Source: Parcubacteria group bacterium GW2011_GWC1_36_108 | GTDB lineage: Bacteria; Patescibacteriota; Minisyncoccia; Moranbacterales; GWC2-37-73 | Direction of reading: 5' to 3' | Assembly (NCBI GenBank): GCA_000991245.1 | Contig: LBRD01000001.1 | Location: 69,467-133,466, forward strand | Length of the DNA stretch: 64,000 nucleotides | Shown here: one piece after another, positions 1-64,000 of the stretch | Position numbering within the stretch: the first letter of the stretch is position 1 | Layout: each line of letters opens with the position of its first letter | The notes under the pieces: model-generated | Told to the model about the DNA's origin: nothing | The model's input: the letters and a program-made list of their open reading frames with translations, nothing else | Databases searched by the model: none | Made by a program: the position numbers and the translations under genes

Positions 1-291
1 TGCTTGAAATCATCAACAACACCCAAAAACAAAATTAGCAAAGAACCAAAAAGCACGCCAAGCAAGGGCGCGCCTATGACAAGATTTTTGTCCAACAATA
101 TTGCAAACAAAAAAGATCCTATTAAAGCTATCCCACCAAAACGCAAAATTCCTTTTTTATGAATATGCCTGTTGGAAGTCCTGCCATCATCATTTGAATA
201 TTTTTGGCCAAATGAAATCAATAAAATAAGCAGCGATACTGAAATCAGCAAAGAAGAAAACATCGGCATTAAATAAAGAGAATAGTCCATA
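1..291 (-). CDS. N-terminal part of MraY/WecA-family polyprenyl-phosphate sugar-phosphate transferase (partial, runs off window)
   Basis: Manual minus-strand translation from ATG at 291: MDYSLYLMPMFSSLLISVSLLILLISFGQ...RFGGIALIGSFLFAILLDKNLVIGAPLLGVLFGSLLILFLGVVDDFK. Hydrophobic segments and a GG...VDD pattern typical of MraY/WecA. Immediately downstream of the GT2 gene on the same strand. Confidence 0.45.
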
Positions 292-295
292 TTAA

Positions 296-1984
296 CTACT
301 TCTTACGTATTTTGTCTGTTACCCAAAATTCTCCAAAATATTGTTTGAACAAAATACGCGTCTGCGAATCAATAGCAGGAATAGCCCCAAGAGTCGGTGC
401 AATAATAGGCGCCAAGAACCATTGCAGGAACATATAGATATATCGTTTTTTGCCATATTTCGCAGGACGCGGAGGCAAAAGCACGAAACTAAGAAACATC
501 GAGATAACCAACCCACCCATTGCAAGTGTCATCAAATAACGAGTCACGAAAGGCAGATTGTGAGCCAACACGCTTTGGTTAAAGGCTGGTCCACCGAAAA
601 TGAGCGGAAGCCATCCCAAGAGTGCCAAAATGAAGGCTGACGTTGCCCAAGAATGATGTCCTTCGATCATTTCAAATCCTATTCTAAATTTTCTATACAA
701 TGAAATTGTCTTATCCGGCCAAAGAGCTCGCATAATTACTGGGAAATTTTCAATTCCATATGCCCAGCGTCTTTTTTGTTTGTATTGATTTTTGATAGTT
801 TTCCAATATGTTTCAGCCAAAACTGCATCAAGAGAAATCGGCAAATAAATAGGTCTTACCATATAATCTCCGTGATAATAAGCGTAGCATTTCCAATATA
901 TAATCGAATCTTCACTAATCATATCCAAAGGCCAAAAGTTAACTTTTACCAATGTGTCAAAAGGCTCAGAGTGTGATGAAAAAGTTACCATCTGCACCCT
1001 TGTGCTTTGAAACATATGCCAGAAAGATGAACCCGTCACAATAACGCGCACAAACGCATTAGTGTCCCAAATGTTATTGTGATACATCGGCAAAGGCTGA
1101 TATGAACGCTGCAGACGCTTCGGATCGGTAATATAAGCATGAGTTAGCGCTGCAAAATATTGAGGATGACACACGCTATCACAATCAAAATTTGAAAAAA
1201 TAACCCGCTTATAATCAATATCTCTCTCATCCAAATACACCATCAATTTCTTGGCGGCATAAGTTGCGTTTGATGCTTTGCACTTCATTTCATTATCCTG
1301 CACTTCGTGAGTAGTAACCAAGAAATCTTTAAAAACTCCTTTGAATTTATCCTGCAAATAATTCACTTTCTCCAATCTGTTTTGCTCATTTTCACGTTCC
1401 TCTGTTGCCAAAAGAATAACGATTTGTTGATTTGGGAAATTGCTATCAGCAACAGCTTGGATAGCTGGTTCAATAACATCCGCAGGCTCATTGGCAGTCG
1501 GCAAAAGAACCACGTGCACAATCTTGCGCCAATCAAGCACGTCAATCTTTTCCGTCGCAATATATTGAACTTCCCTTTTATATTCCGCCAGTCTTGCAAT
1601 CTCCCTTCTTAAAGTTCTTCTTTCAGTGAATGTCATTTTGTTCTTTCTAAGACTCAATTTCAATTGCGCCATACGGTCGTATATGGTTTGAGCATATTCT
1701 TTTGGGTGAACGATATTTTGACATCTCTCCCACCAGTCAATCATTTTACCATTTTGAAGTTTATTATAAGCAACGATGGAATAATAAGTAATAAAAATAG
1801 TACGATAAATCCAATAAATATCAAACATTATAATAAAAACTGCAATCCAAATCGGCAGCAAAAACGAAGCCACCAACATTCCAATAAGAGTAATCCACGT
1901 CAAAATACCTGGGATCATTTCCAGTGTGCGCTGAACTCTTCGTTCTTTCAAATCAGTTGTTTTTGGGCTTGGAAAATAAAACAT
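296..1984 (-). CDS. Family-2 (processive) glycosyltransferase, cellulose/chitin-synthase-like
   Basis: 562 aa ORF; QxxRW motif (QYKQKRRWAYG), DxD-like motifs, N- and C-terminal TM helices. Confidence 0.7.
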   Translation of the reverse strand: MFYFPSPKTTDLKERRVQRTLEMIPGILTWITLIGMLVASFLLPIWIAVFIIMFDIYWIYRTIFITYYSIVAYNKLQNGKMIDWWERCQNIVHPKEYAQTIYDRMAQLKLSLRKNKMTFTERRTLRREIARLAEYKREVQYIATEKIDVLDWRKIVHVVLLPTANEPADVIEPAIQAVADSNFPNQQIVILLATEERENEQNRLEKVNYLQDKFKGVFKDFLVTTHEVQDNEMKCKASNATYAAKKLMVYLDERDIDYKRVIFSNFDCDSVCHPQYFAALTHAYITDPKRLQRSYQPLPMYHNNIWDTNAFVRVIVTGSSFWHMFQSTRVQMVTFSSHSEPFDTLVKVNFWPLDMISEDSIIYWKCYAYYHGDYMVRPIYLPISLDAVLAETYWKTIKNQYKQKRRWAYGIENFPVIMRALWPDKTISLYRKFRIGFEMIEGHHSWATSAFILALLGWLPLIFGGPAFNQSVLAHNLPFVTRYLMTLAMGGLVISMFLSFVLLPPRPAKYGKKRYIYMFLQWFLAPIIAPTLGAIPAIDSQTRILFKQYFGEFWVTDKIRKK

Positions 1985-2147
1985 TGAATTAACTTACAAC
2001 TTATAACTCATAACTCACAACACGAGATTAACTTACAAATCACGACTTACAACGTACAACAGAAATGCATTGAAGATGTTGTTAGTTATTAGTTGTCGGT
2101 TGTTAGTTTTTGGTTGTGAGTTGTCAGTCATGAGTTGTGGGTTAGTT

Positions 2148-2570
2148 TTAATAGTTTATCAACAGCAGGCTTGATACTGCAATAGTGATGCAGATTTGGA
2201 CTATAAAGGTTGCCAACATCAACAAATGGGCTACTATTCGCTCTTTTTGCTGATAAAACAAATACCCCAATACCGCATTTACACACAAAATAACCAACCC
2301 GATCAGGGGTAAAAAGTACATTTGCCACCATGCCCCAATCACATCCACCCCGAAATATACATTATAGTGAAGAATGATAGGAAAATCAACTGGTCTGATG
2401 AAATATGCAATCGCACCCCAATTTGCAAGATTAACAAAAAACGCACAGATCATAACCCATTGAATTAGTGCGCTACGAAAAAACTCTTGTGAAAAAAAGT
2501 ATTTTAGCTTTAATTTTATATTTTCAATTTTAAAAAAGTTCATGTGGTTTTTCCAAAGCCAGTGGCTCAA
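2148..2570 (-). CDS. Small polytopic membrane protein, hypothetical
   Basis: 140 aa ORF, 3-4 hydrophobic helices. Confidence 0.4.
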   Translation of the reverse strand: MSHWLWKNHMNFFKIENIKLKLKYFFSQEFFRSALIQWVMICAFFVNLANWGAIAYFIRPVDFPIILHYNVYFGVDVIGAWWQMYFLPLIGLVILCVNAVLGYLFYQQKERIVAHLLMLATFIVQICITIAVSSLLLINY

Positions 2571-3654
2571 TTGTTTTTTCGCCTTCGGTTATTTTTGCAA
2601 CATCCTTATCTATTTTTCCAAGCTCTTTATATGCAGTGTTGAAACTGTTTACAGTGGTTCCAAGATTATTTCCCAATTTTTTCAAATAGTCTTCATAGGC
2701 AATAATATGTTTTCCAAGTTTCTCCACGTTGGCACGAATCTCTTTGGCATTTTCCTCAATCTGAAAAGCGCGCAGACCTTGAAGCACTGTCTGCAAATAT
2801 GCCAAAAATGATGTTGGGGAAACGATGATGACTTTCTTTTCTTGAAAAGCATATTCAATCAAATCGCGCGTGTTAATTTGAGCCGCTCCAACTTTGTTTA
2901 CAAGCAAATCATAATAAATTGCTTCAGAAGGAATAAACATAAAAGCAAAGTCCATTGTTCCCATTTCAGGACGAATATATTTAGCAGTTTCATCAATACG
3001 ATTTTTCAAATCTTGCTTGAACAATTTTTCAAATTTTTCACGCTCAGCGCTGTCTGTGCAATTTAGAATTCTTTCATAATTTTCAAGTGAAAACTTTGAA
3101 TCAATTGGCACAATCTTATCCTTCACAAAAACCACCGCATCCACAATCAAATCCTGATCAGTTTTTTCACTCTTTCCAAGCTTATATTGCATTTGATATG
3201 ATTTCGGACCCAGCACATTTTTCAGTGTTTCCTCCAGGAAATATTCCCCCAGCACTCCGCGCTGCTTTGGGTTTTTCAAAATATCCTGCAAATTTTGAAG
3301 TTGCGCTGAAAAATTAACCACTTGCCTATTTGTCTCATCAAGTTTAGTCAGTTTTTCAGTAACATTACTAATAAGCTTGGCTGATTGACCCGTAATCCCC
3401 TTGACTGTCTCAATCGTGTCTCGCATATGCTCACTCGAAGAGCGCCGTGCTTCAGTCAATTTCGTGTCTATCTCAGTGCGCATTTGATGATTTTGTTCGC
3501 TCAAGTTTCGAAGGCGCTCCAAAATTGCCGTCATTTTTTCCCTTTCCTCCTTGTTATCGCTACTCGCCACAACTTTCATTTTTAAATCAAAAACAAGCCA
3601 CAAAAGAGCGGCCAAGATTCCTATTATAATAATCGCGACAAAAATTGATGACAT
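2530..3654 (-). CDS. rmuC: DNA recombination protein RmuC-like
   Basis: 374 aa; N-terminal TM helix, long coiled-coil, C-terminal region with D...D.K/E-x-K nuclease-like residues, as in RmuC. Confidence 0.55.
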   Translation of the reverse strand: MSSIFVAIIIIGILAALLWLVFDLKMKVVASSDNKEEREKMTAILERLRNLSEQNHQMRTEIDTKLTEARRSSSEHMRDTIETVKGITGQSAKLISNVTEKLTKLDETNRQVVNFSAQLQNLQDILKNPKQRGVLGEYFLEETLKNVLGPKSYQMQYKLGKSEKTDQDLIVDAVVFVKDKIVPIDSKFSLENYERILNCTDSAEREKFEKLFKQDLKNRIDETAKYIRPEMGTMDFAFMFIPSEAIYYDLLVNKVGAAQINTRDLIEYAFQEKKVIIVSPTSFLAYLQTVLQGLRAFQIEENAKEIRANVEKLGKHIIAYEDYLKKLGNNLGTTVNSFNTAYKELGKIDKDVAKITEGEKTIEPLALEKPHELF

Positions 3655-3667
3655 ATTTGTTTTATAT

Positions 3668-3806
3668 TTTCAAAAGTTACGCATTTCGAAACATTTCTTT
3701 TTTGGCCAATTGTCGGCGACAGCGACTCTTTGAGCTTTTGGATATTGAGTATTTATCCAAAAGCGTGCCAAATAAGAAATAGTTGAGAAAATGCGTAAGT
3801 CCTAAT
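3668..3806 (+). ncRNA. Copy 1 of a ~138-nt conserved structured element (candidate small RNA)
   Basis: Terminal stem ttacgcatttcg/gaaaatgcgtaag, internal 4-bp stem gtcg-gcgacag-cgac, 11-bp stem gcttttggata/tatccaaaagc. Near-identical copy at 36859-36996. Confidence 0.45.
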
Positions 3807-3807
3807 A

Positions 3808-4413
3808 TTAATATTTTTTACGACCAGCAATAAATCTCTTAAGCCCAGGGATTTTGTCGATCAATTCCAGATGAGATCCTTCGATGAAGTCCAGCAAGAA
3901 ACGATCAAGCATATCCAAACGATATTTGAATTCATCACTGTTCATCAGCACAAAACTCACTTCTTTTCCTATTTCAGCTTCCAAACTGCTCATAACGCTT
4001 TTCAATTTTCCGCGACTAACGTTGTTTGCCACCAAAACCATATCCACTTTGCTTTTTGGATAATTTAGAAAAATACCACTTACCAAAGCTAGTTTAACAT
4101 CCCCAATATTTTTCAATCGTGACAAACTCTTGGATTCAGGCGAAGCAGTTGATTTTGCAAACAAACTCTTAAGTTCGGAATAAAAACAAAAATCTTGATC
4201 GAGTGTATAATATTTTGATCCCTTTTTTGTTTTTTCAACCAAGAATTTTATTTTTTTAAGCTCGCCTATCTCTTTTCGCACAGAAGCTGCTGCCAACATA
4301 TTTTTCTTCGCAATATCAGCAACGCTGTATTCTTTTTCCGAGTTAAGCAAAAAAAATCTCAAGATTCTGGTTTTTGCTTTTGAGCCGAATAGCACTTCAA
4401 GGATTTCTGACAT
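3808..4413 (-). CDS. Hypothetical protein, possible wHTH DNA-binding N-terminus
   Basis: 201 aa ORF; N-terminal region looks like a helix-turn-helix regulator (TRILRFFLLNSEKEYSVADIAK). Confidence 0.4.
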   Translation of the reverse strand: MSEILEVLFGSKAKTRILRFFLLNSEKEYSVADIAKKNMLAAASVRKEIGELKKIKFLVEKTKKGSKYYTLDQDFCFYSELKSLFAKSTASPESKSLSRLKNIGDVKLALVSGIFLNYPKSKVDMVLVANNVSRGKLKSVMSSLEAEIGKEVSFVLMNSDEFKYRLDMLDRFLLDFIEGSHLELIDKIPGLKRFIAGRKKY

Positions 4414-4543
4414 AAGTTTGGCAGTGATTAATAGAAATTAAGTATTTCTCCTGCTTTTAAAAGCAGCAATATTGCCATTATACAATCAATAAAATTAAAA
4501 GTAAACCTCAAATCACAGCCCTTCCCGAGCTAATTGCATTTGA

Positions 4544-7234
4544 ATGAAAATTGCTATATTATATAGAAAGATACTTGAGGGCTTTTTATGCCACAAAAAA
4601 CCAATGTCCCCAAGAAACTCAGATAAAAACAAAGATGTGATAAAAGAACTGGAAAAAACAATTTCCCCAATTTTGGTTGTCAACAATTCCTCATTAAAAC
4701 CATACGTGGAATTATTTGAATACGCGCCAGAAAACATTTACCAGCAACCACTCGGCTCGCTTGTTGGCTTTTTTGAAGTCAAAGAATTCTCCGATGAGTC
4801 TGCCTATGTTGTGAATTTTCTAACTTCTGTTTTAAAAAAGGAATATTATATAAACCCAAAAAGGCCGGTCACGGAAAGTTTGGACAGCGCCCTGCACAAA
4901 GTTAACATTGCCCTTTCTGAATTAGCCAAACACGGGAATGTTGAATGGCTAGGCAAAATAAACGCCGCAATTTGCGTGCTGGAAAAAAACAATGCTCATT
5001 TCAGCGTTTCAGGCGATGCTAAAATCTTTTTATACAGAAATCAAAGTCTTTCCGAAATAAGTGAAGATCTGGCCTCAGATTCTCTTGAACCACACCCACT
5101 GAAAACATTTGTTAATGTTTCCAGCGGACGCCTTGAAAAAAATGACCGGATGTTGATAACTTCAGCGGATATTTTTCATATTTTGCCGATCATTGAAATC
5201 AAAAAGAATTTCCAGCGATTTGAAGGAGACAAATTTGTGCAATTTTTGAAAACTGCACTTTCAAACCAAATAGAAATGATCGCTTCGGTGGTTGTCGAAA
5301 TGAGCGAAGTGATTCCTATCGCAGCAACCAAGGCGCTGCCTCGCAAAAAATCTTCCAAGGCAGTCAATGCTTTCAGCCAACAATCTTTTGCCAGTGCCAA
5401 AGACACTGAAACCTTGGCGCAAGAACAAGAAAATGAATTAGAAATGACAATACTGCCAGCAGATGCCGAACAAGAATATACCGATGAAAAAACTGGGCAT
5501 ATATACGTTCAGGGAGAAGTAAATGAAAACAATGAAAACGCCAATCCCCAAATGAATTTATATTGGGATATGATCAAAGAAAAAATCTCCCAAGGATCAT
5601 ATTTAACCAAAAATGAAATTCGAAAGCGTTTCTCTTTATACAAAAAACAATTAGCAAAAAAGAAGGAGCTTCGCAGAATTGAAAAAGAAAAACAACAGCT
5701 TCTTGCAGCCGAAGAGGCAAAACGTCTTGAAGAAGAAAGGGTTCTGCAAGAAATTCAGCATGAACAACAAATCGCCGAGGAGCAGCAACTTGCCAAACTT
5801 CATCTTGAGGAGGAAAACCAGCGTCAACAAGAAAATCTTGCGCAAGAAAATATTCTCGCAAAAGCGGAAGTAACCAAGAAAAAAACAGCAGCAAAAATTA
5901 AAGTTACAAATATTGACGCAGAAGAATCAGAGAGTGAACCAACCGCAGATTCGCAATTAAGCTTCAAAGAAAAACTTCGCTTAGCAAGATTGGAGCAACA
6001 AGGAAATGCTGTCATTGATCTGAAAAACAAAACTACAAAGGAAACCGAAACATTTGAAGAAGAAATTATTATTCAACCAGAGATACAATTTGAAACTGTT
6101 GAAACAATATCAAAAACAACAAAGTTCAAGGCATTGGCTTTGGAAAATATCAAAAAAATACTGCCACTATCAAAAAAATTAATTGCGCACACAAAAATCT
6201 GGCTCAGCAAAATTGGCGCAATAGCAAAAAATAGATCCCACGTCGCAAAACCAAACAAACTAGCCAACATCATAACTCCTCATTTTTCAAAGATTGGAAA
6301 ACTATTCTCACATTTTTCAGGAAAACAAAAACTGTTTATTCTTTTTGCACTAGCCCTTATTTTTATCGCGCCTCTTTTCATTGTGCGTTTCTTGAACAGA
6401 CCAAAAGCTCCAACAATCGTTGAACTTCAGGATGTGCCATTGACTCAAATAGGAGCATTGGCAAGTGACAAAAACATTGATTTTAACACACAAGTTCAAA
6501 CAATTTTATCAAACTCAAATATCGTTACCGCTTTGATCGCAAACAACAATCCAACAGTGGTGACCAAAAACAGCGTTATTGTTTTACAAAACAATCAACC
6601 AAAAGAATTTCCGATTCCTACCGACTCCGGAGCTGCTGTTTCCGCAACATATATGAAAGATTTGTCCCTTGTTTTAATCTTCACTGATAGCAACAAGATT
6701 CTTTCCTTCAGTCCAATTTCAGAAAAGTTTGCAAGCAACAACATCGATTTATCCAACATTTCATCAGGAAGTCCAATTGGAACATACCTAACATATTTAT
6801 ATATGCTTGATCAAAAAAACAATCAGATTTATCGCTTCCCACGCGCAGACGGTGGATTTGGCGAGAAAACAAGTTGGCTCAAAGATTCAACATCTCTTAC
6901 TAATGTTTCAGAAATAACCATCGACGACAATATTTATGCGATTTCAGATAACAAAATTTTAAAATTCTTCAAAGGCAAAGCTGTTGATTTTTCACTTGAA
7001 TCATCCACCACGCCTATTAACTTTGATAAAATTTATACAACTCCGGACTTGCAAAACTTCTATGCACTAGACACACAAAACTCGCGTCTAGTTTCATATA
7101 GCAAAGACGGCAACATTATTAAACAATATCACAATGAAGCGCTCAAGGACGTGATCTCATTGACAGTAGACGAACAAAACAAACTCGCATACATCGCAAC
7201 TTCAACTGGATTAATTTCACTTTCAATTCAATAG
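4544..7234 (+). CDS. Large hypothetical protein with charged coiled-coil region, one TM helix and a C-terminal domain
   Basis: 896 aa ORF; E/K/Q-rich coiled coil (aa ~340-420), TM LFILFALALIFIAPLFIV, Asn-rich C-terminal region. Confidence 0.5.
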   Translation: MKIAILYRKILEGFLCHKKPMSPRNSDKNKDVIKELEKTISPILVVNNSSLKPYVELFEYAPENIYQQPLGSLVGFFEVKEFSDESAYVVNFLTSVLKKEYYINPKRPVTESLDSALHKVNIALSELAKHGNVEWLGKINAAICVLEKNNAHFSVSGDAKIFLYRNQSLSEISEDLASDSLEPHPLKTFVNVSSGRLEKNDRMLITSADIFHILPIIEIKKNFQRFEGDKFVQFLKTALSNQIEMIASVVVEMSEVIPIAATKALPRKKSSKAVNAFSQQSFASAKDTETLAQEQENELEMTILPADAEQEYTDEKTGHIYVQGEVNENNENANPQMNLYWDMIKEKISQGSYLTKNEIRKRFSLYKKQLAKKKELRRIEKEKQQLLAAEEAKRLEEERVLQEIQHEQQIAEEQQLAKLHLEEENQRQQENLAQENILAKAEVTKKKTAAKIKVTNIDAEESESEPTADSQLSFKEKLRLARLEQQGNAVIDLKNKTTKETETFEEEIIIQPEIQFETVETISKTTKFKALALENIKKILPLSKKLIAHTKIWLSKIGAIAKNRSHVAKPNKLANIITPHFSKIGKLFSHFSGKQKLFILFALALIFIAPLFIVRFLNRPKAPTIVELQDVPLTQIGALASDKNIDFNTQVQTILSNSNIVTALIANNNPTVVTKNSVIVLQNNQPKEFPIPTDSGAAVSATYMKDLSLVLIFTDSNKILSFSPISEKFASNNIDLSNISSGSPIGTYLTYLYMLDQKNNQIYRFPRADGGFGEKTSWLKDSTSLTNVSEITIDDNIYAISDNKILKFFKGKAVDFSLESSTTPINFDKIYTTPDLQNFYALDTQNSRLVSYSKDGNIIKQYHNEALKDVISLTVDEQNKLAYIATSTGLISLSIQ

Positions 7235-7473
7235 ACTCTTTTCCACATTTCTTTTTTCCGCAAAAAGAAACCTGGAGGAAAGAAAAGCTCGCACCGGATG
7301 AAGATACTGTGGCAAAAACTTCGCTCTTCACTAAAATTTACACTGCGCGCCTACGCTTGCTAGCGGGCGCTACGTTTCAAAATTTCTTAACGCTCATCAC
7401 TCGTTTTTCGCCTACGTACTTCATATGGTGCAAAGGGAATGCGGAATGCGAATACATACAGGAGCGAGAATGA

Positions 7474-7566
7474 TTTTTCTTTTTTCACTTAAAACAAGTC
7501 TCATTGGCGTTATGTCAAAAGTTGCAATTGTTTTTCTGTGACAAAAAGAAAAAGGCATTCGAACGA
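7474..7566. repeat. Copy 1 of a ~95-nt hairpin element
   Basis: Inverted termini ctttttcttttttcac / gtgacaaaaagaaaaag around a conserved core ttaaaacaagtctc..ttgg.gtta..aaaagttgcaattgtttttct. Second copy at 27801-27896. Confidence 0.6.
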
Positions 7567-7644
7567 TGCACGCAGAACGCCTTTAAGAAGTGTAAACACT
7601 ATCTTTATATTATACACCTAAATCATCAAAAAGTCAATGGTAGA

Positions 7645-7677
7645 GCAAAAAACGGCTAACGATAGCCGTTTTTTGAT
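7645..7677. terminator. Bidirectional rho-independent terminator between convergent genes
   Basis: Perfect hairpin aacggctaacgatagccgtt with A-run upstream and T-run downstream. Confidence 0.7.
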
Positions 7678-7712
7678 GTATGTATTTTCCTAACAAGCTA
7701 AAAAGCTAAAGC

Positions 7713-10199
7713 CTAAAAAGCTGATTCCTTCATTGCGCTGCGTGCAAATTGGGCGCGCTGCATAATCTCACGGTTCACAATGGCAGCGTCGCGGCCATAT
7801 TTGAGGCGTGACAGCTCTTTGAGATAATTGGCAGCTTCCTGATTACCTCTGGTTGGTGGATAAAATTTAATATTAAATGGTTTGGAAAGTTCCCCATTAA
7901 CAAGCATTCTCGTGAAACCACTATAATTATCAACGTTGACCAAATCATTAGCAGTAAAAATCGGTTCGAATTGTTTTTCCAAAAACTCTGCGTCTTCCGG
8001 TCCAACTCGCAGCGCCACCATTGAACCAACATTACCAAAAACTGCCTTGGAAATTTCTTCCTTGAGTTGCCCAATAAATTGATGTGCAATAATCAGACAC
8101 AAACGATATTTTCGCGCTTCAGAAAGAATTTGAGAAATTGATTCAGTTGTAACATTTTGAAATTCATCCAAATAAAGATAAAAATCGCGACGCTGATCTT
8201 CAGGCATATCGCCGCGCGCCAGCGCATTCATCAAAATTTTTCCCACAATAACCATCCCCAAAAGATGGGCATTAATTTCTCCAATCTTTCCTTTGGAAAG
8301 CTTTACCAACAAGATCTTACCAGAATCCATCACTTCACGGAAATTGATTGTACTTTTTTGCTGCGCGATGATTGGACGCATCATATCATTAGAAACAAAA
8401 GTGGTAAGTTTGGAAGTGATATATGGAACCATATTGGCAAGTGCCGCTTCCCCGCCAGCTTTCTCAGCTTCTTTGATCCAAAAATCTGAAACCACAGGAT
8501 TGTTGCATTTGGACAATTTCATTTTGCGGAAATCTTCATCAGCCAAGACCTTGGAAATTTCCATAAGCGTTGAGCCTGATTCAGGATCTTCCATAATAAG
8601 GAGCATTGCATTTCGCACATATTGTTCAAACATTGGACCTCCCGTAGCTTTAAGATCATACAATTGATCAAAAATACCAATCATTTCATTAATCACAAAA
8701 GTTTTTTGCTCAGGATGACTTGGGTCATATTCCAGCATATTAAGTCCAAATGGACGCTCCATATCGGATGGATCAAACACAATCACATCTTCCGCGCGCT
8801 CTTTTGGAATGGCAGTTAAAATATCTTCAATCGCATCTCCGTGTGGATCAATAAAGCAAAATCCTTTGCCGTCGCGCGCATCTTGTTTGGCCATTTCCTG
8901 CAAGAAATTTGATTTACCAACACCAGTTTGACCGATAGTATACAAATGTCTTCTTCTGTCTCCATCGCTAAGTCTGATGTCAGTTTTTACCCCACGATAA
9001 TCATTATAGCCAAGCACCAAACCTTCTTTTGGAATATTAAGTGGCGGTGGTGCAGCACCTGCCTTCAGCCATTTAATTTTTGGTGTTTCAGTGGTAGAAA
9101 TTGGAAAATGAAAAACACTGGCGATTTCTTCGGTAGACAAAATAATAGAATGATCTTCGTCAAAATTTCTGAAGATATAATCAAAAGATATTTTTTTGGA
9201 CTTTATTCTTTTTTGCACCACAAAATGATTGACGTCGTGATTTTCAAATTGCGCAAAAGCATTTTCCATATGCGCCAAAATTTCATCTGCCTTTTGTTGA
9301 GTCATTGCAGAGGCAAGCAAGCGAATATTAGCTTTGAATCCAGCCTTGCCAGATTTTGCTTCGATTTTCTTTACAAGCTCCTGCTCTTCAGGAGTAAGTT
9401 GCACTGATTCTTTGTGCATAATTTCCTCCTTTGGCTTGTTTTGAATCACTTGCACCATACCTTTTCCAAGATCCATTGCAATCGAACTTGAATGAGCATC
9501 TTTAAGTTGTTTTCCTTGTTGCATCTTGTGTGCGATTCCTCTTCCCAATTTTCTCCAGTTTTTTCCCGCAGGACGCAAAACAATTTGAATCGCCGCACCT
9601 TCCCCTTCTGTTTGCAGTTTACTAAGCGCATTTGAAATTTCGTTGAGCGGGTCAACATCAATATTTTCATATGTAAGAACTGGCAAAGCATACGAACGTT
9701 TAAGTCCAAGTGTTGCAGCAGCAGTAAAGCTCCCCGGCGAAAAAATCGTATAGTCAGGAATTTTTTCAATAGAAGCGTGTGGGAAATATGAATGAACTTG
9801 CTTCTCAATACTGTCACGAAATTTCTTCGGCACTGCCAAATAAAAAGAAATTTCCTCATTTCCACAAGGATTGGCAATTTCAAGTGCCATATATGGCTCG
9901 CTATACAAAAAATGAGCCCAGAGTGATTTTTTTTCTTTAATATTAGAAAGTGTCGTAAGCAATTGCTCCATCGCACCAATTTCCTCTTTCCAAGCCTCCC
10001 CATTTTCACTTCGCTCTCCTTTTTCCTTGAAAATTTTTGTCACTCGCACGACTTCCAAGTCCATATTCATTGAACGATTGATTTGAGCACGATAATTCAA
10101 AAAACTTCGCACAACTAAAAAAGCACCACTAAAAAGAGTCAGTGTGGCAAAAACCCAAAGCAAAGGGACGAGGATGGTGTTGAGGTCAAGAGTATTCAT
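7713..10199 (-). CDS. VirB4/TraC/TrbE-like (AAA_10/HerA-like) secretion or conjugation ATPase with N-terminal TM helices
   Basis: 828 aa; N-terminal TM helices; Walker A GQTGVGKS at about aa 425; Walker B YLYLDEFQN followed by IIAHQ. Confidence 0.55.
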   Translation of the reverse strand: MNTLDLNTILVPLLWVFATLTLFSGAFLVVRSFLNYRAQINRSMNMDLEVVRVTKIFKEKGERSENGEAWKEEIGAMEQLLTTLSNIKEKKSLWAHFLYSEPYMALEIANPCGNEEISFYLAVPKKFRDSIEKQVHSYFPHASIEKIPDYTIFSPGSFTAAATLGLKRSYALPVLTYENIDVDPLNEISNALSKLQTEGEGAAIQIVLRPAGKNWRKLGRGIAHKMQQGKQLKDAHSSSIAMDLGKGMVQVIQNKPKEEIMHKESVQLTPEEQELVKKIEAKSGKAGFKANIRLLASAMTQQKADEILAHMENAFAQFENHDVNHFVVQKRIKSKKISFDYIFRNFDEDHSIILSTEEIASVFHFPISTTETPKIKWLKAGAAPPPLNIPKEGLVLGYNDYRGVKTDIRLSDGDRRRHLYTIGQTGVGKSNFLQEMAKQDARDGKGFCFIDPHGDAIEDILTAIPKERAEDVIVFDPSDMERPFGLNMLEYDPSHPEQKTFVINEMIGIFDQLYDLKATGGPMFEQYVRNAMLLIMEDPESGSTLMEISKVLADEDFRKMKLSKCNNPVVSDFWIKEAEKAGGEAALANMVPYITSKLTTFVSNDMMRPIIAQQKSTINFREVMDSGKILLVKLSKGKIGEINAHLLGMVIVGKILMNALARGDMPEDQRRDFYLYLDEFQNVTTESISQILSEARKYRLCLIIAHQFIGQLKEEISKAVFGNVGSMVALRVGPEDAEFLEKQFEPIFTANDLVNVDNYSGFTRMLVNGELSKPFNIKFYPPTRGNQEAANYLKELSRLKYGRDAAIVNREIMQRAQFARSAMKESAF

Positions 10200-10204
10200 T
10201 TTTG

Positions 10205-10360
10205 TTTTATATTTATTTTAATGCATTCATGATACGAATGTTACGAATGACCTTCTACGAATGACGCTAATATGCAAATCAGCCTTCGCATTTTTATTCG
10301 CATCATTAGCATATTCGCGTATTTGCATACATTTGCATAATTCGTATAATTCGTATCAAA
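10205..10360. repeat. Palindromic array of acgaatg/tgcgaat/tgcaaat-type octamers (family R)
   Basis: Left half has forward units (tacgaatg, gctaatatgcaaat); right half has the reverse-complement units (attcgcat, atttgcat, attcgtat). Confidence 0.7.
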
Positions 10361-10798
10361 TCAAATTTCCTTTATCATCCCCTTCTCCACCAATGCATTG
10401 TGCAGTTCTTCGCCGAGCATACGGTCGTGAAAAGTGTCGAGGACATAATTGTCTTGCATATGTTGCGCAACTTTCACGGCGTGTACAACACCTTTTTGCC
10501 CTGCAATATCAACCAAATGCTGCACTTGTGACTCTGCATCCATTTTTTCGTAGCCAGTCTTCGCATCAGCCGCAATAACTGTCTGATCCAATTCATCATC
10601 TGTTTGCACTGTTTGAACTTTAGAAAGAATTTTTCCATAAGCATCATCCTTTTCAGCTGCACTAACTTCTTTTATCGCTTCACGCTCAATAGCAGCAGCA
10701 GGCACAGCCTCCTCACGAGAAAAATCTACACTTCCATTTTTAATTTTACCCTCCAAGTCCAAATCACTTTCTTCAATCGGCTCTAGGTTACTCTTCAT
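10361..10798 (-). CDS. Hypothetical acidic protein
   Basis: 145 aa ORF, D/E-rich. Confidence 0.45.
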   Translation of the reverse strand: MKSNLEPIEESDLDLEGKIKNGSVDFSREEAVPAAAIEREAIKEVSAAEKDDAYGKILSKVQTVQTDDELDQTVIAADAKTGYEKMDAESQVQHLVDIAGQKGVVHAVKVAQHMQDNYVLDTFHDRMLGEELHNALVEKGMIKEI

Positions 10799-10799
10799 A

Positions 10800-10862
10800 A
10801 GTTTATAATACTAATTATGCGAATGTATGCAAATACGCGAATATGCTAATGATGCGAATTCA
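10800..10862. repeat. Half-array of forward atgcgaat/atgcaaat/atgctaat units (left arm)
   Basis: ctaattatgcgaatgtatgcaaatacgcgaatatgctaatgatgcgaatt. Confidence 0.65.
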
Positions 10863-11261
10863 CTCCTTTGCAGATGAATTAATAATTCTCTTAGGAATTA
10901 AATGTCTTTGATGAAAATTTACGATAATACCTAATTTTAAATTTGCTGCTTTTAAATATCTTTGCGTTTGATTATATTCATCCCTACCTACGAATCTTTT
11001 TGCTTTAACCTCAACAACAATTTTATCCTCTATCAAGAAATCCACCCTATTACTATTATTTCGCATCAAATCATTACCGCTATCTATGCAACATTCTCTT
11101 TTATAATTTATTTGTTTCATTTTCAGTAGTTCTTCAATTGCATCACAATATTGCACTTCCTTACAATAAAAACCAAGTTCATTGTGAGTATCGAAAAATA
11201 TTCCATTGAGTGTATAGGATATTTCAGGATAAATAATATTTTCTAGATTTTTAGTCATCAC
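10860..11261 (-). CDS. PD-(D/E)XK nuclease-superfamily protein, GxxExxY-like
   Basis: 133 aa; N-terminal LGFYCKEVQY (G-x4-E-x2-Y, one residue longer than GxxExxY) and D-x-(E/D)-x-K core DFLIEDKIVVEVKA. Flanked by the two complementary half-arrays of family R. Confidence 0.5.
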   Translation of the reverse strand: MMTKNLENIIYPEISYTLNGIFFDTHNELGFYCKEVQYCDAIEELLKMKQINYKRECCIDSGNDLMRNNSNRVDFLIEDKIVVEVKAKRFVGRDEYNQTQRYLKAANLKLGIIVNFHQRHLIPKRIINSSAKE

Positions 11262-11306
11262 ATTTGCATATTTGCATCATTTGCATTAATTCGCACATTC
11301 GTATCA
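11262..11306. repeat. Half-array of reverse units atttgcat/attcgcac/attcgtat (right arm)
   Basis: catttgcatatttgcatcatttgcattaattcgcacattcgtatc, the reverse-complement unit type of the array at 10800-10862. Confidence 0.65.
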
Positions 11307-11618
11307 CTTATTAGCAGCCATCATTTCACCTCTAAATTCTTCAATAATCCCCTGCACCATTTCATCATAATCATTAATTCTTTCTTTGAAAAATTCTTCT
11401 ACTTGCTCTGGTGCAACTTCACCTTCTGACATTTTTTCATATTCTTCGCGTCCTTCTTCGCCAAGTTTATCCATTGTTTCCAAAAAAATTCTCTTCAGCA
11501 AAACTTCCGTCATCTTAATGATGAGTTCATTTTGTTTGTCTTGAGAAAGCGTGTCGATTCCCAAATCCTTAATCAATTGACTCAATGCCTCTGCTTGCGC
11601 AGTGTTATGTTCTTCCAT
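11304..11618 (-). CDS. Hypothetical small acidic coiled-coil protein
   Basis: 104 aa ORF. Confidence 0.45.
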   Translation of the reverse strand: MEEHNTAQAEALSQLIKDLGIDTLSQDKQNELIIKMTEVLLKRIFLETMDKLGEEGREEYEKMSEGEVAPEQVEEFFKERINDYDEMVQGIIEEFRGEMMAANK

Positions 11619-11680
11619 ATTTTTTACCCCGTGAAATTATGGTACTCCATACTATTTAACTGGGGTTTTTAGTTTAATTT

Positions 11681-13873
11681 TTATTCAATATTTATACCTA
11701 AACGTTTCTTTATAGTAACCTCTTTTACACGGTAAAGCCATTTTCCAAGAGTAGCATTGCTATTAGGAAAATTATTAGTACCTCTAAATTCTTCTTTATA
11801 TTTTTTTATAATATCTTTCATAATTGGACGCAATTTATCGTCAGCATAAGCAGAACTATAATCCAAATCTTTGATATCAACCCATTTATATCCGGTAGTT
11901 TTATATATATTATCCGTAGCCAACTTTATATCCTTAAAGCAAGTGTCTTTTGCCTTAGTCAATTCTTCAACAGTCAAAGCTGCAGATTTGCGCGCCTCAT
12001 CAGCATGACCCATATCCTCATATTGAGATATTGATGGTCCATCTCCTCCAGCAGGATGATCAGTTGCGTCATTGGCCGCTTGAATATATTCAGCATTGGC
12101 GCTTTTAAACATTTCTTGCGCTGTTGAAAGATGTTGCTGATTTTCTGCAGCGTGCCCTAAAGCATCAGCATTTCCTACTACTGCAGCCACTGATGGCTTT
12201 GGAATACTAATTGGCTTCACACTATCGCCAGCTCCTTGCCCATTTTCAACACCGCCACCACCAACAGAATGATGCCCATCCAGATGTGAGATTTTCCCGT
12301 CAATATTACTCAATTTCATCTCCAACGGATTATTTTCATTTATAAAAATATGCGTTCCAGGCTTAACATTAACCATTCCATCTTTCAGCATCTTGTGATA
12401 TTCATTGTCTCCAACTTTTTTAATTATCTCAGCTTTATTATCATGCATATAATCAAGCCACATGCGATGTGCTGCAACTCCTGGATTTTTTATTCCATGA
12501 ATTTTGAGATGATCGATCAATGTTTTTTCAATGCTTGAACCTTTTTCTATTGTTAAGGATTCAACCGCTTTATTTGAAGCATCAACAACAGCTTCAGCAG
12601 CTTTTTTTGCTTGCGCAGCAGCATCTTGAGCTGAAACTGGGGGTTTTCCACCATGTTCAGCCACATATTTCATATATTCTGGCGACCCTGGCTTTAAATC
12701 CACAGGAATACCTGTACTTGGAGGGGTTGGCCAATTATCTATAGATGGAGCAGTGCTAACCACGGGAGGTGCTGCAGTCATTTTTTCAAAAGCATGTGAC
12801 AAACCTTGAAGTCCTTGCACACCGATAATTGTTGCAACGCTTATTGCAAAAGCTTTATTCAAATAAGATCGCATCACATGCTTATTCACTTTCCTGTCCA
12901 CATCTGCAACTTTTTTATTCAAAATTCCTCTCAATTTTTCAAAATCAACTTCTCCACTTTCTTTAGAAATTTCTTTAAGATTTTTTTTATCCTCTTTTTT
13001 ATCAAGAATGCGGTCAGCAAATTGAGCCATTGCATCCAACTGCATCCCGCCAGCAGTTGCCATCATAAATGCTCCCCAAATTCTTTTTCCCGAAGAAAAT
13101 ACCCCGGCGCCAGCGTAAAAAGCACCAACAGCAAGACCAGTTTTAACTAAAAATGGAACTTTTTTATTATAAAATTCCGCAACCTGATCCATTTTTAAAG
13201 TCGTCTTGTCCCAAGTATTTTTAAGTTTTGATTTCCCCTCAGTTTCTTTTTTTTGAGCAGTTTTTACTGCGATTCTCTCATTATACAATTCCATAGCCGC
13301 CCCCGTATTATAATAAGTGAGCAATTTCTCGATTTCAACATTCAAAGCATCTCCTTTGAGCGTACCACTTTCGAGTTTGGCAATCTCGCCATTCATCTTT
13401 TCTTTACGTAATTTCTCATAAGCCATACGAGCTGCAGCAATATTTGGTGTTTCCGTTTTGTCTTCCTTTCCAATTGCTCGACTAAAATAACTTCGAACTT
13501 CTTTCAAGGCATTTCGTTCATTAAATTCAGTTTCAACATAATTTTTTCTTGCTTCCCTAAGAGCTCTTTCTTGAGGATCAACAGCTTCAGCCATATCTGT
13601 GGACTTTTTGAAGTTTTGCTCACCTTCAAAAGCGGAATCTTTTTTTTCCGTTCCTTTCTTGGAACTCTTTGCGGCAGACTCAAAATTTTTATCATCCCGA
13701 TCTTGCTGTCCTTTTATGATCTCTGTTTCAAGCAGCAGTTTATCCTTGTGTTTTTGTGTCCATTCGGCAATTCGCTTGTCTTCATTTTCAACTTCAACAT
13801 CAGCACTTATTTGTGCTGTGTGCTTGTTAAGCAAATCATTAAATATGGTTGCGTCCAATGTTCCTACCGCCAT
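11681..13873 (-). CDS. Large hypothetical protein with central TM helices
   Basis: 730 aa ORF; coiled-coil N-terminal part, hydrophobic segments (GLAVGAFYAGAGVF, AISVATIIGVQGL), Gly-rich stretch; no recognisable catalytic motif. Confidence 0.5.
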   Translation of the reverse strand: MAVGTLDATIFNDLLNKHTAQISADVEVENEDKRIAEWTQKHKDKLLLETEIIKGQQDRDDKNFESAAKSSKKGTEKKDSAFEGEQNFKKSTDMAEAVDPQERALREARKNYVETEFNERNALKEVRSYFSRAIGKEDKTETPNIAAARMAYEKLRKEKMNGEIAKLESGTLKGDALNVEIEKLLTYYNTGAAMELYNERIAVKTAQKKETEGKSKLKNTWDKTTLKMDQVAEFYNKKVPFLVKTGLAVGAFYAGAGVFSSGKRIWGAFMMATAGGMQLDAMAQFADRILDKKEDKKNLKEISKESGEVDFEKLRGILNKKVADVDRKVNKHVMRSYLNKAFAISVATIIGVQGLQGLSHAFEKMTAAPPVVSTAPSIDNWPTPPSTGIPVDLKPGSPEYMKYVAEHGGKPPVSAQDAAAQAKKAAEAVVDASNKAVESLTIEKGSSIEKTLIDHLKIHGIKNPGVAAHRMWLDYMHDNKAEIIKKVGDNEYHKMLKDGMVNVKPGTHIFINENNPLEMKLSNIDGKISHLDGHHSVGGGGVENGQGAGDSVKPISIPKPSVAAVVGNADALGHAAENQQHLSTAQEMFKSANAEYIQAANDATDHPAGGDGPSISQYEDMGHADEARKSAALTVEELTKAKDTCFKDIKLATDNIYKTTGYKWVDIKDLDYSSAYADDKLRPIMKDIIKKYKEEFRGTNNFPNSNATLGKWLYRVKEVTIKKRLGINIE

Positions 13874-13887
13874 TTTGTTTTGTAACT

Positions 13888-15630
13888 TTATTTTATTTGA
13901 CTCAAAATATACTCAGAAATCTTTTCTAGTTCCTCGCCTCTTTTTTTTGTGTGCCTGGCAATATCACGTTCAATAACATCCGGCAAAACACTTAGAACTA
14001 GCTTCTTTTTTTCATCTCCAACTATTCCCTTTTTCCCAACTACATTCATCATTTCATTATACAACATTTGATATCTTTCCACACTAAAAACAGAAAGTTC
14101 AACATTCAATTCTTTAAATAAATCTTCCGGTGTTTTTTCTTTTGGTTTTTCAATTGGTAATGCGTCCACATCCGAGACCAATGACAAGACCCCTAGCGCA
14201 TGAGAGCTTGGCGCCACCACAGCGATATTTGGGTCAGCAGTGCCAGCTGGTTTCACAACAAGAAGATTTTCATCAACATATTTAATAATTGCACTCTCCA
14301 TTGCTTTTCTTTGTTCCTTGGCAAGTATAATACCTTTAGAACCAGCCTGTTCTCGCTGATCAATGAAACTTGAGATTTTTGCTTGCAAATCTTGATCAAA
14401 ACTTTGCAACACATCATCTACAAGTTCTCTATTTTTAATATATTTTTCTTCATTGGTTAAGTTTTTAGACTTATCACTTTGAGCAATTGCACTTCCAATT
14501 TTATTATAAACATAAACCCTAACTGCCAGCCTATTTGCCTCCTTACTATTATTCTCCTTGAAAATTTCATCAACAGCGATATCCATTTTTTTCTTCTCAT
14601 CATCAAGTAGCAAAGAATCAACACCTTCATCTAAAACTATTCCTAAATTATTCTTATCCTCAAGAACATCTTTCAATATTTCAAAAGCCAAATAACGCAA
14701 ATCTGCATTTTTAACATTTTTCCCCCATAATAAATTTCCTGAAATATCATAAACTTCCTTTTCTTCAAACTTTTTTTGTAATTTTTCAATCACAACTCTA
14801 TTCAAAGACTCTCTAGCTTTCTTTACATCATCTTTATCAAAAGTTTTTGATTTTTTAGCATCAGGCATCGCATAGGTTTGATCACCAACAATTATGAATT
14901 TTTTTGGAGTCCTAGAATCATTAACCATTCTAGCTGCTGCAAAAATTTCAATCCATTTTTTCTTACCAACCAGGCCAAAAGGATCTTTTTTTGCATTTGG
15001 AAGATCTGCGGATTCTAACAGATACTCTCTTAAATCAAAGTCGAAATCCTTATCAACATCGCCAATCGTGATGCCAGGATTTTTAACATTAAAATCTAAC
15101 ATATCAACAAATTCTTCTGTAATACGAACAGAGGCTTTCCTAAATTGATCTTCCCAGCCCTTGTTTCTTGGTTCACTTAAAAAATCATCATTAGCTTTTT
15201 TTTCAAGCTTATTCTTTTCAATCTCTTCCAAAAAATTATCTAGTTCTTTTCTACAGTCATCTAACTCGATAGAAAGTTCGGGTGTTTTTTCATTATTTTC
15301 ATCGTGACGTTTAAATAGTTTTTCCCATTTATCACTAATTTTATTTAGCTTTACTTTGCCATCAACAATATGCTCTTTATATAATGTTTCATCATCAAAA
15401 ATTACATCTAAATCCAAAGAACCTAAAATAGCATCTATGTCATTAATTTTACTTTCCAACTTTTCCTCAAATTCATTTTTTAATACTTCATGATCCTTTA
15501 TAGATCCAGGCGTTACAGCATATTCACTACCATTAAAAACAATCCCGGATGCGTTTTTAAAGTCAGGAACTAATTTCCCTGGACCATTAATATTATTAAA
15601 TTGTATTTTGAAAGTTTTACCGCTTGGCAT
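13888..15630 (-). CDS. Hypothetical soluble protein
   Basis: 580 aa ORF, K/E/D-rich, no recognisable motif. Confidence 0.5.
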   Translation of the reverse strand: MPSGKTFKIQFNNINGPGKLVPDFKNASGIVFNGSEYAVTPGSIKDHEVLKNEFEEKLESKINDIDAILGSLDLDVIFDDETLYKEHIVDGKVKLNKISDKWEKLFKRHDENNEKTPELSIELDDCRKELDNFLEEIEKNKLEKKANDDFLSEPRNKGWEDQFRKASVRITEEFVDMLDFNVKNPGITIGDVDKDFDFDLREYLLESADLPNAKKDPFGLVGKKKWIEIFAAARMVNDSRTPKKFIIVGDQTYAMPDAKKSKTFDKDDVKKARESLNRVVIEKLQKKFEEKEVYDISGNLLWGKNVKNADLRYLAFEILKDVLEDKNNLGIVLDEGVDSLLLDDEKKKMDIAVDEIFKENNSKEANRLAVRVYVYNKIGSAIAQSDKSKNLTNEEKYIKNRELVDDVLQSFDQDLQAKISSFIDQREQAGSKGIILAKEQRKAMESAIIKYVDENLLVVKPAGTADPNIAVVAPSSHALGVLSLVSDVDALPIEKPKEKTPEDLFKELNVELSVFSVERYQMLYNEMMNVVGKKGIVGDEKKKLVLSVLPDVIERDIARHTKKRGEELEKISEYILSQIK

Positions 15631-15781
15631 ATTTTTTTAAATCACCCTAAATCATATTTACTCTAAAATTATATCACAAAATTCTTATTTTACCCATAGC
15701 AAATTTTATGAAAAAATTAAAAGACGCAGAGTGGAATTATCCATTCTGCGTCTTTCGTTGTGCTAACTTTTCAGTGTATTT

Positions 15782-16672
15782 TTATCCCTCCCTTTTTATT
15801 CTTAAAATTTCATCTTTGATAGCTTGAGGCATATCTTCTTTAGGATGTCGCTTTTGATATTCAGCAACATCTTTCAGGAATTTGTCATTAGCCTCAATTT
15901 TTTTATTCTTCTGAAACTCATCGATATCATTGACGAGCTTCGCAGTCGACGGTGGAATTATTTTTATTTTGTCCCCAACCAACTCATTAATATAAAAGCC
16001 AGCTTGCGGAAACAAAACAAATACTAACCCCACAGTATATGCAACAACTGCCACCTTAACCGTAAATCTCGACAACTTTTTAAATGATACGAGATTATCA
16101 ATTGCGATAATTGTCAGCAGCATTACAATTATGATAGCTGTCGTTTTACCACCCATTGTGTAATTCACATACAATGGCAGAATCAGAAACAGGGCGGTCT
16201 GGACTAAAAAGATATTTGAAATTACCGTAAGGTACTTTCGAATAAATGGGTTATCGAAGATTCCGGTCGATTCCGATGCTGCAGCCACTGCAGGTGTAGT
16301 TGTAGTTGTGGTTGTTGTTGTAGTTGGCGGTGTGACTGTTGCCACTACCGATGGTGTTGTCACTACTACCGTTGTTGCCGCTGCTACCGAGGTCATCGCA
16401 TTATTGATGATACCCATCATTGCCTGCAGTGACTCCAATATCTCCCCAGTTATGTGCATATTGATGAATCTTCGAACGGCGAAGAGTCTATATGCCGAAT
16501 AAAGCCACGGCGCCAATGTCCACCAAATCGAAACTTCGACAGATAGACTGAGCGCGACAATAGGAACAGCTCCTAACAATGTTGCACCCAGCACCGTAAT
16601 CAGAACCCAACGAAGCTGTTGAAGTTCTCCTTCGACCGCATTCCACAGTAATGCAAACATTCTCCAAATCAT
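15782..16672 (-). CDS. Polytopic membrane protein with a poly-Thr linker
   Basis: 296 aa; TPPTTTTTTTTTTPAVAAAS tract encoded by the gttgta/gttgtg simple repeat at 16290-16390; several TM helices. Confidence 0.5.
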   Translation of the reverse strand: MIWRMFALLWNAVEGELQQLRWVLITVLGATLLGAVPIVALSLSVEVSIWWTLAPWLYSAYRLFAVRRFINMHITGEILESLQAMMGIINNAMTSVAAATTVVVTTPSVVATVTPPTTTTTTTTTTPAVAAASESTGIFDNPFIRKYLTVISNIFLVQTALFLILPLYVNYTMGGKTTAIIIVMLLTIIAIDNLVSFKKLSRFTVKVAVVAYTVGLVFVLFPQAGFYINELVGDKIKIIPPSTAKLVNDIDEFQKNKKIEANDKFLKDVAEYQKRHPKEDMPQAIKDEILRIKREG

Positions 16673-16692
16673 GACTATCTCCTTTTCTGAAT

Positions 16693-17457
16693 TTAGTTTA
16701 TGAATATTTTTTTCCAGAGCGGACGAGTATTGAATGTATCATTTCTTGTTTTTATACCCTCTTCCCACTCTTCCAATTTCACATCGGCAGATTTATAAAG
16801 TTTTTTTGACGCTTCAGGTAGAGAAGTAAACATTACTCTTTTGCAATACTCCACAAATTTTTCAAAGTTTGTAGTGGTATCCTGCATAACGCCAAGTGCC
16901 ATAATTCGCATACAAACCTCGTCAACATTATTGCATTTAGCAAGATCTTCCAAAATTGTAATTCCTGGACGAACAGTCGCTGGCACAGCAGGAATTGCTG
17001 GCTTAGCAGGTATTGCAGGTTTTGCAGGAATTTCAGGCGAGGTTGCAGTGGCTGGAATAGCTGGTTTGGCAGGTACCGCAGGCACTGCGGGCACGGCCGG
17101 TACAGCAGGTTTACTGGGATGAGTGATGTCATTAAAAGTCACAAGAATACGAAAATTTCTCGCATAAGTTGTACTGTTAACTCTATCTTCATCCTCAACC
17201 TTTTTCATTGCCTCGCTAATCATATTCTTCTGGTCAGGTGTAGCATTGGCTTCGGATAAGTCCAAAGCGAAATAATTTTCATCTTCCCAACCTTTTGGAT
17301 CGATAAGACGTTTTTTTATTTCTTCTCCAACTTTTTTTCCAGCAATTTCGCCAACACCCAAAAAACCAATGATTCTACCAGCCCATTTCCAGGCTTGCTT
17401 CACTAAATTCAAAAACGCACCCTCTCCAACTGCTTCCATCATCCATTTTCCAAACAT
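16693..17457 (-). CDS. Secreted or envelope protein with PAxP tandem repeats
   Basis: 254 aa; (PAVPA/PAKPAI)n encoded by the gcagg(t/a)att repeat DNA at 16980-17110. Confidence 0.5.
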   Translation of the reverse strand: MFGKWMMEAVGEGAFLNLVKQAWKWAGRIIGFLGVGEIAGKKVGEEIKKRLIDPKGWEDENYFALDLSEANATPDQKNMISEAMKKVEDEDRVNSTTYARNFRILVTFNDITHPSKPAVPAVPAVPAVPAKPAIPATATSPEIPAKPAIPAKPAIPAVPATVRPGITILEDLAKCNNVDEVCMRIMALGVMQDTTTNFEKFVEYCKRVMFTSLPEASKKLYKSADVKLEEWEEGIKTRNDTFNTRPLWKKIFIN

Positions 17458-17613
17458 GATAAACCTCCCCTTTTCCTTTATTTAGTGTGTATTTATTATA
17501 TTGTCAAAGAGCCTATTTAAGGCCCTTTTTGGCCTTGCTATAGGACTATCCTATAACCATCTATCTTAGCACAAAAAAGACATTATGTCAAGCTCGCTGA
17601 AAGATGAAATTGG

Positions 17614-17622
17614 TGGTATAAT
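17614..17622 (+). promoter_or_regulatory. Extended -10 promoter element (TGGTATAAT) upstream of the GT-C gene
   Basis: tggtataat about 120 nt upstream of the 17744 start; a hairpin (tctgcc tac ggcaga) lies in the putative 5' UTR. Confidence 0.35.
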
Positions 17623-17743
17623 ACAGCTAATAAAGAAACAGGGGGGAATTCTATTGAGAATAAAAAACTAATTTCAATCACAAAAATACAACCCCAGTTA
17701 AATAGTCTGCCTACGGCAGAATTTAACGGGGCAAGAAACAAAA

Positions 17744-19306
17744 ATGCAAAACAAAAAAATCGTCTGGGGGCTGCTGCTGGCAATTTTGATTGCGGCTTTT
17801 GCACTGAGAGTGACTAATATCAAAAACATTCCAGCGGGAATATATCCTGATGAAGCGCAAAATGGAGTTGATGCGCAGCAGGCTAATGCGACTGGGGAAT
17901 ACAAAATCTTTTATGAAGGCAACCAGGGTCGCGAAGGATTGTTTATAAACCTGCAGGCACTTTCGATTAAGGCTTTTGGTCCGACTGAATTTGCGCTCAA
18001 ACTTTGGTCAATCATTTTTGGCACCCTGACAGTGCTGGGGGTCTTCTTGCTAACCAAAGAACTTTTCAAAAGTTATGCAGCTGCTCTGATTGGTGCATAT
18101 CTGACTGCATTTTCGTATTGGGCGATCAATTTTTCCCGCATCGGCTTTCGGGCTATTATGGTTCCGTTTCTTCTTTCTTTTTCTTTTTACTTTCTCTTTA
18201 AGGGTCTGCGCACGAAAAAGCTTCACGATTTTGTCATCGCAGGTTTGATTTATGGACTTGGTGTTCACACTTACATCGCCTTTCGCGTTTCCCCACTGAT
18301 ATTGGTAATGCTACTCATTTCACTAATCATAACTCGTAAAAACTTTTTATTAAACTATTGGAAACACACGCTTGTTTTCGCTTTTGCGATGCTAGTCACA
18401 GCCACTCCAATGCTGCTTGATTTTTTCGTTTATAACCCACAGCATTATGCGTCACGCACCAGCGCAATTTCTGTTTTCAATTCAGCCACCAATGGTGGAA
18501 ATCTTCCGCTGACAATCGCCAAGACATTCGGACTGAGTTTGCAAAAATATTTTGTAATGGGCGATCTCAATATGAGACACAATTATCCACCTTATCCACT
18601 GCTTAATCCCATTGTTGGCATTTCTTTTTTAATCGGATTTATATATATCATTGCTAAATTTTTGCAATTATTTTGGCTGCGAATATACAAGGGTGTTCGA
18701 GATGAAAAATTAGACGTTTATATCTTTCTTTTATCTTGGTTTTTCGCAATGCTTATTCCAGAATTTTTGGCCAACGAAGGAAATCCTCACGCACTGCGCT
18801 CTATTGGAACATTGCCGGTAGTGATAATGATTTCGATTCTTCCTTTTCTTTGGATATTAAAAAAATATAATCAATTTGGACACAGTTATAAAATTTTTAC
18901 CGTTTCCATTCTTGCAGGAGTTTTTGTTTTTATTGGGCTAGCTGATCCAATTAAATATTTTGTCTTTTTTGCCAACAGTCCAAAACAGCATCAAGTTTTT
19001 GAAGCCAACACAAGAGCAATCTCCGATTATATTCGAACTCTTCCCCAAAGCGAAAAGAAATATATTATTACAGGCGCTATGCCAAGATTGACAATCAATT
19101 ATCTCAACCCGACACTTCCAAACACTTTTTATATTTATCCTCACGAAATAAACAACATCAAAGTTGAAGGCAATGAAAAAATTGAAATAATATTCACAGG
19201 ATGGGATTGGAATTCAATAAACTCGCTCCGCGGAAGAATTCCAAATCTCACTTTTCAAGAACACAAAAACAAATTTGGGGATATATTTATAACACTAAGT
19301 AACTAA
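17744..19306 (+). CDS. GT-C fold glycosyltransferase, ArnT/PMT (GT39/GT83)-like
   Basis: 520 aa, about 11 TM helices, DE motif in first loop (YPDEAQNG). Confidence 0.6.
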   Translation: MQNKKIVWGLLLAILIAAFALRVTNIKNIPAGIYPDEAQNGVDAQQANATGEYKIFYEGNQGREGLFINLQALSIKAFGPTEFALKLWSIIFGTLTVLGVFLLTKELFKSYAAALIGAYLTAFSYWAINFSRIGFRAIMVPFLLSFSFYFLFKGLRTKKLHDFVIAGLIYGLGVHTYIAFRVSPLILVMLLISLIITRKNFLLNYWKHTLVFAFAMLVTATPMLLDFFVYNPQHYASRTSAISVFNSATNGGNLPLTIAKTFGLSLQKYFVMGDLNMRHNYPPYPLLNPIVGISFLIGFIYIIAKFLQLFWLRIYKGVRDEKLDVYIFLLSWFFAMLIPEFLANEGNPHALRSIGTLPVVIMISILPFLWILKKYNQFGHSYKIFTVSILAGVFVFIGLADPIKYFVFFANSPKQHQVFEANTRAISDYIRTLPQSEKKYIITGAMPRLTINYLNPTLPNTFYIYPHEINNIKVEGNEKIEIIFTGWDWNSINSLRGRIPNLTFQEHKNKFGDIFITLSN

Positions 19307-19420
19307 GCTTAACATAATACGAATTATGCGAATTTATGCGTATGGTGCGAATATGCGAATGACACGAATCATTTGCGTATTCGCGTATTAGCATGACATT
19401 CGCGTCATTAGTATAAATTT
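19307..19420. repeat. Palindromic octamer array, family R
   Basis: cgaattatgcgaatttatgcgtatggtgcgaatatgcgaatgacacgaat | catttgcgtattcgcgtattagcatgacattcgcgtcattagtat. Confidence 0.7.
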
Positions 19421-19422
19421 AT

Positions 19423-21270
19423 ATGGAGAATTCTCTAAAAAAACATTACCGCTGGGTTATTTTTGCCATTATGACATTTTTTGTCACAGTGTCTTTGCTT
19501 AATGCGAAAAATGACACAGCCACTTTTGATGAAGTTGCGCACATTCCTGCAGGATACAGCTACATCACCCAGCAGGATATGCGGCTTAATCCTGAACATC
19601 CACCGCTACTCAAAGATTTAATCGGCATTCCACTGGCATTTCTCAATCTCAATTTTGACACAACCAAACAATTTTGGACTGGCGATGGTTTGAACAGGAT
19701 TTGGGATGATGGACAATGGGTTGCCGGCAAACACCTGCTATATGAAGCTGGAAACAATCCTGATCAGATTCTTTTCTGGGCGCGCCTTCCAATTATAATA
19801 ATCTCCGTGCTGCTTGGTTTGTTTCTTTTTATGTGGGGCAAAGAAATTGCCGGGATTCTGGGTGGACTTTTTGTTTTGACCCTATATGCTTTTGATCCAA
19901 ATATTTTGGGACACAATCATTACGTTACCACAGACATCGGAATTGCTGCATTTTTAACTTTTGCTTTTTATTATTTTCTCAAATTCATCAAAAATCCAAC
20001 TTGGAAAAATGCTGCGATTGGCGGAGTTTTTCTGGGTCTCGTGAGCTGCGTGAAGTTTTCATCCATAATGGCTTTTCCAATTCTTGGACTTGTTCTTCTT
20101 GGCTATCCTTTAATTAAAAAAATATCGCACGATGACACCGAAATAAAAGAGAACTTTTTGCGCACAAAGTTATTTTTTTCATATTTAATAAAAAGTCTTG
20201 CAGCTTTCGCAATCTCAATGATTATTGTTTGGATTTTGTATTTCGCAAACACTTTTAATATGCCTCAAGATGTTATTGCTAGACAGATTAATTTTTCCTT
20301 CCCATCTAATGATACAAATCCTCTCAGCATAGCGACCAACAGCGCACTAACAACCCTTAATTCATCCGCATTTCTTCGTCCATACGCTGAATACTTCCTT
20401 GGTGTCACGATGGTGTTCAAACGTGTCGCTGGAGGAAATGGTGCATATTTCTTGAACAATGTTTCCGGCAAGGCATCTCCTGTATATTTCCCATTGGTGT
20501 TTCTACTCAAGGAAACTCTTCCATTTCTAATGCTGATTCTTTTTTCACTGATTTATACTGGAGCACAAATCACAAGAACATTCAAAAGATCAATAACTGA
20601 AAAAAGCATTGGAAAAAATTTCAAACGCTTTTTGCAAACAGGCGTGATGCAATACTCCCTCTTTGGTTTTATTATTCTTTATTCATATCTCAGCATAACC
20701 GGAAATCTAAACATTGGCCTTCGGCATCTCTTTCCGATTATGCCGTTAGCATATTTACTTGTGACTAAAAAAGTTTTTGATTTTCTCAGACACAAGCACT
20801 TTGCCACAAGACACCAACTTCAAATTATTTTTTCCATCCTAATAACTTGGATCGTTATTATCCCAATTTTCAATTATCCAAACTATGTTTCATATTTTAA
20901 TGAATCCATCGGTGGTTCGCAGAACGGATACAAATATGTAACCGATTCAAATGTTGACTGGGGACAAGACTTAGGCAGATTAAAAATATTTTTGGATGAA
21001 AATCCGCAAATAAAAAAGATTAATGTGGATTATTTCGGTGGAGGAAATCCTGCATATTATCTGGGAGATAAATATGTTTCGACTTGGGATTCCAAGCGAC
21101 CAATTGAGACTGGCTGGTATGCCATCTCAACGAATTCACTTCAGACCAGCATATACGACAAAGCCAACAAGACTCCTGCAACAAATTACGCTTGGACACA
21201 GCAATACGAACCAATTGATATGATTGGAAATTCAATTATGATTTATTATGTGCCATTTGCAATAGAATAA
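19423..21270 (+). CDS. GT-C fold glycosyltransferase, protein O-mannosyltransferase (GT39/PMT)-like
   Basis: 615 aa, many TM helices, FDEVAH motif in the first periplasmic loop. Confidence 0.6.
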   Translation: MENSLKKHYRWVIFAIMTFFVTVSLLNAKNDTATFDEVAHIPAGYSYITQQDMRLNPEHPPLLKDLIGIPLAFLNLNFDTTKQFWTGDGLNRIWDDGQWVAGKHLLYEAGNNPDQILFWARLPIIIISVLLGLFLFMWGKEIAGILGGLFVLTLYAFDPNILGHNHYVTTDIGIAAFLTFAFYYFLKFIKNPTWKNAAIGGVFLGLVSCVKFSSIMAFPILGLVLLGYPLIKKISHDDTEIKENFLRTKLFFSYLIKSLAAFAISMIIVWILYFANTFNMPQDVIARQINFSFPSNDTNPLSIATNSALTTLNSSAFLRPYAEYFLGVTMVFKRVAGGNGAYFLNNVSGKASPVYFPLVFLLKETLPFLMLILFSLIYTGAQITRTFKRSITEKSIGKNFKRFLQTGVMQYSLFGFIILYSYLSITGNLNIGLRHLFPIMPLAYLLVTKKVFDFLRHKHFATRHQLQIIFSILITWIVIIPIFNYPNYVSYFNESIGGSQNGYKYVTDSNVDWGQDLGRLKIFLDENPQIKKINVDYFGGGNPAYYLGDKYVSTWDSKRPIETGWYAISTNSLQTSIYDKANKTPATNYAWTQQYEPIDMIGNSIMIYYVPFAIE

Positions 21271-21289
21271 TAAAGAATACCGATGCAAA

Positions 21290-21324
21290 AAAACGCTCCG
21301 AAGAAATTCGTGAGCGTTTTTTAT
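21290..21324 (+). terminator. Rho-independent terminator
   Basis: aacgctc cgaagaaattcgt gagcgtt followed by ttttatt. Confidence 0.55.
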
Positions 21325-21346
21325 TGTACATTTAAATAGATGTGCA

Positions 21347-21419
21347 TTGTCATCCTCAGCTTGACTGGGGATCCAGAGCGATGCCTAGCCCTGGATTCCC
21401 GTTTTCACGGGAATGACAC
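21347..21419. mobile_element. Palindromic element (PE) copy A, intergenic, inverted and diverged
   Basis: ttgtcatcc...ggatccag...ctggattcccgttttcacgggaatgaca; the reverse complement matches the 5' module gtcattcccgtgaaaacgggaatccag of copies B and C. Confidence 0.6.
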
Positions 21420-21469
21420 AGTGGTAATAATTAAGTTAACCTAGTGTTGCGTAACAAGTTACGTAACTT

Positions 21470-22354
21470 TTATTTTACCTCAACATTTTCTGCTTGTGGG
21501 TTTTCATCCACGGGAGGGTCGGTGTTTTTGAATTTATAGAAAACCTTGTTTTCGTTGCGAAGATCGATGTATGCAATTTCTCCTTTCTTATCCTCAGGAA
21601 TTTCTTTTTTCAAAACAGTTTCCAATGTTCTTATTGCTGAATCCAAGGAGAATTGAGTTGAAAAATAAAATTCTGTTTCCTGATTTGTTTTCACATTGAT
21701 TTCTTCAGCCATTCTTGATGGCGTGAAATATTGTCCAGTTGCCTCAAAACCAAGAGCTGCCAAAGAATCCTTGATGGCAAGTGCGTATTGTTCGTAAGAA
21801 GGTTCAATTATTTTGTCGCCAATTGTCACATCCCTCCTATTGGTTTCATTTATTTGCAACAGATTATTACCCATAAGATCTGGCGAGGAAAAATCAGCTT
21901 CGCTATATGCCGTGCCATTTTCATCAAGCAAATAACATTTTTCACTGCTACACCAAACCAGCAATGCTTTTCGTTCGTCGATTTCTATGCTCACAGTGTC
22001 TGGAAATTTTTTAATCACACTCAGTGTGCGAATTTTTTTAAATTTATCATTCAAAAGATTTTCAAACTTTCTTTGCGAAACAAACAAAAAATTATTTCTT
22101 GGAATTATTCCCAAGTATTTTCCTTGTAGCGAATCACTAACAATCTGTTGAATTTCCTGCCCATTAAGTTCTTTTGTGCCTAAAACTGTAATGTTTACGA
22201 TTTGAAGATGTTGAGAAAAAAATACGACATATCCCGTCACACCGATAAAACAAACCAGCAACGTATAGAAAATAAACACCGAGAAAAATCGTGAAGACTT
22301 TTTTTCTTCCTCGCAATCATTTCCTGTGCAATTTTTAATATATTTTCTCGACAT
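21470..22354 (-). CDS. ftsQ: Cell division protein FtsQ/DivIB-like
   Basis: 294 aa; short cytoplasmic N-terminus, single TM, POTRA-like region (HLQIVNITVLGTKELNGQEIQ). Confidence 0.5.
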   Translation of the reverse strand: MSRKYIKNCTGNDCEEEKKSSRFFSVFIFYTLLVCFIGVTGYVVFFSQHLQIVNITVLGTKELNGQEIQQIVSDSLQGKYLGIIPRNNFLFVSQRKFENLLNDKFKKIRTLSVIKKFPDTVSIEIDERKALLVWCSSEKCYLLDENGTAYSEADFSSPDLMGNNLLQINETNRRDVTIGDKIIEPSYEQYALAIKDSLAALGFEATGQYFTPSRMAEEINVKTNQETEFYFSTQFSLDSAIRTLETVLKKEIPEDKKGEIAYIDLRNENKVFYKFKNTDPPVDENPQAENVEVK

Positions 22355-22395
22355 TTTCGTATTAATTTTAATTTGTATTTATATCCGAGTGACAA

Positions 22396-23295
22396 CTACA
22401 TATCCATAAACAAGGTTTCCAAAATAAGTCTACTATTAGCGTTAGTCCTTTTCAAGACTGTCATAGCTTTCTGAATTTTTTCAATGATAGCACACGCTCT
22501 ATTACTTTCTATTTGATTTACATCAACAGCAATCTTTCTAATCTCCCAAAGCCAAACATTCAGCTTATCAAGAGTTCGAACCGCATCTTTGGAAAGTTCT
22601 TCCGCTAACTTGAATTTTTCATTCAATGTCCCCTTTCTTATTTTTTCAAGTTCCATTAGAGCATTAGTTCTAAAAAGTTTTTCCTCATTATGCTCGCTTA
22701 AATATTGCGCCAAGCCAGGTCTGCCGATAGAAAGTTCCACACAATCTTTTTGAAAAGAAAAATTTTCTGCAAAACCAACTTGCATATCCTCATCATCAAC
22801 CAAGCCAAAATTAATAACTTGCAAACGCGAAAGGATGGTAGGCAGAATCCTATCAATTTCATTGGTTATTAAAATTAAAATAGTTGTCGGATTAGGCTCT
22901 TCAAGAATTTTCAATAATGCGTTTTGACAACCATTTGTCATACGATGAGCATCGTTAACGATAAGAACCTTATATTTTCCGTGATAAGGAAACAAACTCA
23001 AACTAAGCTTGGCGTCCCTTATTGATTCGATTGAAATGTCGCGCTGTTTTGAAATGCCATTTTTCTCAGTAATCTCCGGCTCCACAATTACCAAATCAAG
23101 CATTGCATCCTTATCCACATTATCAATATCCAAATTTAATTCACTGCCGGAAATAGCACCAAGTGCAAACATTTTTGCCAAAGTAAATTTTCCAACCTTT
23201 TCCGGCCCAGAAAAAAGATACGCGTGATTAAGTGTAGCATTTTGGATGCTTCTTTGAAGAATATCAACTGCTTTTTTGTTACCAATGAAATCCAT
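22396..23295 (-). CDS. holB: DNA polymerase III delta' subunit
   Basis: 299 aa; AAA+ P-loop-like HAYLFSGPEKVGKFTLAKMFA, typical clamp-loader size. Confidence 0.65.
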   Translation of the reverse strand: MDFIGNKKAVDILQRSIQNATLNHAYLFSGPEKVGKFTLAKMFALGAISGSELNLDIDNVDKDAMLDLVIVEPEITEKNGISKQRDISIESIRDAKLSLSLFPYHGKYKVLIVNDAHRMTNGCQNALLKILEEPNPTTILILITNEIDRILPTILSRLQVINFGLVDDEDMQVGFAENFSFQKDCVELSIGRPGLAQYLSEHNEEKLFRTNALMELEKIRKGTLNEKFKLAEELSKDAVRTLDKLNVWLWEIRKIAVDVNQIESNRACAIIEKIQKAMTVLKRTNANSRLILETLFMDM

Positions 23296-23392
23296 TCAAC
23301 CATGTAGCATGTAGCATGTAGCATGTAGCAAGAGCTTTTTAAAACTCTCCGCATTTTTGTTATATGTTATATGTTGTATGTTATATGATTAA
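23296..23392. repeat. Tandem heptamer arrays (catgtag)x4 and (atgttat)-type
   Basis: catgtagcatgtagcatgtagcatgtagca ... atgttatatgttgtatgttatatg. Confidence 0.7.
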
Positions 23393-24512
23393 CATATTCC
23401 CCAAACTCATGTCTAAACCTTTCTCTCGAAAATTCTTCTCCTCTTTTTCTGATCACATTTTTATCATATTTATCTTTGCTATCCAAAAATCTCCTCACAC
23501 CATCTGCCAACACTTCTGGTGTCTGAGCATCAAAAAATTCTCCAGTAATTCCCTCTTGCACTGTTTCTTGCGCGCCACCTTTTCGATATGCAATCACAGG
23601 CACACCAGCGAGCATCGCTTCCACTGGCGCAATACCAAAATCATCTTCTGTTGGAAAAATAAAAGCTGCAGCATTTTGATAATATTGCGAAACGGCTGAA
23701 TCATCTTGCCAACCCAAAATGTGCACATTTTCTTTGGCAATTTTCCTCAAGTATTTTTCCTGCTCTCCAGTTCCAATAACAACCAAAGGAAGTCCGAGCT
23801 TATTAAAAGCCTCCACCACCAAATCAACTTTTTTGTATGGAGAAAGACGAGAAACAACTAGAAAATAGGATTTGGGTTTTAGGTTGTAGGTTGTAGGTTT
23901 AGATTGTTTTTCTAATTCCAAATTCCTATTTCCTAATTCCTGATTTACTGGTGGATATATGACTTTACTATCGCGTCTATAATATTTATCTACACGTTGT
24001 TGAGTATATTTCGAATTTGCAATCAGAAAATCCGGCCTGTCCGCTGCCAAGCGATCCCACACGCGCAGATAATTAAAAACTATTCTCGTCAAAAAATTCA
24101 TCCTTCTATGTTCAGTTTCTTTGACATATCTTTCATTATAATCCCAAACAAAACGCATTGGAGAATGAAGATATGCGATATGCACGGTGTCTAATTTTGT
24201 CACAATCCCTTTGCTCCAAGCACCAGAAGATGAAATGACCAAATCATATTCTCGAAGATCAAATGTTTCTGGAATTACTGGGAAAAATGGCAGCAAAAAA
24301 CGATATCTTTTTTTCAAAAAATTTGGGAATTTTTGCAAATATGATGGTCTGATATCTTTCCCCTCAAACAAACCTTTCATTTTTTCTTTATCATACAGCA
24401 ACGTGAAAATTGGCGCCTCTGGATACATATCTGAAAGCTCTTTCAGCACTCTCTCCGCTCCGCCCTGCTGAACAAGGAAGTCGTGGACCAACGCAACCCT
24501 TAATTTATCCAT
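23367..24512 (-). CDS. GT4-family glycosyltransferase
   Basis: 381 aa; EDDFGIAPVEAMLAGVPVIAY (E-x7-E). Contains an in-frame simple repeat (ggttgtaggttgtaggtt giving KPTTYNLKPK). Confidence 0.65.
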   Translation of the reverse strand: MDKLRVALVHDFLVQQGGAERVLKELSDMYPEAPIFTLLYDKEKMKGLFEGKDIRPSYLQKFPNFLKKRYRFLLPFFPVIPETFDLREYDLVISSSGAWSKGIVTKLDTVHIAYLHSPMRFVWDYNERYVKETEHRRMNFLTRIVFNYLRVWDRLAADRPDFLIANSKYTQQRVDKYYRRDSKVIYPPVNQELGNRNLELEKQSKPTTYNLKPKSYFLVVSRLSPYKKVDLVVEAFNKLGLPLVVIGTGEQEKYLRKIAKENVHILGWQDDSAVSQYYQNAAAFIFPTEDDFGIAPVEAMLAGVPVIAYRKGGAQETVQEGITGEFFDAQTPEVLADGVRRFLDSKDKYDKNVIRKRGEEFSRERFRHEFGEYVNHITYNI

Positions 24513-24524
24513 AAAAAATGATTC

Positions 24525-25796
24525 TTAATTCTTTTTTAACAATATTTGGGATATTTCCTGTGCACATTTCTCCCAACTGAACCTTTTCACGTTCTCCAAT
24601 CCTTTCTGTATTATAGCATTTTTTAGGGTTTCGTCCGAGATGAGCTTAAAAATATTTTCGGCAATGTCCTGAGGGTTTTGGGGATCGACCAAGAGGGCTG
24701 AGCAATATCCGTTGTCATTCCCGTGAAAACGGGAATCCAGACCCTCTCCTGCATGCTTAGCCCTGGATTCCGGATCAAGTCCGGAATGACAAGATGCAAC
24801 CTCAGGAATAGATGAATTATTGCTAGCCACGACAGGGCAACCAACACTTTGCGCTTCCAAAACAGGAATTCCAAATCCCTCATACAGGGTTGGAAAAACG
24901 AAAACATCCGCCTTTTTTAATAATTCCCATTTTTCTTCTTCACTCACAAAACCAAGCTCGACAATGTCGTCGCAACATTTAACCTTTGACATTTGACTTT
25001 TGACATCTTGATAACCAAATCCAGACTTCCCAGCAAGAACTAGTTTGTGCGGAATATTATATTTCTCTTTCAAAATCTCAAAAGCCTTAACAATATTGGA
25101 AATATTTTTTCTTTCCTCAATGCGACCAATAAATAAAAGAAATTTCGAATTTCGAATTTCGAATTTCGATTGAATTTCTAATGTTTTAATTTTTGAAATT
25201 TGATCATTTGGATTTGATTGGAAATTGGAAATTGGAAATTGGAAATTCCGCTCCCCGCGGCTATACCCTTCGTAAATTACAGATATTTTTTTACTATCCA
25301 CGTTATATAATCTTTGCAAATCAAGCTTTGTATTATTCGACACTGCAATAATTGAACTCGCCCACTGACATGATTTCTTAATCGTTCCGCGCATATAAAT
25401 TCTTTCCCAAGAAGAATATGCTTTTGGACAAAATTCATATTCCAAACCGTGAATCACAACTATTGTTTTTTTGGGATGGATGATTGGAACAGTGTGCGCA
25501 GGAATAAAAAGCACATCAACCGGATGCAACAACATTTCCAAAGACAAGCCAATCTGCGTCCAAAATCTAGGAAATTTAATGACCTTTATTTGCCAACTTT
25601 TTGGCAATTCCAAATCATTAATTTTAACAACTCCGTTGTAAGTTGTAAGTTGTAAGTTGTTAGTTTTTTTAACATACAAAATAACCCGCTGATCATTTAA
25701 TTTATCACGCAGGTTTTTAATAACTTGATATGAATATTCTTCAATTCCAGTTCTGTTTTTTATAAAAGCCCGAGAGCCATCGATTCCTATGATCAT
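24525..25796 (-). CDS. GT4-family glycosyltransferase carrying a palindromic-element insertion and several in-frame oligomer-repeat insertions
   Basis: YEGFGIPVLEAQSVGCPVVAS GT4 motif. Likely start at MIIGIDGSRAF (25796); the ORF-track start at 25838 would read through repeat DNA. In-frame inserts: element copy B (CHSGLDPESR...LDSRFHGND), cgaatttc x3, ttggaaa x4, ttgtaag x3. Confidence 0.6.
   Translation of the reverse strand: MIIGIDGSRAFIKNRTGIEEYSYQVIKNLRDKLNDQRVILYVKKTNNLQLTTYNGVVKINDLELPKSWQIKVIKFPRFWTQIGLSLEMLLHPVDVLFIPAHTVPIIHPKKTIVVIHGLEYEFCPKAYSSWERIYMRGTIKKSCQWASSIIAVSNNTKLDLQRLYNVDSKKISVIYEGYSRGERNFQFPISNFQSNPNDQISKIKTLEIQSKFEIRNSKFLLFIGRIEERKNISNIVKAFEILKEKYNIPHKLVLAGKSGFGYQDVKSQMSKVKCCDDIVELGFVSEEEKWELLKKADVFVFPTLYEGFGIPVLEAQSVGCPVVASNNSSIPEVASCHSGLDPESRAKHAGEGLDSRFHGNDNGYCSALLVDPQNPQDIAENIFKLISDETLKNAIIQKGLENVKRFSWEKCAQEISQILLKKN
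24712..24792. mobile_element. Palindromic element copy B, 81 nt, inserted in frame in the GT4 gene
   Basis: TIR ttgtcattcc/ggaatgacaa; hairpin modules cccgtgaaaacggg and ccggatcaagtccgg; ggaatccag/ctggattcc. Confidence 0.7.
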
Positions 25797-25891
25797 TATA
25801 CGAATTATGCAAATTAATGCTAATACACGAATATGCAAATTAATTCATTCGCATATTTGCATCATTTGCATTCATTCGCGTATTAGTATCA
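25797..25891. repeat. Palindromic octamer array, family R
   Basis: cgaattatgcaaattaatgctaatacacgaatatgcaaattaatt | cattcgcatatttgcatcatttgcattcattcgcgtattagtat. Confidence 0.7.
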
Positions 25892-26899
25892 TTATTTACT
25901 AAGTGTAATCGTCCTTTTATACACCTCAAGATTATCAAGAGCAATTCCAATTCCTTTAATCACGCAAAACAATGGATCATCAGCAACATAGCAAGGAACA
26001 CCAATCGTTTTTGTGATCAACTGATCAAGATTGCGAAGCAGTGCTCCACCACCAGAAAGGATCATTCCCTTATCCATAATATCAGCAGCTAATTCTGGAG
26101 GAGTTTCTTGAAAAACTTTTTTAATGGCATTTATCACTTCTCGCAGCTCATCTTGCAAAGCTTCTGTCACTTCATTGGAAGAAATTTTAATTGTCTTTGG
26201 CAGTCCACCCATCAAGTCGCGTCCGCGCACTTCCATATGTTCTTCTTTAACTTGTGCAATTGCAGATCCAATTTCTTTTTTAATATCCTCAGCAGTTCTA
26301 TCACCAACTGCCAAACCATATTTTCGTTTAATATAATCAGAAATAGCTTGATCAAATTTATTGCCTCCCACGCGTGCACTGTGCGCTGCCACAACGCCGC
26401 CCAACGAAATTACTGCGATTTCAGATGTACCACCACCGATATTAATAATCATATTACCAGAAGCGTTGTGAATCGGAATTCCAGCACCGATTGCAGCCAA
26501 GAGTGGCTCCTTCACAACGTACGCTGATTTTGCTCCAGCTTTCACAGCCGCATCAATCACTGCACGACGTTCAGTTGAAGTCACTCCTGCCGGAATTGAA
26601 ATCATAATTTCCGGTTTGAAAATTCGAACTTTGCCAGTCACTTTATTGATAAAATATTTCAACATAGCTTCCGTCACGCGATAATCTGCAATCACACCAT
26701 CCTTCATTGGACGAGATGCCACAATATTATCCGGTGTGCGCCCAAGCATTTCGCGCGCTTGATTCCCCACCGCCAAAACAATATTCTCTATCGGAGAAAC
26801 TGCCACCACCGATGGCTCATTCACAACAATTCCTTTGCCGGGTATAAAAACCAAGGTGTTTGCTGTGCCAAGATCAATTCCAATTCTTCGTATAAACAT
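25892..26899 (-). CDS. mreB: Rod-shape-determining protein MreB
   Basis: 335 aa; IGIDLGTANTLVF actin-fold phosphate-1 motif, typical length. Confidence 0.9.
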   Translation of the reverse strand: MFIRRIGIDLGTANTLVFIPGKGIVVNEPSVVAVSPIENIVLAVGNQAREMLGRTPDNIVASRPMKDGVIADYRVTEAMLKYFINKVTGKVRIFKPEIMISIPAGVTSTERRAVIDAAVKAGAKSAYVVKEPLLAAIGAGIPIHNASGNMIINIGGGTSEIAVISLGGVVAAHSARVGGNKFDQAISDYIKRKYGLAVGDRTAEDIKKEIGSAIAQVKEEHMEVRGRDLMGGLPKTIKISSNEVTEALQDELREVINAIKKVFQETPPELAADIMDKGMILSGGGALLRNLDQLITKTIGVPCYVADDPLFCVIKGIGIALDNLEVYKRTITLSK

Positions 26900-26904
26900 A
26901 AGCG

Positions 26905-27005
26905 TAAAAAATTTCTAATTACTAATTTCTAATTTCTAAACAATTTCCAATGATTCAATTTTTAAATCCTAATTTCTAATTTCTAATTCCTAACTCCTAA
27001 AATCT
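26905..27005. repeat. Tandem (ctaattt/ctaattc)n array
   Basis: taattactaatttctaatttctaaa...cctaatttctaatttctaattcctaactcctaaaatc; extends into the 3' end of the next CDS. Confidence 0.65.
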
Positions 27006-27316
27006 GACACTCTAAAATTTCCGTTTTCTAATTTTCTTTTTTCCCTGCTCATTATTTTTGCGTGCTTTTTCCAGAACGCTTCTTCAAATTCTTCAACAGG
27101 AATTCCAGTACTAATCAAATTTCCTAAAATCAAAACAACCAAATCAACATTTTCCTCTATAAATTCTTCTCTTGATTTCCCTTTCGTCACAGCCTGCGCC
27201 AACTCACCCAATTCCTCAGTCATCAAATTCAAACGAAATTGCATATCCTCATTATTCGTCCCCTTCATTTCATTCTTCTTATGAAATTCCACAATCGCAT
27301 TATAAAATTTTTCCAT
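26990..27316 (-). CDS. MazG-like nucleotide pyrophosphohydrolase (small all-alpha NTP-PPase)
   Basis: 108 aa; EELGELAQAV (EExxE) metal-binding helix. Confidence 0.5.
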   Translation of the reverse strand: MEKFYNAIVEFHKKNEMKGTNNEDMQFRLNLMTEELGELAQAVTKGKSREEFIEENVDLVVLILGNLISTGIPVEEFEEAFWKKHAKIMSREKRKLENGNFRVSDFRS

Positions 27317-27321
27317 AATAT

Positions 27322-27768
27322 TTATAATTTAATATATTTCTTTTCTAAATAACTATTAATGGTACCTTTTGTTGTCTGCGTAAGTTTATTCGGAAGATTA
27401 TCAAGAGAAAACCAACCAATTTCGTCGCATTTTTCTGGCTCCATAATTTTCGGGATTCCTTTTTTAATTTTAGCTAAAAATGGAATTGCCATCCAATGCT
27501 GTTGTTCTTTTTTTAAAATGTGATCAATATGTGAAACCTCAGCCCAGATGTCTATATCTATACCAAGCTCTTCTTTAATTTCTCTCTTAGTTGCAACAAT
27601 TGCTTTCTCATTAAAATCAACTGCTCCGCCAGGCTGCGACCACCAAAGTGCTTGATTCTTTGAATTTTTGCTTCGCTTCATTAATAATACCTCTTTTTTA
27701 TTGTTAAAGATAAGTGCTCCGCACCCAACCCCAATACAATGTTTTCCAATTTTAAATTCTTTTTCCAT
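27322..27768 (-). CDS. NUDIX hydrolase
   Basis: Nudix box GGAVDFNEKAIVATKREIKEELGI. Start placed at MEKEFKIGKHCIG; the ORF-track start at 27816 lies inside the hairpin element. Confidence 0.65.
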   Translation of the reverse strand: MEKEFKIGKHCIGVGCGALIFNNKKEVLLMKRSKNSKNQALWWSQPGGAVDFNEKAIVATKREIKEELGIDIDIWAEVSHIDHILKKEQQHWMAIPFLAKIKKGIPKIMEPEKCDEIGWFSLDNLPNKLTQTTKGTINSYLEKKYIKL

Positions 27769-27800
27769 ATTTTTTATAAATCTTTTGAATGGTGGGCATA

Positions 27801-27896
27801 CTTTTTCTTTTTTCACTTAAAACAAGTCTCCTTGGTGTTAATTTTAAAAAGTTGCAATTGTTTTTCTGTGATAAAAAGAAAAATGTATGCGAACAA
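27801..27896. repeat. Copy 2 of the ~95-nt hairpin element
   Basis: ctttttcttttttcacttaaaacaagtctccttggtgtta...aaaagttgcaattgtttttctgtgataaaaagaaaaa; matches 7474-7566. Confidence 0.6.
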
Positions 27897-27915
27897 CTAA
27901 AGCACAGAAACAAAA

Positions 27916-29181
27916 CTATTTTGAAACCCTTTTAATGTCCGCACCAAGTGCAGCTAGGCGCTCTTCGATCCTTTCATATCCACGGTCAACTTGATAAATT
28001 TCATCGATAGTTGTGGTTCCCTTGGCGCAAAGTGCGGCAATGATAAGCGATGCTCCGGCGCGAAGGTCAAAACTTTTGATTGAACTACCTTTCAATTGAA
28101 CCGGTCCGGTAATAATAGCTTGATGAGGATTAAGAATTCTAGAATGAGCCCCCATCTTTTCCAGCTCGCTCAGATAATTAAATCGTCCTTCAAAAATTGT
28201 GTCGAAAATCAAAGTCTGCCCTTCAGCTTGCGTCGCCAAAACTCCAAGAGGCTGCTGCACATCAGAAGGCACTCCGGGATAAGTGCGAGTGTCAATTTTC
28301 TCAATCGCAAACAATTTTTCTTGCGGAATAACTGTAATTGAATTTTCCTTAATTTCAAAAGCCGCTCCAAATTGTCTGAGTCTTTCTAGGACAATATCCA
28401 GATTTTCTTCGCGCGCGTTATTAACAGTAATTGGACTTTTTGTTGCCACACCCATAATTAAAAATGTTGCAGCCTCATTAGCATCAGGAATTATTTCATG
28501 CTTAGCGCCAGAAAGTTTTTCATTTCCAATGATTTCCAAAGTATGCGCTCCAAGTCCTGTTATTTTCGCTCCCATTGAAATCAAAAATCTTCCAAGATCT
28601 TCCACGTGAGGTTCAGCGGCTGCAATTTTTATGATTGTTTTCCCAGGAAGTGACGCAGCCAGCATCATTGCATTTTCTGTGGCTGTAACTGAAAATTCTC
28701 GCAGCACCACCTTACCCGCCTTTCGAGAGCTGGCATCAACAATATAGCAATTTTCATCTTGCGTTATGCTTACACCCATTTTTTCCAGCGCGTCAAAATG
28801 TGTTCCGACAGGACGCTTGCCAATCGTGCAACCACCGGGATGAGCAATTCTAAATTTGTCAGCGCGCGCACTCAAACTACCCAGCAACAAAATTGATGAA
28901 CGGAGTTTTTTCACAATTTGTAAATCTATTTTTTCACTTTCAAGATCCTTGGCGCAAATTCTCACTGTTCGCTCGCCTTCCCAAACAACCGTCACATTCA
29001 TACTTTCCAAAATTTCAAGCATTCGATACACATCTTCAATAAGCGGTATATTAGAAATAACACATTCCTCTTTAGTCAAAAGTGTGGCAGCCAAAATAGG
29101 AGTAGTCGCATTTTTTGACCCCCTCACGTCGATTGACCCTAGGAGTGTTTTACCCCCAGTAATTTCAAAATATTCAGTCAT
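27916..29181 (-). CDS. murA: UDP-N-acetylglucosamine 1-carboxyvinyltransferase
   Basis: 421 aa; N-terminal MTEYFEITGGKTLLGSIDVRGSKNA. Confidence 0.9.
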   Translation of the reverse strand: MTEYFEITGGKTLLGSIDVRGSKNATTPILAATLLTKEECVISNIPLIEDVYRMLEILESMNVTVVWEGERTVRICAKDLESEKIDLQIVKKLRSSILLLGSLSARADKFRIAHPGGCTIGKRPVGTHFDALEKMGVSITQDENCYIVDASSRKAGKVVLREFSVTATENAMMLAASLPGKTIIKIAAAEPHVEDLGRFLISMGAKITGLGAHTLEIIGNEKLSGAKHEIIPDANEAATFLIMGVATKSPITVNNAREENLDIVLERLRQFGAAFEIKENSITVIPQEKLFAIEKIDTRTYPGVPSDVQQPLGVLATQAEGQTLIFDTIFEGRFNYLSELEKMGAHSRILNPHQAIITGPVQLKGSSIKSFDLRAGASLIIAALCAKGTTTIDEIYQVDRGYERIEERLAALGADIKRVSK

Positions 29182-29319
29182 ATTTGTCTGTTTTAAGCCT
29201 AAATTAAGTCGTACTTAACTACAAACTAATTATACAGGTCTTGGGTTTTTTTTCAAGTAAAAAGACGCTCAGAGTAGAGCGTCTTTTTGTGTTTCCTTTA
29301 TTCAAAAATTTTAACAATT

Positions 29320-30726
29320 TTACTTCAACTTTTTAACCGCGTCTCGAAATTTATCCCCGCGATCAAATTCATTAGCAAAGAGTCCGAAGCTGGCAGCCCC
29401 TGGCGAAAGCAAAACGACATCGCCTTGCTCAGCTTTTTTTTGAGCCAGTGCAGTCGCTTCTTCCATGGAACTAACTATTTCAATATTATCTAAAAATTCT
29501 TTGTCAGCAATTTTTCTAATTTTTTCAAGCAACTTATCAGTCGCGTTACCTTTGAGTAAAACAACATCTTTTGCTTTTTCTAAAATTTCTTTTGCAAACT
29601 CGGCAAAGTCCAGATTCTTATCCGTTCCACCTGCAATCAAAACAATTGGTTTTTCAAAAGCATTAAGACCAGAAATAGCTGCGTCTGGAATTGTTGCCGC
29701 GGTGTCATTGTAATATTTCACACCGTTAAGTTCGCGCACAAATTCCAATCGATGAGCAACGCCTTTCAATTGCGGCAGAGCCTTTTTGATTTCTATTGCA
29801 CTTAATCCCAATGCATAGACAGCTCCAATTGCAGCCATCACATTAGAAAGATTATGTCTCCCTGGGATAAGTACGTCTTTAATTGCAACTAACTTTTTCA
29901 CATCAATTCCATTGTTGAGGTATATTGCATCATCCTCAATAAACACGGCTCTGCTGCGCTTAAGCGGCTCATATGAAAAACGCACGACTTGTGCAGGCAC
30001 TTCTTTGGTTGCCTCCCTGAGAAGTTCGTCATCATTATTCATAATTAGCCAATCCTTGGGTTTTTGATTTGTAAAAATATATTTTTTATCCTGAAAATAT
30101 TTTTCCATCGTGCCATAATAATTCAAATGATCAGGCATAATATTTTTAAACACAGCAATGTGCGGACTAAGTTTTGCTCGCCCCAAAGCAGAAAGACGCC
30201 AAGAGGAAAGTTCGAAAACCACCACTGAATCTTTCTTCAGCAGCAGCAATTTATCCAACACCGAAACTTGTCCAATGCCAATCTTTATCGGGTTTTTTCC
30301 TACTGTTTTTAAAATTTCATATATAAGAGTGGCGGTAGTCGTTTTTCCCTTGGTACCAGTCACTCCAATTATTTTGTTTTTGCAAATCTTAAAAAAAAGA
30401 CTAGAGTCCATTTCGACCGGAACTTTGTTTTCAAGAGCAAACTTGATATGTTTGTCCGACCATTGCGCTGCTGGATTTTTTATTACCATATCAACTTTGG
30501 AAAAATCTTCCATCCGATGATGACCCAAAACATATTCCACATTTTTAAGTCCCTTGAGTTTTTCTAGTGATGCGCTAAGCTGCTCCTTTGTTCGAAGATC
30601 AGTTGCTATAACCTTAGCTCCTTGCGCAACCAAAAATTTCACCGTGCCGACTCCGCCACCGTGAAGACCAATACCCATTACTGTTATTTTTTTGTTCTTA
30701 AAAAAGGATAGTTCCATAATGTTCAA
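29320..30726 (-). CDS. murD: UDP-N-acetylmuramoylalanine--D-glutamate ligase
   Basis: 468 aa; Rossmann N-terminal domain (VMGIGLHGGGVGTVKFL), Mur ligase P-loop GTKGKTTT. Confidence 0.8.
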   Translation of the reverse strand: MNIMELSFFKNKKITVMGIGLHGGGVGTVKFLVAQGAKVIATDLRTKEQLSASLEKLKGLKNVEYVLGHHRMEDFSKVDMVIKNPAAQWSDKHIKFALENKVPVEMDSSLFFKICKNKIIGVTGTKGKTTTATLIYEILKTVGKNPIKIGIGQVSVLDKLLLLKKDSVVVFELSSWRLSALGRAKLSPHIAVFKNIMPDHLNYYGTMEKYFQDKKYIFTNQKPKDWLIMNNDDELLREATKEVPAQVVRFSYEPLKRSRAVFIEDDAIYLNNGIDVKKLVAIKDVLIPGRHNLSNVMAAIGAVYALGLSAIEIKKALPQLKGVAHRLEFVRELNGVKYYNDTAATIPDAAISGLNAFEKPIVLIAGGTDKNLDFAEFAKEILEKAKDVVLLKGNATDKLLEKIRKIADKEFLDNIEIVSSMEEATALAQKKAEQGDVVLLSPGAASFGLFANEFDRGDKFRDAVKKLK

Positions 30727-30823
30727 TAATCAATAGTAAAAAGTCAATATACACCAAAAAATAAACGAAGTAAAGCAACACCCTACTTACTGAATTTTGT
30801 ATATTACATTTTGTATATTGTTT

Positions 30824-32416
30824 TTAGAACTCAAACAATGATGACTTTCTGCGAAGTACCACGCCTGCACGCTCTTCCAAGATTTTTCCATTTTTAATTG
30901 CAGGACGACCATTGACAAGTACCCAGTCAATGCCTTGTGAATATTGATATGGATTTTCAATTGTAGCAAGATCTTGAATCTTTTTTGGATCAAAAACAAC
31001 CACATCAGCAAAATTCCCCTCTGCAAGAATGCCACGCTTTTCAATATTAAATTTTTCCGCAGGTAATCCTGACATTTTTCGAATAGCCTCTTCCCAACCT
31101 ACAACACCTCTTTCCCTAACATAATCAGCCAGCACTCTCGGGAATGAACCGAAGTTTCGAGGATGCACAACTTCACCAGTTTCTCTATGTTTAATATCAT
31201 ATCCAGAACCATTTGATGAAACAATTGAAAAAGGATTTATAACACCCTTATCCACATTTTTTTCACTAAGCACTTCCATCATCGTTACTACTCGACCCTC
31301 ACTAGCAATAAGAACGTCGATGATCGTGTCTTCAATGCTTTTTCCTTGAGCCTCGGCAATTTCAGTAATTTTTTTACGATTAAGTGCCTTGTCCAAAGCT
31401 GAAATTGAAATAGTTATTTTTGAATAATCATATTCACTTGCTTTCATTTCTTTAATAACACGTTTTCGAATTTCTGAATCCTTAAGTCGCGAAAGCATCA
31501 TATTGCGACCACCTTCTGTAACCCAATCGGGAAGCAAAATATACAGCACGCTGCCTGTTGACGTGTATGGGTATACGTCGAAATGAACATCAATTCCACT
31601 GGTACGAGCTGTTTCAATCAAATTCAAAGCTTCTTCCATAAGCGGCCAATTTTTCTTTCCCATAACTTTTAGATGTGAGATTTGAAGCCTGACTCCCGTG
31701 ATCTGCGCAACACGAATTGCCTCTTCTACTGCTCTGATAAGTTCGTGCGCTTCTCCGCGAATATGAGTTGTATAAACACCGTTATATTTTTTCACAATCT
31801 CAGCCAATTCTGCAATTTCTCGAGAAGATGCCAATTTGGCGTGAGTATAAACCAATCCTGTTGAAAAACCAAGTGCGCCTTCTTTCATTGCTTGTGTCAG
31901 CATTTTTTTCATCACTTTCATCTCACCTGGGCTGATATCTCGAACTTCATCGCCAACCAAACCTCTTCGAAGTGTTCCGTGCCCCACCAGAGTTGCAAAG
32001 TTTAAAGCAATTTTTTTCTGTTCAACTTCAGCCAAAAATTCTTTCATACTGAGCCAATTAAAACTGACATTTTTCATATCAGTCCATTTTTGAATTGACT
32101 TTATAACACTATGATTAGCCAATGGTGCAAGCGATGAACCGCAATTTCCCCCAATAATAGTAGTAACACCTTGATGCAGCAAACTTTCAAGTACAGGATC
32201 AATAAAAATTCTCCAATATGTGTCGGAATGATTATTGACATCAATAAACCCAGGGGCTATATATTTTTTTGTTGCATCAATTTCAATTTCCGCATGCTCA
32301 TTGTGCAAGTCTCCAATATCAGTAATAACTCCCTCGCGAATCCCCACATCTCCGCGATACATTGGTTTACCAGAGCCATCAACAATTGTCCCATTTTTTA
32401 TGATTACATCAAGCAT
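30824..32416 (-). CDS. Amidohydrolase-superfamily protein, D-aminoacylase-like
   Basis: 530 aa; N-terminal MLDVIIKNGTIVDGSG...GFIDVNNH (first metal-binding HxH degenerated to NNH). Confidence 0.55.
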   Translation of the reverse strand: MLDVIIKNGTIVDGSGKPMYRGDVGIREGVITDIGDLHNEHAEIEIDATKKYIAPGFIDVNNHSDTYWRIFIDPVLESLLHQGVTTIIGGNCGSSLAPLANHSVIKSIQKWTDMKNVSFNWLSMKEFLAEVEQKKIALNFATLVGHGTLRRGLVGDEVRDISPGEMKVMKKMLTQAMKEGALGFSTGLVYTHAKLASSREIAELAEIVKKYNGVYTTHIRGEAHELIRAVEEAIRVAQITGVRLQISHLKVMGKKNWPLMEEALNLIETARTSGIDVHFDVYPYTSTGSVLYILLPDWVTEGGRNMMLSRLKDSEIRKRVIKEMKASEYDYSKITISISALDKALNRKKITEIAEAQGKSIEDTIIDVLIASEGRVVTMMEVLSEKNVDKGVINPFSIVSSNGSGYDIKHRETGEVVHPRNFGSFPRVLADYVRERGVVGWEEAIRKMSGLPAEKFNIEKRGILAEGNFADVVVFDPKKIQDLATIENPYQYSQGIDWVLVNGRPAIKNGKILEERAGVVLRRKSSLFEF

Positions 32417-32617
32417 ATGTTTTGTTTTTATTTTGGTTATTTTACAACTATATTATACAAAATTTTGACACTATTAGCAAGCAACAAAGCAATAATTTTC
32501 AATTTACAATTCACAATTTTCATTTAATTTTCAAATACTTAATTTTCAAATCTAAATTAAAATTTTAGTCATTGAGTCATTGAGATTTTATTGGAAATTG
32601 GGAATTGATCATTGGTA

Positions 32618-32648
32618 ATTTAAAAGGTTCGCAATAATTGCGAACCCA
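32618..32648 (-). terminator. Rho-independent terminator downstream of rnc
   Basis: ggttcgcaataattgcgaacc hairpin followed by a T-run on the minus strand. Confidence 0.55.
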
Positions 32649-32696
32649 GTTGACATAGAAAATATAATTTTGCAATAAAACAAAAAGCGAAGTTTT

Positions 32697-33434
32697 CTAG
32701 ATCCAGCTTTTCGCTTCTAATCCCAATCTAGCGGCTTCCCGCTGAGCTTCTTGTTTTGAATTTCCTTCTCCTTCAGCAACCAATTCATCTGCCAGATATA
32801 CTCCAACCACAAAATGCTTGTCGTGATCAGGTCCCCATTCTTTCATTACGCGATATGATGGTGTTACTTTGCTGTTTTCTTGTGCTTTCTCTTGAAAATA
32901 ACTTTTGGGATCAAGATATAATTTTTTCTCAATTATTTCGCTAAGTTTTGTGGCTACATTTTTCAATACGAATTTTTTTGTAACATCATAACCCTGATCA
33001 AGATATGCTGCACCAATAATAGCCTCCAGTGCGTTAGCCAACAAATATTGCCGAGCACGTCCCTTGTCTTTTGCTTCGCCACGACTCATTAATAAATATT
33101 TTTCAACTCCAATTTCTTGAGAAACAACAGCTAGCATTTCGCCGTTTACCAATGCGCTGCGCCAGCTGGTAAGTTCTCCTTCCGGATTTTTATAATTATT
33201 GTACAAATGTTCAGTAATAATAAGTTCCAAAACTGCATCACCCAAAAATTCCAAACGCTCATTATGGTCAAGCGCATAATCCCTGTTTTCATTCAGATAA
33301 CTGCGATGAGTCACTGCCTGACGCAACAACTCGATATTATCAAATTTAATGCCAATTTTCTTAGCCAAAGACTCTACCATGGAATTTAATGTCAAAACCC
33401 CAATAACAAATGTCAAATAAATGCCAAATGTCAA
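32697..33434 (-). CDS. rnc: Ribonuclease III
   Basis: 245 aa; RNase III signature ERLEFLGDAVLELIITEHLY, C-terminal dsRBD. Confidence 0.85.
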   Translation of the reverse strand: MTFGIYLTFVIGVLTLNSMVESLAKKIGIKFDNIELLRQAVTHRSYLNENRDYALDHNERLEFLGDAVLELIITEHLYNNYKNPEGELTSWRSALVNGEMLAVVSQEIGVEKYLLMSRGEAKDKGRARQYLLANALEAIIGAAYLDQGYDVTKKFVLKNVATKLSEIIEKKLYLDPKSYFQEKAQENSKVTPSYRVMKEWGPDHDKHFVVGVYLADELVAEGEGNSKQEAQREAARLGLEAKSWI

Positions 33435-33510
33435 AATTCAAAAAATTTAAACATTAGGATTTGATTTGAAATTTTTAATTTGAAATTTTTAATTTGAAAT
33501 AATTATTACG
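33395..33510. repeat. Tandem oligomer arrays (aaatgtca/aaatgcca; tttgaaattttta x3)
   Basis: caaatgtcaaataaatgccaaatgtcaaaa ... atttgaaatttttaatttgaaatttttaatttgaaat. Confidence 0.65.
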
Positions 33511-33512
33511 CT

Positions 33513-34013
33513 TCAATTTTTTTCCTCCTCCACTTTTTCTATCTTTTCTTCAGATATTTCCTTATGTTTCTTCGTGCTATCATCTTTCATTGGTTCGCCC
33601 ATTTCGCGATAAATCGTGCCTAGCACACCGTTTACAAAGCGGGCAGAACTTTCGCCGCCAAAAGTTTTGGCAAGTTCAATAGATTCATTGATGGCAACTT
33701 TTGGAGGAACTTCACCATAATTACCATGCATAAGTTCATATATCCCCAAACGAAGAATGTTGCGATCAATAATTGTCACTTGTTCCAAGGGCCATTCAGG
33801 AGCACATTTTTCAATCAGAGCATCAATAGTTGCTCGTTTTTCAAGTGTTCCTTTTGCAAGCGCTTTTACAAATTCGCAGTCCTCAATTCCCGGAGCAAAT
33901 TCCGAGACATTGCGCGCCACGATGTCGGAAATTTGCTCATCGTGCTTACCTTGAAAATCCCACTCAAAAAGAGCCTGCATTGCTACTGATCTTTGAAGGT
34001 GCCTGTTAGCCAT
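33513..34013 (-). CDS. nusB: Transcription antitermination factor NusB
   Basis: 166 aa; [18 protein letters not shown]-terminus typical of NusB. Confidence 0.8.
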
Positions 34014-34115
34014 TGAAGTAACTGATTTTCACGAATTTAAAACGAATTTTCACGAATCACGAATGATCCGTGATCTGTGATTATTAGTTTTACATCTGTG
34101 TTTATCCGTTTATAT

Positions 34116-34313
34116 TTATTTTTTCTTCGCTACTTTTTTGATTGTATTTACAACTTCATTTCCCTTGTAAAATCCACAGTGAGTACAAACTCTGTGCGCA
34201 AGTTTTTCCTTGCCACATTTTGTGCAAGTTTGAGTTTTCACAGTTTCAATTGCAAAGCGATCGCGTTTAGCATCTCGTCGTTGTTTAGTGTGTCGTTGTT
34301 TTGGTACTGACAT
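34116..34313 (-). CDS. rpmF: 50S ribosomal protein L32
   Basis: 65 aa; MSVPKQRHTKQRRDAKR..., CxxC...CxxC zinc ribbon. Confidence 0.75.
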   Translation of the reverse strand: MSVPKQRHTKQRRDAKRDRFAIETVKTQTCTKCGKEKLAHRVCTHCGFYKGNEVVNTIKKVAKKK

Positions 34314-34379
34314 AATCGTGCATAAAAAATAAAGCGTTTCTCTCTAACCGTATCTGGAAAACCAAAGAAGTTTATCTGA

Positions 34380-34440
34380 TAATTTTAGGGTTTTAATTTC
34401 CAATTTCCAATTTCCAATTTCCAATCAATTTCCAATGACC
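34380..34440. repeat. Tandem (tttccaa)n array, reverse complement of the ttggaaa arrays at 25225 and 43676
   Basis: tttccaatttccaatttccaatttccaatcaatttccaatg. Confidence 0.7.
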
Positions 34441-34561
34441 GAATTTTTAAATTTCAAAAATGAAAATGTCGCTCTATTTCTAACTTTTTAAATGTTAAAA
34501 TATCAAAATTATAATAGCATGCATATTGTAATTTGGCAAGATTTAGCAATATTTTGCAACA

Positions 34562-35308
34562 TTATCTTAAGGATGGGTCAATTCCCACAGCCAGAAGCTC
34601 ATTAATCGCTCTTTTGACTGGAGCAAAGCTTTTTCGATGAATCTCGCATGGTCCGTATTTAAAAAGTGCATCCATATGAACCTTCGTTCCGTACCCCTTA
34701 TGTTTATCTAAGCCATATTGAGGGTATTTCGAGGCAAATTCAAGCATCATTCTATCACGAGTCACTTTTGCCACAATCGAAGCCGCTGAAATTGATTTTA
34801 CTAATTTATCCCCTCCCACCACAGCATATTGTTCCATAGAAAGATTTGGGATAACCTTATTGCCATCCACAAGGACTATGTATTTAGGCTCCACATCACC
34901 CCAAATTTCCTGTCCCATGTTGCGTTTAAGCTCCTGGATAGCTTTTTTCATGGACAAAAAACTTGCTTCCAAAATATTAATCCTATCGATCGTTTCATGA
35001 TCGCAAAGTCCGATGCCAATATAAAAATGCTCATTAATAAAATCAAAAATCTCTTCACGCTGTTTTTCTGAAACTTTTTTGGAATCCCGAATAAGATCAA
35101 ATTGCTTTTGTTTGTCAGTGGGAATTTTAAAATTAATATCCTTAAACATTGCAGCGCACGCCAAAACAGGACCACAAAGCGGTCCACGACCAACTTCATC
35201 AGTTCCAATGATATGAGTGAAACCCTGATTAGCAAAATCTTTTTCAAGAATAAATGTTGAAGTCTCCATAAGGGCAGTATAATGCATTTCGCAGAATGTA
35301 TAAAGCAT
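34562..35308 (-). CDS. rnhB: Ribonuclease HII
   Basis: HIIGTDEVGRGPLCGPVLACAA catalytic motif. The real start may be the internal Met (METSTF...). Confidence 0.8.
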   Translation of the reverse strand: MLYTFCEMHYTALMETSTFILEKDFANQGFTHIIGTDEVGRGPLCGPVLACAAMFKDINFKIPTDKQKQFDLIRDSKKVSEKQREEIFDFINEHFYIGIGLCDHETIDRINILEASFLSMKKAIQELKRNMGQEIWGDVEPKYIVLVDGNKVIPNLSMEQYAVVGGDKLVKSISAASIVAKVTRDRMMLEFASKYPQYGLDKHKGYGTKVHMDALFKYGPCEIHRKSFAPVKRAINELLAVGIDPSLR

Positions 35309-35362
35309 AAAAAAATTACCGCCTTTTCAGACGGTAATTTCAAGTATCGAATTTTTTATTTT

Positions 35363-35911
35363 TTATTTTTTAATATATTTTGCCAAAGCTAATCGCGCAG
35401 GCTCAATGCTGACAACTGAAACACCTTCGCAATCAAGATAAAATCCTTTTATGGTTATTGTTTCTGGTTTTTCTTCGGTAGCCTTTTTAAGCTTTGCAGC
35501 TAATGCTGGAGTCAAATCCTCAATAAAAAGCAGGCTGCTTATAATTCCATTTTTTTCTGTTTTAGCTGGGTCTGGCAATTTTTCAATATCTTCTTTTACA
35601 ATTTTAAACATCCAATCCTTTTTTGTTGAACCAGGAATTGTTGTTAATTCATATGTACCTCTCAATGCTGCCTCTCCTTCGTACAGCTTTGCAACACATT
35701 TTCCATCCTCGGGACCATTAACTGGTGCCTGTTGCTTTTTTTCCGGTTGCGCTGCTGGTTTGATTGGCGCAGCCACTTGTTTATTTTCTCCCTTAGCAGC
35801 ACCACCAAACAAACTTTGGCGCACATCTTGAGCCAAGAAAATTCCTCCAACAATAACTGCTGCCAATAAAATCACTCCAGTTGCAAGTTCACTTGCTATT
35901 TTTTTATTCAT
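35363..35911 (-). CDS. Hypothetical exported protein with N-terminal signal/anchor
   Basis: 182 aa; N-terminal hydrophobic helix. Confidence 0.45.
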   Translation of the reverse strand: MNKKIASELATGVILLAAVIVGGIFLAQDVRQSLFGGAAKGENKQVAAPIKPAAQPEKKQQAPVNGPEDGKCVAKLYEGEAALRGTYELTTIPGSTKKDWMFKIVKEDIEKLPDPAKTEKNGIISSLLFIEDLTPALAAKLKKATEEKPETITIKGFYLDCEGVSVVSIEPARLALAKYIKK

Positions 35912-36027
35912 TTTTGTTTACTTTGTTGAACTGTGCAGGGCGCAATATTCAACTGAAGTCTTTTAAAACTTACATATAAATTATACCACAAAGAAAACGA
36001 TTTGCACAGCAATAACAATATTAAGTG

Positions 36028-36474
36028 TTACAAGCAAGGTACCTGTACATCCAAAATATCATCATCCCCTGGAAAAGTCCCCACCCAAAGCATTTGATTA
36101 TTTTTTTCCGCATTTTCAATGATGCTGCGCAATTCGTCAAAGCGCGGATTTGTGTTTGAAAGAAAGAGTGGTGCTGGACGAGGTACAACCTGAATCATTA
36201 AACCAGTTTTTGGCTGCTGAATAAATTCCATTGTTTCCACATAAACATTATTAATAGGTGTTGCAAAATCAACCAATCCTGTGGCAGTATCATATGAAAC
36301 AAAGAAAAAACTATTTTCTGCTGCCACGCGACGAACAAACTGAATATTAAGTTTTCCTAATTCCCCATTTTGAATCCAACATTTTTTTCCATTATCAATA
36401 TCAAAAGAAAAAATATTTTTTGAAGAATCCTCAATAATATTTTCTGCCTTAGTAAAAGCATGCGAGGTTCTCAT
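36028..36474 (-). CDS. Hypothetical protein
   Basis: 148 aa ORF. Confidence 0.4.
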   Translation of the reverse strand: MRTSHAFTKAENIIEDSSKNIFSFDIDNGKKCWIQNGELGKLNIQFVRRVAAENSFFFVSYDTATGLVDFATPINNVYVETMEFIQQPKTGLMIQVVPRPAPLFLSNTNPRFDELRSIIENAEKNNQMLWVGTFPGDDDILDVQVPCL

Positions 36475-36476
36475 AT

Positions 36477-36767
36477 TTATTTCAAAATTATAAAAATGAT
36501 TACTGTCATCAAAGCAGCATCTATAATAAAATTTAGCACATTAAATTTCTCAGTAAGCCCATAGCCAAGAAATTTTAAGGGAAATCCACCATTAGCTTCG
36601 ATTTCGCCCAATGTTCCCTGTTTTGACATTTCAACCATTTCCTTCTTTTGCCGATTTAATTGAAAATTGGCTTGCCAATATCCCACAAAAAATGTCAGCA
36701 CTATTCCAATTAAAGCACTCACAACAAAAACTTTTCCTGATATCATATTTTTATAATTTATTCGCAT
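36477..36767 (-). CDS. Small membrane protein, hypothetical
   Basis: 96 aa with two TM helices. Confidence 0.4.
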   Translation of the reverse strand: MRINYKNMISGKVFVVSALIGIVLTFFVGYWQANFQLNRQKKEMVEMSKQGTLGEIEANGGFPLKFLGYGLTEKFNVLNFIIDAALMTVIIFIILK

Positions 36768-36858
36768 TATTAAACAATTTTTCTATTCCAATATTCATAT
36801 TAATAGTTAAATTATAGCATATTTACAAGAAAAGTTATCCACTTTTTATTCTTAAACT

Positions 36859-36996
36859 GTTTCAGAAGTTACGCGTTTCGAAACATTTCTTTTTTGGCCA
36901 ATTGTTGGCGACAGCAACTCTTTGAGCTTTTGGATATTGAGCATTTATCCAAAAGCGTGCCAAAGAAGAAAAGTTGAGAAAATGCGTAAGTCCTAA
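36859..36996 (+). ncRNA. Copy 2 of the ~138-nt structured element (candidate small RNA)
   Basis: Same three helices as copy 1. Compensatory changes (gtcg/cgac to gttg/caac) and an A to G change that keeps pairing as G-U only on the plus strand. A T-rich tract (gtgtttttcttttttc) follows it. The overlapping ORF 36862..37101 is judged spurious. Confidence 0.45.
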
Positions 36997-37129
36997 AATG
37001 CCGTGTTTTTCTTTTTTCAAAAAATATGCTAAGATGGATTTATTAAAATATCTTGCAAAACCCAATGGCTTGGTCCCTGGGAGATGAAGATAAACACACA
37101 TATGATATTACCTTATTTTTATAATTATA

Positions 37130-37280
37130 TTTTTTAAACTACATTGTTTGTGGTTTTTTATTTTATCCGTAATTTTATAATTTTTAATTTTGTAATTTTT
37201 AAATAATGTTCAAATTTTTTAATTTTTAAAAATTAAAAATTAAGATTTATTTATAAAATTTAAAAATTAAAAATTTTTAA
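37130..37280. repeat. AT-rich (aattttta/aaaattaaaaatt)n array
   Basis: Similar arrays at 41040-41170 and 48170-48285. Confidence 0.6.
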
Positions 37281-37282
37281 AT

Positions 37283-40200
37283 ATGAAGTATACCCATCTC
37301 CACGTTCACTCCCATTACTCACTTTTAGATGGTCTCGGCAAAGTCGATGATCTGCTTGATCGTGCCAAAGAACTGGGAATGGAATCGATTGCTCTGACTG
37401 ATCACGGTGTTATGTATGGCGCGGTGGAACTTTTTATTAAAGCCAAGGAGAAAGGAATCAAGGCAATCATTGGCTGCGAAATGTATGTGACTGCCGGCGA
37501 TTACACTTCCAAAGATGCCACAGCTGAAAACCGCAAAAGATATCATTTAATTTTGCTTGTAAAAGATGAGGTTGGATATCATAATCTTATGAAGCTTGTT
37601 TCATTGGCTCATTTGGATGGATTTTATTACAAGCCAAGAATTGATAGAAAACTTCTGAGAAAATATGCCAAAGGTTTAATTGGTTTATCTGCCTGCACAG
37701 AAGGAGAAATTCCCGCTCAAATTATCATGGGAAATTATGATAAAGCTAAAGAATTAGCTTTGGAATACAAAGATATTTTTGATGAAGGAGGTTTTTTTCT
37801 GGAAGTTCAAGATCACAAAAAATATCCCAGTCAAGCAATTGCTAATGAAGGAATTTTCAAATTAGCCAAAGAAATCAATCTGCCAGTAGTTGCCACTTGC
37901 GATGTACATTATGTCAACAAAGAAGACGCCAGTGCGCAAGACATCTTGCTTTGTGTGCAAACCAACCGCAAAGTATACGAGTCTGATCGTATGAATTTGA
38001 TGGATTTTGATTTATCCCTGCGCAGTCCTGAAGAAGTCTTGGCTGGCTTTCCTGACAATCCTGAAGTGCTTTCCAACACCCAGCTCGTGACTGATCAGTG
38101 TGATTTCAAAATAAAAATGGGAGAAACACAACTTCCCCATTTTGATGTGCCAGATGGGAAAACAGATATGGCGTATTTAGTAGAGCTTTGTGAAAAAGGT
38201 CTTACGAAAAAATATGGCGAAAATATCACAGAAATTCATCGCACGCGTATGGACTACGAACTTTCTGTTATTGAAAAATGCGGATATGGATCATACTTTT
38301 TGATTGTGCAAGATTTTGTTAACTGGGCACGTGCCAATGGGATTGTGGTTGGACCGGGACGCGGAAGCGCGGCTGGTAGTTTTGTTTCATATTTAACCGG
38401 AATTACCAATGTTGATCCAATTGAATATAACTTACTTTTTGAACGATTTCTTAATCCAGAGCGTGTTTCAATGCCCGATGTTGATATGGATTTTGCCGAC
38501 GACAGAAGAGAAGATGTTCTTAATTATGTACGTCAAAAATATGGCAACGATCATGTTTCACAAATAATTACTTTTGGAACTATGGCAGCCCGCGCTGCAA
38601 TTCGAGACACCGGCAGAGCGCTAGGAATTCCCTATGATTTTTGCAACAAAACTTCTCAAATGATTCCGATGTTTACTTCGATTAAAAAAGCATTAGAAGA
38701 AGTTCCGGAATTTAAAGACCATTACAATTCTTCTGAAGATGCTCGGAAACTCATCGACAGCGCAATGCGATTAGAAGGCGTAATCAGGCATGCTGGAATG
38801 CATGCTTGTGGGGTTGTTATTACCAAAGAGCCAGTAACGTATTATTCCCCTATTCAAAACATCACGGGATCGCGCGAAGGCACCGTGACTCAATATTCAT
38901 CTTCGACCAAATCTTCTTATGTGGAAAAAATTGGGTTACTCAAGATGGACTTTTTGGGATTAAAAAATCTTACCATTATTCAAAACACTTTGCGCATTGT
39001 CAAAAAGACCAAAGGCATTGACATTGATATTGATACCATTCCGATTGACGACGTTAAGACATATGAACTTTTGCAAGAAGCGCGAACAACCGGAGTTTTT
39101 CAATTGGAAAGTTCTGGAATGAAACGTTACCTCAAGATGCTAAAACCAACAGTTATCGAAGATATTATCGCAATGGTGGCACTGTATCGTCCAGGGCCGA
39201 TGGATTGGATTCCTGATTTTATTTCAGGCAAACACGGACGAAAAATAAAATATGTGCATCCAAAGCTTGAACCGATTTTGAAAAATACTTATGGCGTGGC
39301 GGTATATCAAGAACAAGTTATGCAAATTGCTCGCGACTTAGCAGGCTTTACTATGGGTGAAGCTGATGTGCTGCGAAAAGCAATGGGAAAGAAAATTTTT
39401 GAATTGATTAAGGAACAAAAAATTAAATTCGTGGAAGGTTGTATCGCCAACGGAAGCACAAAAGAAATTGCTGAAAAAGTTTTTTCTTTTATCGAACCCT
39501 TTGCTGGTTATGGTTTCAATCGCTCACACGCAGCTTGCTATGCCATCATCGGATATCAAACAGCATATCTCAAAGCTCATTATCCTGCTGCTTTTATGGC
39601 AGCGCTGCAAACATCAGATCAAGATAACATCGATCGCATCGCCATTGAAGCAGCTGAATGTCACGATATGGGCATCAAAGTTCTTGCGCCAAACGTAAAC
39701 GAAAGTTTTGAAGATTTTGCTGTGATCACAGCAACAGACGGAACTGAAAGCATTCGCTTTGGGTTTAATGCCATTAAAAATGTTGGTCACGTGATTGCCA
39801 GTGAAATTGTGGCGGAAAGAAAAAGAAACGGAAAATTCAAATCACTTGGCGATTTCCTGGAACGCGTCGAAACAAAAGATCTCAACAAAAAATCCATCGA
39901 CGCTCTGGCAAAAGTTGGAGCACTTGATGAACTCGGGGAACGAAATCAAATCGTGGAAAGTATGGAGCAAATCCTGATGTTCACAAAAAGTGTGCAGAAA
40001 TCAAAAAATTCAAACCAAGTAAGCTTGTTCGGAGAAGCTATTTTGGAAACTCCACAAGTTCCCCTTTTGGAAGTTGAGTCTGCTTCAAAAAAGCAACAAT
40101 TAAAATGGGAGAAGGAATTGCTTGGTCTTTATGTCAGTGGACATCCTGTTAAAGAATATCAAGCTTACATTGATAAGGTTGCAGTTTCACTGGACAAACT

Positions 40201-40834
40201 AACTCCGGAATTAGTTGGACAAAAAATTGCTGTCGGTGGCGTGATTCAAAAAATTCAAAAAATTCTAACCAAGCGTCAAGAAACTATGCTTTTTGTTATG
40301 CTTGAAGATACTAAGGGGAAAATAGAAGTTTTGGTTTTTCCAAAAGTATTGGAACGAATTGGAAGTGTTTGGGAAGAAGAAAGAATGATTATTGCAGAAG
40401 GCAGACTTTCTGATAAGGATGGTGTTTATAAATTAATTGTTGATGAAGCCAAAGAACTTAACCGCAGTGAAATTGAAAATTATCTTCGCGTTGAGGCGAC
40501 AAAAAAAACTTACGGTGTGAAAGATGAGGATGACAATAATAAAAATGATCCACCCACTCCAAGCGGAGACAGTGGCAATCAACAACAAATCATTGACAAT
40601 AATCCAGCCACGCAAGCAACAAGAAAATTAATAATTACTCTGCCACGAAATGCAACGCCAGAGATAATTCACAATTTATCAAAATTTTTCAACACTTGTG
40701 CCATTGGACAATGCAAGGTTTTTTTGCATCATCAAGAAAATAAACTTGAAACACCTTTTTCCATCGAGCACAGCCCAACACTTTTAGATGAAATTAAAAA
40801 AATAGTTAACGGTGGAAATGCAGAACTTGCCTAA
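37283..40834 (+). CDS. dnaE: DNA polymerase III alpha subunit
   Basis: 1183 aa; PHP N-terminus MKYTHLHVHSHYSLLDG, polymerase core, OB-fold. Confidence 0.95.
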   Translation: MKYTHLHVHSHYSLLDGLGKVDDLLDRAKELGMESIALTDHGVMYGAVELFIKAKEKGIKAIIGCEMYVTAGDYTSKDATAENRKRYHLILLVKDEVGYHNLMKLVSLAHLDGFYYKPRIDRKLLRKYAKGLIGLSACTEGEIPAQIIMGNYDKAKELALEYKDIFDEGGFFLEVQDHKKYPSQAIANEGIFKLAKEINLPVVATCDVHYVNKEDASAQDILLCVQTNRKVYESDRMNLMDFDLSLRSPEEVLAGFPDNPEVLSNTQLVTDQCDFKIKMGETQLPHFDVPDGKTDMAYLVELCEKGLTKKYGENITEIHRTRMDYELSVIEKCGYGSYFLIVQDFVNWARANGIVVGPGRGSAAGSFVSYLTGITNVDPIEYNLLFERFLNPERVSMPDVDMDFADDRREDVLNYVRQKYGNDHVSQIITFGTMAARAAIRDTGRALGIPYDFCNKTSQMIPMFTSIKKALEEVPEFKDHYNSSEDARKLIDSAMRLEGVIRHAGMHACGVVITKEPVTYYSPIQNITGSREGTVTQYSSSTKSSYVEKIGLLKMDFLGLKNLTIIQNTLRIVKKTKGIDIDIDTIPIDDVKTYELLQEARTTGVFQLESSGMKRYLKMLKPTVIEDIIAMVALYRPGPMDWIPDFISGKHGRKIKYVHPKLEPILKNTYGVAVYQEQVMQIARDLAGFTMGEADVLRKAMGKKIFELIKEQKIKFVEGCIANGSTKEIAEKVFSFIEPFAGYGFNRSHAACYAIIGYQTAYLKAHYPAAFMAALQTSDQDNIDRIAIEAAECHDMGIKVLAPNVNESFEDFAVITATDGTESIRFGFNAIKNVGHVIASEIVAERKRNGKFKSLGDFLERVETKDLNKKSIDALAKVGALDELGERNQIVESMEQILMFTKSVQKSKNSNQVSLFGEAILETPQVPLLEVESASKKQQLKWEKELLGLYVSGHPVKEYQAYIDKVAVSLDKLTPELVGQKIAVGGVIQKIQKILTKRQETMLFVMLEDTKGKIEVLVFPKVLERIGSVWEEERMIIAEGRLSDKDGVYKLIVDEAKELNRSEIENYLRVEATKKTYGVKDEDDNNKNDPPTPSGDSGNQQQIIDNNPATQATRKLIITLPRNATPEIIHNLSKFFNTCAIGQCKVFLHHQENKLETPFSIEHSPTLLDEIKKIVNGGNAELA

Positions 40835-40845
40835 TTGACTTTTAG

Positions 40846-40873
40846 CATATTTTTGCTAAAGTAAGATTACAAT
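40846..40873 (+). promoter_or_regulatory. Sigma70-like promoter (TTGACT-16 nt-TAAAGT) upstream of thrS
   Basis: ttgacttttagcatatttttgctaaagt. Confidence 0.35.
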
Positions 40874-41174
40874 CAAATGGAGCTGCGGATTACCAACCCG
40901 CTTACAGGCTTCCGATTAAGCTGCTTGCGAACAAGCGCACAAAGTGCCCAAATAATACGGGAAATCGAGTGGAACCACCGCAGCGCAAGCTGGGGTCTCG
41001 ATAAAAAAACATTAATCTGTTTTTGCTGTATTGTTTAGGGTTTTTATTTTTAAATTTTTAATTTCCAATTTTGTAATTTTTAAATAAATCCTAATTTTTA
41101 ATGTTTAAAAAATTATGATTTTATATTTTATTTAAAAATTAAAAATTACAAAATTTAAAAATTAATACATAAGT

Positions 41175-42947
41175 ATGAAAGATGAATCAAACAAATTAGA
41201 ACTCCTCCGCCACTCCACTGCTCACATCCTTGCCAATGCTGTTTTGGAAATGTTTCCGGAAGCTAAATTTGGCATTGGACCGGCGGTGGAAAATGGATTT
41301 TATTACGACTTCGAACTTCCAAGAACTTTGATTCCGGAAGATCTTCCATTGTTGGAAGAAAAAATGAAAGCGATAATAAAAGCAAACCACGCATTTGAAA
41401 AAGCTGATGTTTCTGTTGAGCAGGCGATGGAAAAATTCAAAGAGCTTGATCAAACTTTAAAACTGGAACTTATTGATGATCTTCATAAGGCTGGAAATGA
41501 AACTGTCACGATTTATAAATCTGGACATTTTGTGGACCTCTGCTCTGGACCACACATTGAATCAACTGGCAAAATTCAGCACAATGCTTTTGCGCTTACA
41601 AAAATTTCCGGAGCTTATTGGAAAGGAGATGCTGAAAAGCAACAACTGCAAAGAATTTATGGAGTAGTATTTGAAAATAAAGAAGGACTCAAAAACTATT
41701 TCCACCTAGTTGAAGAAGCTGCAAAAAGGGATCATCGCAAACTTGGTAAGGAATTAGATTTATTTTGCTTTTCAGATTTAGTCGGACCAGGGCTTCCACT
41801 TTTCACGCCTAATGGAACCATCATCAAAGATGAACTGCAAAAGCATATTGAAAAAGTTTGCCGAGGATATGGTTTTCAAAAAGTTTCAACTCCACATCTT
41901 GCTAAAATAGATTTATATGAAAAATCAGGACATGCTCAAAAATTTGGAGATGAACTTTTCCAAGTAGCATCACATTACAAACAAAATTATGTGATGAAGC
42001 CTGTGCAATGTCCTCATCAAACTCAAATTTTTGCTTCTAAGGCTCGTTCATATCGAGACCTGCCTATTCGTTATATGGAAAGTGAAAAGCAATATCGCGA
42101 TGAAAAACCCGGAGAAATTGGTGGTCTTCAACGTGTAATTGCAATCACAGTTGAAGATGGTCACAGTTTCTGCACCGTTGATCAGGTCAAACAAGAAGTA
42201 AAAAATATGGTAGAAATTATTCAAAATTTTTATACATCATTGGGAATGTGGGAAAATCACCGTGTTTCACTTTCAGTGCGAGATTATGCACATCCAGAAA
42301 AATACATTGGAGAAGCCGCTGATTGGGATGTTTGCGAAAAAATGCTGCAAGATATTTCAGATGAAATGGGTCTAAATGCAATTAAACACGAAGGAGAAGC
42401 TGCGCTTTATGGTCCAAAATTAGATTTTATGTTTCAAGATTCTCTTGGCAAAGAAATTCAAATTCCAACAGTGCAACTTGACTTTGCTACTCCAAAGAGA
42501 TTTGAGTTGGAATATACCAATAACGAAGGAGGAAAATCTTCTCCAGTTATGGTGCATCGAGCAATTTTAGGATCTTACGAAAGATTTATGATGCTCCTCA
42601 TCGAACACTTTGCCGGAGCTTTTCCACTTTGGCTCTCCCCTGTTCAAGTTGCTGTTTTGCCAATTTCTGAAAAATTTGCAGACTACGCCGAAGAAGTAAA
42701 AAAGAAATTTTTAGAAAATGATATCCGTACCGAACTTAGCGACAAAGCTGAATCACTTGGCAAAAGAATTTCCGAAGCAGAAAAAATGAAAACTCCATAC
42801 ATTATTGTGGTTGGAGAAAAAGAAGTTGCAGACAAAACTGTAGCAATTCGAACTCGTGGAATTAGAGAGCAACAGACACTGCCAATTGACGAATTCATCG
42901 AAAAAATGGTAAAAGAAATTAAGGAAAAGAAACAATTAGTACCTTAA
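41175..42947 (+). CDS. thrS: Threonyl-tRNA synthetase (short form lacking the N-terminal TGS domain)
   Basis: 590 aa; HSTAHIL editing-domain motif, class II catalytic core and anticodon-binding domain. Confidence 0.85.
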   Translation: MKDESNKLELLRHSTAHILANAVLEMFPEAKFGIGPAVENGFYYDFELPRTLIPEDLPLLEEKMKAIIKANHAFEKADVSVEQAMEKFKELDQTLKLELIDDLHKAGNETVTIYKSGHFVDLCSGPHIESTGKIQHNAFALTKISGAYWKGDAEKQQLQRIYGVVFENKEGLKNYFHLVEEAAKRDHRKLGKELDLFCFSDLVGPGLPLFTPNGTIIKDELQKHIEKVCRGYGFQKVSTPHLAKIDLYEKSGHAQKFGDELFQVASHYKQNYVMKPVQCPHQTQIFASKARSYRDLPIRYMESEKQYRDEKPGEIGGLQRVIAITVEDGHSFCTVDQVKQEVKNMVEIIQNFYTSLGMWENHRVSLSVRDYAHPEKYIGEAADWDVCEKMLQDISDEMGLNAIKHEGEAALYGPKLDFMFQDSLGKEIQIPTVQLDFATPKRFELEYTNNEGGKSSPVMVHRAILGSYERFMMLLIEHFAGAFPLWLSPVQVAVLPISEKFADYAEEVKKKFLENDIRTELSDKAESLGKRISEAEKMKTPYIIVVGEKEVADKTVAIRTRGIREQQTLPIDEFIEKMVKEIKEKKQLVP

Positions 42948-42973
42948 TTTTATCTCAATAAGGGAGGTGTCCA

Positions 42974-43246
42974 ATGTCTGTGAATACATACAAAGAAGGT
43001 GGAGAGCGGCGAGATGTAATTCTCAAAAAAGATCATCTACACTTGCCAGATGGAAAGCCTATACCAGTTGCAGAAAGATGTTACACATCTATACCTTCAA
43101 CTGGCCAAGAAAAAGCACCCCAGGGGCATAGAGAAAAAACAAAAAACATCGGCGTGTTGCCAAAAACATCACTACCGAAAACGACATTGGCAGAAAAAAC
43201 GAAACTCCCAAAAACTTCGTTTTTTCCAAAAACCCCAATGAAGTGA
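42974..43246 (+). CDS. Small hypothetical protein with lysine-rich C-terminal repeats
   Basis: 90 aa; good SD (aagggaggtg); C-terminal LPKTSLPKTTLAEKTKLPKTSFFPKTP repeats. Confidence 0.35.
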   Translation: MSVNTYKEGGERRDVILKKDHLHLPDGKPIPVAERCYTSIPSTGQEKAPQGHREKTKNIGVLPKTSLPKTTLAEKTKLPKTSFFPKTPMK

Positions 43247-43254
43247 GTTTCCTC

Positions 43255-43290
43255 AATGGAGTCGCAACCGCGGCTCCATTACCCTTTTAT
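43255..43290 (+). terminator. Rho-independent terminator
   Basis: aatggagtcgc aac cgcggctccatt followed by acccttttat. Confidence 0.6.
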
Positions 43291-43335
43291 ACAATTACTG
43301 TATTTTGCTATATGTTTTATGTTATCTGATTATTT

Positions 43336-44733
43336 ATGAAATATTTTATCAAAACATTTGGTTGCCAGATGAATGTTAGCGACAGCGAGCGCATCGCTGC
43401 TTTTTTAGAGCAGCATAATTTTTCTGTTGCTGATAACATCAAAGAAGCTGATTTGGCAATTTTCAATACTTGCGGAATAAAACAAACTGCTGAAAACCGC
43501 GCTTACAGCATGATCAACAATTTGCGCAAGGAGAAAAAACAAGACGTAAAGATAATAATGACGGGCTGCCTTGCAAATCGCGCGGATGTGCAGAAGAGAA
43601 TGAAATCAAAAGTTGATTTATTCTTCCCCGTTAAAGATATTAGGGAATTTGAAAATTGGATCATTGAAAATTATTTGGAAATTGGAAATTGGAAATTGGA
43701 AATTGCGGCACCAAATAAAATTACCAACAAAGAAAAAATCGCATATCTCTCTATTAATCCAAAATATAGTAGCAATTATGCCGCTTATGTTCCTATTATG
43801 ACTGGCTGCAATAATTTCTGCAGTTATTGTGTTGTTCCAAATGCGCGCGGACGCGAGGTTTCTCGTCCTGTAGAAGAAATAATCAAAGAAATTAAAAACC
43901 TTATTACAAAAGGATACAAAAGCATCACACTACTGGGACAAAATGTTAATAGTTATACTTCAAAGGTTTATAAAGTTCGTAAGGTTCGTAAGGTTCATAA
44001 AGAAAACATAGAGGAAATTAATTTTTCGAAATTGTTAAAAAAAATAAATTCAGTTCCAGGAAAATTCTGGATTAGTTTTGTTTCGTCGCATCCCAAAGAT
44101 ATGAGCGATGAATTAATAGAAACAGTAGCAAAATGCAAAAAGGTTTGCGAATGGATTCATTTGCCAATGCAAGCTGGGGATGATGAAATTTTGCGAAGAA
44201 TGAATAGAAAATATACCCAAAAACATTATTTACAGCAAATTAAAAAAATGCGAGCTGCATTTAAAAAATACAAACCTGATTCACTACATTCCATTTCATC
44301 TGATATTATTGTGGGTTTTCCCGGTGAAACAAACAAACAGTTTCTTGAGTCTGCTGAAGTAATGAAGAAATCAAAATTTGATATGGTCTTTTTCGGGCAA
44401 TACTCTCCCCGCCCTGAAACAGTAGCCTGGAAAATGAAAGACAATGTTTCACAAAAAGAAAAGTTTAGGCGTGAAAATTTTCTTAATGAAATTCTCAAGA
44501 AAACCGCTTTTGCAAATAATAAAAAATATGTTGGCAAAACTTTCGAAGTACTTATTGAAACCTGTCGCTCGCGAGCGACGGGTGAAAAAGAAAAAAACAA
44601 TGTCTACTTCGGCAAAACCAGAACCCAGAAAAATGTAAAGCTTATTTCTAACAAAAAAATTCAAATCGGAACATTTATGAAAGTTGAAATTACTAAAGCT
44701 AACATTTGGAACTTAGAAGGTAAAGCAAAATAA
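43336..44733 (+). CDS. miaB: tRNA-2-methylthio-N6-dimethylallyladenosine synthase (MiaB/RimO family methylthiotransferase)
   Basis: 465 aa; UPF0004 cysteines (FGCQMN...NTCGI...TGCL), radical-SAM CNNFCSYC, TRAM C-terminus. In-frame simple-repeat inserts EIGNWKLEI (ggaaatt x3) and KVYKVRKVRKVHK (aaggttcgt x2). Confidence 0.8.
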   Translation: MKYFIKTFGCQMNVSDSERIAAFLEQHNFSVADNIKEADLAIFNTCGIKQTAENRAYSMINNLRKEKKQDVKIIMTGCLANRADVQKRMKSKVDLFFPVKDIREFENWIIENYLEIGNWKLEIAAPNKITNKEKIAYLSINPKYSSNYAAYVPIMTGCNNFCSYCVVPNARGREVSRPVEEIIKEIKNLITKGYKSITLLGQNVNSYTSKVYKVRKVRKVHKENIEEINFSKLLKKINSVPGKFWISFVSSHPKDMSDELIETVAKCKKVCEWIHLPMQAGDDEILRRMNRKYTQKHYLQQIKKMRAAFKKYKPDSLHSISSDIIVGFPGETNKQFLESAEVMKKSKFDMVFFGQYSPRPETVAWKMKDNVSQKEKFRRENFLNEILKKTAFANNKKYVGKTFEVLIETCRSRATGEKEKNNVYFGKTRTQKNVKLISNKKIQIGTFMKVEITKANIWNLEGKAK

Positions 44734-44734
44734 T

Positions 44735-45670
44735 ATGCAAACACAAGCACCAAAAATCATCGTTGTTATGGGACCCACCGCTTCTGGTAAATCCGGAATC
44801 GCTATTAAACTTGCTCAAAAATTTAATGGTGAAATTATCTCAGCCGATTCAAGACAGATTTACAGAGGTCTTGATATTGGCGCAGGCAAAGTTGATGGAG
44901 CATGGAGCATGGAGCATGGAATATTTGTTTCTGACAATGTTTTACACCACTTGATTGATGTGGCTGAGCCAATGGAAGATTATAATATTTCACATTTCAA
45001 AAAAGATGCTGAAAAAATAATTAGAGAAATTATTGAGCGTGGAAAAATCCCAATCATTTGCGGTGGAACAAATTTTTGGATTGATTCAATCACGAAAAAC
45101 ACAACCATACCCGAAGTCGCACCCGACGAACTGCTACGTAGCATGTTACGTAGCAAAACAACTGAGGAACTTTTTGAAGAATTAAAAAAACTTGATCCTG
45201 AGCGCGCGAAAAACATCGATGCAAAAAACCCAGTGCGCCTCATTCGCGCAATTGAAATATGCAAAGAACTTGGCGCAGTTCCAATGTTGTCAGTTGTCAG
45301 TTATGAGTCGTCAGTTAAAAAATATGCTTTTTTGCAAATTGGGATAAAAACTGAGCGAGAAGAATTAAATGCAAAAATACAAAAACGCCTTAATGAACGT
45401 TTTGATGAGGGGATGATTCAAGAAGTTGAAAAGCTCCAAAAAAATGGAGTTTCTTGGCAATGGATGGAGCGCATTGGCTTGGAATATCGCTGGATATCAA
45501 GATTTCTGCAAAACAAGGTTGAGTTAGATGAGATGAAAAAACTTTTATATTTTGACATTATCCACTTCGCCAAACGTCAAATGACTTGGCTTAAAAGAAA
45601 CAAAGATATTGTCTGGCTAGACAAGTATGAAGATATTGAAAAAGAAGTTAAAAATTTTCTTGAAAAATAA
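44735..45670 (+). CDS. miaA: tRNA dimethylallyltransferase
   Basis: 311 aa; P-loop GPTASGKS and DSRQIYRGLDIG. In-frame repeats ggagcat x3 (GAWSMEHG) and tacgtagcatgt tacgtagca (LLRSMLRSK). Confidence 0.85.
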   Translation: MQTQAPKIIVVMGPTASGKSGIAIKLAQKFNGEIISADSRQIYRGLDIGAGKVDGAWSMEHGIFVSDNVLHHLIDVAEPMEDYNISHFKKDAEKIIREIIERGKIPIICGGTNFWIDSITKNTTIPEVAPDELLRSMLRSKTTEELFEELKKLDPERAKNIDAKNPVRLIRAIEICKELGAVPMLSVVSYESSVKKYAFLQIGIKTEREELNAKIQKRLNERFDEGMIQEVEKLQKNGVSWQWMERIGLEYRWISRFLQNKVELDEMKKLLYFDIIHFAKRQMTWLKRNKDIVWLDKYEDIEKEVKNFLEK

Positions 45671-45751
45671 GAGGTATAAACCTCTTGAGAAATGTCGCTC
45701 ACTCGGAAATATTCGTCTGCTGACGAATCATTTCGCTCGTTTTGCTAGATA

Positions 45752-45793
45752 ATAAAAGAGGGCTGACGTGTTTCGCGTCAGCCCTTTATTTCC
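45752..45793. terminator. Bidirectional rho-independent terminator between miaA and the convergent minus-strand gene
   Basis: agagggctgacg tgtttcg cgtcagccct with aataaaa upstream and ttatttcc downstream. Confidence 0.65.
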
Positions 45794-45800
45794 ACAATTC

Positions 45801-46046
45801 TTATGCTGCCAATAAATAGTCTAAGTGTGATTTCTCTGCAAATCCACCCAGTTGTTGCGGATGTCCAGCGCAACAGCAGCATGTTTCATTTTTAAGATTC
45901 ATATTTCTTGCCTTTTCAACAGGTCCAACACTCAATGTCCAAATATCTTGGAAATTGTTTTCTCCAAACATAACCCTTTCCTTTACTGCTTTTCCACAAT
46001 GATCACACCAAGCAACAAGCTGATTTCCGTTTGTACACATAGACAC
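45801..46046 (-). CDS. Small Cys-rich hypothetical protein (possible Zn or Fe-S binding)
   Basis: 81 aa; CDHCGK and CCCCAGH cysteine clusters. Confidence 0.35.
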   Translation of the reverse strand: MSMCTNGNQLVAWCDHCGKAVKERVMFGENNFQDIWTLSVGPVEKARNMNLKNETCCCCAGHPQQLGGFAEKSHLDYLLAA

Positions 46047-46289
46047 ACCCCTTTCTTGAACATCTCTGTATTCAAGTTGTTATAGGTTAACTGCATTTTT
46101 TCAAAGAACCGATTTTTGCTCAAAAAAAATCACCATCACTGGCGATTTTCAATCACATATTTTTACTATATATTCAAATTTTCCTTGTATTTTTTTACTC
46201 ATTAAAATCATTATACACCCACCCTATTTCCAATACAAATTGACTTATCCACAGACTCAAAGTCCATTTCAGTATCAGCTACTAACTGT

Positions 46290-46682
46290 TTAGATTTCTT
46301 TATTTGTAAGATATTTATAAATAGAATTTAATTTGTTAAGCACTGGCAAAACTTCTGCTATATTGCCATACACTGAAAGATTTTTAATGTCATCACTTAT
46401 CTGATTAGCTATGTCTTCTCGATCTTTAATTGGGGCAAATTCTGCAATCTTCACAAAACCCATATATTTCTCCATATCAATGCTTTCTATAATTTCTTTT
46501 GCTGCATCTTCGGAGTTGTCTGGATTTTTTATATCACTTCTAATTCTTTCCGTAGCCTGAAGCATGACAACGTCGGGATCAATTCCTTTTTTTTGCAATT
46601 TTTCCCTTTCTGCTGGTGTAAGTGAAACCTGCCCCTTTTTGTATTCATGTAATCCTCTTCCTTGTGATATTTTTTCAGGCAT
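46290..46682 (-). CDS. Hypothetical protein
   Basis: 130 aa ORF, abuts gatB in the same orientation. Confidence 0.4.
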   Translation of the reverse strand: MPEKISQGRGLHEYKKGQVSLTPAEREKLQKKGIDPDVVMLQATERIRSDIKNPDNSEDAAKEIIESIDMEKYMGFVKIAEFAPIKDREDIANQISDDIKNLSVYGNIAEVLPVLNKLNSIYKYLTNKEI

Positions 46683-46686
46683 ATTT

Positions 46687-48168
46687 TTATTTTAATTTAT
46701 TAATTAGCATTTCCATTACCACTTGAGGATTCGCTTTACCGCCAGTTTCCTTCATAACCTGCCCCATTAGGAATTTAAGTGCATTATCTTTCCCTGCTTT
46801 ATAATCTACAACTGATTTTTCATTTACACTAAGAACACTGTCTACAGCGGCTTCCAACTGCGAAGCATCTTCCATTTGCCCAAGATTTTTTTCTTCAATG
46901 ATTTGGGATGGATCGCCACCAGTGTGATACATTTCCTTGAGCACGGTTTGCGCAGCAGAAGAATTTATTTTCCCATCCGCCACAATTCCAATAAACTCAG
47001 CATAATTCTCAGCTGAAATTTTAAGGTCACGAATGTCGTGATTATTCTCTGCCAAATGCTTGCGAACTTCTGATATAAGATAATTCACTGCCAACTTAAT
47101 GGTTTTTTCTTCGCCAACTTCAATTTCATGTGAAGAAATTTTTTCCTTAATTTCACTAATAACATTTTCAAAATATTCAGCCAAATCAGCTTGGGCAGTT
47201 AAGATCAAAATATCATCCATCTTTAACCCATATTCCTCAGCAAATCTTTTCTCTTTTGCAGCAGGAAGTTCTGGCAATTTGCAGCGTAAATTTTCAACAT
47301 ACTCAGCAGTAAATTCCATCGGTGGAATATCTGGTTCTGGAAAATATCTGTAATCATGAGCGGATTCTTTTTTTCTTTGCGACACTGTCACATTTTTCAC
47401 ACTATCCCAACCGCGAGTTTCCTGAACAATTTTTTCTCCATTTTCCAAAGCCTCAGTTTGACGTTCAATTTCATAGTTAATGGCTTTTTCCACAAACCTA
47501 AAAGAGTTGATATTCTTCACTTCCACTTTAGTTCCGCTTAGTTTTTCCTCATTTTCTTTGTGCAGTGAGAGATTAACTTCGCAGCGCATATTGCCCTTTT
47601 CCATATCCGCATCAGAAATGCCTAAGTAGCGACAAATTTGCTGAAGTCGGGTGCAAAATATCCGAGCTTGCTCCCCATTTTCAATGTCAGGTTCCGTCAC
47701 AAGCTCCATTAAAGGCACTCCAGCGCGGTTATAGTCCACTAGAGTATAATCGGCGCCCTCGGGATGAATCAGCTTTCCTGTGTCCTCCTCGAGATGAATT
47801 CGGGTCACTCCAATGTGCTTTTCTTCGCCATTAGACGTTTGAATATCCATATGTCCCAACCCGCAAAGTGGCTGGTCATATTGTGAAATTTGATAGCCTT
47901 TTGGAAGATCTGGATAAAAATAGTTTTTGCGGTCAAATTTAGATTTCAGATTTAACTCACAATTTAGCGCAAGCCCTGCCAATTGCACAAACTCAATAGC
48001 CTGCTGGTTTGGCACTGGCAAAGTTCCCGGCTGCGCTGTGCAAACAGGACAAATATGAATATTTGGTTTTTTCTCAAGTCCAAGTCCATTTTTGGAATTA
48101 CAAAACATCTTAGAATGTGTTTTGAGCTCCACATGAACTTCCATACCGATGACTGGGATATATTTCAT
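46687..48168 (-). CDS. gatB: Asp/Glu-tRNA(Asn/Gln) amidotransferase subunit B
   Basis: 493 aa; MKYIPVIGMEVHVELKTHSKMFC N-terminus. Confidence 0.9.
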   Translation of the reverse strand: MKYIPVIGMEVHVELKTHSKMFCNSKNGLGLEKKPNIHICPVCTAQPGTLPVPNQQAIEFVQLAGLALNCELNLKSKFDRKNYFYPDLPKGYQISQYDQPLCGLGHMDIQTSNGEEKHIGVTRIHLEEDTGKLIHPEGADYTLVDYNRAGVPLMELVTEPDIENGEQARIFCTRLQQICRYLGISDADMEKGNMRCEVNLSLHKENEEKLSGTKVEVKNINSFRFVEKAINYEIERQTEALENGEKIVQETRGWDSVKNVTVSQRKKESAHDYRYFPEPDIPPMEFTAEYVENLRCKLPELPAAKEKRFAEEYGLKMDDILILTAQADLAEYFENVISEIKEKISSHEIEVGEEKTIKLAVNYLISEVRKHLAENNHDIRDLKISAENYAEFIGIVADGKINSSAAQTVLKEMYHTGGDPSQIIEEKNLGQMEDASQLEAAVDSVLSVNEKSVVDYKAGKDNALKFLMGQVMKETGGKANPQVVMEMLINKLK

Positions 48169-48282
48169 AAATAATTTTTAATTTTTAATTTTTAATTTTT
48201 AATCAATTTCAAATGACCAAATTTTAAAATTAAAAATTCATATTTTATTTCAAATTTCAAATTAAAAATTTCAAATTTTGCT

Positions 48283-48621
48283 TTAACGGTTGTCTCCATT
48301 TCCATGTGTCATATTTCTTTCTCTCCTACTTCTTATTTTTTCTATATTGTCATTTGCAACATCATCAAGAGAAAGTTCAAATTCGCTAGCAATCTGGGAA
48401 AGATACCATAAAACATCTCCCAATTCTTTTCCCACTTCTTCTCTTGAACTATCGTCTACCACGCCATCCTTATCTCTGATGATTTTCTTTATTTTTTCTG
48501 CAACCTCACCAGTTTCGCCCGCTAATCCAATCACAGGAAAAGAAAAATTGCTTCCAATTCCGGGATAAATAGCGTGTTTACGAGATTCTTTTTGATATTC
48601 ATTAAAGTCCATATCTTTCAA
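48283..48621 (-). CDS. MazG-like nucleotide pyrophosphohydrolase (second copy)
   Basis: 112 aa; GLAGETGEVAEKIKK and ELGDVLWYL helices. Confidence 0.55.
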   Translation of the reverse strand: MKDMDFNEYQKESRKHAIYPGIGSNFSFPVIGLAGETGEVAEKIKKIIRDKDGVVDDSSREEVGKELGDVLWYLSQIASEFELSLDDVANDNIEKIRSRRERNMTHGNGDNR

Positions 48622-48633
48622 ACTTAGAATAAT

Positions 48634-49059
48634 TTATTTTAATCCAGTACTTCCAAACCCTCCATCTCCCCTGTTTGTTTCTTCCAATTCTTCCACTTGC
48701 TCAATTTCCGGTATTTCAATTTTTTGAAAAAGCACCTGTGCAATTTTTTGACCTTTTTCTATTTTAAAATCCTCTTTTCCTAAGTTTACCAGCCCAACCA
48801 AATATTCGCCATTATAATTACTATCAATAACACCGCCCAGCGTTTTAATCCCAAATTTGTGTGATGGACCACTTTTATCCCAAATAAGGGCTGCATACCC
48901 CTCAGGAATTTTTATTGCAATTCCAGTAGGACAAGAAATTCTTTCTCCTGGCTTTAATATTAATTCAGTAACAGAATATAAATCCATCCCAACATCGCCA
49001 GCCAGCGCGAACTGCGGAATTTTAGCATCTGGATGAAGTTTTTTTATTTGAATTTTCAT
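48634..49059 (-). CDS. dut: dUTP diphosphatase
   Basis: 141 aa; AGDVGMDLYS motif and C-terminal RGDGGFGSTG (motif 5). Confidence 0.8.
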   Translation of the reverse strand: MKIQIKKLHPDAKIPQFALAGDVGMDLYSVTELILKPGERISCPTGIAIKIPEGYAALIWDKSGPSHKFGIKTLGGVIDSNYNGEYLVGLVNLGKEDFKIEKGQKIAQVLFQKIEIPEIEQVEELEETNRGDGGFGSTGLK

Positions 49060-49060
49060 T

Positions 49061-49666
49061 TTATAATAAAATTTCTACCTGCTCAATAATATCCTTGTGC
49101 ACTTTATCAATCTTTTGTTTTGCGCTTACCTTTGTCCAGCCATAACGATCACAAAGTAAAAAATGAAAATTTCTACAAATTTCGATTCTTTCCGAATCCA
49201 TTTCATTACGATGATCTTTCTCGATGGCACTCAAAAATCTTGGACCATCCATCAATATTTCCAAATCAGGTTTCAATAAATCCTCATTTATATCTTCAAC
49301 ATAATCAAGCTTTCCTCCCCATGTCAAACCCCAAGAAATTCCCGTACCAGTATAATCCTCAGCCACAATCCATTCCCCATTTTTCAATCTTTCTCTTAAG
49401 GTTGGCTCATAACGCATGCGGTTTTCTGCATATTTTTTTTGCAGTTTGTGCGTGGAAAGTTCATTATTTTTTCTAAATTCCGGATCACGAAGATATTTAT
49501 AAATAAAAGGTCCTTCTGGTTCCAAATCATAAACGGGATATTTTAAACGCGAAGCATTTTTGCCTTTGCTTTTCAAATATTCTACCAACAATTCAACTTG
49601 GGTAGTTTTCCCAATACCATTAATTCCATAAATGGCAATGAATTTTCCCGTTTCTTTTTCCGTCAT
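49061..49666 (-). CDS. tmk: Thymidylate-kinase-like P-loop nucleotide kinase
   Basis: 201 aa; FIAIYGINGIGKTTQ P-loop in dTMP-kinase style. The lid region is divergent, so specificity is uncertain. Confidence 0.5.
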   Translation of the reverse strand: MTEKETGKFIAIYGINGIGKTTQVELLVEYLKSKGKNASRLKYPVYDLEPEGPFIYKYLRDPEFRKNNELSTHKLQKKYAENRMRYEPTLRERLKNGEWIVAEDYTGTGISWGLTWGGKLDYVEDINEDLLKPDLEILMDGPRFLSAIEKDHRNEMDSERIEICRNFHFLLCDRYGWTKVSAKQKIDKVHKDIIEQVEILL

Positions 49667-49670
49667 ACTA

Positions 49671-50156
49671 TTATTTTTCTAATTCTAAAAATGTATATTC
49701 AAAATTTTCGTCACTGCTTTTTCTTTCGCTAACAACTTTTGTAAATTCGGAATATTCAGGAAAGAAAACGTCAGCATCAAAATTTCCTTTCACAACGGTT
49801 AAATACAATTTATCAGCCATCCCAATAGTCTGAGCATATACACTGCCCCCACCGCAAATAAAAACTTCTTCCTTTTCAATCTCGCGCGCCTTTGCAAAAA
49901 CTTCATCAAAAGTTCTAGCCATAATAACGCCTTCGATATTACAATCCGGATCATTAGACAAAACAATAGTGGTGCGATTTGGAAGTGGCTTTCCGATTGA
50001 TTCAAAAGTTTTCTGCCCCATCACAATCACATGTCCAGAGGTTTTTTCCTTGAAAAATTTGAAATCCTCCTTAATATGCCAAAGCAGCTGATTGTTTTTT
50101 CCAATCGCTCTATTCTTAGCTATGGCACAAATTATACTAATTTTTGGATTGTACAT
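49671..50156 (-). CDS. folA: Dihydrofolate reductase
   Basis: 161 aa; ISIICAIAKNRAIGKNNQLLW and VIVMGQKTFESIG motifs. Confidence 0.85.
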   Translation of the reverse strand: MYNPKISIICAIAKNRAIGKNNQLLWHIKEDFKFFKEKTSGHVIVMGQKTFESIGKPLPNRTTIVLSNDPDCNIEGVIMARTFDEVFAKAREIEKEEVFICGGGSVYAQTIGMADKLYLTVVKGNFDADVFFPEYSEFTKVVSERKSSDENFEYTFLELEK

Positions 50157-50162
50157 ATTTTT

Positions 50163-51074
50163 TTACACTGCAATTGGCGCTTTAATTGCTGGATGTGGGT
50201 TATAATTTTCCAAGGTAAAATCTTCGTATTTAAAATCAAAAATATTTTTCACTTCTGGGTTTATTTTCATAGTTGGAAGTTCTCGCGTATCGCGGGAAAG
50301 CTGCTCAGTTACTTGATCAAAATGAAAATTATAAATATGCGCATCGCCCAAGGTATGCACAAATTCGCCAGCCTCAAGTCCGCAAGCTTGTGCAATCATC
50401 ATTGTGAGTAGCGCATACGATGCAATGTTAAACGGCACTCCCAAAAGCGTATCTGCACTTCGCTGATAAAGCTGACACGAAAGTTTTCCATTTGCCACGT
50501 TAAACTGAAACAACAAGTGACACGGCGGAAGTGCCATTTTATCAATGTCACCAACATTCCAAGCTGACAAAATAATTCGACGAGAATCAGGATTATTCTT
50601 GATTGTGTCAATGACTTGCTGGATCTGATCAATTTCTTTTCCGTCAGTGGTTTTCCATTTCCTCCATTGCACACCATAAACCGGTCCAAGCTCTCCCCAC
50701 TCTTTAGCAAAAACGTCATCAGCTTTTATTTTCTCAATGTAGTTTTTCATTTCCGCCTTCCATTCCTCTGAATATTTTGGAAATTTTTCAGCCAAATTAT
50801 TTTTTTCAAGATAGGATTGAAATGGCCAATCATTCCAGATGTGTACATCATTATCTACCAAATATTTAATATTTGACTCACCTTTTAAAAACCAAATAAG
50901 CTCATGAATAATTCCCTTAAGAAAAACTTTTTTAGTTGTCAAAAGAGGAAAGCCCTTTTGCAGATCAAATCTCATCTGATAACCAAAAACACTTTTGGTG
51001 CCAACACCCGTGCGATCATTTTTTTGGACACCATTATCCACAATGTGTTGCAACAAATCCAAATATTGTTTCAT
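50163..51074 (-). CDS. thyA: Thymidylate synthase (ThyA type)
   Basis: 303 aa; [26 protein letters not shown], catalytic LPPCH motif ([11 protein letters not shown]). Confidence 0.9.
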
Positions 51075-51101
51075 AAATTTTGGAAACTTTAAAAAATAAT
51101 T

Positions 51102-51677
51102 TTATGAAAGATTTTCTTTAATTATTTCATCAACTTGTGCATACAATTCTTGATATGTCCCATCGTTATTCACAACATAACTGGCATAATTTTTCAAATC
51201 GCGAATTTGAATTTCACTATCAGCATCGTGTTCAGCTTTAAATTCTTCAAATGTCTTGGTTGAATCATCAGTATTTTCACCGCGTTTAACAATGCGCTCA
51301 TAACGATTTTGCATATCAGCCTCCATATAAACAAGTTTAAAGTGTGGCAATTCTTTAAGGAAAGTAATATCGGCCAATCTTCGCACTCCATCAACAACCA
51401 CAATGTCATGTTCATCATTTTCAACATCGTGATACATCGATTTTGCCATTATGTCCTCACTAAAATTCTTTCTCAAAATCATTGAGAGTATCTGGATATT
51501 TTCGCGTGATTGTTCCAAATATAACCTGTCGAGAACATCTCTCAGGATTGTTGAAAAACGATGGGAACTTCCACCACGCTCCGTTGTTACATGTTTTGCA
51601 ATTGTCCCTTTTCCAGATCCCATTTCACCAGTAATTCCCAAAATTAACTTTGCCATATTATTTTTGCCTCTTTTCAA
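51102..51677 (-). CDS. P-loop (deoxy)nucleotide kinase, unclassified
   Basis: 191 aa; ILGITGEMGSGKGT Walker A; sits within the dNTP-metabolism cluster. Confidence 0.45.
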   Translation of the reverse strand: MKRGKNNMAKLILGITGEMGSGKGTIAKHVTTERGGSSHRFSTILRDVLDRLYLEQSRENIQILSMILRKNFSEDIMAKSMYHDVENDEHDIVVVDGVRRLADITFLKELPHFKLVYMEADMQNRYERIVKRGENTDDSTKTFEEFKAEHDADSEIQIRDLKNYASYVVNNDGTYQELYAQVDEIIKENLS

Positions 51678-52149
51678 AAATTAAATTATTTTTAGTTTCA
51701 TATTTTCGATAAACCACGCCAGCCAAATCTAACATTTTTCTAGATGCCACCCAAATTTCATCATCATGATATTTATCATCTTCGAAGATAATTTCTCTGA
51801 TTCCATTTTGAATAATAGTCTTAGCGCATTCATTGCAAGGAAACAAAGTGCAATATAGTCTAGAACCCTCAGTTGAAGCATTGGCATTATAAATCGCATT
51901 TTCCTCTGCATGCACAACGTAGGCATATTTTTTTTCACAAAAAGTTCCCTCTCTCGCCCAAGGCAAATCACCATCCCCACAACCTCGCGGAAACCCATTA
52001 TATCCAAGACCAATAATTACATTTTTTTCATTCACAATACAAGCCCCATTTTGCGTGTTTGGATCCTTGGAACGATTAGCGATAACTTTCGACATCTGCA
52101 TAAATGTTTCATCCCAATCAAAATATCCCTGTCGCTTATCATTTTCCAT
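51658..52149 (-). CDS. dCMP deaminase
   Basis: 163 aa; HAEENAI and PCNECAK zinc-binding motifs. Confidence 0.8.
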   Translation of the reverse strand: MENDKRQGYFDWDETFMQMSKVIANRSKDPNTQNGACIVNEKNVIIGLGYNGFPRGCGDGDLPWAREGTFCEKKYAYVVHAEENAIYNANASTEGSRLYCTLFPCNECAKTIIQNGIREIIFEDDKYHDDEIWVASRKMLDLAGVVYRKYETKNNLIFEKRQK

Positions 52150-52247
52150 AATTTTTGATTATTAATAGTTGCTTCTTCATTATATACACTTAATCAAATC
52201 CAGTAAATACCATATTAGAACATAAAAAAGACACCCACGGGTGTCTT

Positions 52248-52715
52248 TTAAAGTTTATTTTTATCTATAATTTTTCGTAAATCTTCAGGCAAAATTGTTA
52301 TAACTTCAATATCAGCAAAAATATTAACGGAATTACTAATTTTCTTCCTTCTTGGAATTATTTGCCAATGCAAGTGTTCTATCGAGCCACCAGCATCAAT
52401 ACCAATATTTGCTCCAATATTAAAATCTTCAGTTTTGAAAATTTGACTCAACTTTTTCATTGTTTTTTCTAAAATATCCTGAAATTCAAACCATTCATCT
52501 TTTAATAAGTCAGCTACATTGCGAACGTGTCTTTTTGGAATAATCATCACATTACCATCCATATATGGATATTTATTAACAACAACCATCCAATGTTTAC
52601 TCTCCAAACTTAAACATTGCTGCTCATTTATAGTCTTTTTATCACAAAACTGACAACAGCCAGTAGTAGGCTTGTTTTTTCTATACAATGCTCTTTTTGG
52701 TTCGTAAATTTTCAT
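52248..52715 (-). CDS. HIT-family (histidine triad) protein
   Basis: 155 aa; IEHLHWQII (HxHxQ variant of the triad), N-terminal CQFCD. Confidence 0.55.
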   Translation of the reverse strand: MKIYEPKRALYRKNKPTTGCCQFCDKKTINEQQCLSLESKHWMVVVNKYPYMDGNVMIIPKRHVRNVADLLKDEWFEFQDILEKTMKKLSQIFKTEDFNIGANIGIDAGGSIEHLHWQIIPRRKKISNSVNIFADIEVITILPEDLRKIIDKNKL

Positions 52716-52786
52716 AAAAGTAAATATTAAAAGCCGCCAATATATTAATTATATCAGCGGCCTTGCGAAAGCGCAATTTGCAAAAA

Positions 52787-53317
52787 TTAACCTTTTGCTC
52801 TCAATTCTTTTATAATATCCGTTGAATGAATATCAGAGAACGGAGGCAGCATTACTATTTTTCCACCCAACTTGATTACAGTATCAATTTGATGTTTTCT
52901 TTCAGTTGGCTTTCTATGTGATGACTCCGACATGACAAAGAATTTTGGCTCCACAATTTCAATTAATTCAACCTGCTCCTCAAAAGAAAAAATGTACACC
53001 ATGTCGACACAATCAAACTCGGATAAGCTCAAGGCCCGCGCTTGCTGATTGTAATACGGGCGATCAGGACCCTTAATTTTCTTAACGAAATCGTCATCGT
53101 TAATTCCGACAACTAAGACATCTCCGAGACTTTTTGCATGATTTAGATATCTAAAATGTCCATCATGCAAAACATCAAATGCCCCAGTAGTAAGTACCAT
53201 CTTTTCGCAACCATTAGTTTTGATTGCTTGACAATTAAACAGCAAATCTCGCATATTACCAATCACTTTCAAACAAATATTTCTGTCGCCAAGATTTTTC
53301 ATACTTACTCCTTTCAA
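52787..53317 (-). CDS. Cytidylyl/adenylyltransferase-like protein (TagD/RfaE domain II family)
   Basis: 176 aa; TTGAFDVLHDGH nucleotidyltransferase (T/H)xGH motif. Confidence 0.55.
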   Translation of the reverse strand: MKGVSMKNLGDRNICLKVIGNMRDLLFNCQAIKTNGCEKMVLTTGAFDVLHDGHFRYLNHAKSLGDVLVVGINDDDFVKKIKGPDRPYYNQQARALSLSEFDCVDMVYIFSFEEQVELIEIVEPKFFVMSESSHRKPTERKHQIDTVIKLGGKIVMLPPFSDIHSTDIIKELRAKG

Positions 53318-53475
53318 AAAAGTAGTGACGTGAGATTATAATAATAAGAACTATTACCCAAATACTAACAACATATAAACAATGCAGTCAAGAGTTACAC
53401 AAAAAAAAGACACCCGTATGAGTATCTTTTTTGTGAACTCTAAGTTCCTAATTCCTAACTCCTAAATCCTAAGTG

Positions 53476-54153
53476 TTATAAAGCAATCTTAATTCCAGGT
53501 CCCATGGTTGAGCAGATGGAAATTGTCATTACATATTTTCCTTTAATTCCAGATGGACGAGCCTTTTGGATTGCATCAACAAACATTGCATAATTTTCTT
53601 CCAATTTTTTAGCATCAAAAGAAACTTTTCCAATAACTTGATGAACATTTCCAGTATTATCATTTTTGAAACTTAGTTTTCCTTTTTTAAGCATTTCAAC
53701 AGCTTCCTTGATTTTGTCTGTTACTGTTTCAGTCTTAGGTGATGGCATAAGCCCACGGGGTCCAAGTATTTTAGCAACGCTGGCAAGTTTTGGCATCATT
53801 TCAGGGCTTGCAACGATCACATCAACTTCTTCCATTTTCCCAAGTTTAATTTTTTCAATCAAATCTTCAGCTCCAACAAAGTCAGCACCAGCCTCCTTGG
53901 CTTCAGTCGCCTTGGTTGATGTTATAACTGCAATTCTAGCAGCTTTGCCAATTCCGTGTGGAAGAACAACAGCTCCACGAACTTGTTGATCGCCTTTTTT
54001 AGGATCAACAGCTAATCTGATGTGAACTTCAACAGCTTCATCAAATTTTGCAGTCTTTGTTTCTCTTACAAGAGCCAATGCTTCTTCGGCAGTGTAAAGT
54101 TTGTTTTTTTCTACTTTTTCGGCAACAGCCTTGTACTTTTTTCCTCTTTTCAT
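53476..54153 (-). CDS. rplA: 50S ribosomal protein L1
   Basis: Start placed at MKRGKKYKAV; the ORF-track start at 54204 is inside repeat DNA. L1 core motifs present. Confidence 0.85.
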   Translation of the reverse strand: MKRGKKYKAVAEKVEKNKLYTAEEALALVRETKTAKFDEAVEVHIRLAVDPKKGDQQVRGAVVLPHGIGKAARIAVITSTKATEAKEAGADFVGAEDLIEKIKLGKMEEVDVIVASPEMMPKLASVAKILGPRGLMPSPKTETVTDKIKEAVEMLKKGKLSFKNDNTGNVHQVIGKVSFDAKKLEENYAMFVDAIQKARPSGIKGKYVMTISICSTMGPGIKIAL

Positions 54154-54204
54154 CTTTTTATTGTGGTACAAACAAAGTCTGCGATAATCGCCTACTTCTC
54201 CCAC

Positions 54205-54345
54205 CTAATTAAATTATAAATATAATACTAATATGCAAATTTATACTAATACGCGAATACGCTAATGACGCAAATGAAAACGTGAGCACTGATTTGCATA
54301 TTTGCATCATTCGCAGAAGGTCATTTGCATCATTTGTATCAGGTC
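54205..54345. repeat. Palindromic octamer array, family R
   Basis: ctaatatgcaaatttatactaatacgcgaatacgctaatgacgcaaat ... atttgcatatttgcatcattcgca...tcatttgcatcatttgtatc. Confidence 0.7.
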
Positions 54346-54773
54346 TACTGTTCGATTTTAATTCCCATTGATCTTGCTGTTCCAGCCACAATCTTCATTG
54401 CACCTTCAACATCATTAGCATTAAGATCAACCATTTTGGTTTTAGCAATTTCTTCTAGTTGAGCTTTAGTCACAGGCTTTCCAACTTTATCTTTCAATGG
54501 ATTTCCAGCACCTTTTTCAGCACCTGCAGCTTTTTTCAAAAGTTCTGCAGCTGGAGCAGTCTTCATGATAAAATCGAATGTTCGATCTTCATATACTGTG
54601 ATTTCAACTGGCACAACTTCTCCCATTTTATCGCGAGTTGCATCATTGAAACGCACGCAGAATTCTTGAATAGCAACACCATGCTGACCCAAAACTGGAC
54701 CAACTGGAGGAGCTGGATTTGCTTTTCCACCAACTATTTGCAACTTGATAACTGTTTTAATTTTCTTTGCCAT
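54345..54773 (-). CDS. rplK: 50S ribosomal protein L11
   Basis: 142 aa; [33 protein letters not shown]. Confidence 0.9.
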
Positions 54774-54797
54774 AATATTTTTACCTTATACTTATTA

Positions 54798-55343
54798 TTA
54801 TATCTTAGTGATTTGCAAGAAATCTAATTCTACAGGAGTTTCACGTCCGAAGATTGTAACTAATACTTTAACCTTACCCTTCTCTTCATCAAATTCTTGA
54901 ACTTTTCCATCAAAATCTTTAAACGGTCCTTCGTTGATTTTAACTGCATCACCATTTTTAAGATCAATTTTGTATTTAGGTTCAGACACTCCCATTCGCT
55001 TTTTAAGCATTTCTATTTCTTTTGGATCAACTGGGGTTGGTGTTGTTCCAAGTCCAATAAATCCAGTCACGTTTGGCGTGTTTCGAACAACATACCAAGA
55101 TGCATCCGTTACCACCATATTTACTAACACATATCCAGGATAAATTCGTTCTTCAATAACCGTTCTTTTTCCATTTTTAATTTTAATCTTATTTTCCTTT
55201 GGCACCATTACATCGAAGATTAAATCTTGCATATCCATTGATTCGATACGCTGCTTTAGGTTTCGAGTAACATTGTCTTCATAACCAGAATATGTGTGAA
55301 TCACATACCAAGCTCGCCCATGATGTTGTGTCTGTTTCGCCAT
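54798..55343 (-). CDS. nusG: Transcription termination/antitermination factor NusG
   Basis: 181 aa; WYVIHTYSGYE NGN domain, C-terminal KOW. Confidence 0.9.
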   Translation of the reverse strand: MAKQTQHHGRAWYVIHTYSGYEDNVTRNLKQRIESMDMQDLIFDVMVPKENKIKIKNGKRTVIEERIYPGYVLVNMVVTDASWYVVRNTPNVTGFIGLGTTPTPVDPKEIEMLKKRMGVSEPKYKIDLKNGDAVKINEGPFKDFDGKVQEFDEEKGKVKVLVTIFGRETPVELDFLQITKI

Positions 55344-55507
55344 TTTTGTCTGCGAGGTACGAGCAGCTACAAAAATGAGCGTCCCGTCTCGATTCTTTAA
55401 TTAATCTTTAAACTACATGTGACTAAGCCGGAGGCGATTCCGTGAACATAACTACAAATTTCAGAAAACTATCTTTGGAATCGTGACTGGGAAGCCACTC
55501 AATATTG

Positions 55508-55696
55508 TTACTTTATAATAAATGTCTTCAAAATGTAACTAAAAATCCAATCTAATCCCCCAAGAAATCCTGCAACAACCAAGCTAACTGCGACCACAAG
55601 CAACGTATAATTCACTGTTTGCTTTTTGGTTGGCCAATTCACTTTCAGCATTTCTGCCTTAGCTTCAAGGAAAAACTGTATAATTTTGTTAATCAT
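55508..55696 (-). CDS. secE: Preprotein translocase subunit SecE
   Basis: Single TM LLVVAVSLVVAGFLGGLDWIF. Start placed at MINKIIQFF; upstream ATGs lie in the (taacatg)n array. Confidence 0.75.
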   Translation of the reverse strand: MINKIIQFFLEAKAEMLKVNWPTKKQTVNYTLLVVAVSLVVAGFLGGLDWIFSYILKTFIIK

Positions 55697-55780
55697 GTAA
55701 CATGTAACATGTAACATGTAACATTTTAGGCAAACAGCAATGTTTTTGCTATATGCTATATGCTATATGCTATATGATTT
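55697..55780. repeat. Tandem arrays (taacatg)x4 and (gctatat)x4
   Basis: taacatgtaacatgtaacatgtaacat ... gctatatgctatatgctatatgctatatg. Confidence 0.75.
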
Positions 55781-55784
55781 TAAG

Positions 55785-55812
55785 GTTTTTTAAAAAGCCC
55801 TCGGGGCTTTCT
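55785..55812 (-). terminator. Rho-independent terminator (minus strand)
   Basis: aaagccctcggggcttt hairpin with an A-run on the plus strand, giving a T-run on the minus strand. Confidence 0.5.
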
Positions 55813-55860
55813 TATAAATTAAATATACACCATACGGCATTTCTTGTCAATGGAGCCAAA

Positions 55861-55890
55861 AAAACAAAAAATCCCCATTTCGGGGACATT
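55861..55890 (-). terminator. Rho-independent terminator after tRNA-Ile (minus strand)
   Basis: tccccatttcgggga hairpin; minus strand reads gtccccgaaatggggattttttgttt. Confidence 0.55.
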
Positions 55891-55893
55891 TTA

Positions 55894-55970
55894 TTGGTGG
55901 GCTTATCAAGATTCGAACTTGAGACCTCGTCATTATCAGTGACGCGCTCTAACCAGCTGAGCTATAAGCC
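55894..55970 (-). tRNA. tRNA-Ile (anticodon GAU), CCA encoded
   Basis: Minus-strand sequence GGGCTTATAGCTCAGCTGGTTAGAGCGCGTCACTGATAATGACGAGGTCTCAAGTTCGAATCTTGATAAGCCCACCA folds as a canonical cloverleaf. Confidence 0.9.
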
Positions 55971-56009
55971 CGTATAATTTGTAAAAGCTGCGTGATAAAC
56001 GCAGCATTG

Positions 56010-56082
56010 TGGACCGGACAGGACTTGAACCCGCTACCTCCTCAGTGCAAGTGAGGCGCTCTACCAGGTGAGCTACCGGCCC
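56010..56082 (-). tRNA. tRNA-Ala (anticodon UGC), no encoded CCA
   Basis: GGGCCGGTAGCTCACCTGGTAGAGCGCCTCACTTGCACTGAGGAGGTAGCGGGTTCAAGTCCTGTCCGGTCCA; G3:U70 Ala identity pair; T stem contains two G-U pairs. Confidence 0.85.
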
Positions 56083-56150
56083 ATAAATGAGCTACAAAAA
56101 CAATTATAACAGTATAAAAAAATTTGTCTATAGTACGCTACTCTTGTACG

Positions 56151-56753
56151 CTACTCTTTTATTTCCAAGTGACTTTCAAGATATTTATCCCTTAAATATA
56201 TAGCGCAGGCTGTTATCACCTTAAAATCATCTAGTTTAGCATTTTCATACAAAAATCTCTTTACTGGCGTGTAGGGATTATTTTCTCTCATACCCGCGAG
56301 TTCCGTTAACAAAACGATTGAATATTTTTCAACGTCATATTTTGTCTGCAATTTAAATTTATCCAAAGTTTCAAATAAGCTTTTTCTATTATCTTCATTA
56401 TCGATCGATGCTTTCCACCCAACCTTTTCAATAAATGCAATGCCATCTGGCGTAAGATTTACTGGACTATTTGTGGAAAAAAGATCTGGATTATCAAGAG
56501 TATTTTTTTCAGCTAAAGCAGCAATGAGCGTATTGAATTTTTCAAGTAGTTTAGTGTGTTTTTTATCTAACGATTTTATATCCTTTTTTACATCATCAAA
56601 CAAGCACATGGTACTATTTGTCTTATCAACAAATCTAAAAATACGAATGGCTATACCTACAATTATATAAACAGCCCAAACAACAAAAGCAACACTGACA
56701 AGCCATGCTGGCATTGGAAAATTAGAAGCTATTGTTAATAAGAATGTTTCCAT
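56151..56753 (-). CDS. Hypothetical membrane-anchored protein
   Basis: 200 aa; N-terminal TM helices. Confidence 0.45.
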   Translation of the reverse strand: METFLLTIASNFPMPAWLVSVAFVVWAVYIIVGIAIRIFRFVDKTNSTMCLFDDVKKDIKSLDKKHTKLLEKFNTLIAALAEKNTLDNPDLFSTNSPVNLTPDGIAFIEKVGWKASIDNEDNRKSLFETLDKFKLQTKYDVEKYSIVLLTELAGMRENNPYTPVKRFLYENAKLDDFKVITACAIYLRDKYLESHLEIKE

Positions 56754-57077
56754 ACATTTAGTTTAGCAATAAATAAATTGTACGTCCAACGACGATCGCC
56801 GACTTGGCCGTCAAGGTCGCTCAGCTTCACTCTCCTGACTGCCGTCGGAACGATTTAAAATACTGCCTGTAAGCAAAAAATGGAATTTTTTGCATGTCTA
56901 AAAACTGCAGGAATTAGAAATTTGTGATTTAACAAAATAAAAAAGGTGGACAGCAATATAATCTCCAAAGTCGTTTTCTTTTCATTTTCATTAAGAGAAT
57001 CGTTTCTTTTTGAATTATATATTTGTCCACCCTCTAGCCCCTTTCATAAAAACAGTCGATTCATTACAAGTTTGCTA

Positions 57078-57734
57078 TCAGTACATTTCCTCGGACTTCA
57101 ACGCCGGTGACAATCCGCAATGGGAAGGAATTCCATTGCTACCCTTCCAGTTTTCGGAAGACTTTCCTTCTCGGATGCTCTTGTAGCAATCAACAGCGCT
57201 TTGAAGATTTGTGCTTCTGACACGAACCTTGATGAGAGAGCGAAACGCATAGGCACAGCCATACTGACTTGCCGTTGGTATATCAAACTTCTCATCGGTG
57301 TACGTTACGGAATATGTAGCCCTACCCATGCTGTCGGTACCCTGTTTGATGTGCTGGTTTTCTTCCTTGAGCAGGGTGTCGAATATCGTCACGTTCACGA
57401 TCTTAAGACCTTTGAAAATCCTGTGGATCTCAAGATCAATAACATCGTTAGCCTTGACATAGGCAAGGTCGGGTTCCTTATCCTCCCGTATTACTGTCGT
57501 GTTTCCGAGGTTTGTGTAATTATAGCCAGATTCCTTTTTACCCTCTTCCTTTTTGAGGACGCCTGCTTTTTCCAGTCTTCGCAGAACTGCCTGCTTGTTA
57601 AAATAAATTCTCGCTTCCATTTCCTGCCTCCTTTGACTGAGTGATTGATTGAGTAATTGTCTTCTGGTTACTTTTTCTCGACTGTAAAAATTTAAAGGGC
57701 TAGTGCTGACTGTTTGATATTCATCAACAATCAA
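57078..57734 (-). CDS. Hypothetical protein in a GC-richer (probably acquired) segment
   Basis: 218 aa ORF; about 45% GC against a genome background of about 33%; distinct codon usage. Confidence 0.45.
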   Translation of the reverse strand: MIVDEYQTVSTSPLNFYSREKVTRRQLLNQSLSQRRQEMEARIYFNKQAVLRRLEKAGVLKKEEGKKESGYNYTNLGNTTVIREDKEPDLAYVKANDVIDLEIHRIFKGLKIVNVTIFDTLLKEENQHIKQGTDSMGRATYSVTYTDEKFDIPTASQYGCAYAFRSLIKVRVRSTNLQSAVDCYKSIREGKSSENWKGSNGIPSHCGLSPALKSEEMY

Positions 57735-57892
57735 CTTACTATGTTAGCATAAAATTCATCACCTGTCAAGCATACTAATGGCCTAGTAAAGCCATAATTT
57801 TCAAGGGTTAATCAATTTTAGGGTAAAATGTGGAAATTTCATCAGTATACCTTTCAAATATATAAGTTCGGACAGCACACCATGTCGACCAC

Positions 57893-57962
57893 CTAAAAAA
57901 TCCCTATTTATAGGGATTTTATATATATAAAAAACCCCCGGAAAATTATATTTTCCGGGGCA
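57893..57962 (-). terminator. Tandem rho-independent terminators
   Basis: aaatccctatttatagggattt and ccccggaaaattatattttccgggg hairpins, each followed by a T-run on the minus strand. Confidence 0.55.
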
Positions 57963-57998
57963 TATTCAATCTTAAGGCATTTTTAAGGCATTGCTTTT

Positions 57999-58820
57999 TT
58001 AAACACTAGCTTGAGCTCTCCTTACTTCCTTTTTAAGAGAACGCAATCCACATGCATTTATAGGAATTCCAATGTCAGACAAAATGAATTTTTTCCTAGA
58101 AAATTTCTCATCCTTACTTAATCTGCCGATACCAAAATCTTCCTCCAATAACCCACAATAAACCGCTCCTTTATGGGTTATTTGAACAAAGGTTTTTTGT
58201 CCAATTTTTTTTTGCATTATAAGTCCCGATTTCAGCATTTTTTCAACAAGCCTGAAAGCACTTCTTTTATTTGGTTCAGTATTACCTTCTAATTCACCTT
58301 CTTCATTATCCCTGTATTTATTAAAATCATACCACTGAGCCCGCATAAGATCATGTGTCCAATTCTGAAATAAATCAAACGAAAAAAAGGCATCGATTTT
58401 CATGAATACGACCTTGAGCACAACCACTATCATTTCATTGAAAATAACTTTAGCAGCCAGTGCCTTTGCTTGTTTTTTTTGTTCCTTGCGTGACTTTAAT
58501 GTTTCCAGCGATTGATTTTCTATCCGCTTTTGATTAATAACTTCACGTCTATGTATGCGCAAGGTTTGCATTCTTGACTGCACCACAACTAATCTTCCGT
58601 TAGATACCCTGCAAAATTTCCGATGCAAAAGATATTTCATTATATTAGCACATTCCTCTTTGGGTAGCTTTTTCCTTTTGATAAATTCTCTCAAAACAGA
58701 ACAAGTATCCATACAGCAAGCCGTACTACGACCTTTAAAAATGGTCTCTAAAACCTTATGCAAAAAATACAACTTGTAGGGTTTCTTTCGCCTAAGTGTA
58801 TTAGTCTGTTTTTTAGACAT
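57999..58820 (-). CDS. Hypothetical basic protein (possibly a DNA-binding or replication-type protein of a mobile element)
   Basis: 273 aa, K/R-rich, AGG/AGA-rich codon usage unlike the neighbouring genes. Confidence 0.4.
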   Translation of the reverse strand: MSKKQTNTLRRKKPYKLYFLHKVLETIFKGRSTACCMDTCSVLREFIKRKKLPKEECANIMKYLLHRKFCRVSNGRLVVVQSRMQTLRIHRREVINQKRIENQSLETLKSRKEQKKQAKALAAKVIFNEMIVVVLKVVFMKIDAFFSFDLFQNWTHDLMRAQWYDFNKYRDNEEGELEGNTEPNKRSAFRLVEKMLKSGLIMQKKIGQKTFVQITHKGAVYCGLLEEDFGIGRLSKDEKFSRKKFILSDIGIPINACGLRSLKKEVRRAQASV

Positions 58821-59037
58821 GGTGTCCTCCTTCTTTTGTTAAGATAACCACTTAAAATCATTCTCGCATTATTTCAATCAATGTCAATACATCTCACTTA
58901 TACACTGTTTTATTTTTATTAAAAAGGAGTATACTAAAATTATCCAGAATATGCGAAGTTCTTTATTAAATTTAAAGGAGGTGATATCAAAAAACTTCAC
59001 TTCGCATATTCCAAATTCCTTTTTAAGGAGTAACTTT

Positions 59038-59199
59038 ATGTCAAATAGCACGCCCACCAGATGGGCAGCAAAAAGTTTCATACCCCACCCCACAAAAAGT
59101 CAAGAAAAATTTATTTGCACTATTTGTGGAGACAGCACCAAGGTTGACGTAGGAACTGAGCCAGGTGAAAGTACTCAGTGCAAATGCAACTCACAATAA
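59038..59199 (+). CDS. Small zinc-ribbon protein (CxxC...CxC), hypothetical
   Basis: SD aaggag 8 nt upstream of ATG; CTICGD...CKCNSQ. Confidence 0.3.
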   Translation: MSNSTPTRWAAKSFIPHPTKSQEKFICTICGDSTKVDVGTEPGESTQCKCNSQ

Positions 59200-59224
59200 A
59201 AAACTTTCAGCCACTAAACAAACA

Positions 59225-59270
59225 AGAGCCCGACGGAAAAATCCGCCGGGCTCTGATAATATATTTTTCG
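59225..59270. terminator. Bidirectional rho-independent terminator
   Basis: agagcccgacgg aaaaatcc gccgggctct followed by a T-run. Confidence 0.6.
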
Positions 59271-59271
59271 T

Positions 59272-60195
59272 TTATTGCTTTTTCAAAAATTCTTGAACAC
59301 TATGTGCAGCGACTGCGCCTTCGGCGGCGGCAGTGATGATCTGTTTAAATTTATCTGAGCCGGTCGTGATGTCCCCTGCAGCCCAAATACCTTTTTTACT
59401 AGTCCTGCCAGAAGTGTCAATTTTTACATATCCTTGCTCATCCAATTCAATTTCCAAATTTTTTATCAAATCAACATTTGGATCAGAGCCAATTTCAGCA
59501 AACACACCATCAACTTTCAATGTTTCACTATTTTTATATGGACTGTCCAAAATTAACTCCTCAACTTTTTGTTCACCTTTAATTTCTTTGATGTTTGTCA
59601 TAAAAACACTTTCTATTTTTGGATTTTTGGAAATAGCCTCTCCCCAAAAAGTTTCGCATCTAAGTTTTTCTCCACGATAAATCAAATATACTTTCTCGGC
59701 GATGTCACCTAAATACACCGCAGCGCCTGCTGCGCTGTCATTTCCACCAACCACTGCCACAGTTTTTCCACGATAAAAAAATCCGTCGCATGTTGCACAA
59801 TACGAAACACCTTTGCCGGCAAATTCTTTTTCTCCAGGCACACCCAGGTGCCTGTGTTTTGTTCCCATTGCTAGCAAAATTGTTTTTGCTTGAATTTTTT
59901 TTCCATTGCTAAGAGATAAAACGTAATTATTGTCTTTTTCGTTGATCTCATCAATCAAGGTATTTATGATTTCAGCCTTATTGTAGCTTTTAGCATGAGC
60001 CTCAGCTTTTTGTGCAAAATCAAAACCACTGATCTTTTCAGTGCCAAGCCAATTACCAATCTCGTGAGTTTGTGTTGTGAGTCCCCCTGAAATTCCACCA
60101 ATAACCACATTGGAAATTCCATAACGTGAAGCATACACCGAAGCCGAAAGCCCCGCGGGTCCAGCACCTATAATAGCTAAGTCAAAAACTTCCAT
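59272..60195 (-). CDS. trxB: Thioredoxin reductase
   Basis: 307 aa; FDLAIIGAGPAGLSASVYASRYG FAD motif, redox-active CATC. Confidence 0.9.
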   Translation of the reverse strand: MEVFDLAIIGAGPAGLSASVYASRYGISNVVIGGISGGLTTQTHEIGNWLGTEKISGFDFAQKAEAHAKSYNKAEIINTLIDEINEKDNNYVLSLSNGKKIQAKTILLAMGTKHRHLGVPGEKEFAGKGVSYCATCDGFFYRGKTVAVVGGNDSAAGAAVYLGDIAEKVYLIYRGEKLRCETFWGEAISKNPKIESVFMTNIKEIKGEQKVEELILDSPYKNSETLKVDGVFAEIGSDPNVDLIKNLEIELDEQGYVKIDTSGRTSKKGIWAAGDITTGSDKFKQIITAAAEGAVAAHSVQEFLKKQ

Positions 60196-60229
60196 ACAAA
60201 TAAAATATTATTTTGAAATTATATTTTTT

Positions 60230-60375
60230 CCCATTTAATTCAATTTTAAATCCCAATATCAAAATCTAAATTTCAAATAAATGCCTAAATGACGAAATGT
60301 CAAAAAAATGCATTGATTTTTTAGAATTTAAGATTTTAGGTTTTATTTGACATTTGTCATTTAGATTTTGGATTT
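60230..60375. repeat. Oligomer arrays (aaatgtca/aaatgcct; gatttta/ggtttta)
   Basis: Intergenic region between trxA and trxB. Confidence 0.55.
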
Positions 60376-60376
60376 T

Positions 60377-60706
60377 CTACAAAAGTATTTCTATTTCTTC
60401 TCTCAACTTCTCCTTAGCATTAAAACCAATTATTTCTCTAATAACTTTTCCGTCTTTAAAAACTTTCATATTGGGAATGCTTTGAATTTGATATTCCATT
60501 GCTAATGCTTGATGAGCTGGATTTTCCACATCAAGCTTTGTAATTTTTACTTTTCCATCAAGTTCAGCTACAAGTTCATCCAAAATTGGAGCCATCATAC
60601 GACATGGTCCACACCAAGGTGCCCAAAAATCAACCAACACAATTTCTTTTGATTCAAGCACTTCCTCCTTGAATGTTTTGTCTGTAAGCTCTATTACTTT
60701 GTTCAT
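60377..60706 (-). CDS. trxA: Thioredoxin
   Basis: 109 aa; WAPWCGPCR active site. Confidence 0.85.
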   Translation of the reverse strand: MNKVIELTDKTFKEEVLESKEIVLVDFWAPWCGPCRMMAPILDELVAELDGKVKITKLDVENPAHQALAMEYQIQSIPNMKVFKDGKVIREIIGFNAKEKLREEIEILL

Positions 60707-60803
60707 AACTTTTGTTCATGTAGCATATAGCATATTTATACTATAAACTTTTTCTATTATTAATTTAGTGTTACATGCTATATGTTGCATGTTATATGAA
60801 TTT

Positions 60804-61073
60804 TTATTGCATTTTAAATAATGATTTAAGATATTTTTCGTCTATTTTTTTCTTTCCATCAAATTTGCAAACGAAATCATTTTTTAGAAGCTCTATTCCT
60901 AGCATCGAAACCGCCTCACGAATAGCGGTAATTTGAGTAATCACATCCAAACATTGTTTTTTATCTTCCACCATTTTACGCACACCTCGCAGTTGTCCCT
61001 CGATACGAGAAATACGATTCACTATTTTTTCAGCTGATTCCTTCTCAGATGAAATTTTATCTTCCTTTTTCAT
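60804..61073 (-). CDS. CsoR/RcnR/FrmR-family metal-sensing transcriptional repressor
   Basis: 89 aa; RISRIEGQLRGVRKMVEDKKQCLDVITQITAIREA matches the family helix pattern with a conserved Cys. Confidence 0.65.
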   Translation of the reverse strand: MKKEDKISSEKESAEKIVNRISRIEGQLRGVRKMVEDKKQCLDVITQITAIREAVSMLGIELLKNDFVCKFDGKKKIDEKYLKSLFKMQ

Positions 61074-61273
61074 TTGGAATTAAACCCGCCTGCATCGCTA
61101 TGCGAAGCATTGCGGGCAGGAATTAAAAATTAAAAATTCCGCCTCGTGCGGTAAATACCCTCTAGGGGTATATTACAGTATAAGAAAAAATCTGTCAAAT
61201 GTCCAATTATATTAATTGACATAACACTTTGTTACTGTTAATTTTAAGAAAAATCAAAGGAAGGAGTACTGCT

Positions 61274-61465
61274 ATGCAGAAATCGTATCAGGAACCTTAT
61301 CAGGTCTTTAACAATGGAACAGAAATACTACACATTATCGGCACAGTAGTACTTGTTCTTTTACTCTTTTACGTGCTTGCATTCCTTTATTGCGTCTTAA
61401 GGGGTTACTGCAATCTCCTCCCCCAAAAACCTAAGCACCACACGAAAGAACAAGAGGAAGAGTAG
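61274..61465 (+). CDS. Small membrane peptide (one TM), hypothetical
   Basis: SD aaggaaggag; TM HIIGTVVLVLLLFYVLAFLYCVL. Confidence 0.3.
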   Translation: MQKSYQEPYQVFNNGTEILHIIGTVVLVLLLFYVLAFLYCVLRGYCNLLPQKPKHHTKEQEEE

Positions 61466-61544
61466 GTCAAAAAAATTGTAATAAAAGTCTCTTCAAATGA
61501 TCAATGTCCATAAAAACACATATTTTTCAAAAAGGAGATCAATT

Positions 61545-61709
61545 ATGTATTATCTAAAAATGCTTATTGACGACCATCCAGGAATTTGCGTTTTTATTTC
61601 TTTTTCTATTCTTGCATGGATTATTCTTTTTTCAATTTTTTGCAGACGTGATAAACAGCAAGATCAGCAGGACAGTCTTGCGATCGCACAGCAAGACGAC
61701 TTTGAATAA
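61545..61709 (+). CDS. Small membrane peptide (one TM), hypothetical
   Basis: SD aaaaggag; TM GICVFISFSILAWIILFSIFC. Confidence 0.3.
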   Translation: MYYLKMLIDDHPGICVFISFSILAWIILFSIFCRRDKQQDQQDSLAIAQQDDFE

Positions 61710-61755
61710 AAAAAATTTTCCAACAAAATAAAACGTGCATTATTCAGGGATAGGA

Positions 61756-62559
61756 CTATAATCTTATCCCTTTTTTATTTCCAATAAACAATATATTTTT
61801 TCCATCCACAATTGCGCATTTTTCTGTTTTAAAACCTGCTTGTTCAAAAAGTTTTCTTAATTCTCTTTTTGTGAAGGCCCGGTGGAATCTTTGGATCTTC
61901 TCACCCTCATTATTTGTAAAAGATATATAACAATCATTCCAATCCAAAATACTATTTCCCTTTAATTTATCAATCCAGTTTTGTAAAATATTTTTAAAGT
62001 ATTTCTGCTGCCATAAATACCAAACTGTCACCACAATATGCCCACCATCTTTTGTGGTTCGATAAAGTTCTGCTGCCACATCCTCGCGATATTTTTTTGA
62101 AGGAAAATGATGAAAAACAGCAATGCTATATATAGTATTGAAAAAATTATCATTGAATGCTAGAGTGGTTGAACTAGGATTAATTTTCTGAAAACATACC
62201 TCCGTGTCATTCCCGTGAAAACGGGAATCCAGAACTTTGCCAGACTGAAACGCGAACCTAGATTCCGGATCAAGTCCGGAATGACAAACAGACTGTTTTT
62301 GATATTTTTCTTTAGCAAGTTCAATAAGTTTTTCCGAAACATCCAAGCCCCAATAGCGAATATCCTCAAAATCAAGCAATTCCAAAAGGCGACCATTGCC
62401 ACAGCCATAATCCAAAACATTATCATTTTTGCGCGTATAATCTTTTATAAACTCCAGCCCACGCCAAAAATGCTTCCGAGTCTCGGAAAATTTCTTAGAA
62501 ATCAGATCATAGCCAACTTCAGTTTCATTTAATATTCTTTCTGCAATTTCTTTATCCAT
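61756..62559 (-). CDS. Class I SAM-dependent methyltransferase carrying an in-frame palindromic-element insertion
   Basis: Motif I VLDYGCGNGRLLELL; inserted segment CHSGLDPESRFAFQSGKVLDSRFHGNDTEV is encoded by element copy C. Confidence 0.65.
   Translation of the reverse strand: MDKEIAERILNETEVGYDLISKKFSETRKHFWRGLEFIKDYTRKNDNVLDYGCGNGRLLELLDFEDIRYWGLDVSEKLIELAKEKYQKQSVCHSGLDPESRFAFQSGKVLDSRFHGNDTEVCFQKINPSSTTLAFNDNFFNTIYSIAVFHHFPSKKYREDVAAELYRTTKDGGHIVVTVWYLWQQKYFKNILQNWIDKLKGNSILDWNDCYISFTNNEGEKIQRFHRAFTKRELRKLFEQAGFKTEKCAIVDGKNILFIGNKKGIRL
62204..62287. mobile_element. Palindromic element copy C, 84 nt, in frame in the methyltransferase gene
   Basis: gtgtcattcccgtgaaaacgggaatccag...tagattccggatcaagtccggaatgacaa; same modules and orientation as copy B. 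Confidence 0.7.
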
Positions 62560-62600
62560 GACTTTATGAACTTTATAACTTTATAACTTTATGAACTTAC
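62560..62600. repeat. Tandem (aactttat)n array at the Elp3 start
   Basis: gaactttataactttataactttatgaactt; its reverse complement array lies at 63117-63157 inside the same gene. Confidence 0.7.
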
Positions 62601-64000
62601 TGTACGACAATTATATAATCTCCGCAATAAACGAACTTTCTGAAAATCAGGGAGATTTTGGCAAACTCAAAAAAAGTCTATGCAAAAAATTTGGCGTTGC
62701 TATGCCGACCAACGCTGATTTACGTGACAGATACAATAAATTAGTCCAGCAAAAGAAAATTAAACGCAGCGAAAAATTTGAGGAAGCTTTGATGAGTCGT
62801 TTGATTCGCACACAATCCGGTGTGGCTGTGGTGGCGGTTCTTACCAAATCATATCCCTGCCCCGGAAAATGTATTTATTGCCCCAGTGAAAAAGATATGC
62901 CCAAAAGCTATCTTTCCAATGAGCCGGCTGTGATGCGTGCGATTGATTCGCAATTTGATCCATATCGCCAAATGCAAAATCGTCTGCGTTCATTGGAGCT
63001 CAACGGCCACCGCACAGATAAAATTGAATTAATTGTGATGGGTGGAACATTCAGTTTTTTACCTAAAAATTACCAAAAAAAATTTATCACCAGATGTTTT
63101 CAAGGAGCTAATGAATATAAAAGTTATAAAGTTCATAAAGTTATAAAGTTCATAAAGTCGGTGAGGACTCCTAACGAAGAACTTTTATACCAACAAAAGA
63201 AAAATGAAAGTGCTAATCACAGGATTATTGGGCTTACTTTGGAAACGCGACCGGATTATATTGATGAAAAAGAAATTTTGAACTTTCGCCAACTTGGCTG
63301 CACCAGAGTTGAACTTGGTGTACAAAGTCTTTATGACAACGTGCTCGAATTAAACAAGCGTGGACACCTCATCCAAAGCACCATAGAAGCCACCAAAATG
63401 CTCAAGGATAGTGGTTTCAAGATAAATTATCATATGATGCCGGGGCTTCCGGGAAGCACCCCAAAGCGCGATTTTGAGATGTTTAAGGCCCTTTTTGAAG
63501 GTCCCAAATTTCAACCTGATATGCTCAAAATATACCCCACGGTCGTTTTAAAAAACAGCGAGCTGTATAACATCTGGAAGAAAAATAACTACGTCCCACT
63601 GACAAATCAAGCGTTTGAGAGGCTTGTGGTCAAGATAAAAAACGAAGCAATCACGCCCTATGTTCGCATTGCTCGCCTTATTCGCGATGTGCCCACCCCA
63701 TCCATTATAGCTGGCCCAACAGTTTCCAATCTTAGACAAATTATTATTCCACAATCCAATTGTCCTTGCATTCGTTGCCGTGAAGTTGGCGCAGGTTATA
63801 CCATCAAAGAAGAAATTATCCTGGATCGAATTGACTACGCCGCCTCAGATGGTACAGAAATTTTCCTGCAATACGTTTCGCCAGACAAGAAAAAGTTGTT
63901 TGCGCTCCTGCGCCTACGCATTCCATCAGAGAACAATGCTAAGCATTTTATTGGCACACTAAAAAATGCAGCCATTATTAGAGAAGTTCACACTTACGGA
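62591..64000 (+). CDS. Elp3-like radical-SAM protein (tRNA wobble-uridine modification family), partial (continues past window end)
   Basis: Manual translation: CPGKCIYC (CxxxCxxC) radical-SAM cluster motif and GCTRVELGVQS, characteristic of Elp3. Absent from the ORF track, probably because the ORF has no in-window stop codon. Contains an in-frame (ataaagtt)n array (YKSYKVHKVIKFIKS). Confidence 0.7.
   Translation, partial: MNLLYDNYIISAINELSENQGDFGKLKKSLCKKFGVAMPTNADLRDRYNKLVQQKKIKRSEKFEEALMSRLIRTQSGVAVVAVLTKSYPCPGKCIYCPSEKDMPKSYLSNEPAVMRAIDSQFDPYRQMQNRLRSLELNGHRTDKIELIVMGGTFSFLPKNYQKKFITRCFQGANEYKSYKVHKVIKFIKSVRTPNEELLYQQKKNESANHRIIGLTLETRPDYIDEKEILNFRQLGCTRVELGVQSLYDNVLELNKRGHLIQSTIEATKMLKDSGFKINYHMMPGLPGSTPKRDFEMFKALFEGPKFQPDMLKIYPTVVLKNSELYNIWKKNNYVPLTNQAFERLVVKIKNEAITPYVRIARLIRDVPTPSIIAGPTVSNLRQIIIPQSNCPCIRCREVGAGYTIKEEIILDRIDYAASDGTEIFLQYVSPDKKKLFALLRLRIPSENNAKHFIGTLKNAAIIREVHTYG

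Follow-up and report, generated by a model that had tools for sequence, protein, structure and literature searches.

Heptanucleotide tandem arrays of uniform four-unit size between and within genes of a groundwater Moranbacteria genome

Heptamer repeats are already known from cyanobacteria and Xanthomonas, and are poorly understood. In Xanthomonas and Nostoc, the arrays prefer four units, lie between co-oriented ORFs, and form inverted pairs (PMC4692102); in Beggiatoaceae, where ribosome-binding sites are few, heptamers sit just upstream of start codons (PMC4679880). Here, we describe arrays in a 64-kb window (the whole stretch of DNA that was analysed, 64,000 nucleotides) from a member of the Moranbacteria (CPR/Patescibacteria), an ultra-small groundwater bacterium of the Rifle aquifer, and not a cyanobacterium. 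They resemble those of Xanthomonas and Nostoc in their four-unit preference, inverted pairing, and position between co-oriented ORFs (PMC4692102), and those of Beggiatoaceae in adjoining start codons (PMC4679880). Heptamers of this kind include GGGAATC (Xanthomonas/Nostoc), TAACTGA (Beggiatoa), and the cyanobacterial STRR; here, many of the units are AT-rich. Given these published cases (PMC4692102, PMC4679880), the “lineage-specific” label of the initial annotation is not supported.

The tandem arrays are confirmed to lie far above chance and to be overwhelmingly of period 7. Perfect arrays of at least three copies number 11 at period 7, where 50 dinucleotide-shuffled sequences contained none; period 8 yields one, and periods 5, 6, and 9–15 yield none. 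Imperfect arrays at lag 7 number 17, against 0.05 expected. TRF finds arrays where the initial annotation had placed them, and individual units could be located: CATGTAG at 23301, TGCTATA at 55747, CATGTAA at 55694, TTGGAAA at 25217 and 43675, AATTTCC at 34395, AATTTCG at 25141, and AACTTTAT at 62569. The units cited there thus exist, but the range of 7–9 nt narrows essentially to 7, the exceptions being two families, one separate 8–9-nt family (ATGCGAAT/ATGCAAAT) and one 8/9-nt family (AACTTTAT). Similarly, arrays are real spacer features but occupy about 22 of the 42 spacers of at least 50 nt, rather than almost every one. They occur both between genes and in frame within essential genes, and the view that they are not CRISPRs is supported.

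The size of young (perfect) arrays is fixed: four units plus a partial unit of 1–6 nt (29–34 nt), with almost none longer. This size is common to the window (8 of 11 perfect arrays are 29–32 nt long), to 2.2 Mb of DNA from other CPR and from metagenomes, and to 130 independent (AATTTCC)n loci. For other units in the unbiased 2.2-Mb sample, 45 arrays measure 22–27 nt, 44 measure 29–34 nt, and 3 reach at least 35 nt; among 131 (AATTTCC)n arrays, 65 are 30–33 nt and 12 at least 34 nt long. No array in the 2.2-Mb sample measures exactly 28 or 35 nt, and only four measure 21 nt, so that array length follows 7n + m, with m ≥ 1, in support of a role for microhomology.

Spacer arrays often stand as inverted pairs forming hairpins in which six paired bases are followed by one mismatch. 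The pairing proposed for the family D spacer element (1985–2147; TRF, inverted repeat I5, fold) holds: (AACTTAC)-type heptamers at 1991–2060 face inverted (GTTGTNA) heptamers at 2078–2144, 1987–2032 pairs with 2102–2147, and the fold (−41.9 kcal/mol, z = −4.4) consists of 6-bp helices split by single mismatches. This element precedes the minus-strand gene at 296–1984, whose start is 6 nt away; in the conspecific contig L219, a family D member replaces a tRNA spacer. Family B hairpins occupy 10200–10360 (minus strand; ATGCGAAT/ATGCAAAT units of 8–9 nt on both arms; TRF 10229–10356; −33.7 kcal/mol, z = −2.2), the entire spacer preceding the PMT_2 gene, which starts at 19423 (19307–19422, plus strand; TRF 19320–19389; −44.6 kcal/mol, z = −5.15), and the rplK to rplA spacer (54205–54344, minus strand; TRF 54248–54341; −33.1 kcal/mol, z = −2.7). 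Further family B copies at 10799–10859 and at 11261–11286 (the latter listed by TRF) flank a PDDEXK_3 nuclease gene (10860–11261, Pfam).

Family C pairs were found at three minus-strand sites. In the holB/GT4-2 spacer (23301–23387; TRF, perfect-array scan), a perfect (CATGTAG)4.3 at 23301–23330 lies 5 nt upstream of the holB start (23295) and (TGTTATA)4.3 at 23358–23387 overlaps the last codons of GT4-2; in the relatives L081 and L084, an unrelated family A element lies in this spacer. At 55694–55776 (perfect-array scan, fold), a perfect (CATGTAA)4.4 at 55694–55724 overlaps the secE start (55696) and pairs with a perfect (TGCTATA)4.3 at 55747–55776, with strict 6+1 periodicity (−24.8 kcal/mol, z = −3.5). 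The third, a degenerate pair at 60717–60798 (TRF; fold z = −2.6), ends 10 nt upstream of the thioredoxin start.

The family A elements in spacers, all on the minus strand, can carry a non-repeat core. The one ending 10 nt upstream of the mreB start (26910–27000; TRF, ×12.3) has (AATTTCT)-type arrays flanking the core AAACAATTTCCAATGATT (26938–26955, core match) and differs from L081 by one unit (7 nt). In the rnhB to rpmF spacer (34395–34440; perfect-array and core match), a perfect (AATTTCC)4.4 precedes the core AATCAATTTCCAATGACC, and strains that are 99.5–99.8% identical have a non-homologous cassette in place of the entire spacer. Degenerate arrays lie in the rnc to amidohydrolase spacer (32494–32584; TRF, spacer listing), and the nusB to rnc spacer (33433–33500; TRF) holds TTTAATTTGAAATT ×2.9 with periods 14 and 7, an architecture that L081 and L084 share with (AGAAATT)4 and (CGAAATT)4. 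The whole mazG to gatB spacer is a family A element (48172–48278; TRF, perfect-array, core match, fold) made of a perfect (TAATTTT)4.6, the core AATCAATTTCAAATGACC, and (AATTTCA)n, ending 3 nt upstream of the gatB start.

AT-rich inverted heptamers are found at 37170–37275 (TAATTTT/TTAAAAA, in a divergent spacer; TRF, inverted repeats I1–I4; fold z = −3.2), ending 7 nt upstream of the dnaE start, and at 41041–41165 (TRF, inverted repeats I3, I6, and I7), ending 9 nt upstream of the thrS start. In addition, on the minus strand, (CTAATTC)4.6 at 53440–53472 (TRF, spacer listing) directly follows the rplA stop, upstream of a canonical terminator, and a family E array, ACTTTATGA ×4.4, at 62561–62598 (TRF) lies 1 nt upstream of the methyltransferase start at 62559.

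Overall, 13 of 34 intergenic arrays end within 12 nt of a start codon, in genes with no visible Shine–Dalgarno motif, and the starts concerned are backed by Pfam domain positions. Using called starts from identical or near-identical contigs, we could also verify that the ORF starts of GT4-1, NUDIX, rnc, rnhB, secE, and rplA lie upstream of these; the false N-terminal extension of GT4-1 (ORF start 25838, called start 25796) is overlapped by family B repeats that lie between mreB and GT4-1 (25795–25876, minus strand; TRF). Compared with its orthologue in L005, the mazG to gatB spacer shows ~93% identity, and the flanking genes only ~75%; since the spacer is the more conserved, some start-adjacent elements, at least this one, appear to be kept by selection, plausibly acting at the level of mRNA or translation initiation. 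As to the promoter or UP-element role raised in the initial annotation, a promoter consensus scan was only weakly enriched (59 sites vs. 43 ± 6); the feature actually observed is proximity to start codons.

Arrays hit coding sequence about as often as random positions do: in the wider sample, 32 of 44 four-unit arrays (73%) lie within long open frames, compared with 70% of random positions, as do 66 of 95 (AATTTCC)4 arrays. In alignments, the insertion sites in conserved proteins (MiaA, MiaB, two GT4 glycosyltransferases, and the Elp3-like protein) are indel-variable loops or linkers, and most of the inserted peptides first read from the sequence were borne out. GT4-2 (23367–24512) carries two adjacent in-frame arrays (23875–23945, minus strand; GGTTGTA ×4.9 and CTAATTC ×4.9, TRF) encoding ...ELGNRNLELEK... 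and KPTTYNLKPK; L084 has the same arrays, and L081 has (ATGGAGC)n and (AATACCA)n at this site. GT4-1 (24525–25796) contains the three predicted inserts, all on the minus strand. A degenerate ACATTTG ×5.1 (24975–25011; TRF) is matched in L081 and L084 by different units of equal length. A family A hairpin element (25136–25252; perfect arrays, fold −22.3 kcal/mol, z = −3.8, 6+1 pattern) lies in the linker between Pfam domains Glyco_transf_4 and Glycos_transf_1; it comprises (AATTTCG)4.1 at 25141–25169, a core, and (ATTGGAA)4.4 at 25217–25247, and is identical in L081 and replaced by (CAGTCAT)n...(TGATGAC)n in L084. Near the N-terminus, (GTTGTAA)4.4 (25635–25665; TRF, perfect-array scan) keeps its copy number in both L081 and L084, with only point substitutions.

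The remaining in-frame arrays are on the plus strand. The linker between the UPF0004 and radical-SAM domains of MiaB holds a family A element (43647–43705; alignment) with a perfect (TTGGAAA)4.4 at 43675–43705, encoding FENWIIENYLEIGNWKLEI and including the peptide LEIGNWKLEI; it recurs in orthologues L001, L003, L004, L006, L008, L016, and L042, is replaced by other heptamers in L002, L005, and L009, and is absent from L007 and L012. A 9-nt repeat, TTCATAAGG ×4.8 (43959–44000; TRF), encodes KVYKVRKVRKV in a loop that varies among orthologues (alignment). In MiaA, (ATGGAGC)3.7 (44895–44920) encodes GAWSMEHG in the loop that follows the GxGK motif; here L009 carries a perfect (TGGAACG)4.1 with protein length unchanged, L022, L004, L014, and L007 have other heptamers, and L003 and L012 have none. 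A degenerate (GTTGTCA)4.4 occupies a second variable loop (45286–45316; TRF, alignment columns 220–245); LLRSMLRSK, also proposed as a MiaA insert, aligns to orthologues without gaps and is no insert. Lastly, the Elp3-like radical-SAM gene (537 aa; Radical_SAM and Radical_SAM_C domains) contains a family E array, AAAGTTCAT ×4.6 (63120–63158; TRF, translation), which encodes YKVHKVIKF and is the reverse complement of 62561–62598.

Arrays extend beyond the window, in keeping with the genome-wide property first suggested: their density per 100 kb is 21.8 in relatives at 86–89% identity, 4.4 in other Moranbacteria-like loci, 1.4 in other Patescibacteria, and 0 in an E. coli control (50 kb). Those relatives have different units at the same sites. 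Over ~10% divergence, an array meets one of three fates: it persists with point substitutions, its copy number shifts by one unit, or another homogeneous unit overwrites it without a change of site or length. The last is seen in the MiaA loop, the MiaB linker, and GT4-1 site 24970–25015, where L081 carries a perfect (AAATTCG)4.4 that exactly matches an array lying 168 nt away within GT4-1.

How might such arrays arise? As an origin, slippage or recombination, as initially proposed, is still the best reading. We give about even odds to the arrays being heptanucleotide simple-sequence repeats of the STRR/GGGAATC/TAACTGA class, made by microhomology-primed slippage or template copying. At birth, the nascent strand would slip back between two short microhomologies 7 nt apart, and re-slipping in the same replication event, a single burst, would give four units. 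Four units equal the seed plus 21 nt, so the frame would be preserved and an array could survive in an essential gene without frameshifted two- or three-unit intermediates. Arrays would later decay by point mutation, and degenerate ones may be re-homogenised when a similar array, close by or at another locus, is copied into them through gene conversion or template switching. Units containing stop codons would persist only between genes, and spacers would accumulate arrays, often as inverted pairs. This birth mechanism would leave the 7-nt register and the four-unit stop unexplained, and no “empty versus filled” pair showing a +21-nt birth was found among the sequences compared.

Other evidence points to copying or dispersal of pre-formed arrays, rather than purely local birth. 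About 52 of 60 (AATTTCC)4 arrays begin at AATTTCC, with a ragged 3′ end, a shared phase that copying predicts and independent births from random seeds do not. Identical units recur at unrelated sites and in unrelated genomes: ATGGAGC occurs both in miaA of the window and in the L081 copy of GT4-2, and L022 and L005 have GGAGCGT-type units in miaA and miaB. In six genomes, moreover, family A arrays come with a conserved core of non-repeat sequence.

Selection for frame, by comparison, does not set array size, because intergenic arrays share the 29–34-nt mode and the cut-off after four units (three, four, and at least five copies: 19, 12, and 1 intergenic; 26, 32, and 2 in CDSs). The seed-plus-21-nt arithmetic stands, but in-CDS blocks, first described as multiples of 3, are 26–31 nt long, like intergenic arrays. 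Nor is the description “slippage-prone” supported: ~20 arrays show no copy-number change among seven conspecific assemblies of 98.9–100% identity (L082, L083, L085, and L086 over 18.4 kb; L219–L221 over 16–20 kb), so that they are not phase-variation loci, and one-unit (7-nt) differences appear only at greater distances. The published G-quadruplex rationale for the four-unit size is disfavoured, as here the preference occurs with AT-rich units. The Moranbacteria form of the heptamer phenomenon thus undercuts the usual explanation of four-unit size.

The short tandem arrays of this stretch exceed what is found both in shuffled sequence and at other periods, so we regard them as real and as essentially a heptamer phenomenon. 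Tandem Repeats Finder returned 108 rows in the window, the majority with a period of 7 or its multiples. When only perfect arrays of at least three copies are counted, there are 11 at period 7, one at period 8, and none at periods 5, 6, or 9–15, and 50 dinucleotide-preserving shuffles of the window yielded no heptamer array. With mismatches allowed, 17 segments of the window repeat at lag 7 against 0.05 expected (lag 14 is a harmonic), while 1.3 Mb of DNA from relatives holds 30 arrays at period 7 compared with 1, 2, 4, and 0 at periods 5, 6, 8, and 9, respectively. The units seen are AATTTCC, CATGTAG, TAATTTT, TGCTATA, ATGGAGC, GTTGTAA, and similar.

As an observation, the initial annotation is largely confirmed. 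It gave unit lengths of 7–9 nt, of which 7 nt holds, and 8–9 nt describes only two smaller families, ATGCGAAT/ATGCAAAT and AACTTTAT. It was right that these are not CRISPR arrays, which have 24–47-nt repeats and unique spacers of similar length; here the units are 7 nt long and directly abutting, spacers are absent, and the whole array measures ~30 nt. Matches were likewise found for its gene labels, namely miaB, miaA, two GT4 glycosyltransferases, mreB, rnhB, rnc, nusB, dnaE, thrS, gatB, rplA, nusG, thioredoxin, and an Elp3-like radical-SAM gene. Its interpretation is supported in part; we part from it on lineage specificity, on slippage over short timescales, and on frame selection as the determinant of size.

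The arrays have a preferred size. Eight of the 11 perfect arrays in the window are 29–32 nt long, and across 80 related loci (1.3 Mb) the period-7 runs show a second mode at 29–33 nt and none longer; runs at periods 6, 8, and 9 decay monotonically. In all fetched DNA (2.2 Mb), with the search-query unit excluded, perfect heptamer runs number 45 at 22–27 nt, 44 at 29–34 nt, and three at ≥35 nt, and none is exactly 28 or 35 nt long. A young array comprises four units and 1–6 nt of another, as predicted by birth between two microhomologies 7 nt apart. Size was tested independently on (AATTTCC)3-bearing loci, 130 in all, from viral and metagenome DNA; 65 of their 131 arrays are 30–33 nt long and only 12 reach 34 nt or more, with the peak strongest in low-GC contigs. 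This second mode at 29–34 nt, with a crash above it, is the four-unit preference of the heptanucleotide simple sequence repeat (SSR) class, likewise published for Xanthomonas and Nostoc heptamers (PMC4692102).

Arrays are enriched in the spacers of the window, with 15 of 24 in non-coding sequence (~13% of the window) and nine in four genes. Over the wider sample of Candidate Phyla Radiation (CPR) and metagenome DNA, long open frames contain 73% of four-unit arrays and 70% of random positions, so the under-representation in coding regions that marks Xanthomonas and Nostoc was not found. Similarly, 66 of 95 (AATTTCC)4 arrays are inside open frames, where they encode FPISNFQFPI or LEIGNWKLEI. In leuS, (AATTTCC)4 occupies one position, just before the FTTRPDT motif, in three organisms (L109, L203, and L114). 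In tsaD it sits just before the FP..L.VSGGHT motif in two (L194 and L108), where the native sequence that follows (ATTTTCCC / ATTTCCC) is similar to the unit and, given this similarity, may have been the seed of the array.

Four units amount to one resident unit plus 21 nt, and the modal array therefore keeps the reading frame. To that extent the proposal that only frame-preserving expansions survive in genes holds. Intergenic arrays, however, stop after four units too (five perfect ones are 30–32 nt), so frame selection does not set array size. Nor are the lengths of blocks within coding sequences multiples of 3, as had been claimed; they are 26–31 nt, and the peptide LLRSMLRSK, listed as an insert in MiaA, is not one.

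A heterocystous cyanobacterium, considered as the source in view of the STRR heptanucleotides of that group (see below), is rejected: the closest MiaB proteins among GTDB species representatives belong to Candidatus Moranbacteria and other Patescibacteria, with a top identity of 72%, and exact-protein look-ups show that Rifle aquifer groundwater assemblies hold the same population as the window. Identity to the window is 100% for the fetched loci L085 and L086, 99.5–99.8% for L082 and L083, and 98.9–100% for L219–L221; L081 and L087 stand at ~89% and L084 at ~86%. Compared over 18.4 kb with L082 and L083, and over 16–20 kb with L219–L221, the window shows no change in array copy number. The arrays had been thought slippage-prone, and yet some 20 of them, compared across seven conspecific assemblies, show no copy-number polymorphism.

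Conspecific differences consist of single-nucleotide patches and the replacement of whole cassettes in two spacers, rnhB–rpmF and tRNA-Ala/tRNA-Ile. The rnhB–rpmF spacer (window 34315–34608) is entirely non-homologous in strains that are 99.5–99.8% identical elsewhere. It also lies where identity changes from one segment to the next (98.6% and 99.95%), a pattern suggestive of recombination with replacement of the cassette. The genes for tRNA-Ala(TGC) and tRNA-Ile(GAT), a pair that normally sits in rRNA operon spacers, stand alone at 55895–56082 on the reverse strand, with no rRNA nearby. Their spacer is 37 nt long in the window and holds a small terminator-like hairpin; in L219 (8721–8803) there is instead an 81-nt heptamer-array hairpin of the same family as window 1985–2147.

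At 86–89% identity, some arrays keep their copy number and differ by point substitutions (25635, and the GT4-1 hairpin in L081), and a single array, at 26939, differs by one unit. Elsewhere the same site carries different units, as within the two glycosyltransferase genes GT4-2 (23367–24512, reverse strand) and GT4-1 (24525–25796, reverse strand) and in the holB and rnc spacers. The GT4-1 site at 24970–25015 is of equal length in three genomes; in L081 it is a perfect (AAATTCG)4.4, and an identical array lies 168 nt off within that gene, which looks, from these sequences, like copying between arrays. In MiaA, the stretch after GxGK, placed in a loop by alignment of orthologues, carries (ATGGAGC)3.7 in the window and a perfect (TGGAACG)4.1 in L009 with protein length equal, and unrelated heptamers or none in other lineages. 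The MiaB linker shows the same pattern of turnover among orthologues down to 43% identity. Being stable among conspecific strains and replaced between relatives, the arrays are not hypermutable, yet as species diverge they are homogenised or replaced. No clean birth of the "empty versus filled" kind (+21 nt) was found in a 21-kb three-way alignment with L081 and L084, which has only four clean indels, three relative to L081 (7, 15, and 45 nt) and one relative to L084 (15 nt).

The mechanism that we favour, inferred from these patterns, is one in which microhomology-primed slippage would extend an array to four units, and copying between arrays would then re-homogenise them. We also entertain, tentatively, a bolder reading: a unit-agnostic process that writes four 7-nt units plus a partial one (~30 nt) in a single step, re-homogenises them in place, and acts anywhere in CPR genomes, essential genes included. 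On that reading, the rule of four 7-nt units would reflect, in general, a replisome or repair "ruler" that CPR genomes share with cyanobacteria and Xanthomonas. It would come from neither G-quadruplexes nor a sequence-specific function, and the fixed phase, ragged 3' end, and flush hairpins of (AATTTCC)4 would show the points at which synthesis begins.

The (AATTTCC)4 arrays share one phase, with ~52 of 60 beginning at AATTTCC and finishing in ...CCAA, AAT, AATT, or AATTT, which independent local births would not predict. A perfect 6–11-bp hairpin lies flush with the 5' boundary in 17–20% of the metagenomic arrays compared with 2–4% of controls; for arrays of other units the effect is weak (11% versus 2.5%, n=44). 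The flush hairpins are of unrelated sequence (L100, L101, L106, L111, L117, L121, L130, L153, L163, L166, and others). They could be terminator tails, insertion targets, or stall sites.

Both the phase and the hairpins can also be read as signs of mobility. In that case the arrays would be the arms or whole bodies of tiny non-autonomous mobile elements (REP, MITE, or Rickettsia-palindromic-like), pre-formed pieces of ~30–110 nt copied to new sites, and in frame when they land in genes. We consider this possible but doubtful. In its favour, the 30-nt (AATTTCC)4 body keeps its phase in very diverse flanks, GC-rich contigs included. In addition, family A, the group with a non-repeat core between its arms, has this core (AATCAATTTCCAATGAYC) with flanking arrays at three spacers and in two genes of the window, and again in L003, L004, L005, L011, L019, and L042. 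At least nine independent loci in six genomes have this core, yet the arms vary in unit among copies. Over ~75 nt, the GT4-1 insert can be aligned with the copy in the rnhB–rpmF spacer, a family D hairpin occurs in the tRNA spacer of some conspecific strains but not of others, and a 45-nt GC-rich palindrome sits in frame in holB of L081.

Several observations speak against copied elements. There are no terminal inverted repeats apart from the arrays themselves, no target-site duplications at array boundaries, and no transposase among the 30 Pfam-scanned genes of the 64-kb window. Arrays in the metagenome sample are solo and unpaired, so that inverted pairing is not general outside this genome. 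Moreover, many unrelated units of the same size occupy identical sites, the 7n+m length rule is valid for all units, and the strain polymorphisms lie at recombination breakpoints, where allelic replacement instead of transposition is possible. The palindrome in L081 holB (window ~22516) differs from the GC-rich hairpin GGATTCCCGTTTTCACGGGAATGACA, which recurs at window ~21390–21420 and in the mreB-upstream spacer of L084; such GC-rich palindromes are small repeats of a second class, with no relation to the heptamers.

Arrays were said to occupy almost every intergenic region. They are indeed common, but ~22 of the 42 spacers of at least 50 nt carry them. The window has five array and hairpin families: A, with NGAAATT units and a conserved tip, GGTCATTGGAAATTGATT; B, with ATGCGAAT/ATGCAAAT units; C, CATATAG ... 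TGYTAYA; D, CAACTNA/GTTGTAA; and E, AACTTTATR. Inverted array pairs fold as long hairpins in which each unit contributes six paired bases and one mismatch. Most of the array-bearing spacers separate co-oriented genes, and arrays were seen in one or two of five divergent spacers; three of four convergent spacers have none, and the fourth (7235–7712) has weak ones only. Location between co-oriented open reading frames (ORFs) and convergent (inverted) pairs, both traits of the heptanucleotide SSR class, were thus found here.

The PDDEXK_3 nuclease gene at 10860–11261 lies amid family B hairpins (window 10200–11303). In L084 such a gene occurs between mreB and GT4-1 (10224–10670), where the window has the family B repeat only, which suggests a small mobile nuclease gene linked with this family.

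The intergenic arrays and hairpins might primarily be cis elements whose size is set by selection: translation-initiation or standby sites replacing the Shine–Dalgarno sequence, arrays of promoter hexamers, or RNase III and mRNA-stability hairpins in operon transcripts. We judge this rather unlikely. The preference for co-oriented genes and the rarity in convergent spacers would fit, as would the 13 arrays that end ≤12 nt from the start codon of a gene with no visible Shine–Dalgarno motif. Seven of those starts are backed by the position of the first Pfam domain (holB, mreB, PDDEXK_3, dnaE, gatB, thioredoxin, and GT4-1, the last assessed from its called start and not from its ORF-track start). 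The element between mazG and gatB matches that of L005 at ~93% identity, against ~75% for the flanking genes, and each of the two genomes has a perfect array there; this suggests that some copies are maintained. Hairpin z-scores are mostly −2 to −5, some arrays provide −35/−10-like hexamers (e.g., TTGGAA-17-TAAAAT at 34410–34382), and MacGregor argues likewise for TAACTGA repeats (PMC4679880).

On the other hand, the unit sequences of different arrays bear no relation to one another, and a single sequence-specific binder is thereby ruled out; relatives at 86–89% identity carry different units or unrelated cassettes in orthologous spacers. Arrays of equal size lie inside coding regions at the frequency of random positions. 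Three hairpins have no significant stability (z = −1.2, +1.3, and −0.6), a promoter consensus scan gave weak enrichment, barely above shuffles, and in Rfam 15 (gathering score and E ≤ 0.05) no hairpin matched, the only matches being the two tRNAs.

Array-bearing spacers generally have no obvious Shine–Dalgarno motif. TATAAT-like hexamers occur ~6–10 nt upstream of ATG starts that also have no visible one (window 19405–19425, 10799–10815, and 54205–54240); so near the ATG, these sequences hint at leaderless mRNAs. Upstream of thrS, a GC-rich and apparently structured leader (40835–41030) stands where a T-box might be expected, and it has no Rfam match even at E ≤ 0.05.

The remaining readings can be set aside quickly. 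Phase-variable contingency loci, in which copy-number change in hypermutable repeats switches genes on and off, are highly improbable: heptanucleotide promoter repeats reportedly act in this way in the hmw genes of Haemophilus influenzae, and arrays here adjoin start codons and lie inside genes, but they have four copies only, their hosts are housekeeping genes (miaA, miaB, leuS, and tsaD), and copy number is kept at 86–89% identity and unchanged across L082, L083, L085, L086, and L219–L221, which led us to reject this class of SSR. The G-quadruplex class (≥4 G-tracts of G3 or longer) was also rejected, there being no G3 runs in the units. An assembly artefact, the collapse of longer repeats to about k-mer length in de Bruijn graphs, is next to impossible even if the narrow 29–34-nt range resembles a small k and all data are short-read metagenome assemblies, as the same size comes from many projects and assemblers, independent assemblies of one population yield identical arrays, arrays are much shorter than reads and final k values, those in coding sequences preserve frame and protein length across orthologues, and only 2 of 133 touch a contig end.

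Bacterial heptamer repeats, known since 1990, still lack an explanation; to our knowledge, G-quadruplex formation is the sole mechanistic rationale offered for the four-unit preference. The short tandemly repeated repetitive (STRR) heptanucleotides of heterocystous cyanobacteria, reportedly described by Mazel et al. in 1990, a study cited in PMC4692102, resemble the present arrays in being tandem, intergenic, and lineage-wide, with several unit families per genome, and differ in phylum and in having few defined units. We know of no description of in-frame occupancy of conserved genes or of a four-unit cap in STRR. Rickettsia palindromic elements also occur within genes for conserved proteins, in frame and at positions where the protein surface tolerates them, and together with REP, BIME, MITE, and the small dispersed repeats of Nostoc they share with our arrays a short, hairpin-forming, dispersed presence in spacers. 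Their families have a full-length consensus; here homogeneous heptamer arms vary in unit by copy, solo arrays dominate outside this genome, and there is no linked transposase, RAYT-type or other.

The tandem units of Borg elements are longer, occur in many copies, and are divisible by three in ORFs, whereas here a 7-nt unit leaves the frame intact through the addition of three units. Schoelmerich et al. 2023 describe Borg repeats as perfect, recent, and of independent origin, between genes and in frame within them, where they add short low-complexity peptides as they do here; Borgs are archaeal extrachromosomal elements, and ours is a bacterial chromosome (PMC9879509).

The arrays had been called lineage-specific, but the same heptamer traits are published for Xanthomonas and Nostoc (PMC4692102) and for bearers of TAACTGA (PMC4679880). 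Rehm et al. 2015 describe heptameric GGGAATC / GGGGAYT repeats, cite Mrazek et al. 2007 for a general excess of heptamer SSRs in bacteria, and relay the idea that a heptamer is the DNA segment held at the polymerase active site (PMC4692102). Their repeats share with ours the period of 7, a genome-wide spread, the preference for spots between co-oriented ORFs, frequent convergent (inverted) pairs able to form stem-loops, and a gene context usually kept in related species where sequence and length differ. Unlike theirs, with one G-rich unit family per genome, ours comprise dozens of units, mostly AT-rich and devoid of G-tracts, with nearly none above four units and a coding occupancy close to that of random positions. 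The TAACTGA direct repeats that MacGregor 2015 describes in marine Beggiatoaceae and in some Cyanobacteria and Bacteroidetes run to 2–6 copies directly ahead of start codons, a position in which few ribosome-binding sites occur (PMC4679880). They too lie mostly a few nucleotides upstream of starts, with some within ORFs, and adjoin essential genes, ribosomal protein operons included. They differ in having a single conserved unit, thought to bind one regulator, whereas many unrelated units, often in inverted pairs, occur here. We therefore file the present arrays as an AT-rich, quadruplex-incapable variant of the known heptanucleotide-repeat class; beyond the published traits, they heavily occupy conserved genes in frame and almost never exceed four units. 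Literature searches on repeats in CPR/Patescibacteria returned nothing relevant.

That the four-unit rule, the co-oriented position, and the inverted pairing all occur with AT-rich units points away from the unit sequence and towards the way in which arrays are generated, or towards a structural length near three helical turns. The process puts 7–10-residue peptides into loops of essential conserved proteins across the CPR. It bears on many unexplained insertions in CPR proteins and on the alignment and phylogeny of CPR marker genes. Gene calling is affected as well, because stop-free arrays create false N-terminal extensions. Finally, being stable in populations and turned over between species, the arrays could serve as lineage markers.

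Follow-up and report, generated by a model that had tools for sequence, protein, structure and literature searches.

A dispersed, folded repeat of about 134 bp in Moranbacteria and Parcubacteria, probably a non-autonomous transposable element

The window analysed here, the whole stretch of 64,000 nucleotides from Parcubacteria group bacterium GW2011_GWC1_36_108, contains two nearly identical copies of one element. An earlier, sequence-only reading had reported both, and their positions and likeness are borne out: the copies are 95% identical over an ungapped 112 nt and 94.3% identical over 141 nt (BLAST). Comparison across family members set the boundaries of both copies and refined the edges given earlier. 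The neighbouring ORFs were mapped and both copies are indeed intergenic. Copy 1 occupies the spacer from the stop of a 201-aa ORF to the start of rmuC, both genes being on the minus strand, and copy 2 lies where a small membrane-protein/RNase HII operon (minus strand) and dnaE (plus strand) diverge.

2530..3654, minus strand: rmuC, 374 aa, outside the element (PF02646, E 7e-55); 16 nt separate its ATG and the left end of copy 1
3671..3804, plus strand: element copy 1, 134 nt, CAAAAGTTACGC...GCGTAAGTCCTA (166 bits, E 1.5e-36)
3808..4413, minus strand: 201-aa ORF; its stop codon (3808-3810) abuts copy 1
36477..36767, minus strand: 96-aa small membrane-protein ORF heading a minus-strand cluster with RNase HII; 95 nt separate its start and copy 2
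36863..36995, plus strand: element copy 2, 133 nt, CAGAAGTTACGC...GCGTAAGTCCTA (152.7 bits)
37283..40834, plus strand: dnaE (DNA polymerase III alpha), starting 287 nt 3' of copy 2

A filter-free covariance-model scan finds just these two copies in the window, and the description as a two-copy element holds to that extent, but dozens of family copies are present elsewhere. The family is dispersed: about nine Moranbacteria/Parcubacteria genomes and related metagenome contigs contain 68 or more distinct full-length copies, and a single genome can carry 8-9 or more. Across the roughly nine MAGs 31 loci were found, as many as nine in one of them; using a search pattern that left the inner P3 stem (described below) unconstrained, 57 of the 62 metagenome matches were family members, eight of them on one 232-kb contig. 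A young, near-identical 'main' type and older divergent types share the same genomes. Also seen are longer copies carrying inserts at fixed internal positions, nested insertions, partial deletions and decayed copies (for example L058, L023 and L012).

Both copies fold as a long outer stem (P1) bearing two hairpins (P2 and P3). P1 consists of about 31 pairs and extends through TTTCTTTTTTGGC/GCCAAAWAAGAAA to a three-way junction; the terminal stem recognised previously therefore exists, but its length is about 31 pairs and not 12. A tandem G.A/A.G internal loop is present in the outer stem.

3677..3706, plus strand: copy 1, 5' arm of P1 (left inverted repeat), containing the G.A/A.G internal loop, 5' side within CGAAAC 3687-3692
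3712..3726, plus strand: copy 1, P2 hairpin, GTCG-G-C[GACA]G-CGAC; the stem covaries in the family and the tetraloop G and A are invariant
3734..3764, plus strand: copy 1, P3 hairpin, 11-bp stem with 9-nt loop TTGAGTATT, the family's most sequence-conserved part
3767..3798, plus strand: copy 1, 3' arm of P1 (right inverted repeat), with the 3' side of the G.A loop within GTTGAG 3782-3787
36869..36898, plus strand: copy 2, 5' arm of P1
36904..36918, plus strand: copy 2, P2 hairpin, GTTG-G-C[GACA]G-CAAC
36926..36956, plus strand: copy 2, P3 hairpin, loop TTGAGCATT
36959..36989, plus strand: copy 2, 3' arm of P1

As had been noticed, neither copy has a mismatch in the 11-bp stem GCTTTTGGATA/TATCCAAAAGC, the sole difference being in the loop (T/C), and the window contains two matches to the stem pattern as compared to 0.00 expected. 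The double compensatory change in the short stem was also confirmed (GTCG/CGAC in copy 1, GTTG/CAAC in copy 2). Predicted folding energies are -47.4/-52.4 kcal/mol on the plus strand and -46.4/-45.3 kcal/mol on the minus strand, with all z between -5.5 and -6.4, and the two strands fold about equally well. The proposed helices are conserved, with covariation, among homologues. In 83 distinct family members, both sides have changed in 31 of the 44 base pairs, and 90.5% of the cells are paired, as compared to 35-56% in controls with slid partners; the covariation score is 0.295, and 0.05-0.09 in the slid controls. The P2 stem occurs in at least seven different sequences, and P2 and most of P1 vary freely while the pairing is kept, which fits a folded single strand rather than a double-stranded site whose sequence is read by a protein. 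P3 changes rarely, and when it does the opposite arm mostly compensates (L068, L077, L086, L087, L092). The P2 tetraloop is of the G-N-N-A type (C-GACA-G in 52 rows, C-GAGA-G in 14). Conservation is highest at the internal junction and in P3, and subfamilies differ in the outer stem.

The evidence as to the strand on which this fold matters points both ways. The sequence-only reading had argued for the plus strand from an A-to-G change in the terminal stem of copy 2, which indeed gives a G-U pair on the plus strand only, but the family-wide statistic is equivocal. G.U cells number 136 and A.C cells 77 across the family, while 22 pairs favour G.U and 15 favour A.C (p = 0.32). An opposite lean, towards the minus strand, is seen in the outermost pairs and in the closing pair of P3. 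The inner P1 and P2 contain 79 G.U against 20 A.C cells, regardless of orientation to the neighbouring genes. The motifs favour the plus strand, namely the G and A that never vary in the P2 tetraloop, and the tandem G.A loop, although the same motifs form in single-stranded DNA.

Orthologous copies differ by 4.7%, 8.6%, 3.9% and 10.2%, whereas four-fold degenerate sites in the flanking genes of the same four comparisons differ by 33-42%, 27%, 33% and 44%; the copies thus evolve 3-8 times slower than these sites. Copy 1 is 95.3% identical to its orthologue in L010 and copy 2 is 91.4% identical to its orthologue in L040. However, orthologue pairs (90-96% alike) are no more alike than random main-type pairs (median 93%), and gene conversion is therefore inseparable from selection. 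Taken as sequence comparison, the data support a fold that is real and selected, though the slow change fits gene conversion too.

Conservation at orthologous loci could also be expected of a host-adopted DNA-level element, REP/BIME-like, in which RNA folding is incidental. The palindrome TTTTGGATA-N9-TATCCAAAA together with the junction would then be bound by a dimeric DNA-binding protein or a nucleoid protein; alternatively, a cruciform or single-stranded-DNA hairpin would be used in replication or recombination. The conservation of the P3 stem in sequence as well as pairing, the ability of a palindrome to work in either orientation, the equal folding of both strands and the equivocal wobble-pair asymmetry all agree with this. 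However, we consider it quite improbable, given the changes of sequence with retained pairing in P2 and most of P1, the compensation of the rare P3 changes, which is needless for a dimer site, and the G-N-N-A loop and tandem G.A, which are single-strand motifs.

The element is inserted in either orientation, in short intergenic spacers of all context types: 31 copies are antisense to both neighbours, 16 are sense to both, 8 lie in divergent and 7 in convergent spacers, with about two thirds antisense and one third sense to both neighbours. A bias of about 2:1 is seen with respect to the locally dominant gene strand (51:27) and GC skew (56:22). No recurrent neighbour protein was found, the flanking genes being ordinary housekeeping genes including SecA, YceG, glycosyltransferases, RmuC and DnaE. 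Many copies are located only about 10-20 nt from both flanking ORFs, leaving no room for promoter or terminator signals of their own. Among the family copies there is no conserved promoter or terminator and no downstream T-run; the T-rich tract noticed 3' of copy 2 is present there but is not conserved across the family. An AT-rich signal upstream coincides with the duplicated target 5-mer described below and its symmetric context.

The ends of the element are inverted repeats, 5'-YAGRAS-TTACGC, where YAGAAG-TTACGC on the left corresponds to TAGGAC-TTACGC as the reverse complement of the right end. Young (main-type) copies are bordered by 5-bp AT-rich direct repeats. When flanking 5-mers were scored at the boundaries CAGAAG...GTCCTA in 28 non-orthologous main-type copies, they were exact in 5 (0.46 expected) and matched with at most one mismatch in 14 (2.9 expected). 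The latter count was not attained in any of 20,000 shuffles (binomial p = 1.8e-7, or 3.7e-4 corrected for the 2,048 boundary/length combinations scanned). The 36 divergent copies gave no 5-mer duplication signal (8 matches, 6.1 expected), and the signal is confined to the young subfamily. The flanks of copy 1 are as follows.

3666..3670, no strand assigned: left flanking 5-mer ATTTT (target-site duplication)
3805..3809, no strand assigned: right flanking 5-mer ATATT (target-site duplication, 1 mismatch), overlapping the stop of the 201-aa ORF

The L010 orthologue of copy 1 has ATTTT on both flanks, and in copy 2 (TGTTT / AAATG) the match is lost. Presence and absence at orthologous sites were observed as well. 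A copy present in L086 is absent at the orthologous window site, ~50160; L049 and L060 differ in both directions, L004 and L072 also differ, and L014 has a full copy where only a 5' remnant is found at the orthologous site of L060. No clean empty site with a single 5-mer was recovered among the genome pairs compared because these are too diverged. In about 850 kb of related sequence there were no unpaired ends, nor was any autonomous element or transposase found that shares the ends of the repeat. The direct repeats are the mark left by a transposase or integrase that cuts with a 5-bp stagger.

A further conceivable origin is a single-strand transposon derivative (IS200/IS605-type, REP/RAYT) or a SINE-like RNA-mediated element, in which the mobilising enzyme would recognise the strand-specific fold. 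The fixed 5-bp duplication detected here is at odds with it, as IS200/IS605 and REP elements do not duplicate their target on insertion. The conservation of internal hairpins above the termini, the plus-strand single-strand motifs and the 2:1 orientation bias would suit such an origin. Nevertheless, both orientations occur inside one 13-kb one-directional locus (L086), no TnpA, RAYT or reverse-transcriptase gene is present among the flanking genes, and the copies show no poly-A and no 3' truncation pattern, making this origin very hard to credit.

The structured small RNA suggested in the sequence-only reading stands as regards its conserved fold but not as a two-copy RNA gene, in view of the MITE hallmarks (inverted ends, 5-bp duplications, either orientation, presence/absence). 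It could be recast as a multi-copy family of independently transcribed, plus-strand structured small RNAs of ~135 nt, in which the conserved three-way junction, the G-N-N-A tetraloop and the loop of P3 would be binding sites for a protein or target. The genes would have multiplied by duplication or been carried along by a mobile element. Strong covariation, the P2 and P1 loop motifs, which are standard on the plus strand only, the G.U excess in inner P1 and P2, the conservation of the junction and P3 loop above the termini and purifying constraint at orthologous loci are all consistent with this. It would be a new family: in agreement with the failure to recognise a named one earlier, Rfam 15 gave nothing at the gathering threshold in the window except two tRNAs, and nothing meaningful at E up to 10 for copy 1 or at E up to 1 for copy 2 and one divergent copy. 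However, the missing transcription signals and the lack of space for them, the mixture of antisense and sense placement, the pair-wise sign test with outermost pairs leaning to the minus strand, and the formation of the same motifs in single-stranded DNA argue against it. Flanking 5-bp duplications, together with nested insertions and partly deleted or decayed copies, are typical of a repeat and not of a gene family. We therefore regard independent small RNAs as rather unlikely.

We consider it probable, at roughly 70%, that both sequences are copies of a ~134-bp non-autonomous transposable element (MITE) specific to Moranbacteria/Parcubacteria of the candidate phyla radiation. Its movement would depend on a transposase supplied in trans from elsewhere. 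Since the element usually spans the entire spacer between co-directional genes, it is probably co-transcribed within neighbouring mRNAs, where it would form a ~31-bp hairpin tipped by a three-way junction and, if ERIC and Correia are a guide, may influence the processing or stability of the mRNA. Either this role or gene conversion among the copies would account for the unusual conservation. Several features count against a MITE. No autonomous partner was found in the related sequence scanned, the duplication signal is confined to the young subfamily, and the genome pairs compared gave no clean empty site. The termini are the most conserved part of a classical MITE, but here it is the junction and P3; and resident MITE copies normally decay neutrally, but those observed here do not.

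Curated Rfam families resemble the element in their covariation-supported helices, G-N-N-A tetraloop, tandem G.A loop and conserved junction nucleotides, but none of the Rfam 15 families scores meaningfully on its copies. The closest published analogues, judged by the same combination of traits in the descriptions available, are bcr1, ERIC and Correia (PMC3184786; PMC2229807). bcr1 is a ~155-bp repeat of the Bacillus cereus group (Okstad 2004 and Klevan 2007, via PMC3184786). As summarised there, it is likewise dispersed and similar in size, its genomic distribution is not conserved between relatives, it is flanked by 5-bp direct repeats without its own transposase, compensatory changes preserve a branched double-stranded fold with two independent stem-loops, and stability is lost in some copies (PMC3184786). 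The likeness is one of described traits: bcr1 has a Firmicutes host and is known to be transcribed, whereas the present element belongs to Moranbacteria of an unrelated phylum (CPR), where its transcription is a prediction. As far as that description goes, two hairpins atop a ~31-bp outer stem and orthologous copies far more conserved than silent sites distinguish the present element from bcr1.

Longer ERIC variants with inserts at fixed internal sites, and unusually good conservation of ERIC across species, were reportedly described by Wilson and Sharp in 2006; the present element shares both traits. The orientation-dependent effect of ERIC on mRNA stability is a plausible model for its function. 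ERIC, or IRU, are 127-bp imperfect palindromes of enterobacteria; as outlined in PMC2229807, they resemble the element as AT-rich imperfect palindromes of ~130 bp with tens of copies per genome, intergenic, co-transcribed and in either orientation. In the same account they have short inverted repeats and TA termini/duplication (PMC2229807, Table 1), in contrast to the 5-bp duplication and long inverted repeats here. ERIC form a simple long hairpin rather than a conserved three-way junction with a G-N-N-A hairpin.

Correia elements differ in their TA duplication and their possible IHF site and promoter elements, for which no equivalent motif was identified in the present element, and are without a conserved internal three-way junction. 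Correia (NEMIS) of Neisseria resemble it as MITEs of 100-155 bp with inverted repeats of ~24 bp and target duplication; they too lie near genes, and are co-transcribed, with their long hairpins processed by RNase III (references in PMC2229807).

Two look-alike sequences had been noticed by the sequence-only reading, and both are present at the positions it gave and nearly identical (95% over 112 ungapped nt; 94.3% over 141 nt). The 11-bp stem GCTTTTGGATA/TATCCAAAAGC of the hairpin P3 is perfect in both copies with the loop as the sole difference, and its pattern occurs 2 times in the window as compared to 0.00 expected. The double compensatory change in the short stem of the hairpin P2 (GTCG/CGAC in copy 1, GTTG/CAAC in copy 2) is also present, as is the A-to-G change in the terminal stem P1, which can pair as G-U on the plus strand only. 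P1 itself is real but longer than had been claimed, since it runs to about 31 pairs via a G.A/A.G internal loop followed by TTTCTTTTTTGGC/GCCAAAWAAGAAA. In the predicted fold, P1 ends in a three-way junction bearing P2 and P3. The fold is equally strong on both strands (-47.4/-52.4 kcal/mol for the two copies on the plus strand and -46.4/-45.3 on the minus strand; z -5.5 to -6.4). The element is 133-134 nt in length with 33-38% G+C, and no ORF common to the copies was found. Both copies are intergenic as proposed, each residing in a spacer between ORFs:

2530-3654, minus strand, rmuC, whose ATG bounds the spacer of copy 1
3671-3804, plus strand, copy 1, filling this spacer
3808-4413, minus strand, 201-aa ORF, whose stop codon bounds the spacer on the other side
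4544-7234, plus strand, 896-aa ORF adjoining copy 1
36863-36995, plus strand, copy 2, between dnaE and a minus-strand cluster (small membrane protein, two unknown ORFs, RNase HII, NusB)
37283-40834, plus strand, dnaE

A filter-free covariance-model scan of the window recovered only these two copies and no further degenerate ones. The region of copy 2 is identical to locus L075, and locus L010 (GW2011_GWD2_38_11) is syntenic with window positions 453-8038 at about 85% identity. The 896-aa ORF is conserved in L010 and in locus L012, and Pfam gave no hit for it at E up to 0.01.

The description of a two-copy small RNA did not survive a wider search. Homologues were sought in related sequences, a check that the sequence-only reading had suggested, and a large dispersed family was recovered, of which a profile search found 68 distinct full-length copies across all loci. 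Scanning a genome collection for the P3 hairpin gave 31 loci in about 9 MAGs, with a maximum of 9 loci in one MAG, and the labels of these MAGs are all Moraniibacteriota, Parcubacteria or Patescibacteria except for one 'Bdellovibrionales'. A metagenome scan, with a pattern in which only junction and loop bases were fixed and the inner 9 bp of P3 were unconstrained, gave 62 stretches; 57 of these are family members, 8 of them on one 232-kb contig and 7 on one 484-kb contig. Our covariance model R1 recovered family copies at 60-167 bits, and decayed copies are seen at L058, L023 and L012. Two IMG/VR scans for a viral origin, with the core pattern and with the end pattern, returned chance matches only, none of which was recognised by the covariance model. 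The MAG labelled 'uncultured Bdellovibrionales' carries four copies (L003, L017, L022 and L029; contigs CAYVME01...) which form a subfamily of their own with ATGCAACGAGAGTGAAT as P2, and the label or the binning of this MAG may be wrong.

The interior is the most conserved part of the element, with the core TTTTTGGCC-CAAUW-[P2]-UCUUUGA-[P3]-GU-GCCAAAAA. The P2 stem varies while its pairing is kept (GTCG/CGAC, GTTG/CAAC, GCCG/CGGC, GCTA/TAGC, GATA/TATC, AAG/CTT and AAA/TTT), and its tip C-GNNA-G is retained with invariant G and A (GACA in 52 rows, GAGA in 14). In P3 the sequence itself is conserved, and most of the few changes that occur have a matching change on the other arm (G-C to A-T in L068, L077 and L086, G-C to T-A in L087, T-A to C-G in L092). 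The outer stem is subfamily-specific (TTACGCATTTCGAAAC... or GCAATGTGAGAC...), with the pairing and the tandem G.A loop retained. Pairing of the P3 loop (GAGU) with ACUC of J2/3, the strand joining P2 and P3, into a pseudoknot was considered and rejected, as the two do not co-vary among variants.

Covariation, for which a test had also been suggested, was evaluated on a model-based alignment of 83 distinct rows, where 31 of 44 pairs have changes on both sides. Paired cells amount to 90.5% in this alignment as compared to 35-56% with slid partners, and the covariation score is 0.295 as compared to 0.05-0.09 in controls, figures which are somewhat inflated because the alignment was fitted to the structure. 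An independent MAFFT/RNAalifold analysis of 31 sequences again gave the core helices and showed 8 compensated pairs. Such covariation is also expected for any element selected for single-strand folding. If our reading of the family is correct, it cautions RNA-motif discovery that covariation alone is not enough to identify a palindromic repeat as an RNA gene. A protein-binding palindrome acting at the DNA level is contradicted by the stem, whose sequence is free while its pairing is kept, and we consider this proposal quite improbable.

That the element matches no named RNA family agrees with Rfam, which at gathering thresholds reports two tRNAs only in the window. At permissive E-values, Rfam 15 returned noise for copy 1, copy 2 and a divergent copy (snoRNA and miRNA models, E > 0.09), and no gathering threshold was reached, including those of hammerhead, twister and other small ribozymes, riboswitches, 6S, SRP and IS605/IscB-associated RNAs. 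The junctions of 5, 7 and 2 nt (CAAUW, UCUUUGA, GU) are, by eye, unlike a hammerhead core on either strand. Neither copy has consensus promoter or terminator sites of its own, although promoters of CPR bacteria need not follow the sigma-70 consensus. Flank profiles of the family show AT-rich target context only, without a conserved downstream T-run, and a semi-conserved AT-rich stretch upstream consists of the duplicated target 5-mer and symmetric target context. An independently transcribed family of small RNAs would account for the conserved fold; however, promoter and terminator signals are absent, there is no room for them, and the element occurs in both orientations, which makes this explanation unlikely. 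A cis-regulatory leader or riboswitch was rejected on account of both orientations, all types of intergenic context and unrelated neighbours. An intrinsic terminator was rejected since neither copy has a terminator-like site, no T-run is conserved and 8 copies, copy 2 among them, occupy spacers between divergent genes.

The ends of the element are inverted: the left end is YAGAAG-TTACGCRTTTCGAAAC, the reverse complement of the right end is TAGGAC-TTACGCATTTTCTCAAC, and their pairing runs for about 31 bp (consensus of the ends 5'-YAGRASTTACGC). For 28 non-orthologous copies of the main type, the young and near-identical subfamily, the 5 nt left of CAGAAG were compared to the 5 nt right of GTCCTA. 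The flanking 5-mers are exact in 5 of the 28 (0.46 expected) and agree with at most one mismatch in 14 (2.9 expected). Re-pairing the left and right flanks at random never produced either value in 20,000 shuffles, and the binomial tail of 1.8e-7 becomes 3.7e-4 on correction for the 2,048 combinations of boundary and length scanned.

Exact flanking 5-mers of main-type copies (left/right)
L026, AAATT/AAATT
L081, ATTTA/ATTTA
L015, TATTT/TATTT
L069, TTTTT/TTTTT
L010, ATTTT/ATTTT

Copy 1 of the window, the orthologue of the L010 copy, now has the flanks ATTTT/ATATT, and no flanking match is seen at copy 2. Among divergent copies, where the exact position of the ends is uncertain, no excess over shuffles is seen (8 of 36, 6.1 expected). 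A duplication of fixed length would imply staggered cleavage, presumably by an enzyme supplied in trans, either a transposase or an integrase. No autonomous element with unpaired matching ends was found in about 850 kb of related loci, and clustering of 730 ORFs from the loci revealed no recurrent neighbour such as a transposase, RAYT or reverse transcriptase. The neighbours are unrelated housekeeping genes, and the largest paralogous clusters among the 730 ORFs are glycosyltransferases, response regulators, NYN, YceG, SecA and similar proteins.

Of the copies, 31 are antisense and 16 sense to both neighbours, while 8 lie in divergent and 7 in convergent spacers, a distribution roughly that of random insertion into intergenic spacers of mostly co-directional genomes. 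The 2:1 antisense bias also appears when copies are scored by the dominant gene strand (51:27) or by GC skew (56:22). The distance to both flanking ORFs is only about 10-20 nt for many copies. Occupied and unoccupied sites are found in related genomes: window genes 49671-50156 and 50163-51074 are separated by 6 nt where L086 has a copy between them, L049 is without a copy present in L060 and the reverse holds at another site, and L004 is without the L072 copy. No clean empty site carrying the target 5-mer once was recovered among the genome pairs compared, which are too diverged. At one site only a remnant of the 5' arm (TAGCAATTTGAGAATATCTTC) is present (L060:1322-1371) opposite a full copy (L014:6693-6848); evidently the long palindrome can be lost by internal deletion rather than by precise excision.

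The element is thus non-coding, well under 500 bp in size and bounded by terminal inverted repeats, has a target duplication of fixed length in the young subfamily only, is dispersed in many copies at unrelated loci and shows filled and empty orthologous sites, all of which are criteria for a MITE. We consider it a MITE whose sequence is constrained to fold, with a probability of about 70%. Several other element types were rejected. REP/BIME are GC-rich palindromes of 20-40 bp with a GTAG or CGTC head and an associated RAYT transposase, whereas the element has 134 nt, 33-38% G+C, no such head and no RAYT-like neighbour. Integron attC sites have R'' (RYYYAAC) at the 5' end and R' (GTTRRRY) at the 3' end and occur in cassette arrays; the ends GTTACGC...GCGTAAG show the opposite arrangement, are lost in divergent copies, and the copies are scattered among housekeeping genes. 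IS200/IS605 elements insert next to a fixed tetra- or pentanucleotide without target duplication and have similar sub-terminal hairpins at both ends, whereas here a 5-bp duplication is present and P2 and P3 are dissimilar. The same duplication contradicts a transposon moving through a single strand or an RNA intermediate, which we regard as highly improbable.

The G-U pair in the window had been taken as an argument for an RNA from the plus strand, and this does not generalise cleanly: counted by pair there are 22 G.U and 15 A.C (p = 0.32), and counted by cells in unique rows 136 and 77. Inner P1 and P2 lean to the plus strand (79 vs 20 cells; 14 vs 5 pairs, p = 0.06), whereas the five outermost pairs (10 vs 31) and the closing pair of P3 (0 vs 16) lean to the minus strand. 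The ratio of G.U to A.C is alike whatever the orientation to the neighbours (sense 25:13, antisense 80:49, mixed 31:15), so that the asymmetry is a trait which the element brings with it and did not arise in local mRNAs; selection on the fold at the mRNA level after insertion was rejected as its source, as the predicted difference between sense and antisense copies is absent. Only on the plus strand do the G-N-N-A loop and the tandem G.A correspond to standard motifs, but single-stranded DNA can form them too. We would tentatively favour the plus strand as the functional strand.

Five insertion sites are common to different species, and a clean comparison of copies was possible at four of them.

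Divergence at shared insertion sites (element; flanking four-fold sites)
Window copy 1 and L010: 4.7%; 33-42%
Window copy 2 and L040: 8.6%; 27%
L033 and L049: 3.9%; 33%
L045 and L002: 10.2%; 44%

The fifth pair, L061 and L004 (four-fold sites 32% different), is confounded by a nested insert. With 4-10% divergence in the element as compared to 27-44% at presumably near-neutral four-fold sites, resident copies change 3-8 times slower, and they are not freely decaying insertions. This contrast is the one most in need of explanation. Orthologues are 90-96% alike, no closer than random main-type pairs (median 93%), which fits either uniform purifying selection toward one consensus or gene conversion among copies.

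As a MITE constrained to fold, the element would probably be co-transcribed with its neighbours and act as a long-hairpin element of the mRNA, by analogy to bcr1, ERIC and Correia, known structured MITE-like repeats of the same kind. PMC2229807 (section 10) describes orientation-dependent, RNase E-linked destabilisation of mRNA by ERIC and processing of Correia by RNase III; for bcr1, PMC3184786 (section 8) describes 5-bp direct repeats, transcription and a two-hairpin fold kept by compensatory changes. It is tempting, though unlikely, to view the core as a functional RNA module which spreads through CPR genomes on a MITE chassis and is kept by the host at each copy, in other words as a mobile, domesticated structured RNA. 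Such a module might combine the tandem G.A loop and the three-way junction with its two hairpins, the one with the G-N-N-A tip and P3, invariant in sequence and bearing a 9-nt loop; it could serve, for example, as a protein-binding or processing signal, and it would explain the 3-8 times slower change and the better conservation of the interior than of the termini. Literature searches on repeats, MITEs or RNA motifs in Moranbacteria, Parcubacteria, Patescibacteria or CPR did not turn up a description of the family. The kind of element is known; the family, its host group and the three-way-junction core are absent from Rfam.

The genomes of CPR bacteria are about 1 Mb in size and leave very little space between genes. 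If the MITE reading holds, such streamlined genomes tolerate and apparently preserve tens of 134-bp structured copies between housekeeping genes, and the family would provide a ready covariance model for MAG annotation, a marker of insertion dynamics between close species and a test case for MITE retention by selection on the fold.

Some copies contain inserts. The same 66-nt insert (GAGCTTTTCGTCGCTCGCTCGG...CTTCGCTAGA), bounded by an AAAT repeat, is present at the same point of the P1 3' arm in four copies (L004:2343-2562, L011:105-317, L062:3818-4080 and L050:1165-1420) and is absent from the orthologous copy of a sister genome (L061:4412-4563). Either a mini-element is nested in these copies or they represent a variant subfamily; long variants of ERIC resemble them. 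Tiny GC-rich hairpins (e.g. CCTGCCTGCCGGTAGGCAGG, 20 nt; also 28 and 56 nt) are inserted in some copies (L005:4354-4373, L081:12758-12777, L012:2887-2906) and free-standing in the same genomes (L004:7262, L012:6265, L039:2809, L072:10392), with other GC hairpins within the P3 loop (L069:11930-12109, L001:5713-5918). None is seen in the window; they may represent a second, even smaller class of mobile palindrome.

A tRNA-Ile(GAT) gene lies beside tRNA-Ala(TGC) in the window (55895-56082, minus strand). The usual place of this pair is the spacer of an rRNA operon, and no rRNA gene was detected in the 64-kb window. In many intergenic regions of the window a 7-nt unit is also repeated in tandem, forming short arrays almost all of which have about 4.3-4.4 copies:

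23301-23330
23358-23387
25141-25169
25217-25247
25635-25665
26910-26993
34395-34436
43675-43705
48172-48203
55694-55724
55747-55776

The units differ by site (CATGTAG, TGTTATA, AATTTCG, ATTGGAA, GTTGTAA, AATTTCC, TTGGAAA, TAATTTT, CATGTAA and TGCTATA), and some arrays are paired about 55 nt apart with near-identical pairs of units (CATGTAR and TGYTATA, at 23301/23358 and 55694/55747).

Follow-up and report, generated by a model that had tools for sequence, protein, structure and literature searches.

The window, by which we mean the whole 64-kb stretch of Candidatus Moranbacteria (CPR) DNA analysed here, contains a small nuclease gene set between two repeat arms. This arrangement lies between a DUF5663 gene and a gene for a 145-aa protein, and consists of the following parts:

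11261..11306, reverse strand: upstream arm, with five to six forward units (TACGAAT, TGCGAAT and three times TGCAAAT)
10860..11258, reverse strand: ORF of a GxxExxY / PDDEXK_3 nuclease of 132 aa
10800..10862, reverse strand: downstream arm, with five to six reverse units (ATTCGCA, ATTAGCA, ATTCGCG, ATTTGCA, ATTCGCA, ATTAGTA)

An arm of ~45 nt with four to six octamer units, all facing inward, is followed by the ORF and then by the inverted arm. The upstream arm runs from the stop codon of the DUF5663 gene to the start codon of the nuclease gene, and the downstream arm from the nuclease stop codon to 7 nt short of the ATG of the next gene. The nuclease more likely starts at the ATG at 11258 than at the listed GTG one codon upstream (11261). 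The identical ATG-start protein (P0001) is on record in NCBI, JGI and ENA, and no database record was found for the exact 133-aa GTG-start protein.

The octamer unit can be written as (T/A)(A/G)C(G/A/T)AAT plus a spacer of 0-3 nt. Seven clusters of such units occur in the 64-kb window, compared with a mean of 0.52 and a maximum of 3 in 200 composition-preserving shuffles (7-mer unit definition, at least 4 sites per cluster). Mapping of the pattern [AG]C[GAT]AAT or its reverse complement placed them as follows:

10234-10354: unit cluster, pattern +++++-------
10819-10859: unit cluster, pattern +++++
11262-11315: unit cluster, pattern ------
19319-19403: unit cluster, pattern +++++----
25800-25879: unit cluster, pattern +++++----
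34031-34064: unit cluster
54235-54328: unit cluster, pattern ++++----

Five of the seven clusters are inward-facing palindromic arrays without a gene, and one further array is split exactly by the nuclease gene. The gene-less arrays are:

10205..10360: between the 145-aa gene and a T4SS coupling-protein-like gene; arms 10230-10279 and 10305-10358, 78% complementary
19307..19420: between two PMT_2 glycosyltransferase genes; arms 75% complementary
25797..25891: arms 77% complementary
34014..34115: diverged, between rpmF (34116..34313, reverse strand) and nusB (33513..34013, reverse strand); arms 71% complementary
54205..54345: arms 81% complementary

With 84% complementarity around the nuclease gene (10808-10851 against 11261-11304) and 71-81% in the five complete arrays, all of these are imperfect palindromes. 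In inverted orientation, the right arm of the first array (10296-10350) matches the nuclease downstream arm to 95%. The unit map bears out the array positions given in the original prediction, together with its placing of the nuclease gene between a left and a right half-array and its description of one palindromic array split by the nuclease ORF; the split falls exactly at the GxxExxY / PF13366 gene. The prediction had counted four complete palindromes, and those four stand; the count was one too low, as the sixth region (34014-34115) is also complete, with diverged units that read CACAGAT/CACGGAT and then four times ATTCGTG in the direction of transcription. The arrays are confined to spacers between genes, and their family is one among ~10 families of short-unit arrays that the window spacers hold. 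In the closest relative of the window (L001; relatives are given below by such L numbers), with 91-95% coding nucleotide identity, the spacer matching 19307..19420 holds a different, GC-rich inverted-repeat element instead.

Ten half-arrays from the window could be aligned in register, giving 24 invariant columns (alignment A3), and twelve cassette arms from three unrelated gene contexts (window, L167, L170, L173, L180 and L088) share 23 invariant columns (A4); the common arm comprises four to five units, which speaks for homologous termini and not for loose clusters of a motif. Judged from these alignments, the arms behave as terminal inverted repeats common to gene-bearing and gene-less copies; the criterion for such repeats, inverted termini common to the cassette and the gene-less copies, is met in both, at 71-84% complementarity. 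Gene-less arrays of this unit type reach a density of ~78 per Mb in the window and, in contigs that bear the nuclease, 64 per Mb; in 1.41 Mb of Moranbacteria loci, nearly all without the gene, the figure is 10.6 per Mb. Arrays face inward in 27 cases and outward in 3. As a point against the mobile reading proposed below, no gene-less arrays were found in the cassette-bearing L167, L170 and L173 (37 kb in total). Inspection by eye for target-site duplications showed CATT flanking the array at 25797-25891 and none at the other six ends; the lack of a clear duplication is a point against mobility. Two contigs from one sample end inside the cassette.

The nuclease matches PF13366 PDDEXK_3 (E 2.9e-20, 73.2 bits, cut-off 22) and TIGR04256 GxxExxY (E 3.4e-18, 66.1 bits, cut-off 35). 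Across 71 sequences the catalytic core has D73 and K85 without exception and E83 in the majority, and in alignment A1 the catalytic D, E and K are all invariant. The protein had been described beforehand as a GxxExxY-like PD-(D/E)XK protein; the family matches and the nearly invariant E34 and Y37 agree with this, whereas the G of the motif is replaced by Y in the window protein (YCKEVQY) and by I in L049, and is kept in L065 and L023. The AlphaFold model (pLDDT 91.4) has the element order H-H-E-E-E-H-E-E, and sequence and model together fulfil the requirement of a PD-(D/E)XK core on an alpha-beta-beta-beta-alpha-beta fold. The best Foldseek matches in the PDB (lambda exonuclease, Cas4, Hjc and tRNA endonuclease) are without exception relatives with the PD-(D/E)XK fold, and all are weak (E > 1e-3). 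No recognised transposase (DDE, serine, tyrosine or HUH) is present in the cassette, whose sole ORF is the 132-aa PD-(D/E)XK protein. A 2012 survey of the PD-(D/E)XK superfamily lists PF13366/TIGR04256 as of unknown function, found in prokaryotes and viruses, with multiple transfers (PMC3424549); the family is widespread. A search of viral contigs yielded no relative, and a PADLOC scan for defence systems gave weak matches only.

About 80 metagenome relatives share this layout. Around 83 non-redundant homologs, with flanks of 100 nt, ACGAAT was counted 80 times upstream and not once downstream in the same orientation, and its reverse complement occurs 88 times downstream and 6 times upstream; this is an 11-fold enrichment around nuclease genes over control flanks. 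Flanks that are complementary to each other (score of at least 12 when the upstream flank is compared with the reverse-complemented downstream flank) were measured for 73% of the 83 nuclease genes and for 5.9% of the 1296 controls (Mann-Whitney p = 5e-32). The original prediction had called for a survey of other GxxExxY-like genes for flanking half-arrays; by these figures the association extends well beyond the window, with strictly oriented units. It is found in many gene contexts: grouping of 138 neighbouring proteins gave 100 clusters, of which 79 are singletons. Distances between the proteins co-vary with the unit make-up of their arms (Mantel r = 0.16, p = 0.0065), and homologs 73% identical to the window protein, located between PGK and enolase, have the identical TGCGAAT/CGCGAAT/TGCAAAT unit subtype. 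Three plasmid-borne homologs from outside the CPR differ, with a single 11-bp inverted repeat (ACACGGATTCG) in Treponema, a direct repeat in place of inverted arms in Fusobacteria, and TAATCC-type units in Persicobacter, so the array form is not universal for the family.

One possible explanation lies at the RNA level. 23S rRNA intervening sequences with an S23p / 23S_rRNA_IVP ORF are found in Leptospira, and likewise in Coxiella (PMC4990558). By analogy, the arms would form a stem of ~45 bp enclosing the ORF in a polycistronic transcript, RNase III would cut it, setting the host messages apart and freeing the nuclease mRNA, and gene-less arrays would serve as hairpins for processing or stability, with any mobility secondary and independent of the units. 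The window encodes an RNase III (32697..33434, reverse strand), and the minimum-free-energy and centroid folds predicted for 10795-11320 (reverse strand) both pair the arms around the ORF; this 526-nt fold is nevertheless no more stable overall than shuffles (z = -0.59), while solo arrays fold far better than shuffles (z = -3.4 to -8.5). Among 81 cassettes the arm duplex is energetically better in the sense strand in 38 and in the antisense strand in 42 (p = 0.81), and strand bias is mixed across the array families of the window; with no sense-strand advantage, there is no sign of the G-U wobbles that mark an RNA stem under selection. A search of the window with Rfam returned just two tRNAs, with no match to the arrays and no rRNA.

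The arms fill the spacers exactly, and in 49 cases the ORF points the same way as its two neighbours and in only 2 the opposite way to both, as would suit an element that acts in the transcript; such a bias is unexpected for a freely inserting transposon without selection, and counts against the mobile reading. Sister cassettes in Moranbacteria, even in the same spacer (L015, L072 and L077), hold 23S_rRNA_IVP genes between half-arrays, the classical cargo of rRNA intervening sequences. As these four-helix-bundle cassettes have the same architecture with quite different units, the architecture as such does not need a GxxExxY nuclease, which weakens the explanation we prefer. The cassette resembles 23S rRNA intervening sequences in part: a small ORF sits in the loop of a long terminal-repeat stem, which for the cassette is a prediction, in a transcribed host region, and the element is regarded as selfish. 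Those, however, occupy helix 25 or 45, whereas the cassette lies in a spacer between protein-coding genes, its cargo is a nuclease, and its arms are unit arrays with conserved sequence. A stem alone would leave unexplained both the excess of inward-facing arrays and the persistence of TAC(G/A/T)AAT units around nucleases only 30-50% identical to one another. We consider an RNA-level element unlikely.

The arrays might instead belong to a host regulatory module, in which GxxExxY would bind DNA sequence-specifically, whether or not it also cleaves, and serve operon insulation, repression or nucleoid organisation, and the arrays would be its operators, autoregulatory around its own gene. The analogy is with the omega repressor of pSM19035/inc18 plasmids, a ribbon-helix-helix repressor that binds heptad operator arrays. 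Like those, the arrays are built of contiguous 7-8 bp units, direct and inverted, upstream of genes; unlike in the plasmid system, no such protein is linked to them, and they bracket a nuclease gene and are dispersed in the chromosome. Most units are spaced 7-8 nt apart and a smaller group 10-11 nt, a pattern shared with cooperative operator arrays, and the arrays are invariably found between genes.

Selection also speaks for a host function. Two cassettes in one slot give the nuclease a dN/dS of 0.05 at a dS of 1.24; on this sequence comparison the ORF is under strong purifying selection, and such a dS within one slot points to long vertical residence and not to frequent movement, which is an argument against mobility. 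The arms are 87% and ~85% identical, compared with 43% at 4-fold degenerate sites, and are therefore better conserved than synonymous sites. In the fetched loci, tblastn found no pseudogene fragments or decaying copies other than truncations at contig ends, and the only loss of the ATG is in L180. Together with the invariant catalytic D and K, this constraint on ORF and arms and the lack of decaying copies equally support the selfish cassette proposed below, as signs of a retained function. A host module is hard to reconcile with the patchy distribution of the gene even among close relatives, with its ~100 different gene contexts and with the retained catalytic residues. In genomes of ~92% nucleotide identity, syntenic spacers are filled by unrelated repeat families, a pattern closer to selfish-DNA turnover than to a regulon that is conserved, and promoter-like matches in the arms are at chance level (7 against 6.6 expected). 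We hold the regulatory explanation to be distinctly improbable. The arrays contain no site resembling an intrinsic terminator; canonical terminators with a GC stem and T-run are present elsewhere in the window.

Comparison of related genomes, the other check that the original prediction had proposed, revealed both filled and empty sites. The nuclease gene is absent from the corresponding slot in L001 and L010, and in many species this slot is only 0-60 nt long. Between PGK and enolase, arm, ORF and arm are present in three other relatives, while L179, L181 and L182, with PGK identity of 85-90% among these relatives, have spacers of 31-63 nt with zero units. In a tree of the coupling protein, the five nuclease-bearing loci are scattered, each beside a nuclease-less sister. 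All five independent assemblies of the window's genome carry the cassette, so that no empty site was found in the window's own species, and no excision or insertion was found within one species, which counts against the mobile reading.

The unit-free empty sites imply that arms and ORF arrive together, and they disfavour the first of two alternatives offered in the original prediction, that the arrays are a preferred integration site. That the arrays pre-exist as hairpins or recombination hot spots, with a naked nuclease ORF inserting preferentially at their centres, is very improbable in our view: the ORF is always central, complete same-type arrays without the gene occupy the cassette slot of L009 and L053, and all 7 cassettes seen in L001-L080 lie in two spacers upstream of the coupling-protein gene, but this cannot account for empty sites without units in close relatives, for arms homologous in register across unrelated contexts, or for a unit subtype that tracks the nuclease lineage. 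The second alternative, a small selfish element that carries the nuclease between array ends and has cargo-less derivatives, is favoured by the tests on homologs and relatives, and an enzymatic link between nuclease and units remains unproven.

We propose that 10800-11306 is one compact selfish cassette, mobile or formerly so, whose arms are its cis-acting ends and whose gene-less arrays are MITE-like derivatives; we find this somewhat more probable than its negation. The cassette would settle in short spacers between co-directional genes and be expressed with the host operon. Its arms would be cis-acting terminal inverted repeats in which each unit is a binding site, for which there are no binding data; most economically, the binder would be the nuclease, acting as a dimer or oligomer, with recognition of the units being inferred. 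The nuclease may cut at the ends or at the centre, and insertion might proceed by transposition or by break-induced copying with the arms as homology; both steps are inferences. The five gene-less arrays would be non-autonomous derivatives of the MITE or REPIN kind, arisen either by loss of the ORF from a cassette or by mobilisation in trans. The anatomy, the oriented association of gene and units, the homology of the arms, the filled and empty sites and the constraint on ORF and arms are observations; the mechanism of mobility is inferred from them, and we have no evidence that any protein binds or cuts the units.

Several known mobile systems resemble such a selfish cassette in part. Transposon ends with several subterminal binding sites are known from Tn7 (TnsB sites, with the PD-(D/E)XK protein TnsA), Mu, Ac/Ds and En/Spm, and from MITEs. 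As in these, short inward repeats, which bind protein in those systems, build the termini, and gene-less copies outnumber the autonomous one; unlike these, the cassette has no DDE transposase or recombinase and, as far as inspection by eye goes, no clear target-site duplication, and measures ~500 bp as a whole. Free-standing homing endonuclease genes, such as seg and mob of T-even phages and the PD-(D/E)XK example I-Ssp6803I, spread by cutting the gene-less allele. The cassette is similar in that a lone small nuclease gene under purifying selection sits in a spacer between conserved genes and is present or absent among relatives, and presence/absence polymorphism of the homing type is met among close relatives. 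We know of no terminal repeat arms and no gene-less derivatives in free-standing homing endonuclease genes.

More tentatively, GxxExxY (PF13366) proteins may mobilise tiny prokaryotic elements of a class not yet recognised, in which the inverted multi-octamer arms would be bound by the nuclease and gene-less copies would populate and continually rewrite CPR spacers; given that 23S_rRNA_IVP genes share the arm-ORF-arm architecture, rRNA intervening sequences would then be one branch of a wider guild of spacer cassettes; we regard this extension as possible, though doubtful. Our literature search found no description of the arm-ORF-arm architecture. PF13366/TIGR04256 hereby gains a precise and testable genomic grammar, inward TAC(G/A/T)AAT units to either side of the gene. 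Should the nuclease act on the units, this would define a new minimal type of mobile element, give the family a function, and help to explain the wholesale replacement of spacers between CPR genomes that are 91-95% identical in coding sequence. In practical terms, the arrays break assemblies, can be mistaken for regulatory sites, and provide a marker for strain-level dynamics.

The REP sequences, REPINs and REP-associated tyrosine transposases (RAYTs) described by Bertels and Rainey 2011 (PMC3116915) offer a further parallel. There too inverted copies of a short repeat flank a gene of low copy number, and the repeat is scattered through the spacers of the genome as hairpin-forming doublets, the repeat subtype follows the protein lineage, and the system is long-lived and vertically maintained, yet patchy. 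The cassette differs in that its protein is a 132-aa PD-(D/E)XK nuclease that matches PF13366 and not PF01797, in contrast to the Y1/HUH transposase RAYT, and in that each arm consists of four to six tandem octamers, whereas a REP is one palindrome of 20-40 nt. The related loci L107, L052 and L031 do contain true RAYT/IS200-like genes, but these stand apart from the cassette and have GC-rich inverted repeats of their own.

The nuclease gene of the window (GxxExxY / PDDEXK_3 family) lies between complementary half-arrays of octamer-type units and splits a sixth array, an arrangement that the original prediction had offered as one possibility. The arms of this split array are 84% complementary; those of the five complete arrays are 71-81% complementary. 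Matches to [AG]C[GAT]AAT on either strand concentrate where the arrays had been placed; forward units stand to the left and reverse units to the right. Under a 7-mer definition we found 7 clusters of at least 4 sites, whereas shuffled sequences averaged 0.52 and never exceeded 3.

10205-10360: complete inward-facing array, gene-less
19307-19420: complete inward-facing array, gene-less
25797-25891: complete inward-facing array, gene-less
34014-34115: complete inward-facing array, diverged, gene-less, between rpmF and nusB
54205-54345: complete inward-facing array, gene-less
11306 to 11261, minus strand: cassette upstream arm, five to six forward units, after the stop codon of the DUF5663 gene
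11258 to 10860, minus strand (transcription direction): GxxExxY / PDDEXK_3 nuclease ORF, 132 aa
10862 to 10800, minus strand: cassette downstream arm, five to six reverse units, then the ATG of the next gene

The window belongs to a Candidatus Moranbacteria (CPR) genome. Contigs of GCA_000991495.1 and several aquifer metagenome assemblies match it at 100% identity, and its 828-aa T4SS coupling-protein-like gene (7713..10199(-)) is 99% identical to the counterpart in MAG UBA12142. Housekeeping genes of the window include RNase III (32697-33434(-), by Pfam match), NusB (33513-34013(-)) and ribosomal protein L32 (34116-34313(-)), the latter two recognised from their translations only, and two tRNA genes (55898-56082(-), by Rfam).

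With the right halves reverse-complemented, all ten half-arrays of the window can be aligned in register, with 24 invariant columns. They describe an arm of about 50 nt with five units, ATACGAAT-TATGCGAAT-GT-ATGCnAAT-GACGCGAAT-ATGCAAAT, whose outermost unit is without exception of the ATAC type and whose inner units belong to the TGC or CGC type. It follows that the gene-less arrays are copies of the nuclease-arm element and not mere clusters of similar motifs. That they would be non-autonomous derivatives of the cassette, close to the earlier reading of them as derivatives of a nuclease-carrying element, is an inference. We also observed a 55-nt inverted repeat, 95% identical, flanking the 145-aa host gene (10805-10859 and 10296-10350), one copy of which is the arm downstream of the nuclease and the other the nearer arm of the neighbouring array. 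These copies are more alike than the arms within any single element (71-84%), which suggests, from sequence similarity alone, recent gene conversion between the adjoining elements.

A metagenome scan yielded 80 loci with further homologs, 31-52% identical. With the window and three Moranbacteria loci added, the set comprised 83 non-redundant nuclease genes. For each gene the 130-nt upstream flank was aligned with the reverse-complemented 130-nt downstream flank (score cut-off of at least 12). It had been asked whether other GxxExxY genes are array-flanked as well, and most are: complementary flanks were found in 73% of the nuclease genes vs 5.9% of 1296 same-locus controls (p = 5e-32). Within 100-nt flanks, ACGAAT occurred 80 times upstream and 0 times downstream in forward orientation, and its reverse complement 88 times downstream and 6 times upstream. 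The most frequent units were TACGAAT, TACAAAT, TACTAAT, TACGAAA and AACGAAT, mostly spaced at 7-8 nt and with a further peak at 10-11 nt, with medians of four units upstream and three downstream; the arms fill gaps of median 43 and 47 nt beside the gene. Unit composition correlates with protein distance (Mantel r = 0.16, p = 0.0065). The nuclease gene runs along with both neighbours in 49 cases and against both in 2.

On three metagenome contigs, pairs of GxxExxY cassettes lie within 3 kb (L085 1210-1608 and 2763-3188; L090 1324-1716 and 3968-4372; L121 83-484 and 963-1358), and the unit types of the L085 pair differ (TACTAAT vs CACAGAT). Outside the CPR, a GxxExxY gene on a Treponema plasmid (L176 1495-1930) lies between the copies of a single perfect 11-bp inverted repeat, ACACGGATTCG / CGAATCCGTGT, and one on a Fusobacteria plasmid (L177 1400-1920) between direct repeats, about 25 nt long, that include AATCCGTG.

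How might the arms function? One possibility is an RNA element resembling rRNA intervening sequences, with the arms acting as a stem; the predicted RNA fold does pair them, and RNase III is encoded nearby. However, arm pairing has no sense-strand advantage (38 vs 42, p = 0.81), inward-facing arrays outnumber outward-facing ones 27 to 3, and unit sequence is kept far beyond the needs of a stem. For these reasons we prefer a model in which a protein recognises the units at the DNA level; most simply this would be the nuclease itself, although we have no binding data and the route of insertion is not established. Alternatively, the arrays could be the operators of a host regulator, or the nuclease ORF could have been inserted into pre-existing arrays. 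Against the latter stands the evidence of empty sites: homologs 73% identical, with the TGC/CGC unit subtype of the window, lie between PGK and enolase (L170-L175), and this slot is filled with arm-ORF-arm in three other relatives, but in relatives with 85-90% identical PGK the empty spacer measures 31 or 63 nt and holds zero units, implying that arms and ORF arrive as one piece.

Several further observations bear on mobility. Nuclease genes have highly varied neighbours (100 clusters among 138 proteins), and cassette arms taken from three gene contexts share 23 invariant columns when aligned in register. The closest homolog (77% identity) occupies the same slot between the DUF5663 and 145-aa genes in another Moranbacterium (L167); across about 70 species this slot is often just 0-60 nt. 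Comparison with relatives, proposed earlier as a check, revealed the gene to be absent from the closest, L001 (91-95% nucleotide identity in coding DNA), and from L010 (72-90%). Alignments to both break exactly at every array, and their spacers syntenic to window 10199-11306 hold arrays of unrelated units (ACATGTAAC, CTAAAGA, ATTTTCAAT; L001 9289-9392 and 9826-10000; L010 9237-9393 and 9827-10000). Judging from these alignments, spacer content is turning over far faster than the genes. In a coupling-protein tree the five nuclease-bearing loci are scattered, each beside a sister without the nuclease gene. The density of gene-less arrays of the nuclease-arm unit type in the window and in contigs bearing the nuclease is six to seven times that in 1.41 Mb of Moranbacteria comparison loci, almost all of which lack the nuclease gene. 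We found no clear target-site duplication at the seven element ends inspected by eye, no recombinase in the cassette, and no insertion or excision event within one species among the assemblies matching the window. In the assembly of sample 3300025011 the nuclease gene contains the ends of two contigs (L161 end = window 11213; L166 start = window 10913); either assembly fails at the cassette or at its repeats, or the population varies at this point.

The nuclease family is listed without a known function (PMC3424549). Among 71 homologs, D73 and K85 never vary and E83 is present in the majority; the structure model is confident (pLDDT 91), and shares with the nearest solved structures only the generic PD-(D/E)XK fold. 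Between two cassettes in the PGK|enolase slot dN/dS is 0.05 at dS = 1.24, and the upstream arms are 87% and the downstream arm cores about 85% identical, as compared with 66% at third codon positions and 9/21 at 4-fold degenerate sites, indicating that protein and arms are both constrained. The fetched loci yielded no decayed fragments of the nuclease gene. In one PGK|enolase cassette (L180 3557-4042) the nuclease start is ACG, not ATG (called product 116 aa), the sole decay sign among about 90 copies.

We found no description of the arm-ORF-arm architecture with a GxxExxY nuclease in the literature searched. The known systems that come nearest are REP/RAYT-REPIN systems (PMC3116915), rRNA intervening sequences (PMC4990558), free-standing homing endonucleases and multi-site transposon ends, and each has at least one defining feature that the cassette does not show. 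We rate the system as known in kind, an autonomous element with MITE-like derivatives, and as new in its presumptive enzyme and arm type.

Genes for 23S_rRNA_IVP four-helix-bundle (bAvd-like) proteins also lie between complementary half-arrays, of diverse units (GAACATA, ATTTTCAAT, CTAAAYCC, TCTAATTA), so that the architecture is more general than the GxxExxY nuclease; the feature peculiar to GxxExxY genes is the conserved TAC(G/A/T)AAT unit.

23S_rRNA_IVP cassettes:
L015 3389-3757 (fills the exact slot holding the nuclease in the window)
L072 9555-9911
L077 9569-9943
L112 2279-2641
L132 4818-5219

Three of these cassettes sit in the two spacers upstream of the coupling-protein gene. All seven cassettes of 80 Moranbacteria loci (4 GxxExxY, 3 four-helix-bundle) are found there (window 10200-10360 and 10799-11303, and equivalents in L001-L080), that is, in two of roughly 20 spacers per locus.

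The nuclease-arm units are one of about ten short-unit array families in the window spacers, the units of the others including AACTYAYA, CATGTAGC/CATGTAAC, AATTTCTAA, ATTTTCAAT, AATTTGAAAT, AATTTCCAAT, AATTTTTAA and TCCTAA. Most run from forward to reverse units, an architecture general in this genome in which the unit sequence alone differs.

Other short-unit arrays of the window:
1985-2147; 23296-23330; 26900-26989; 32500-32650; 33435-33512; 34400-34440; 37172-37282
41042-41180; 48169-48282; 53435-53475; 55690-55725; 60196-60376; 60707-60803

A separate GC-rich inverted-repeat family, TGTCATCCTGAGC... / ...GGAATGACA, also occurs in spacers (window 21330-21440; L001 about 720-860 and 17640-17690; L072 104-385) and in L072 flanks a 93-aa GIY-YIG gene; another GC-rich inverted repeat flanks a DUF559 gene (L069 496-846). 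IS200-like Y1 transposase (RAYT-like) genes, the identification checked by Pfam on L107 only, carry their own inverted repeats (L107 183-875; L052 21273-21947; L031 12515-13180), and classical REP/RAYT-type elements thus coexist with the nuclease cassettes in these bacteria.
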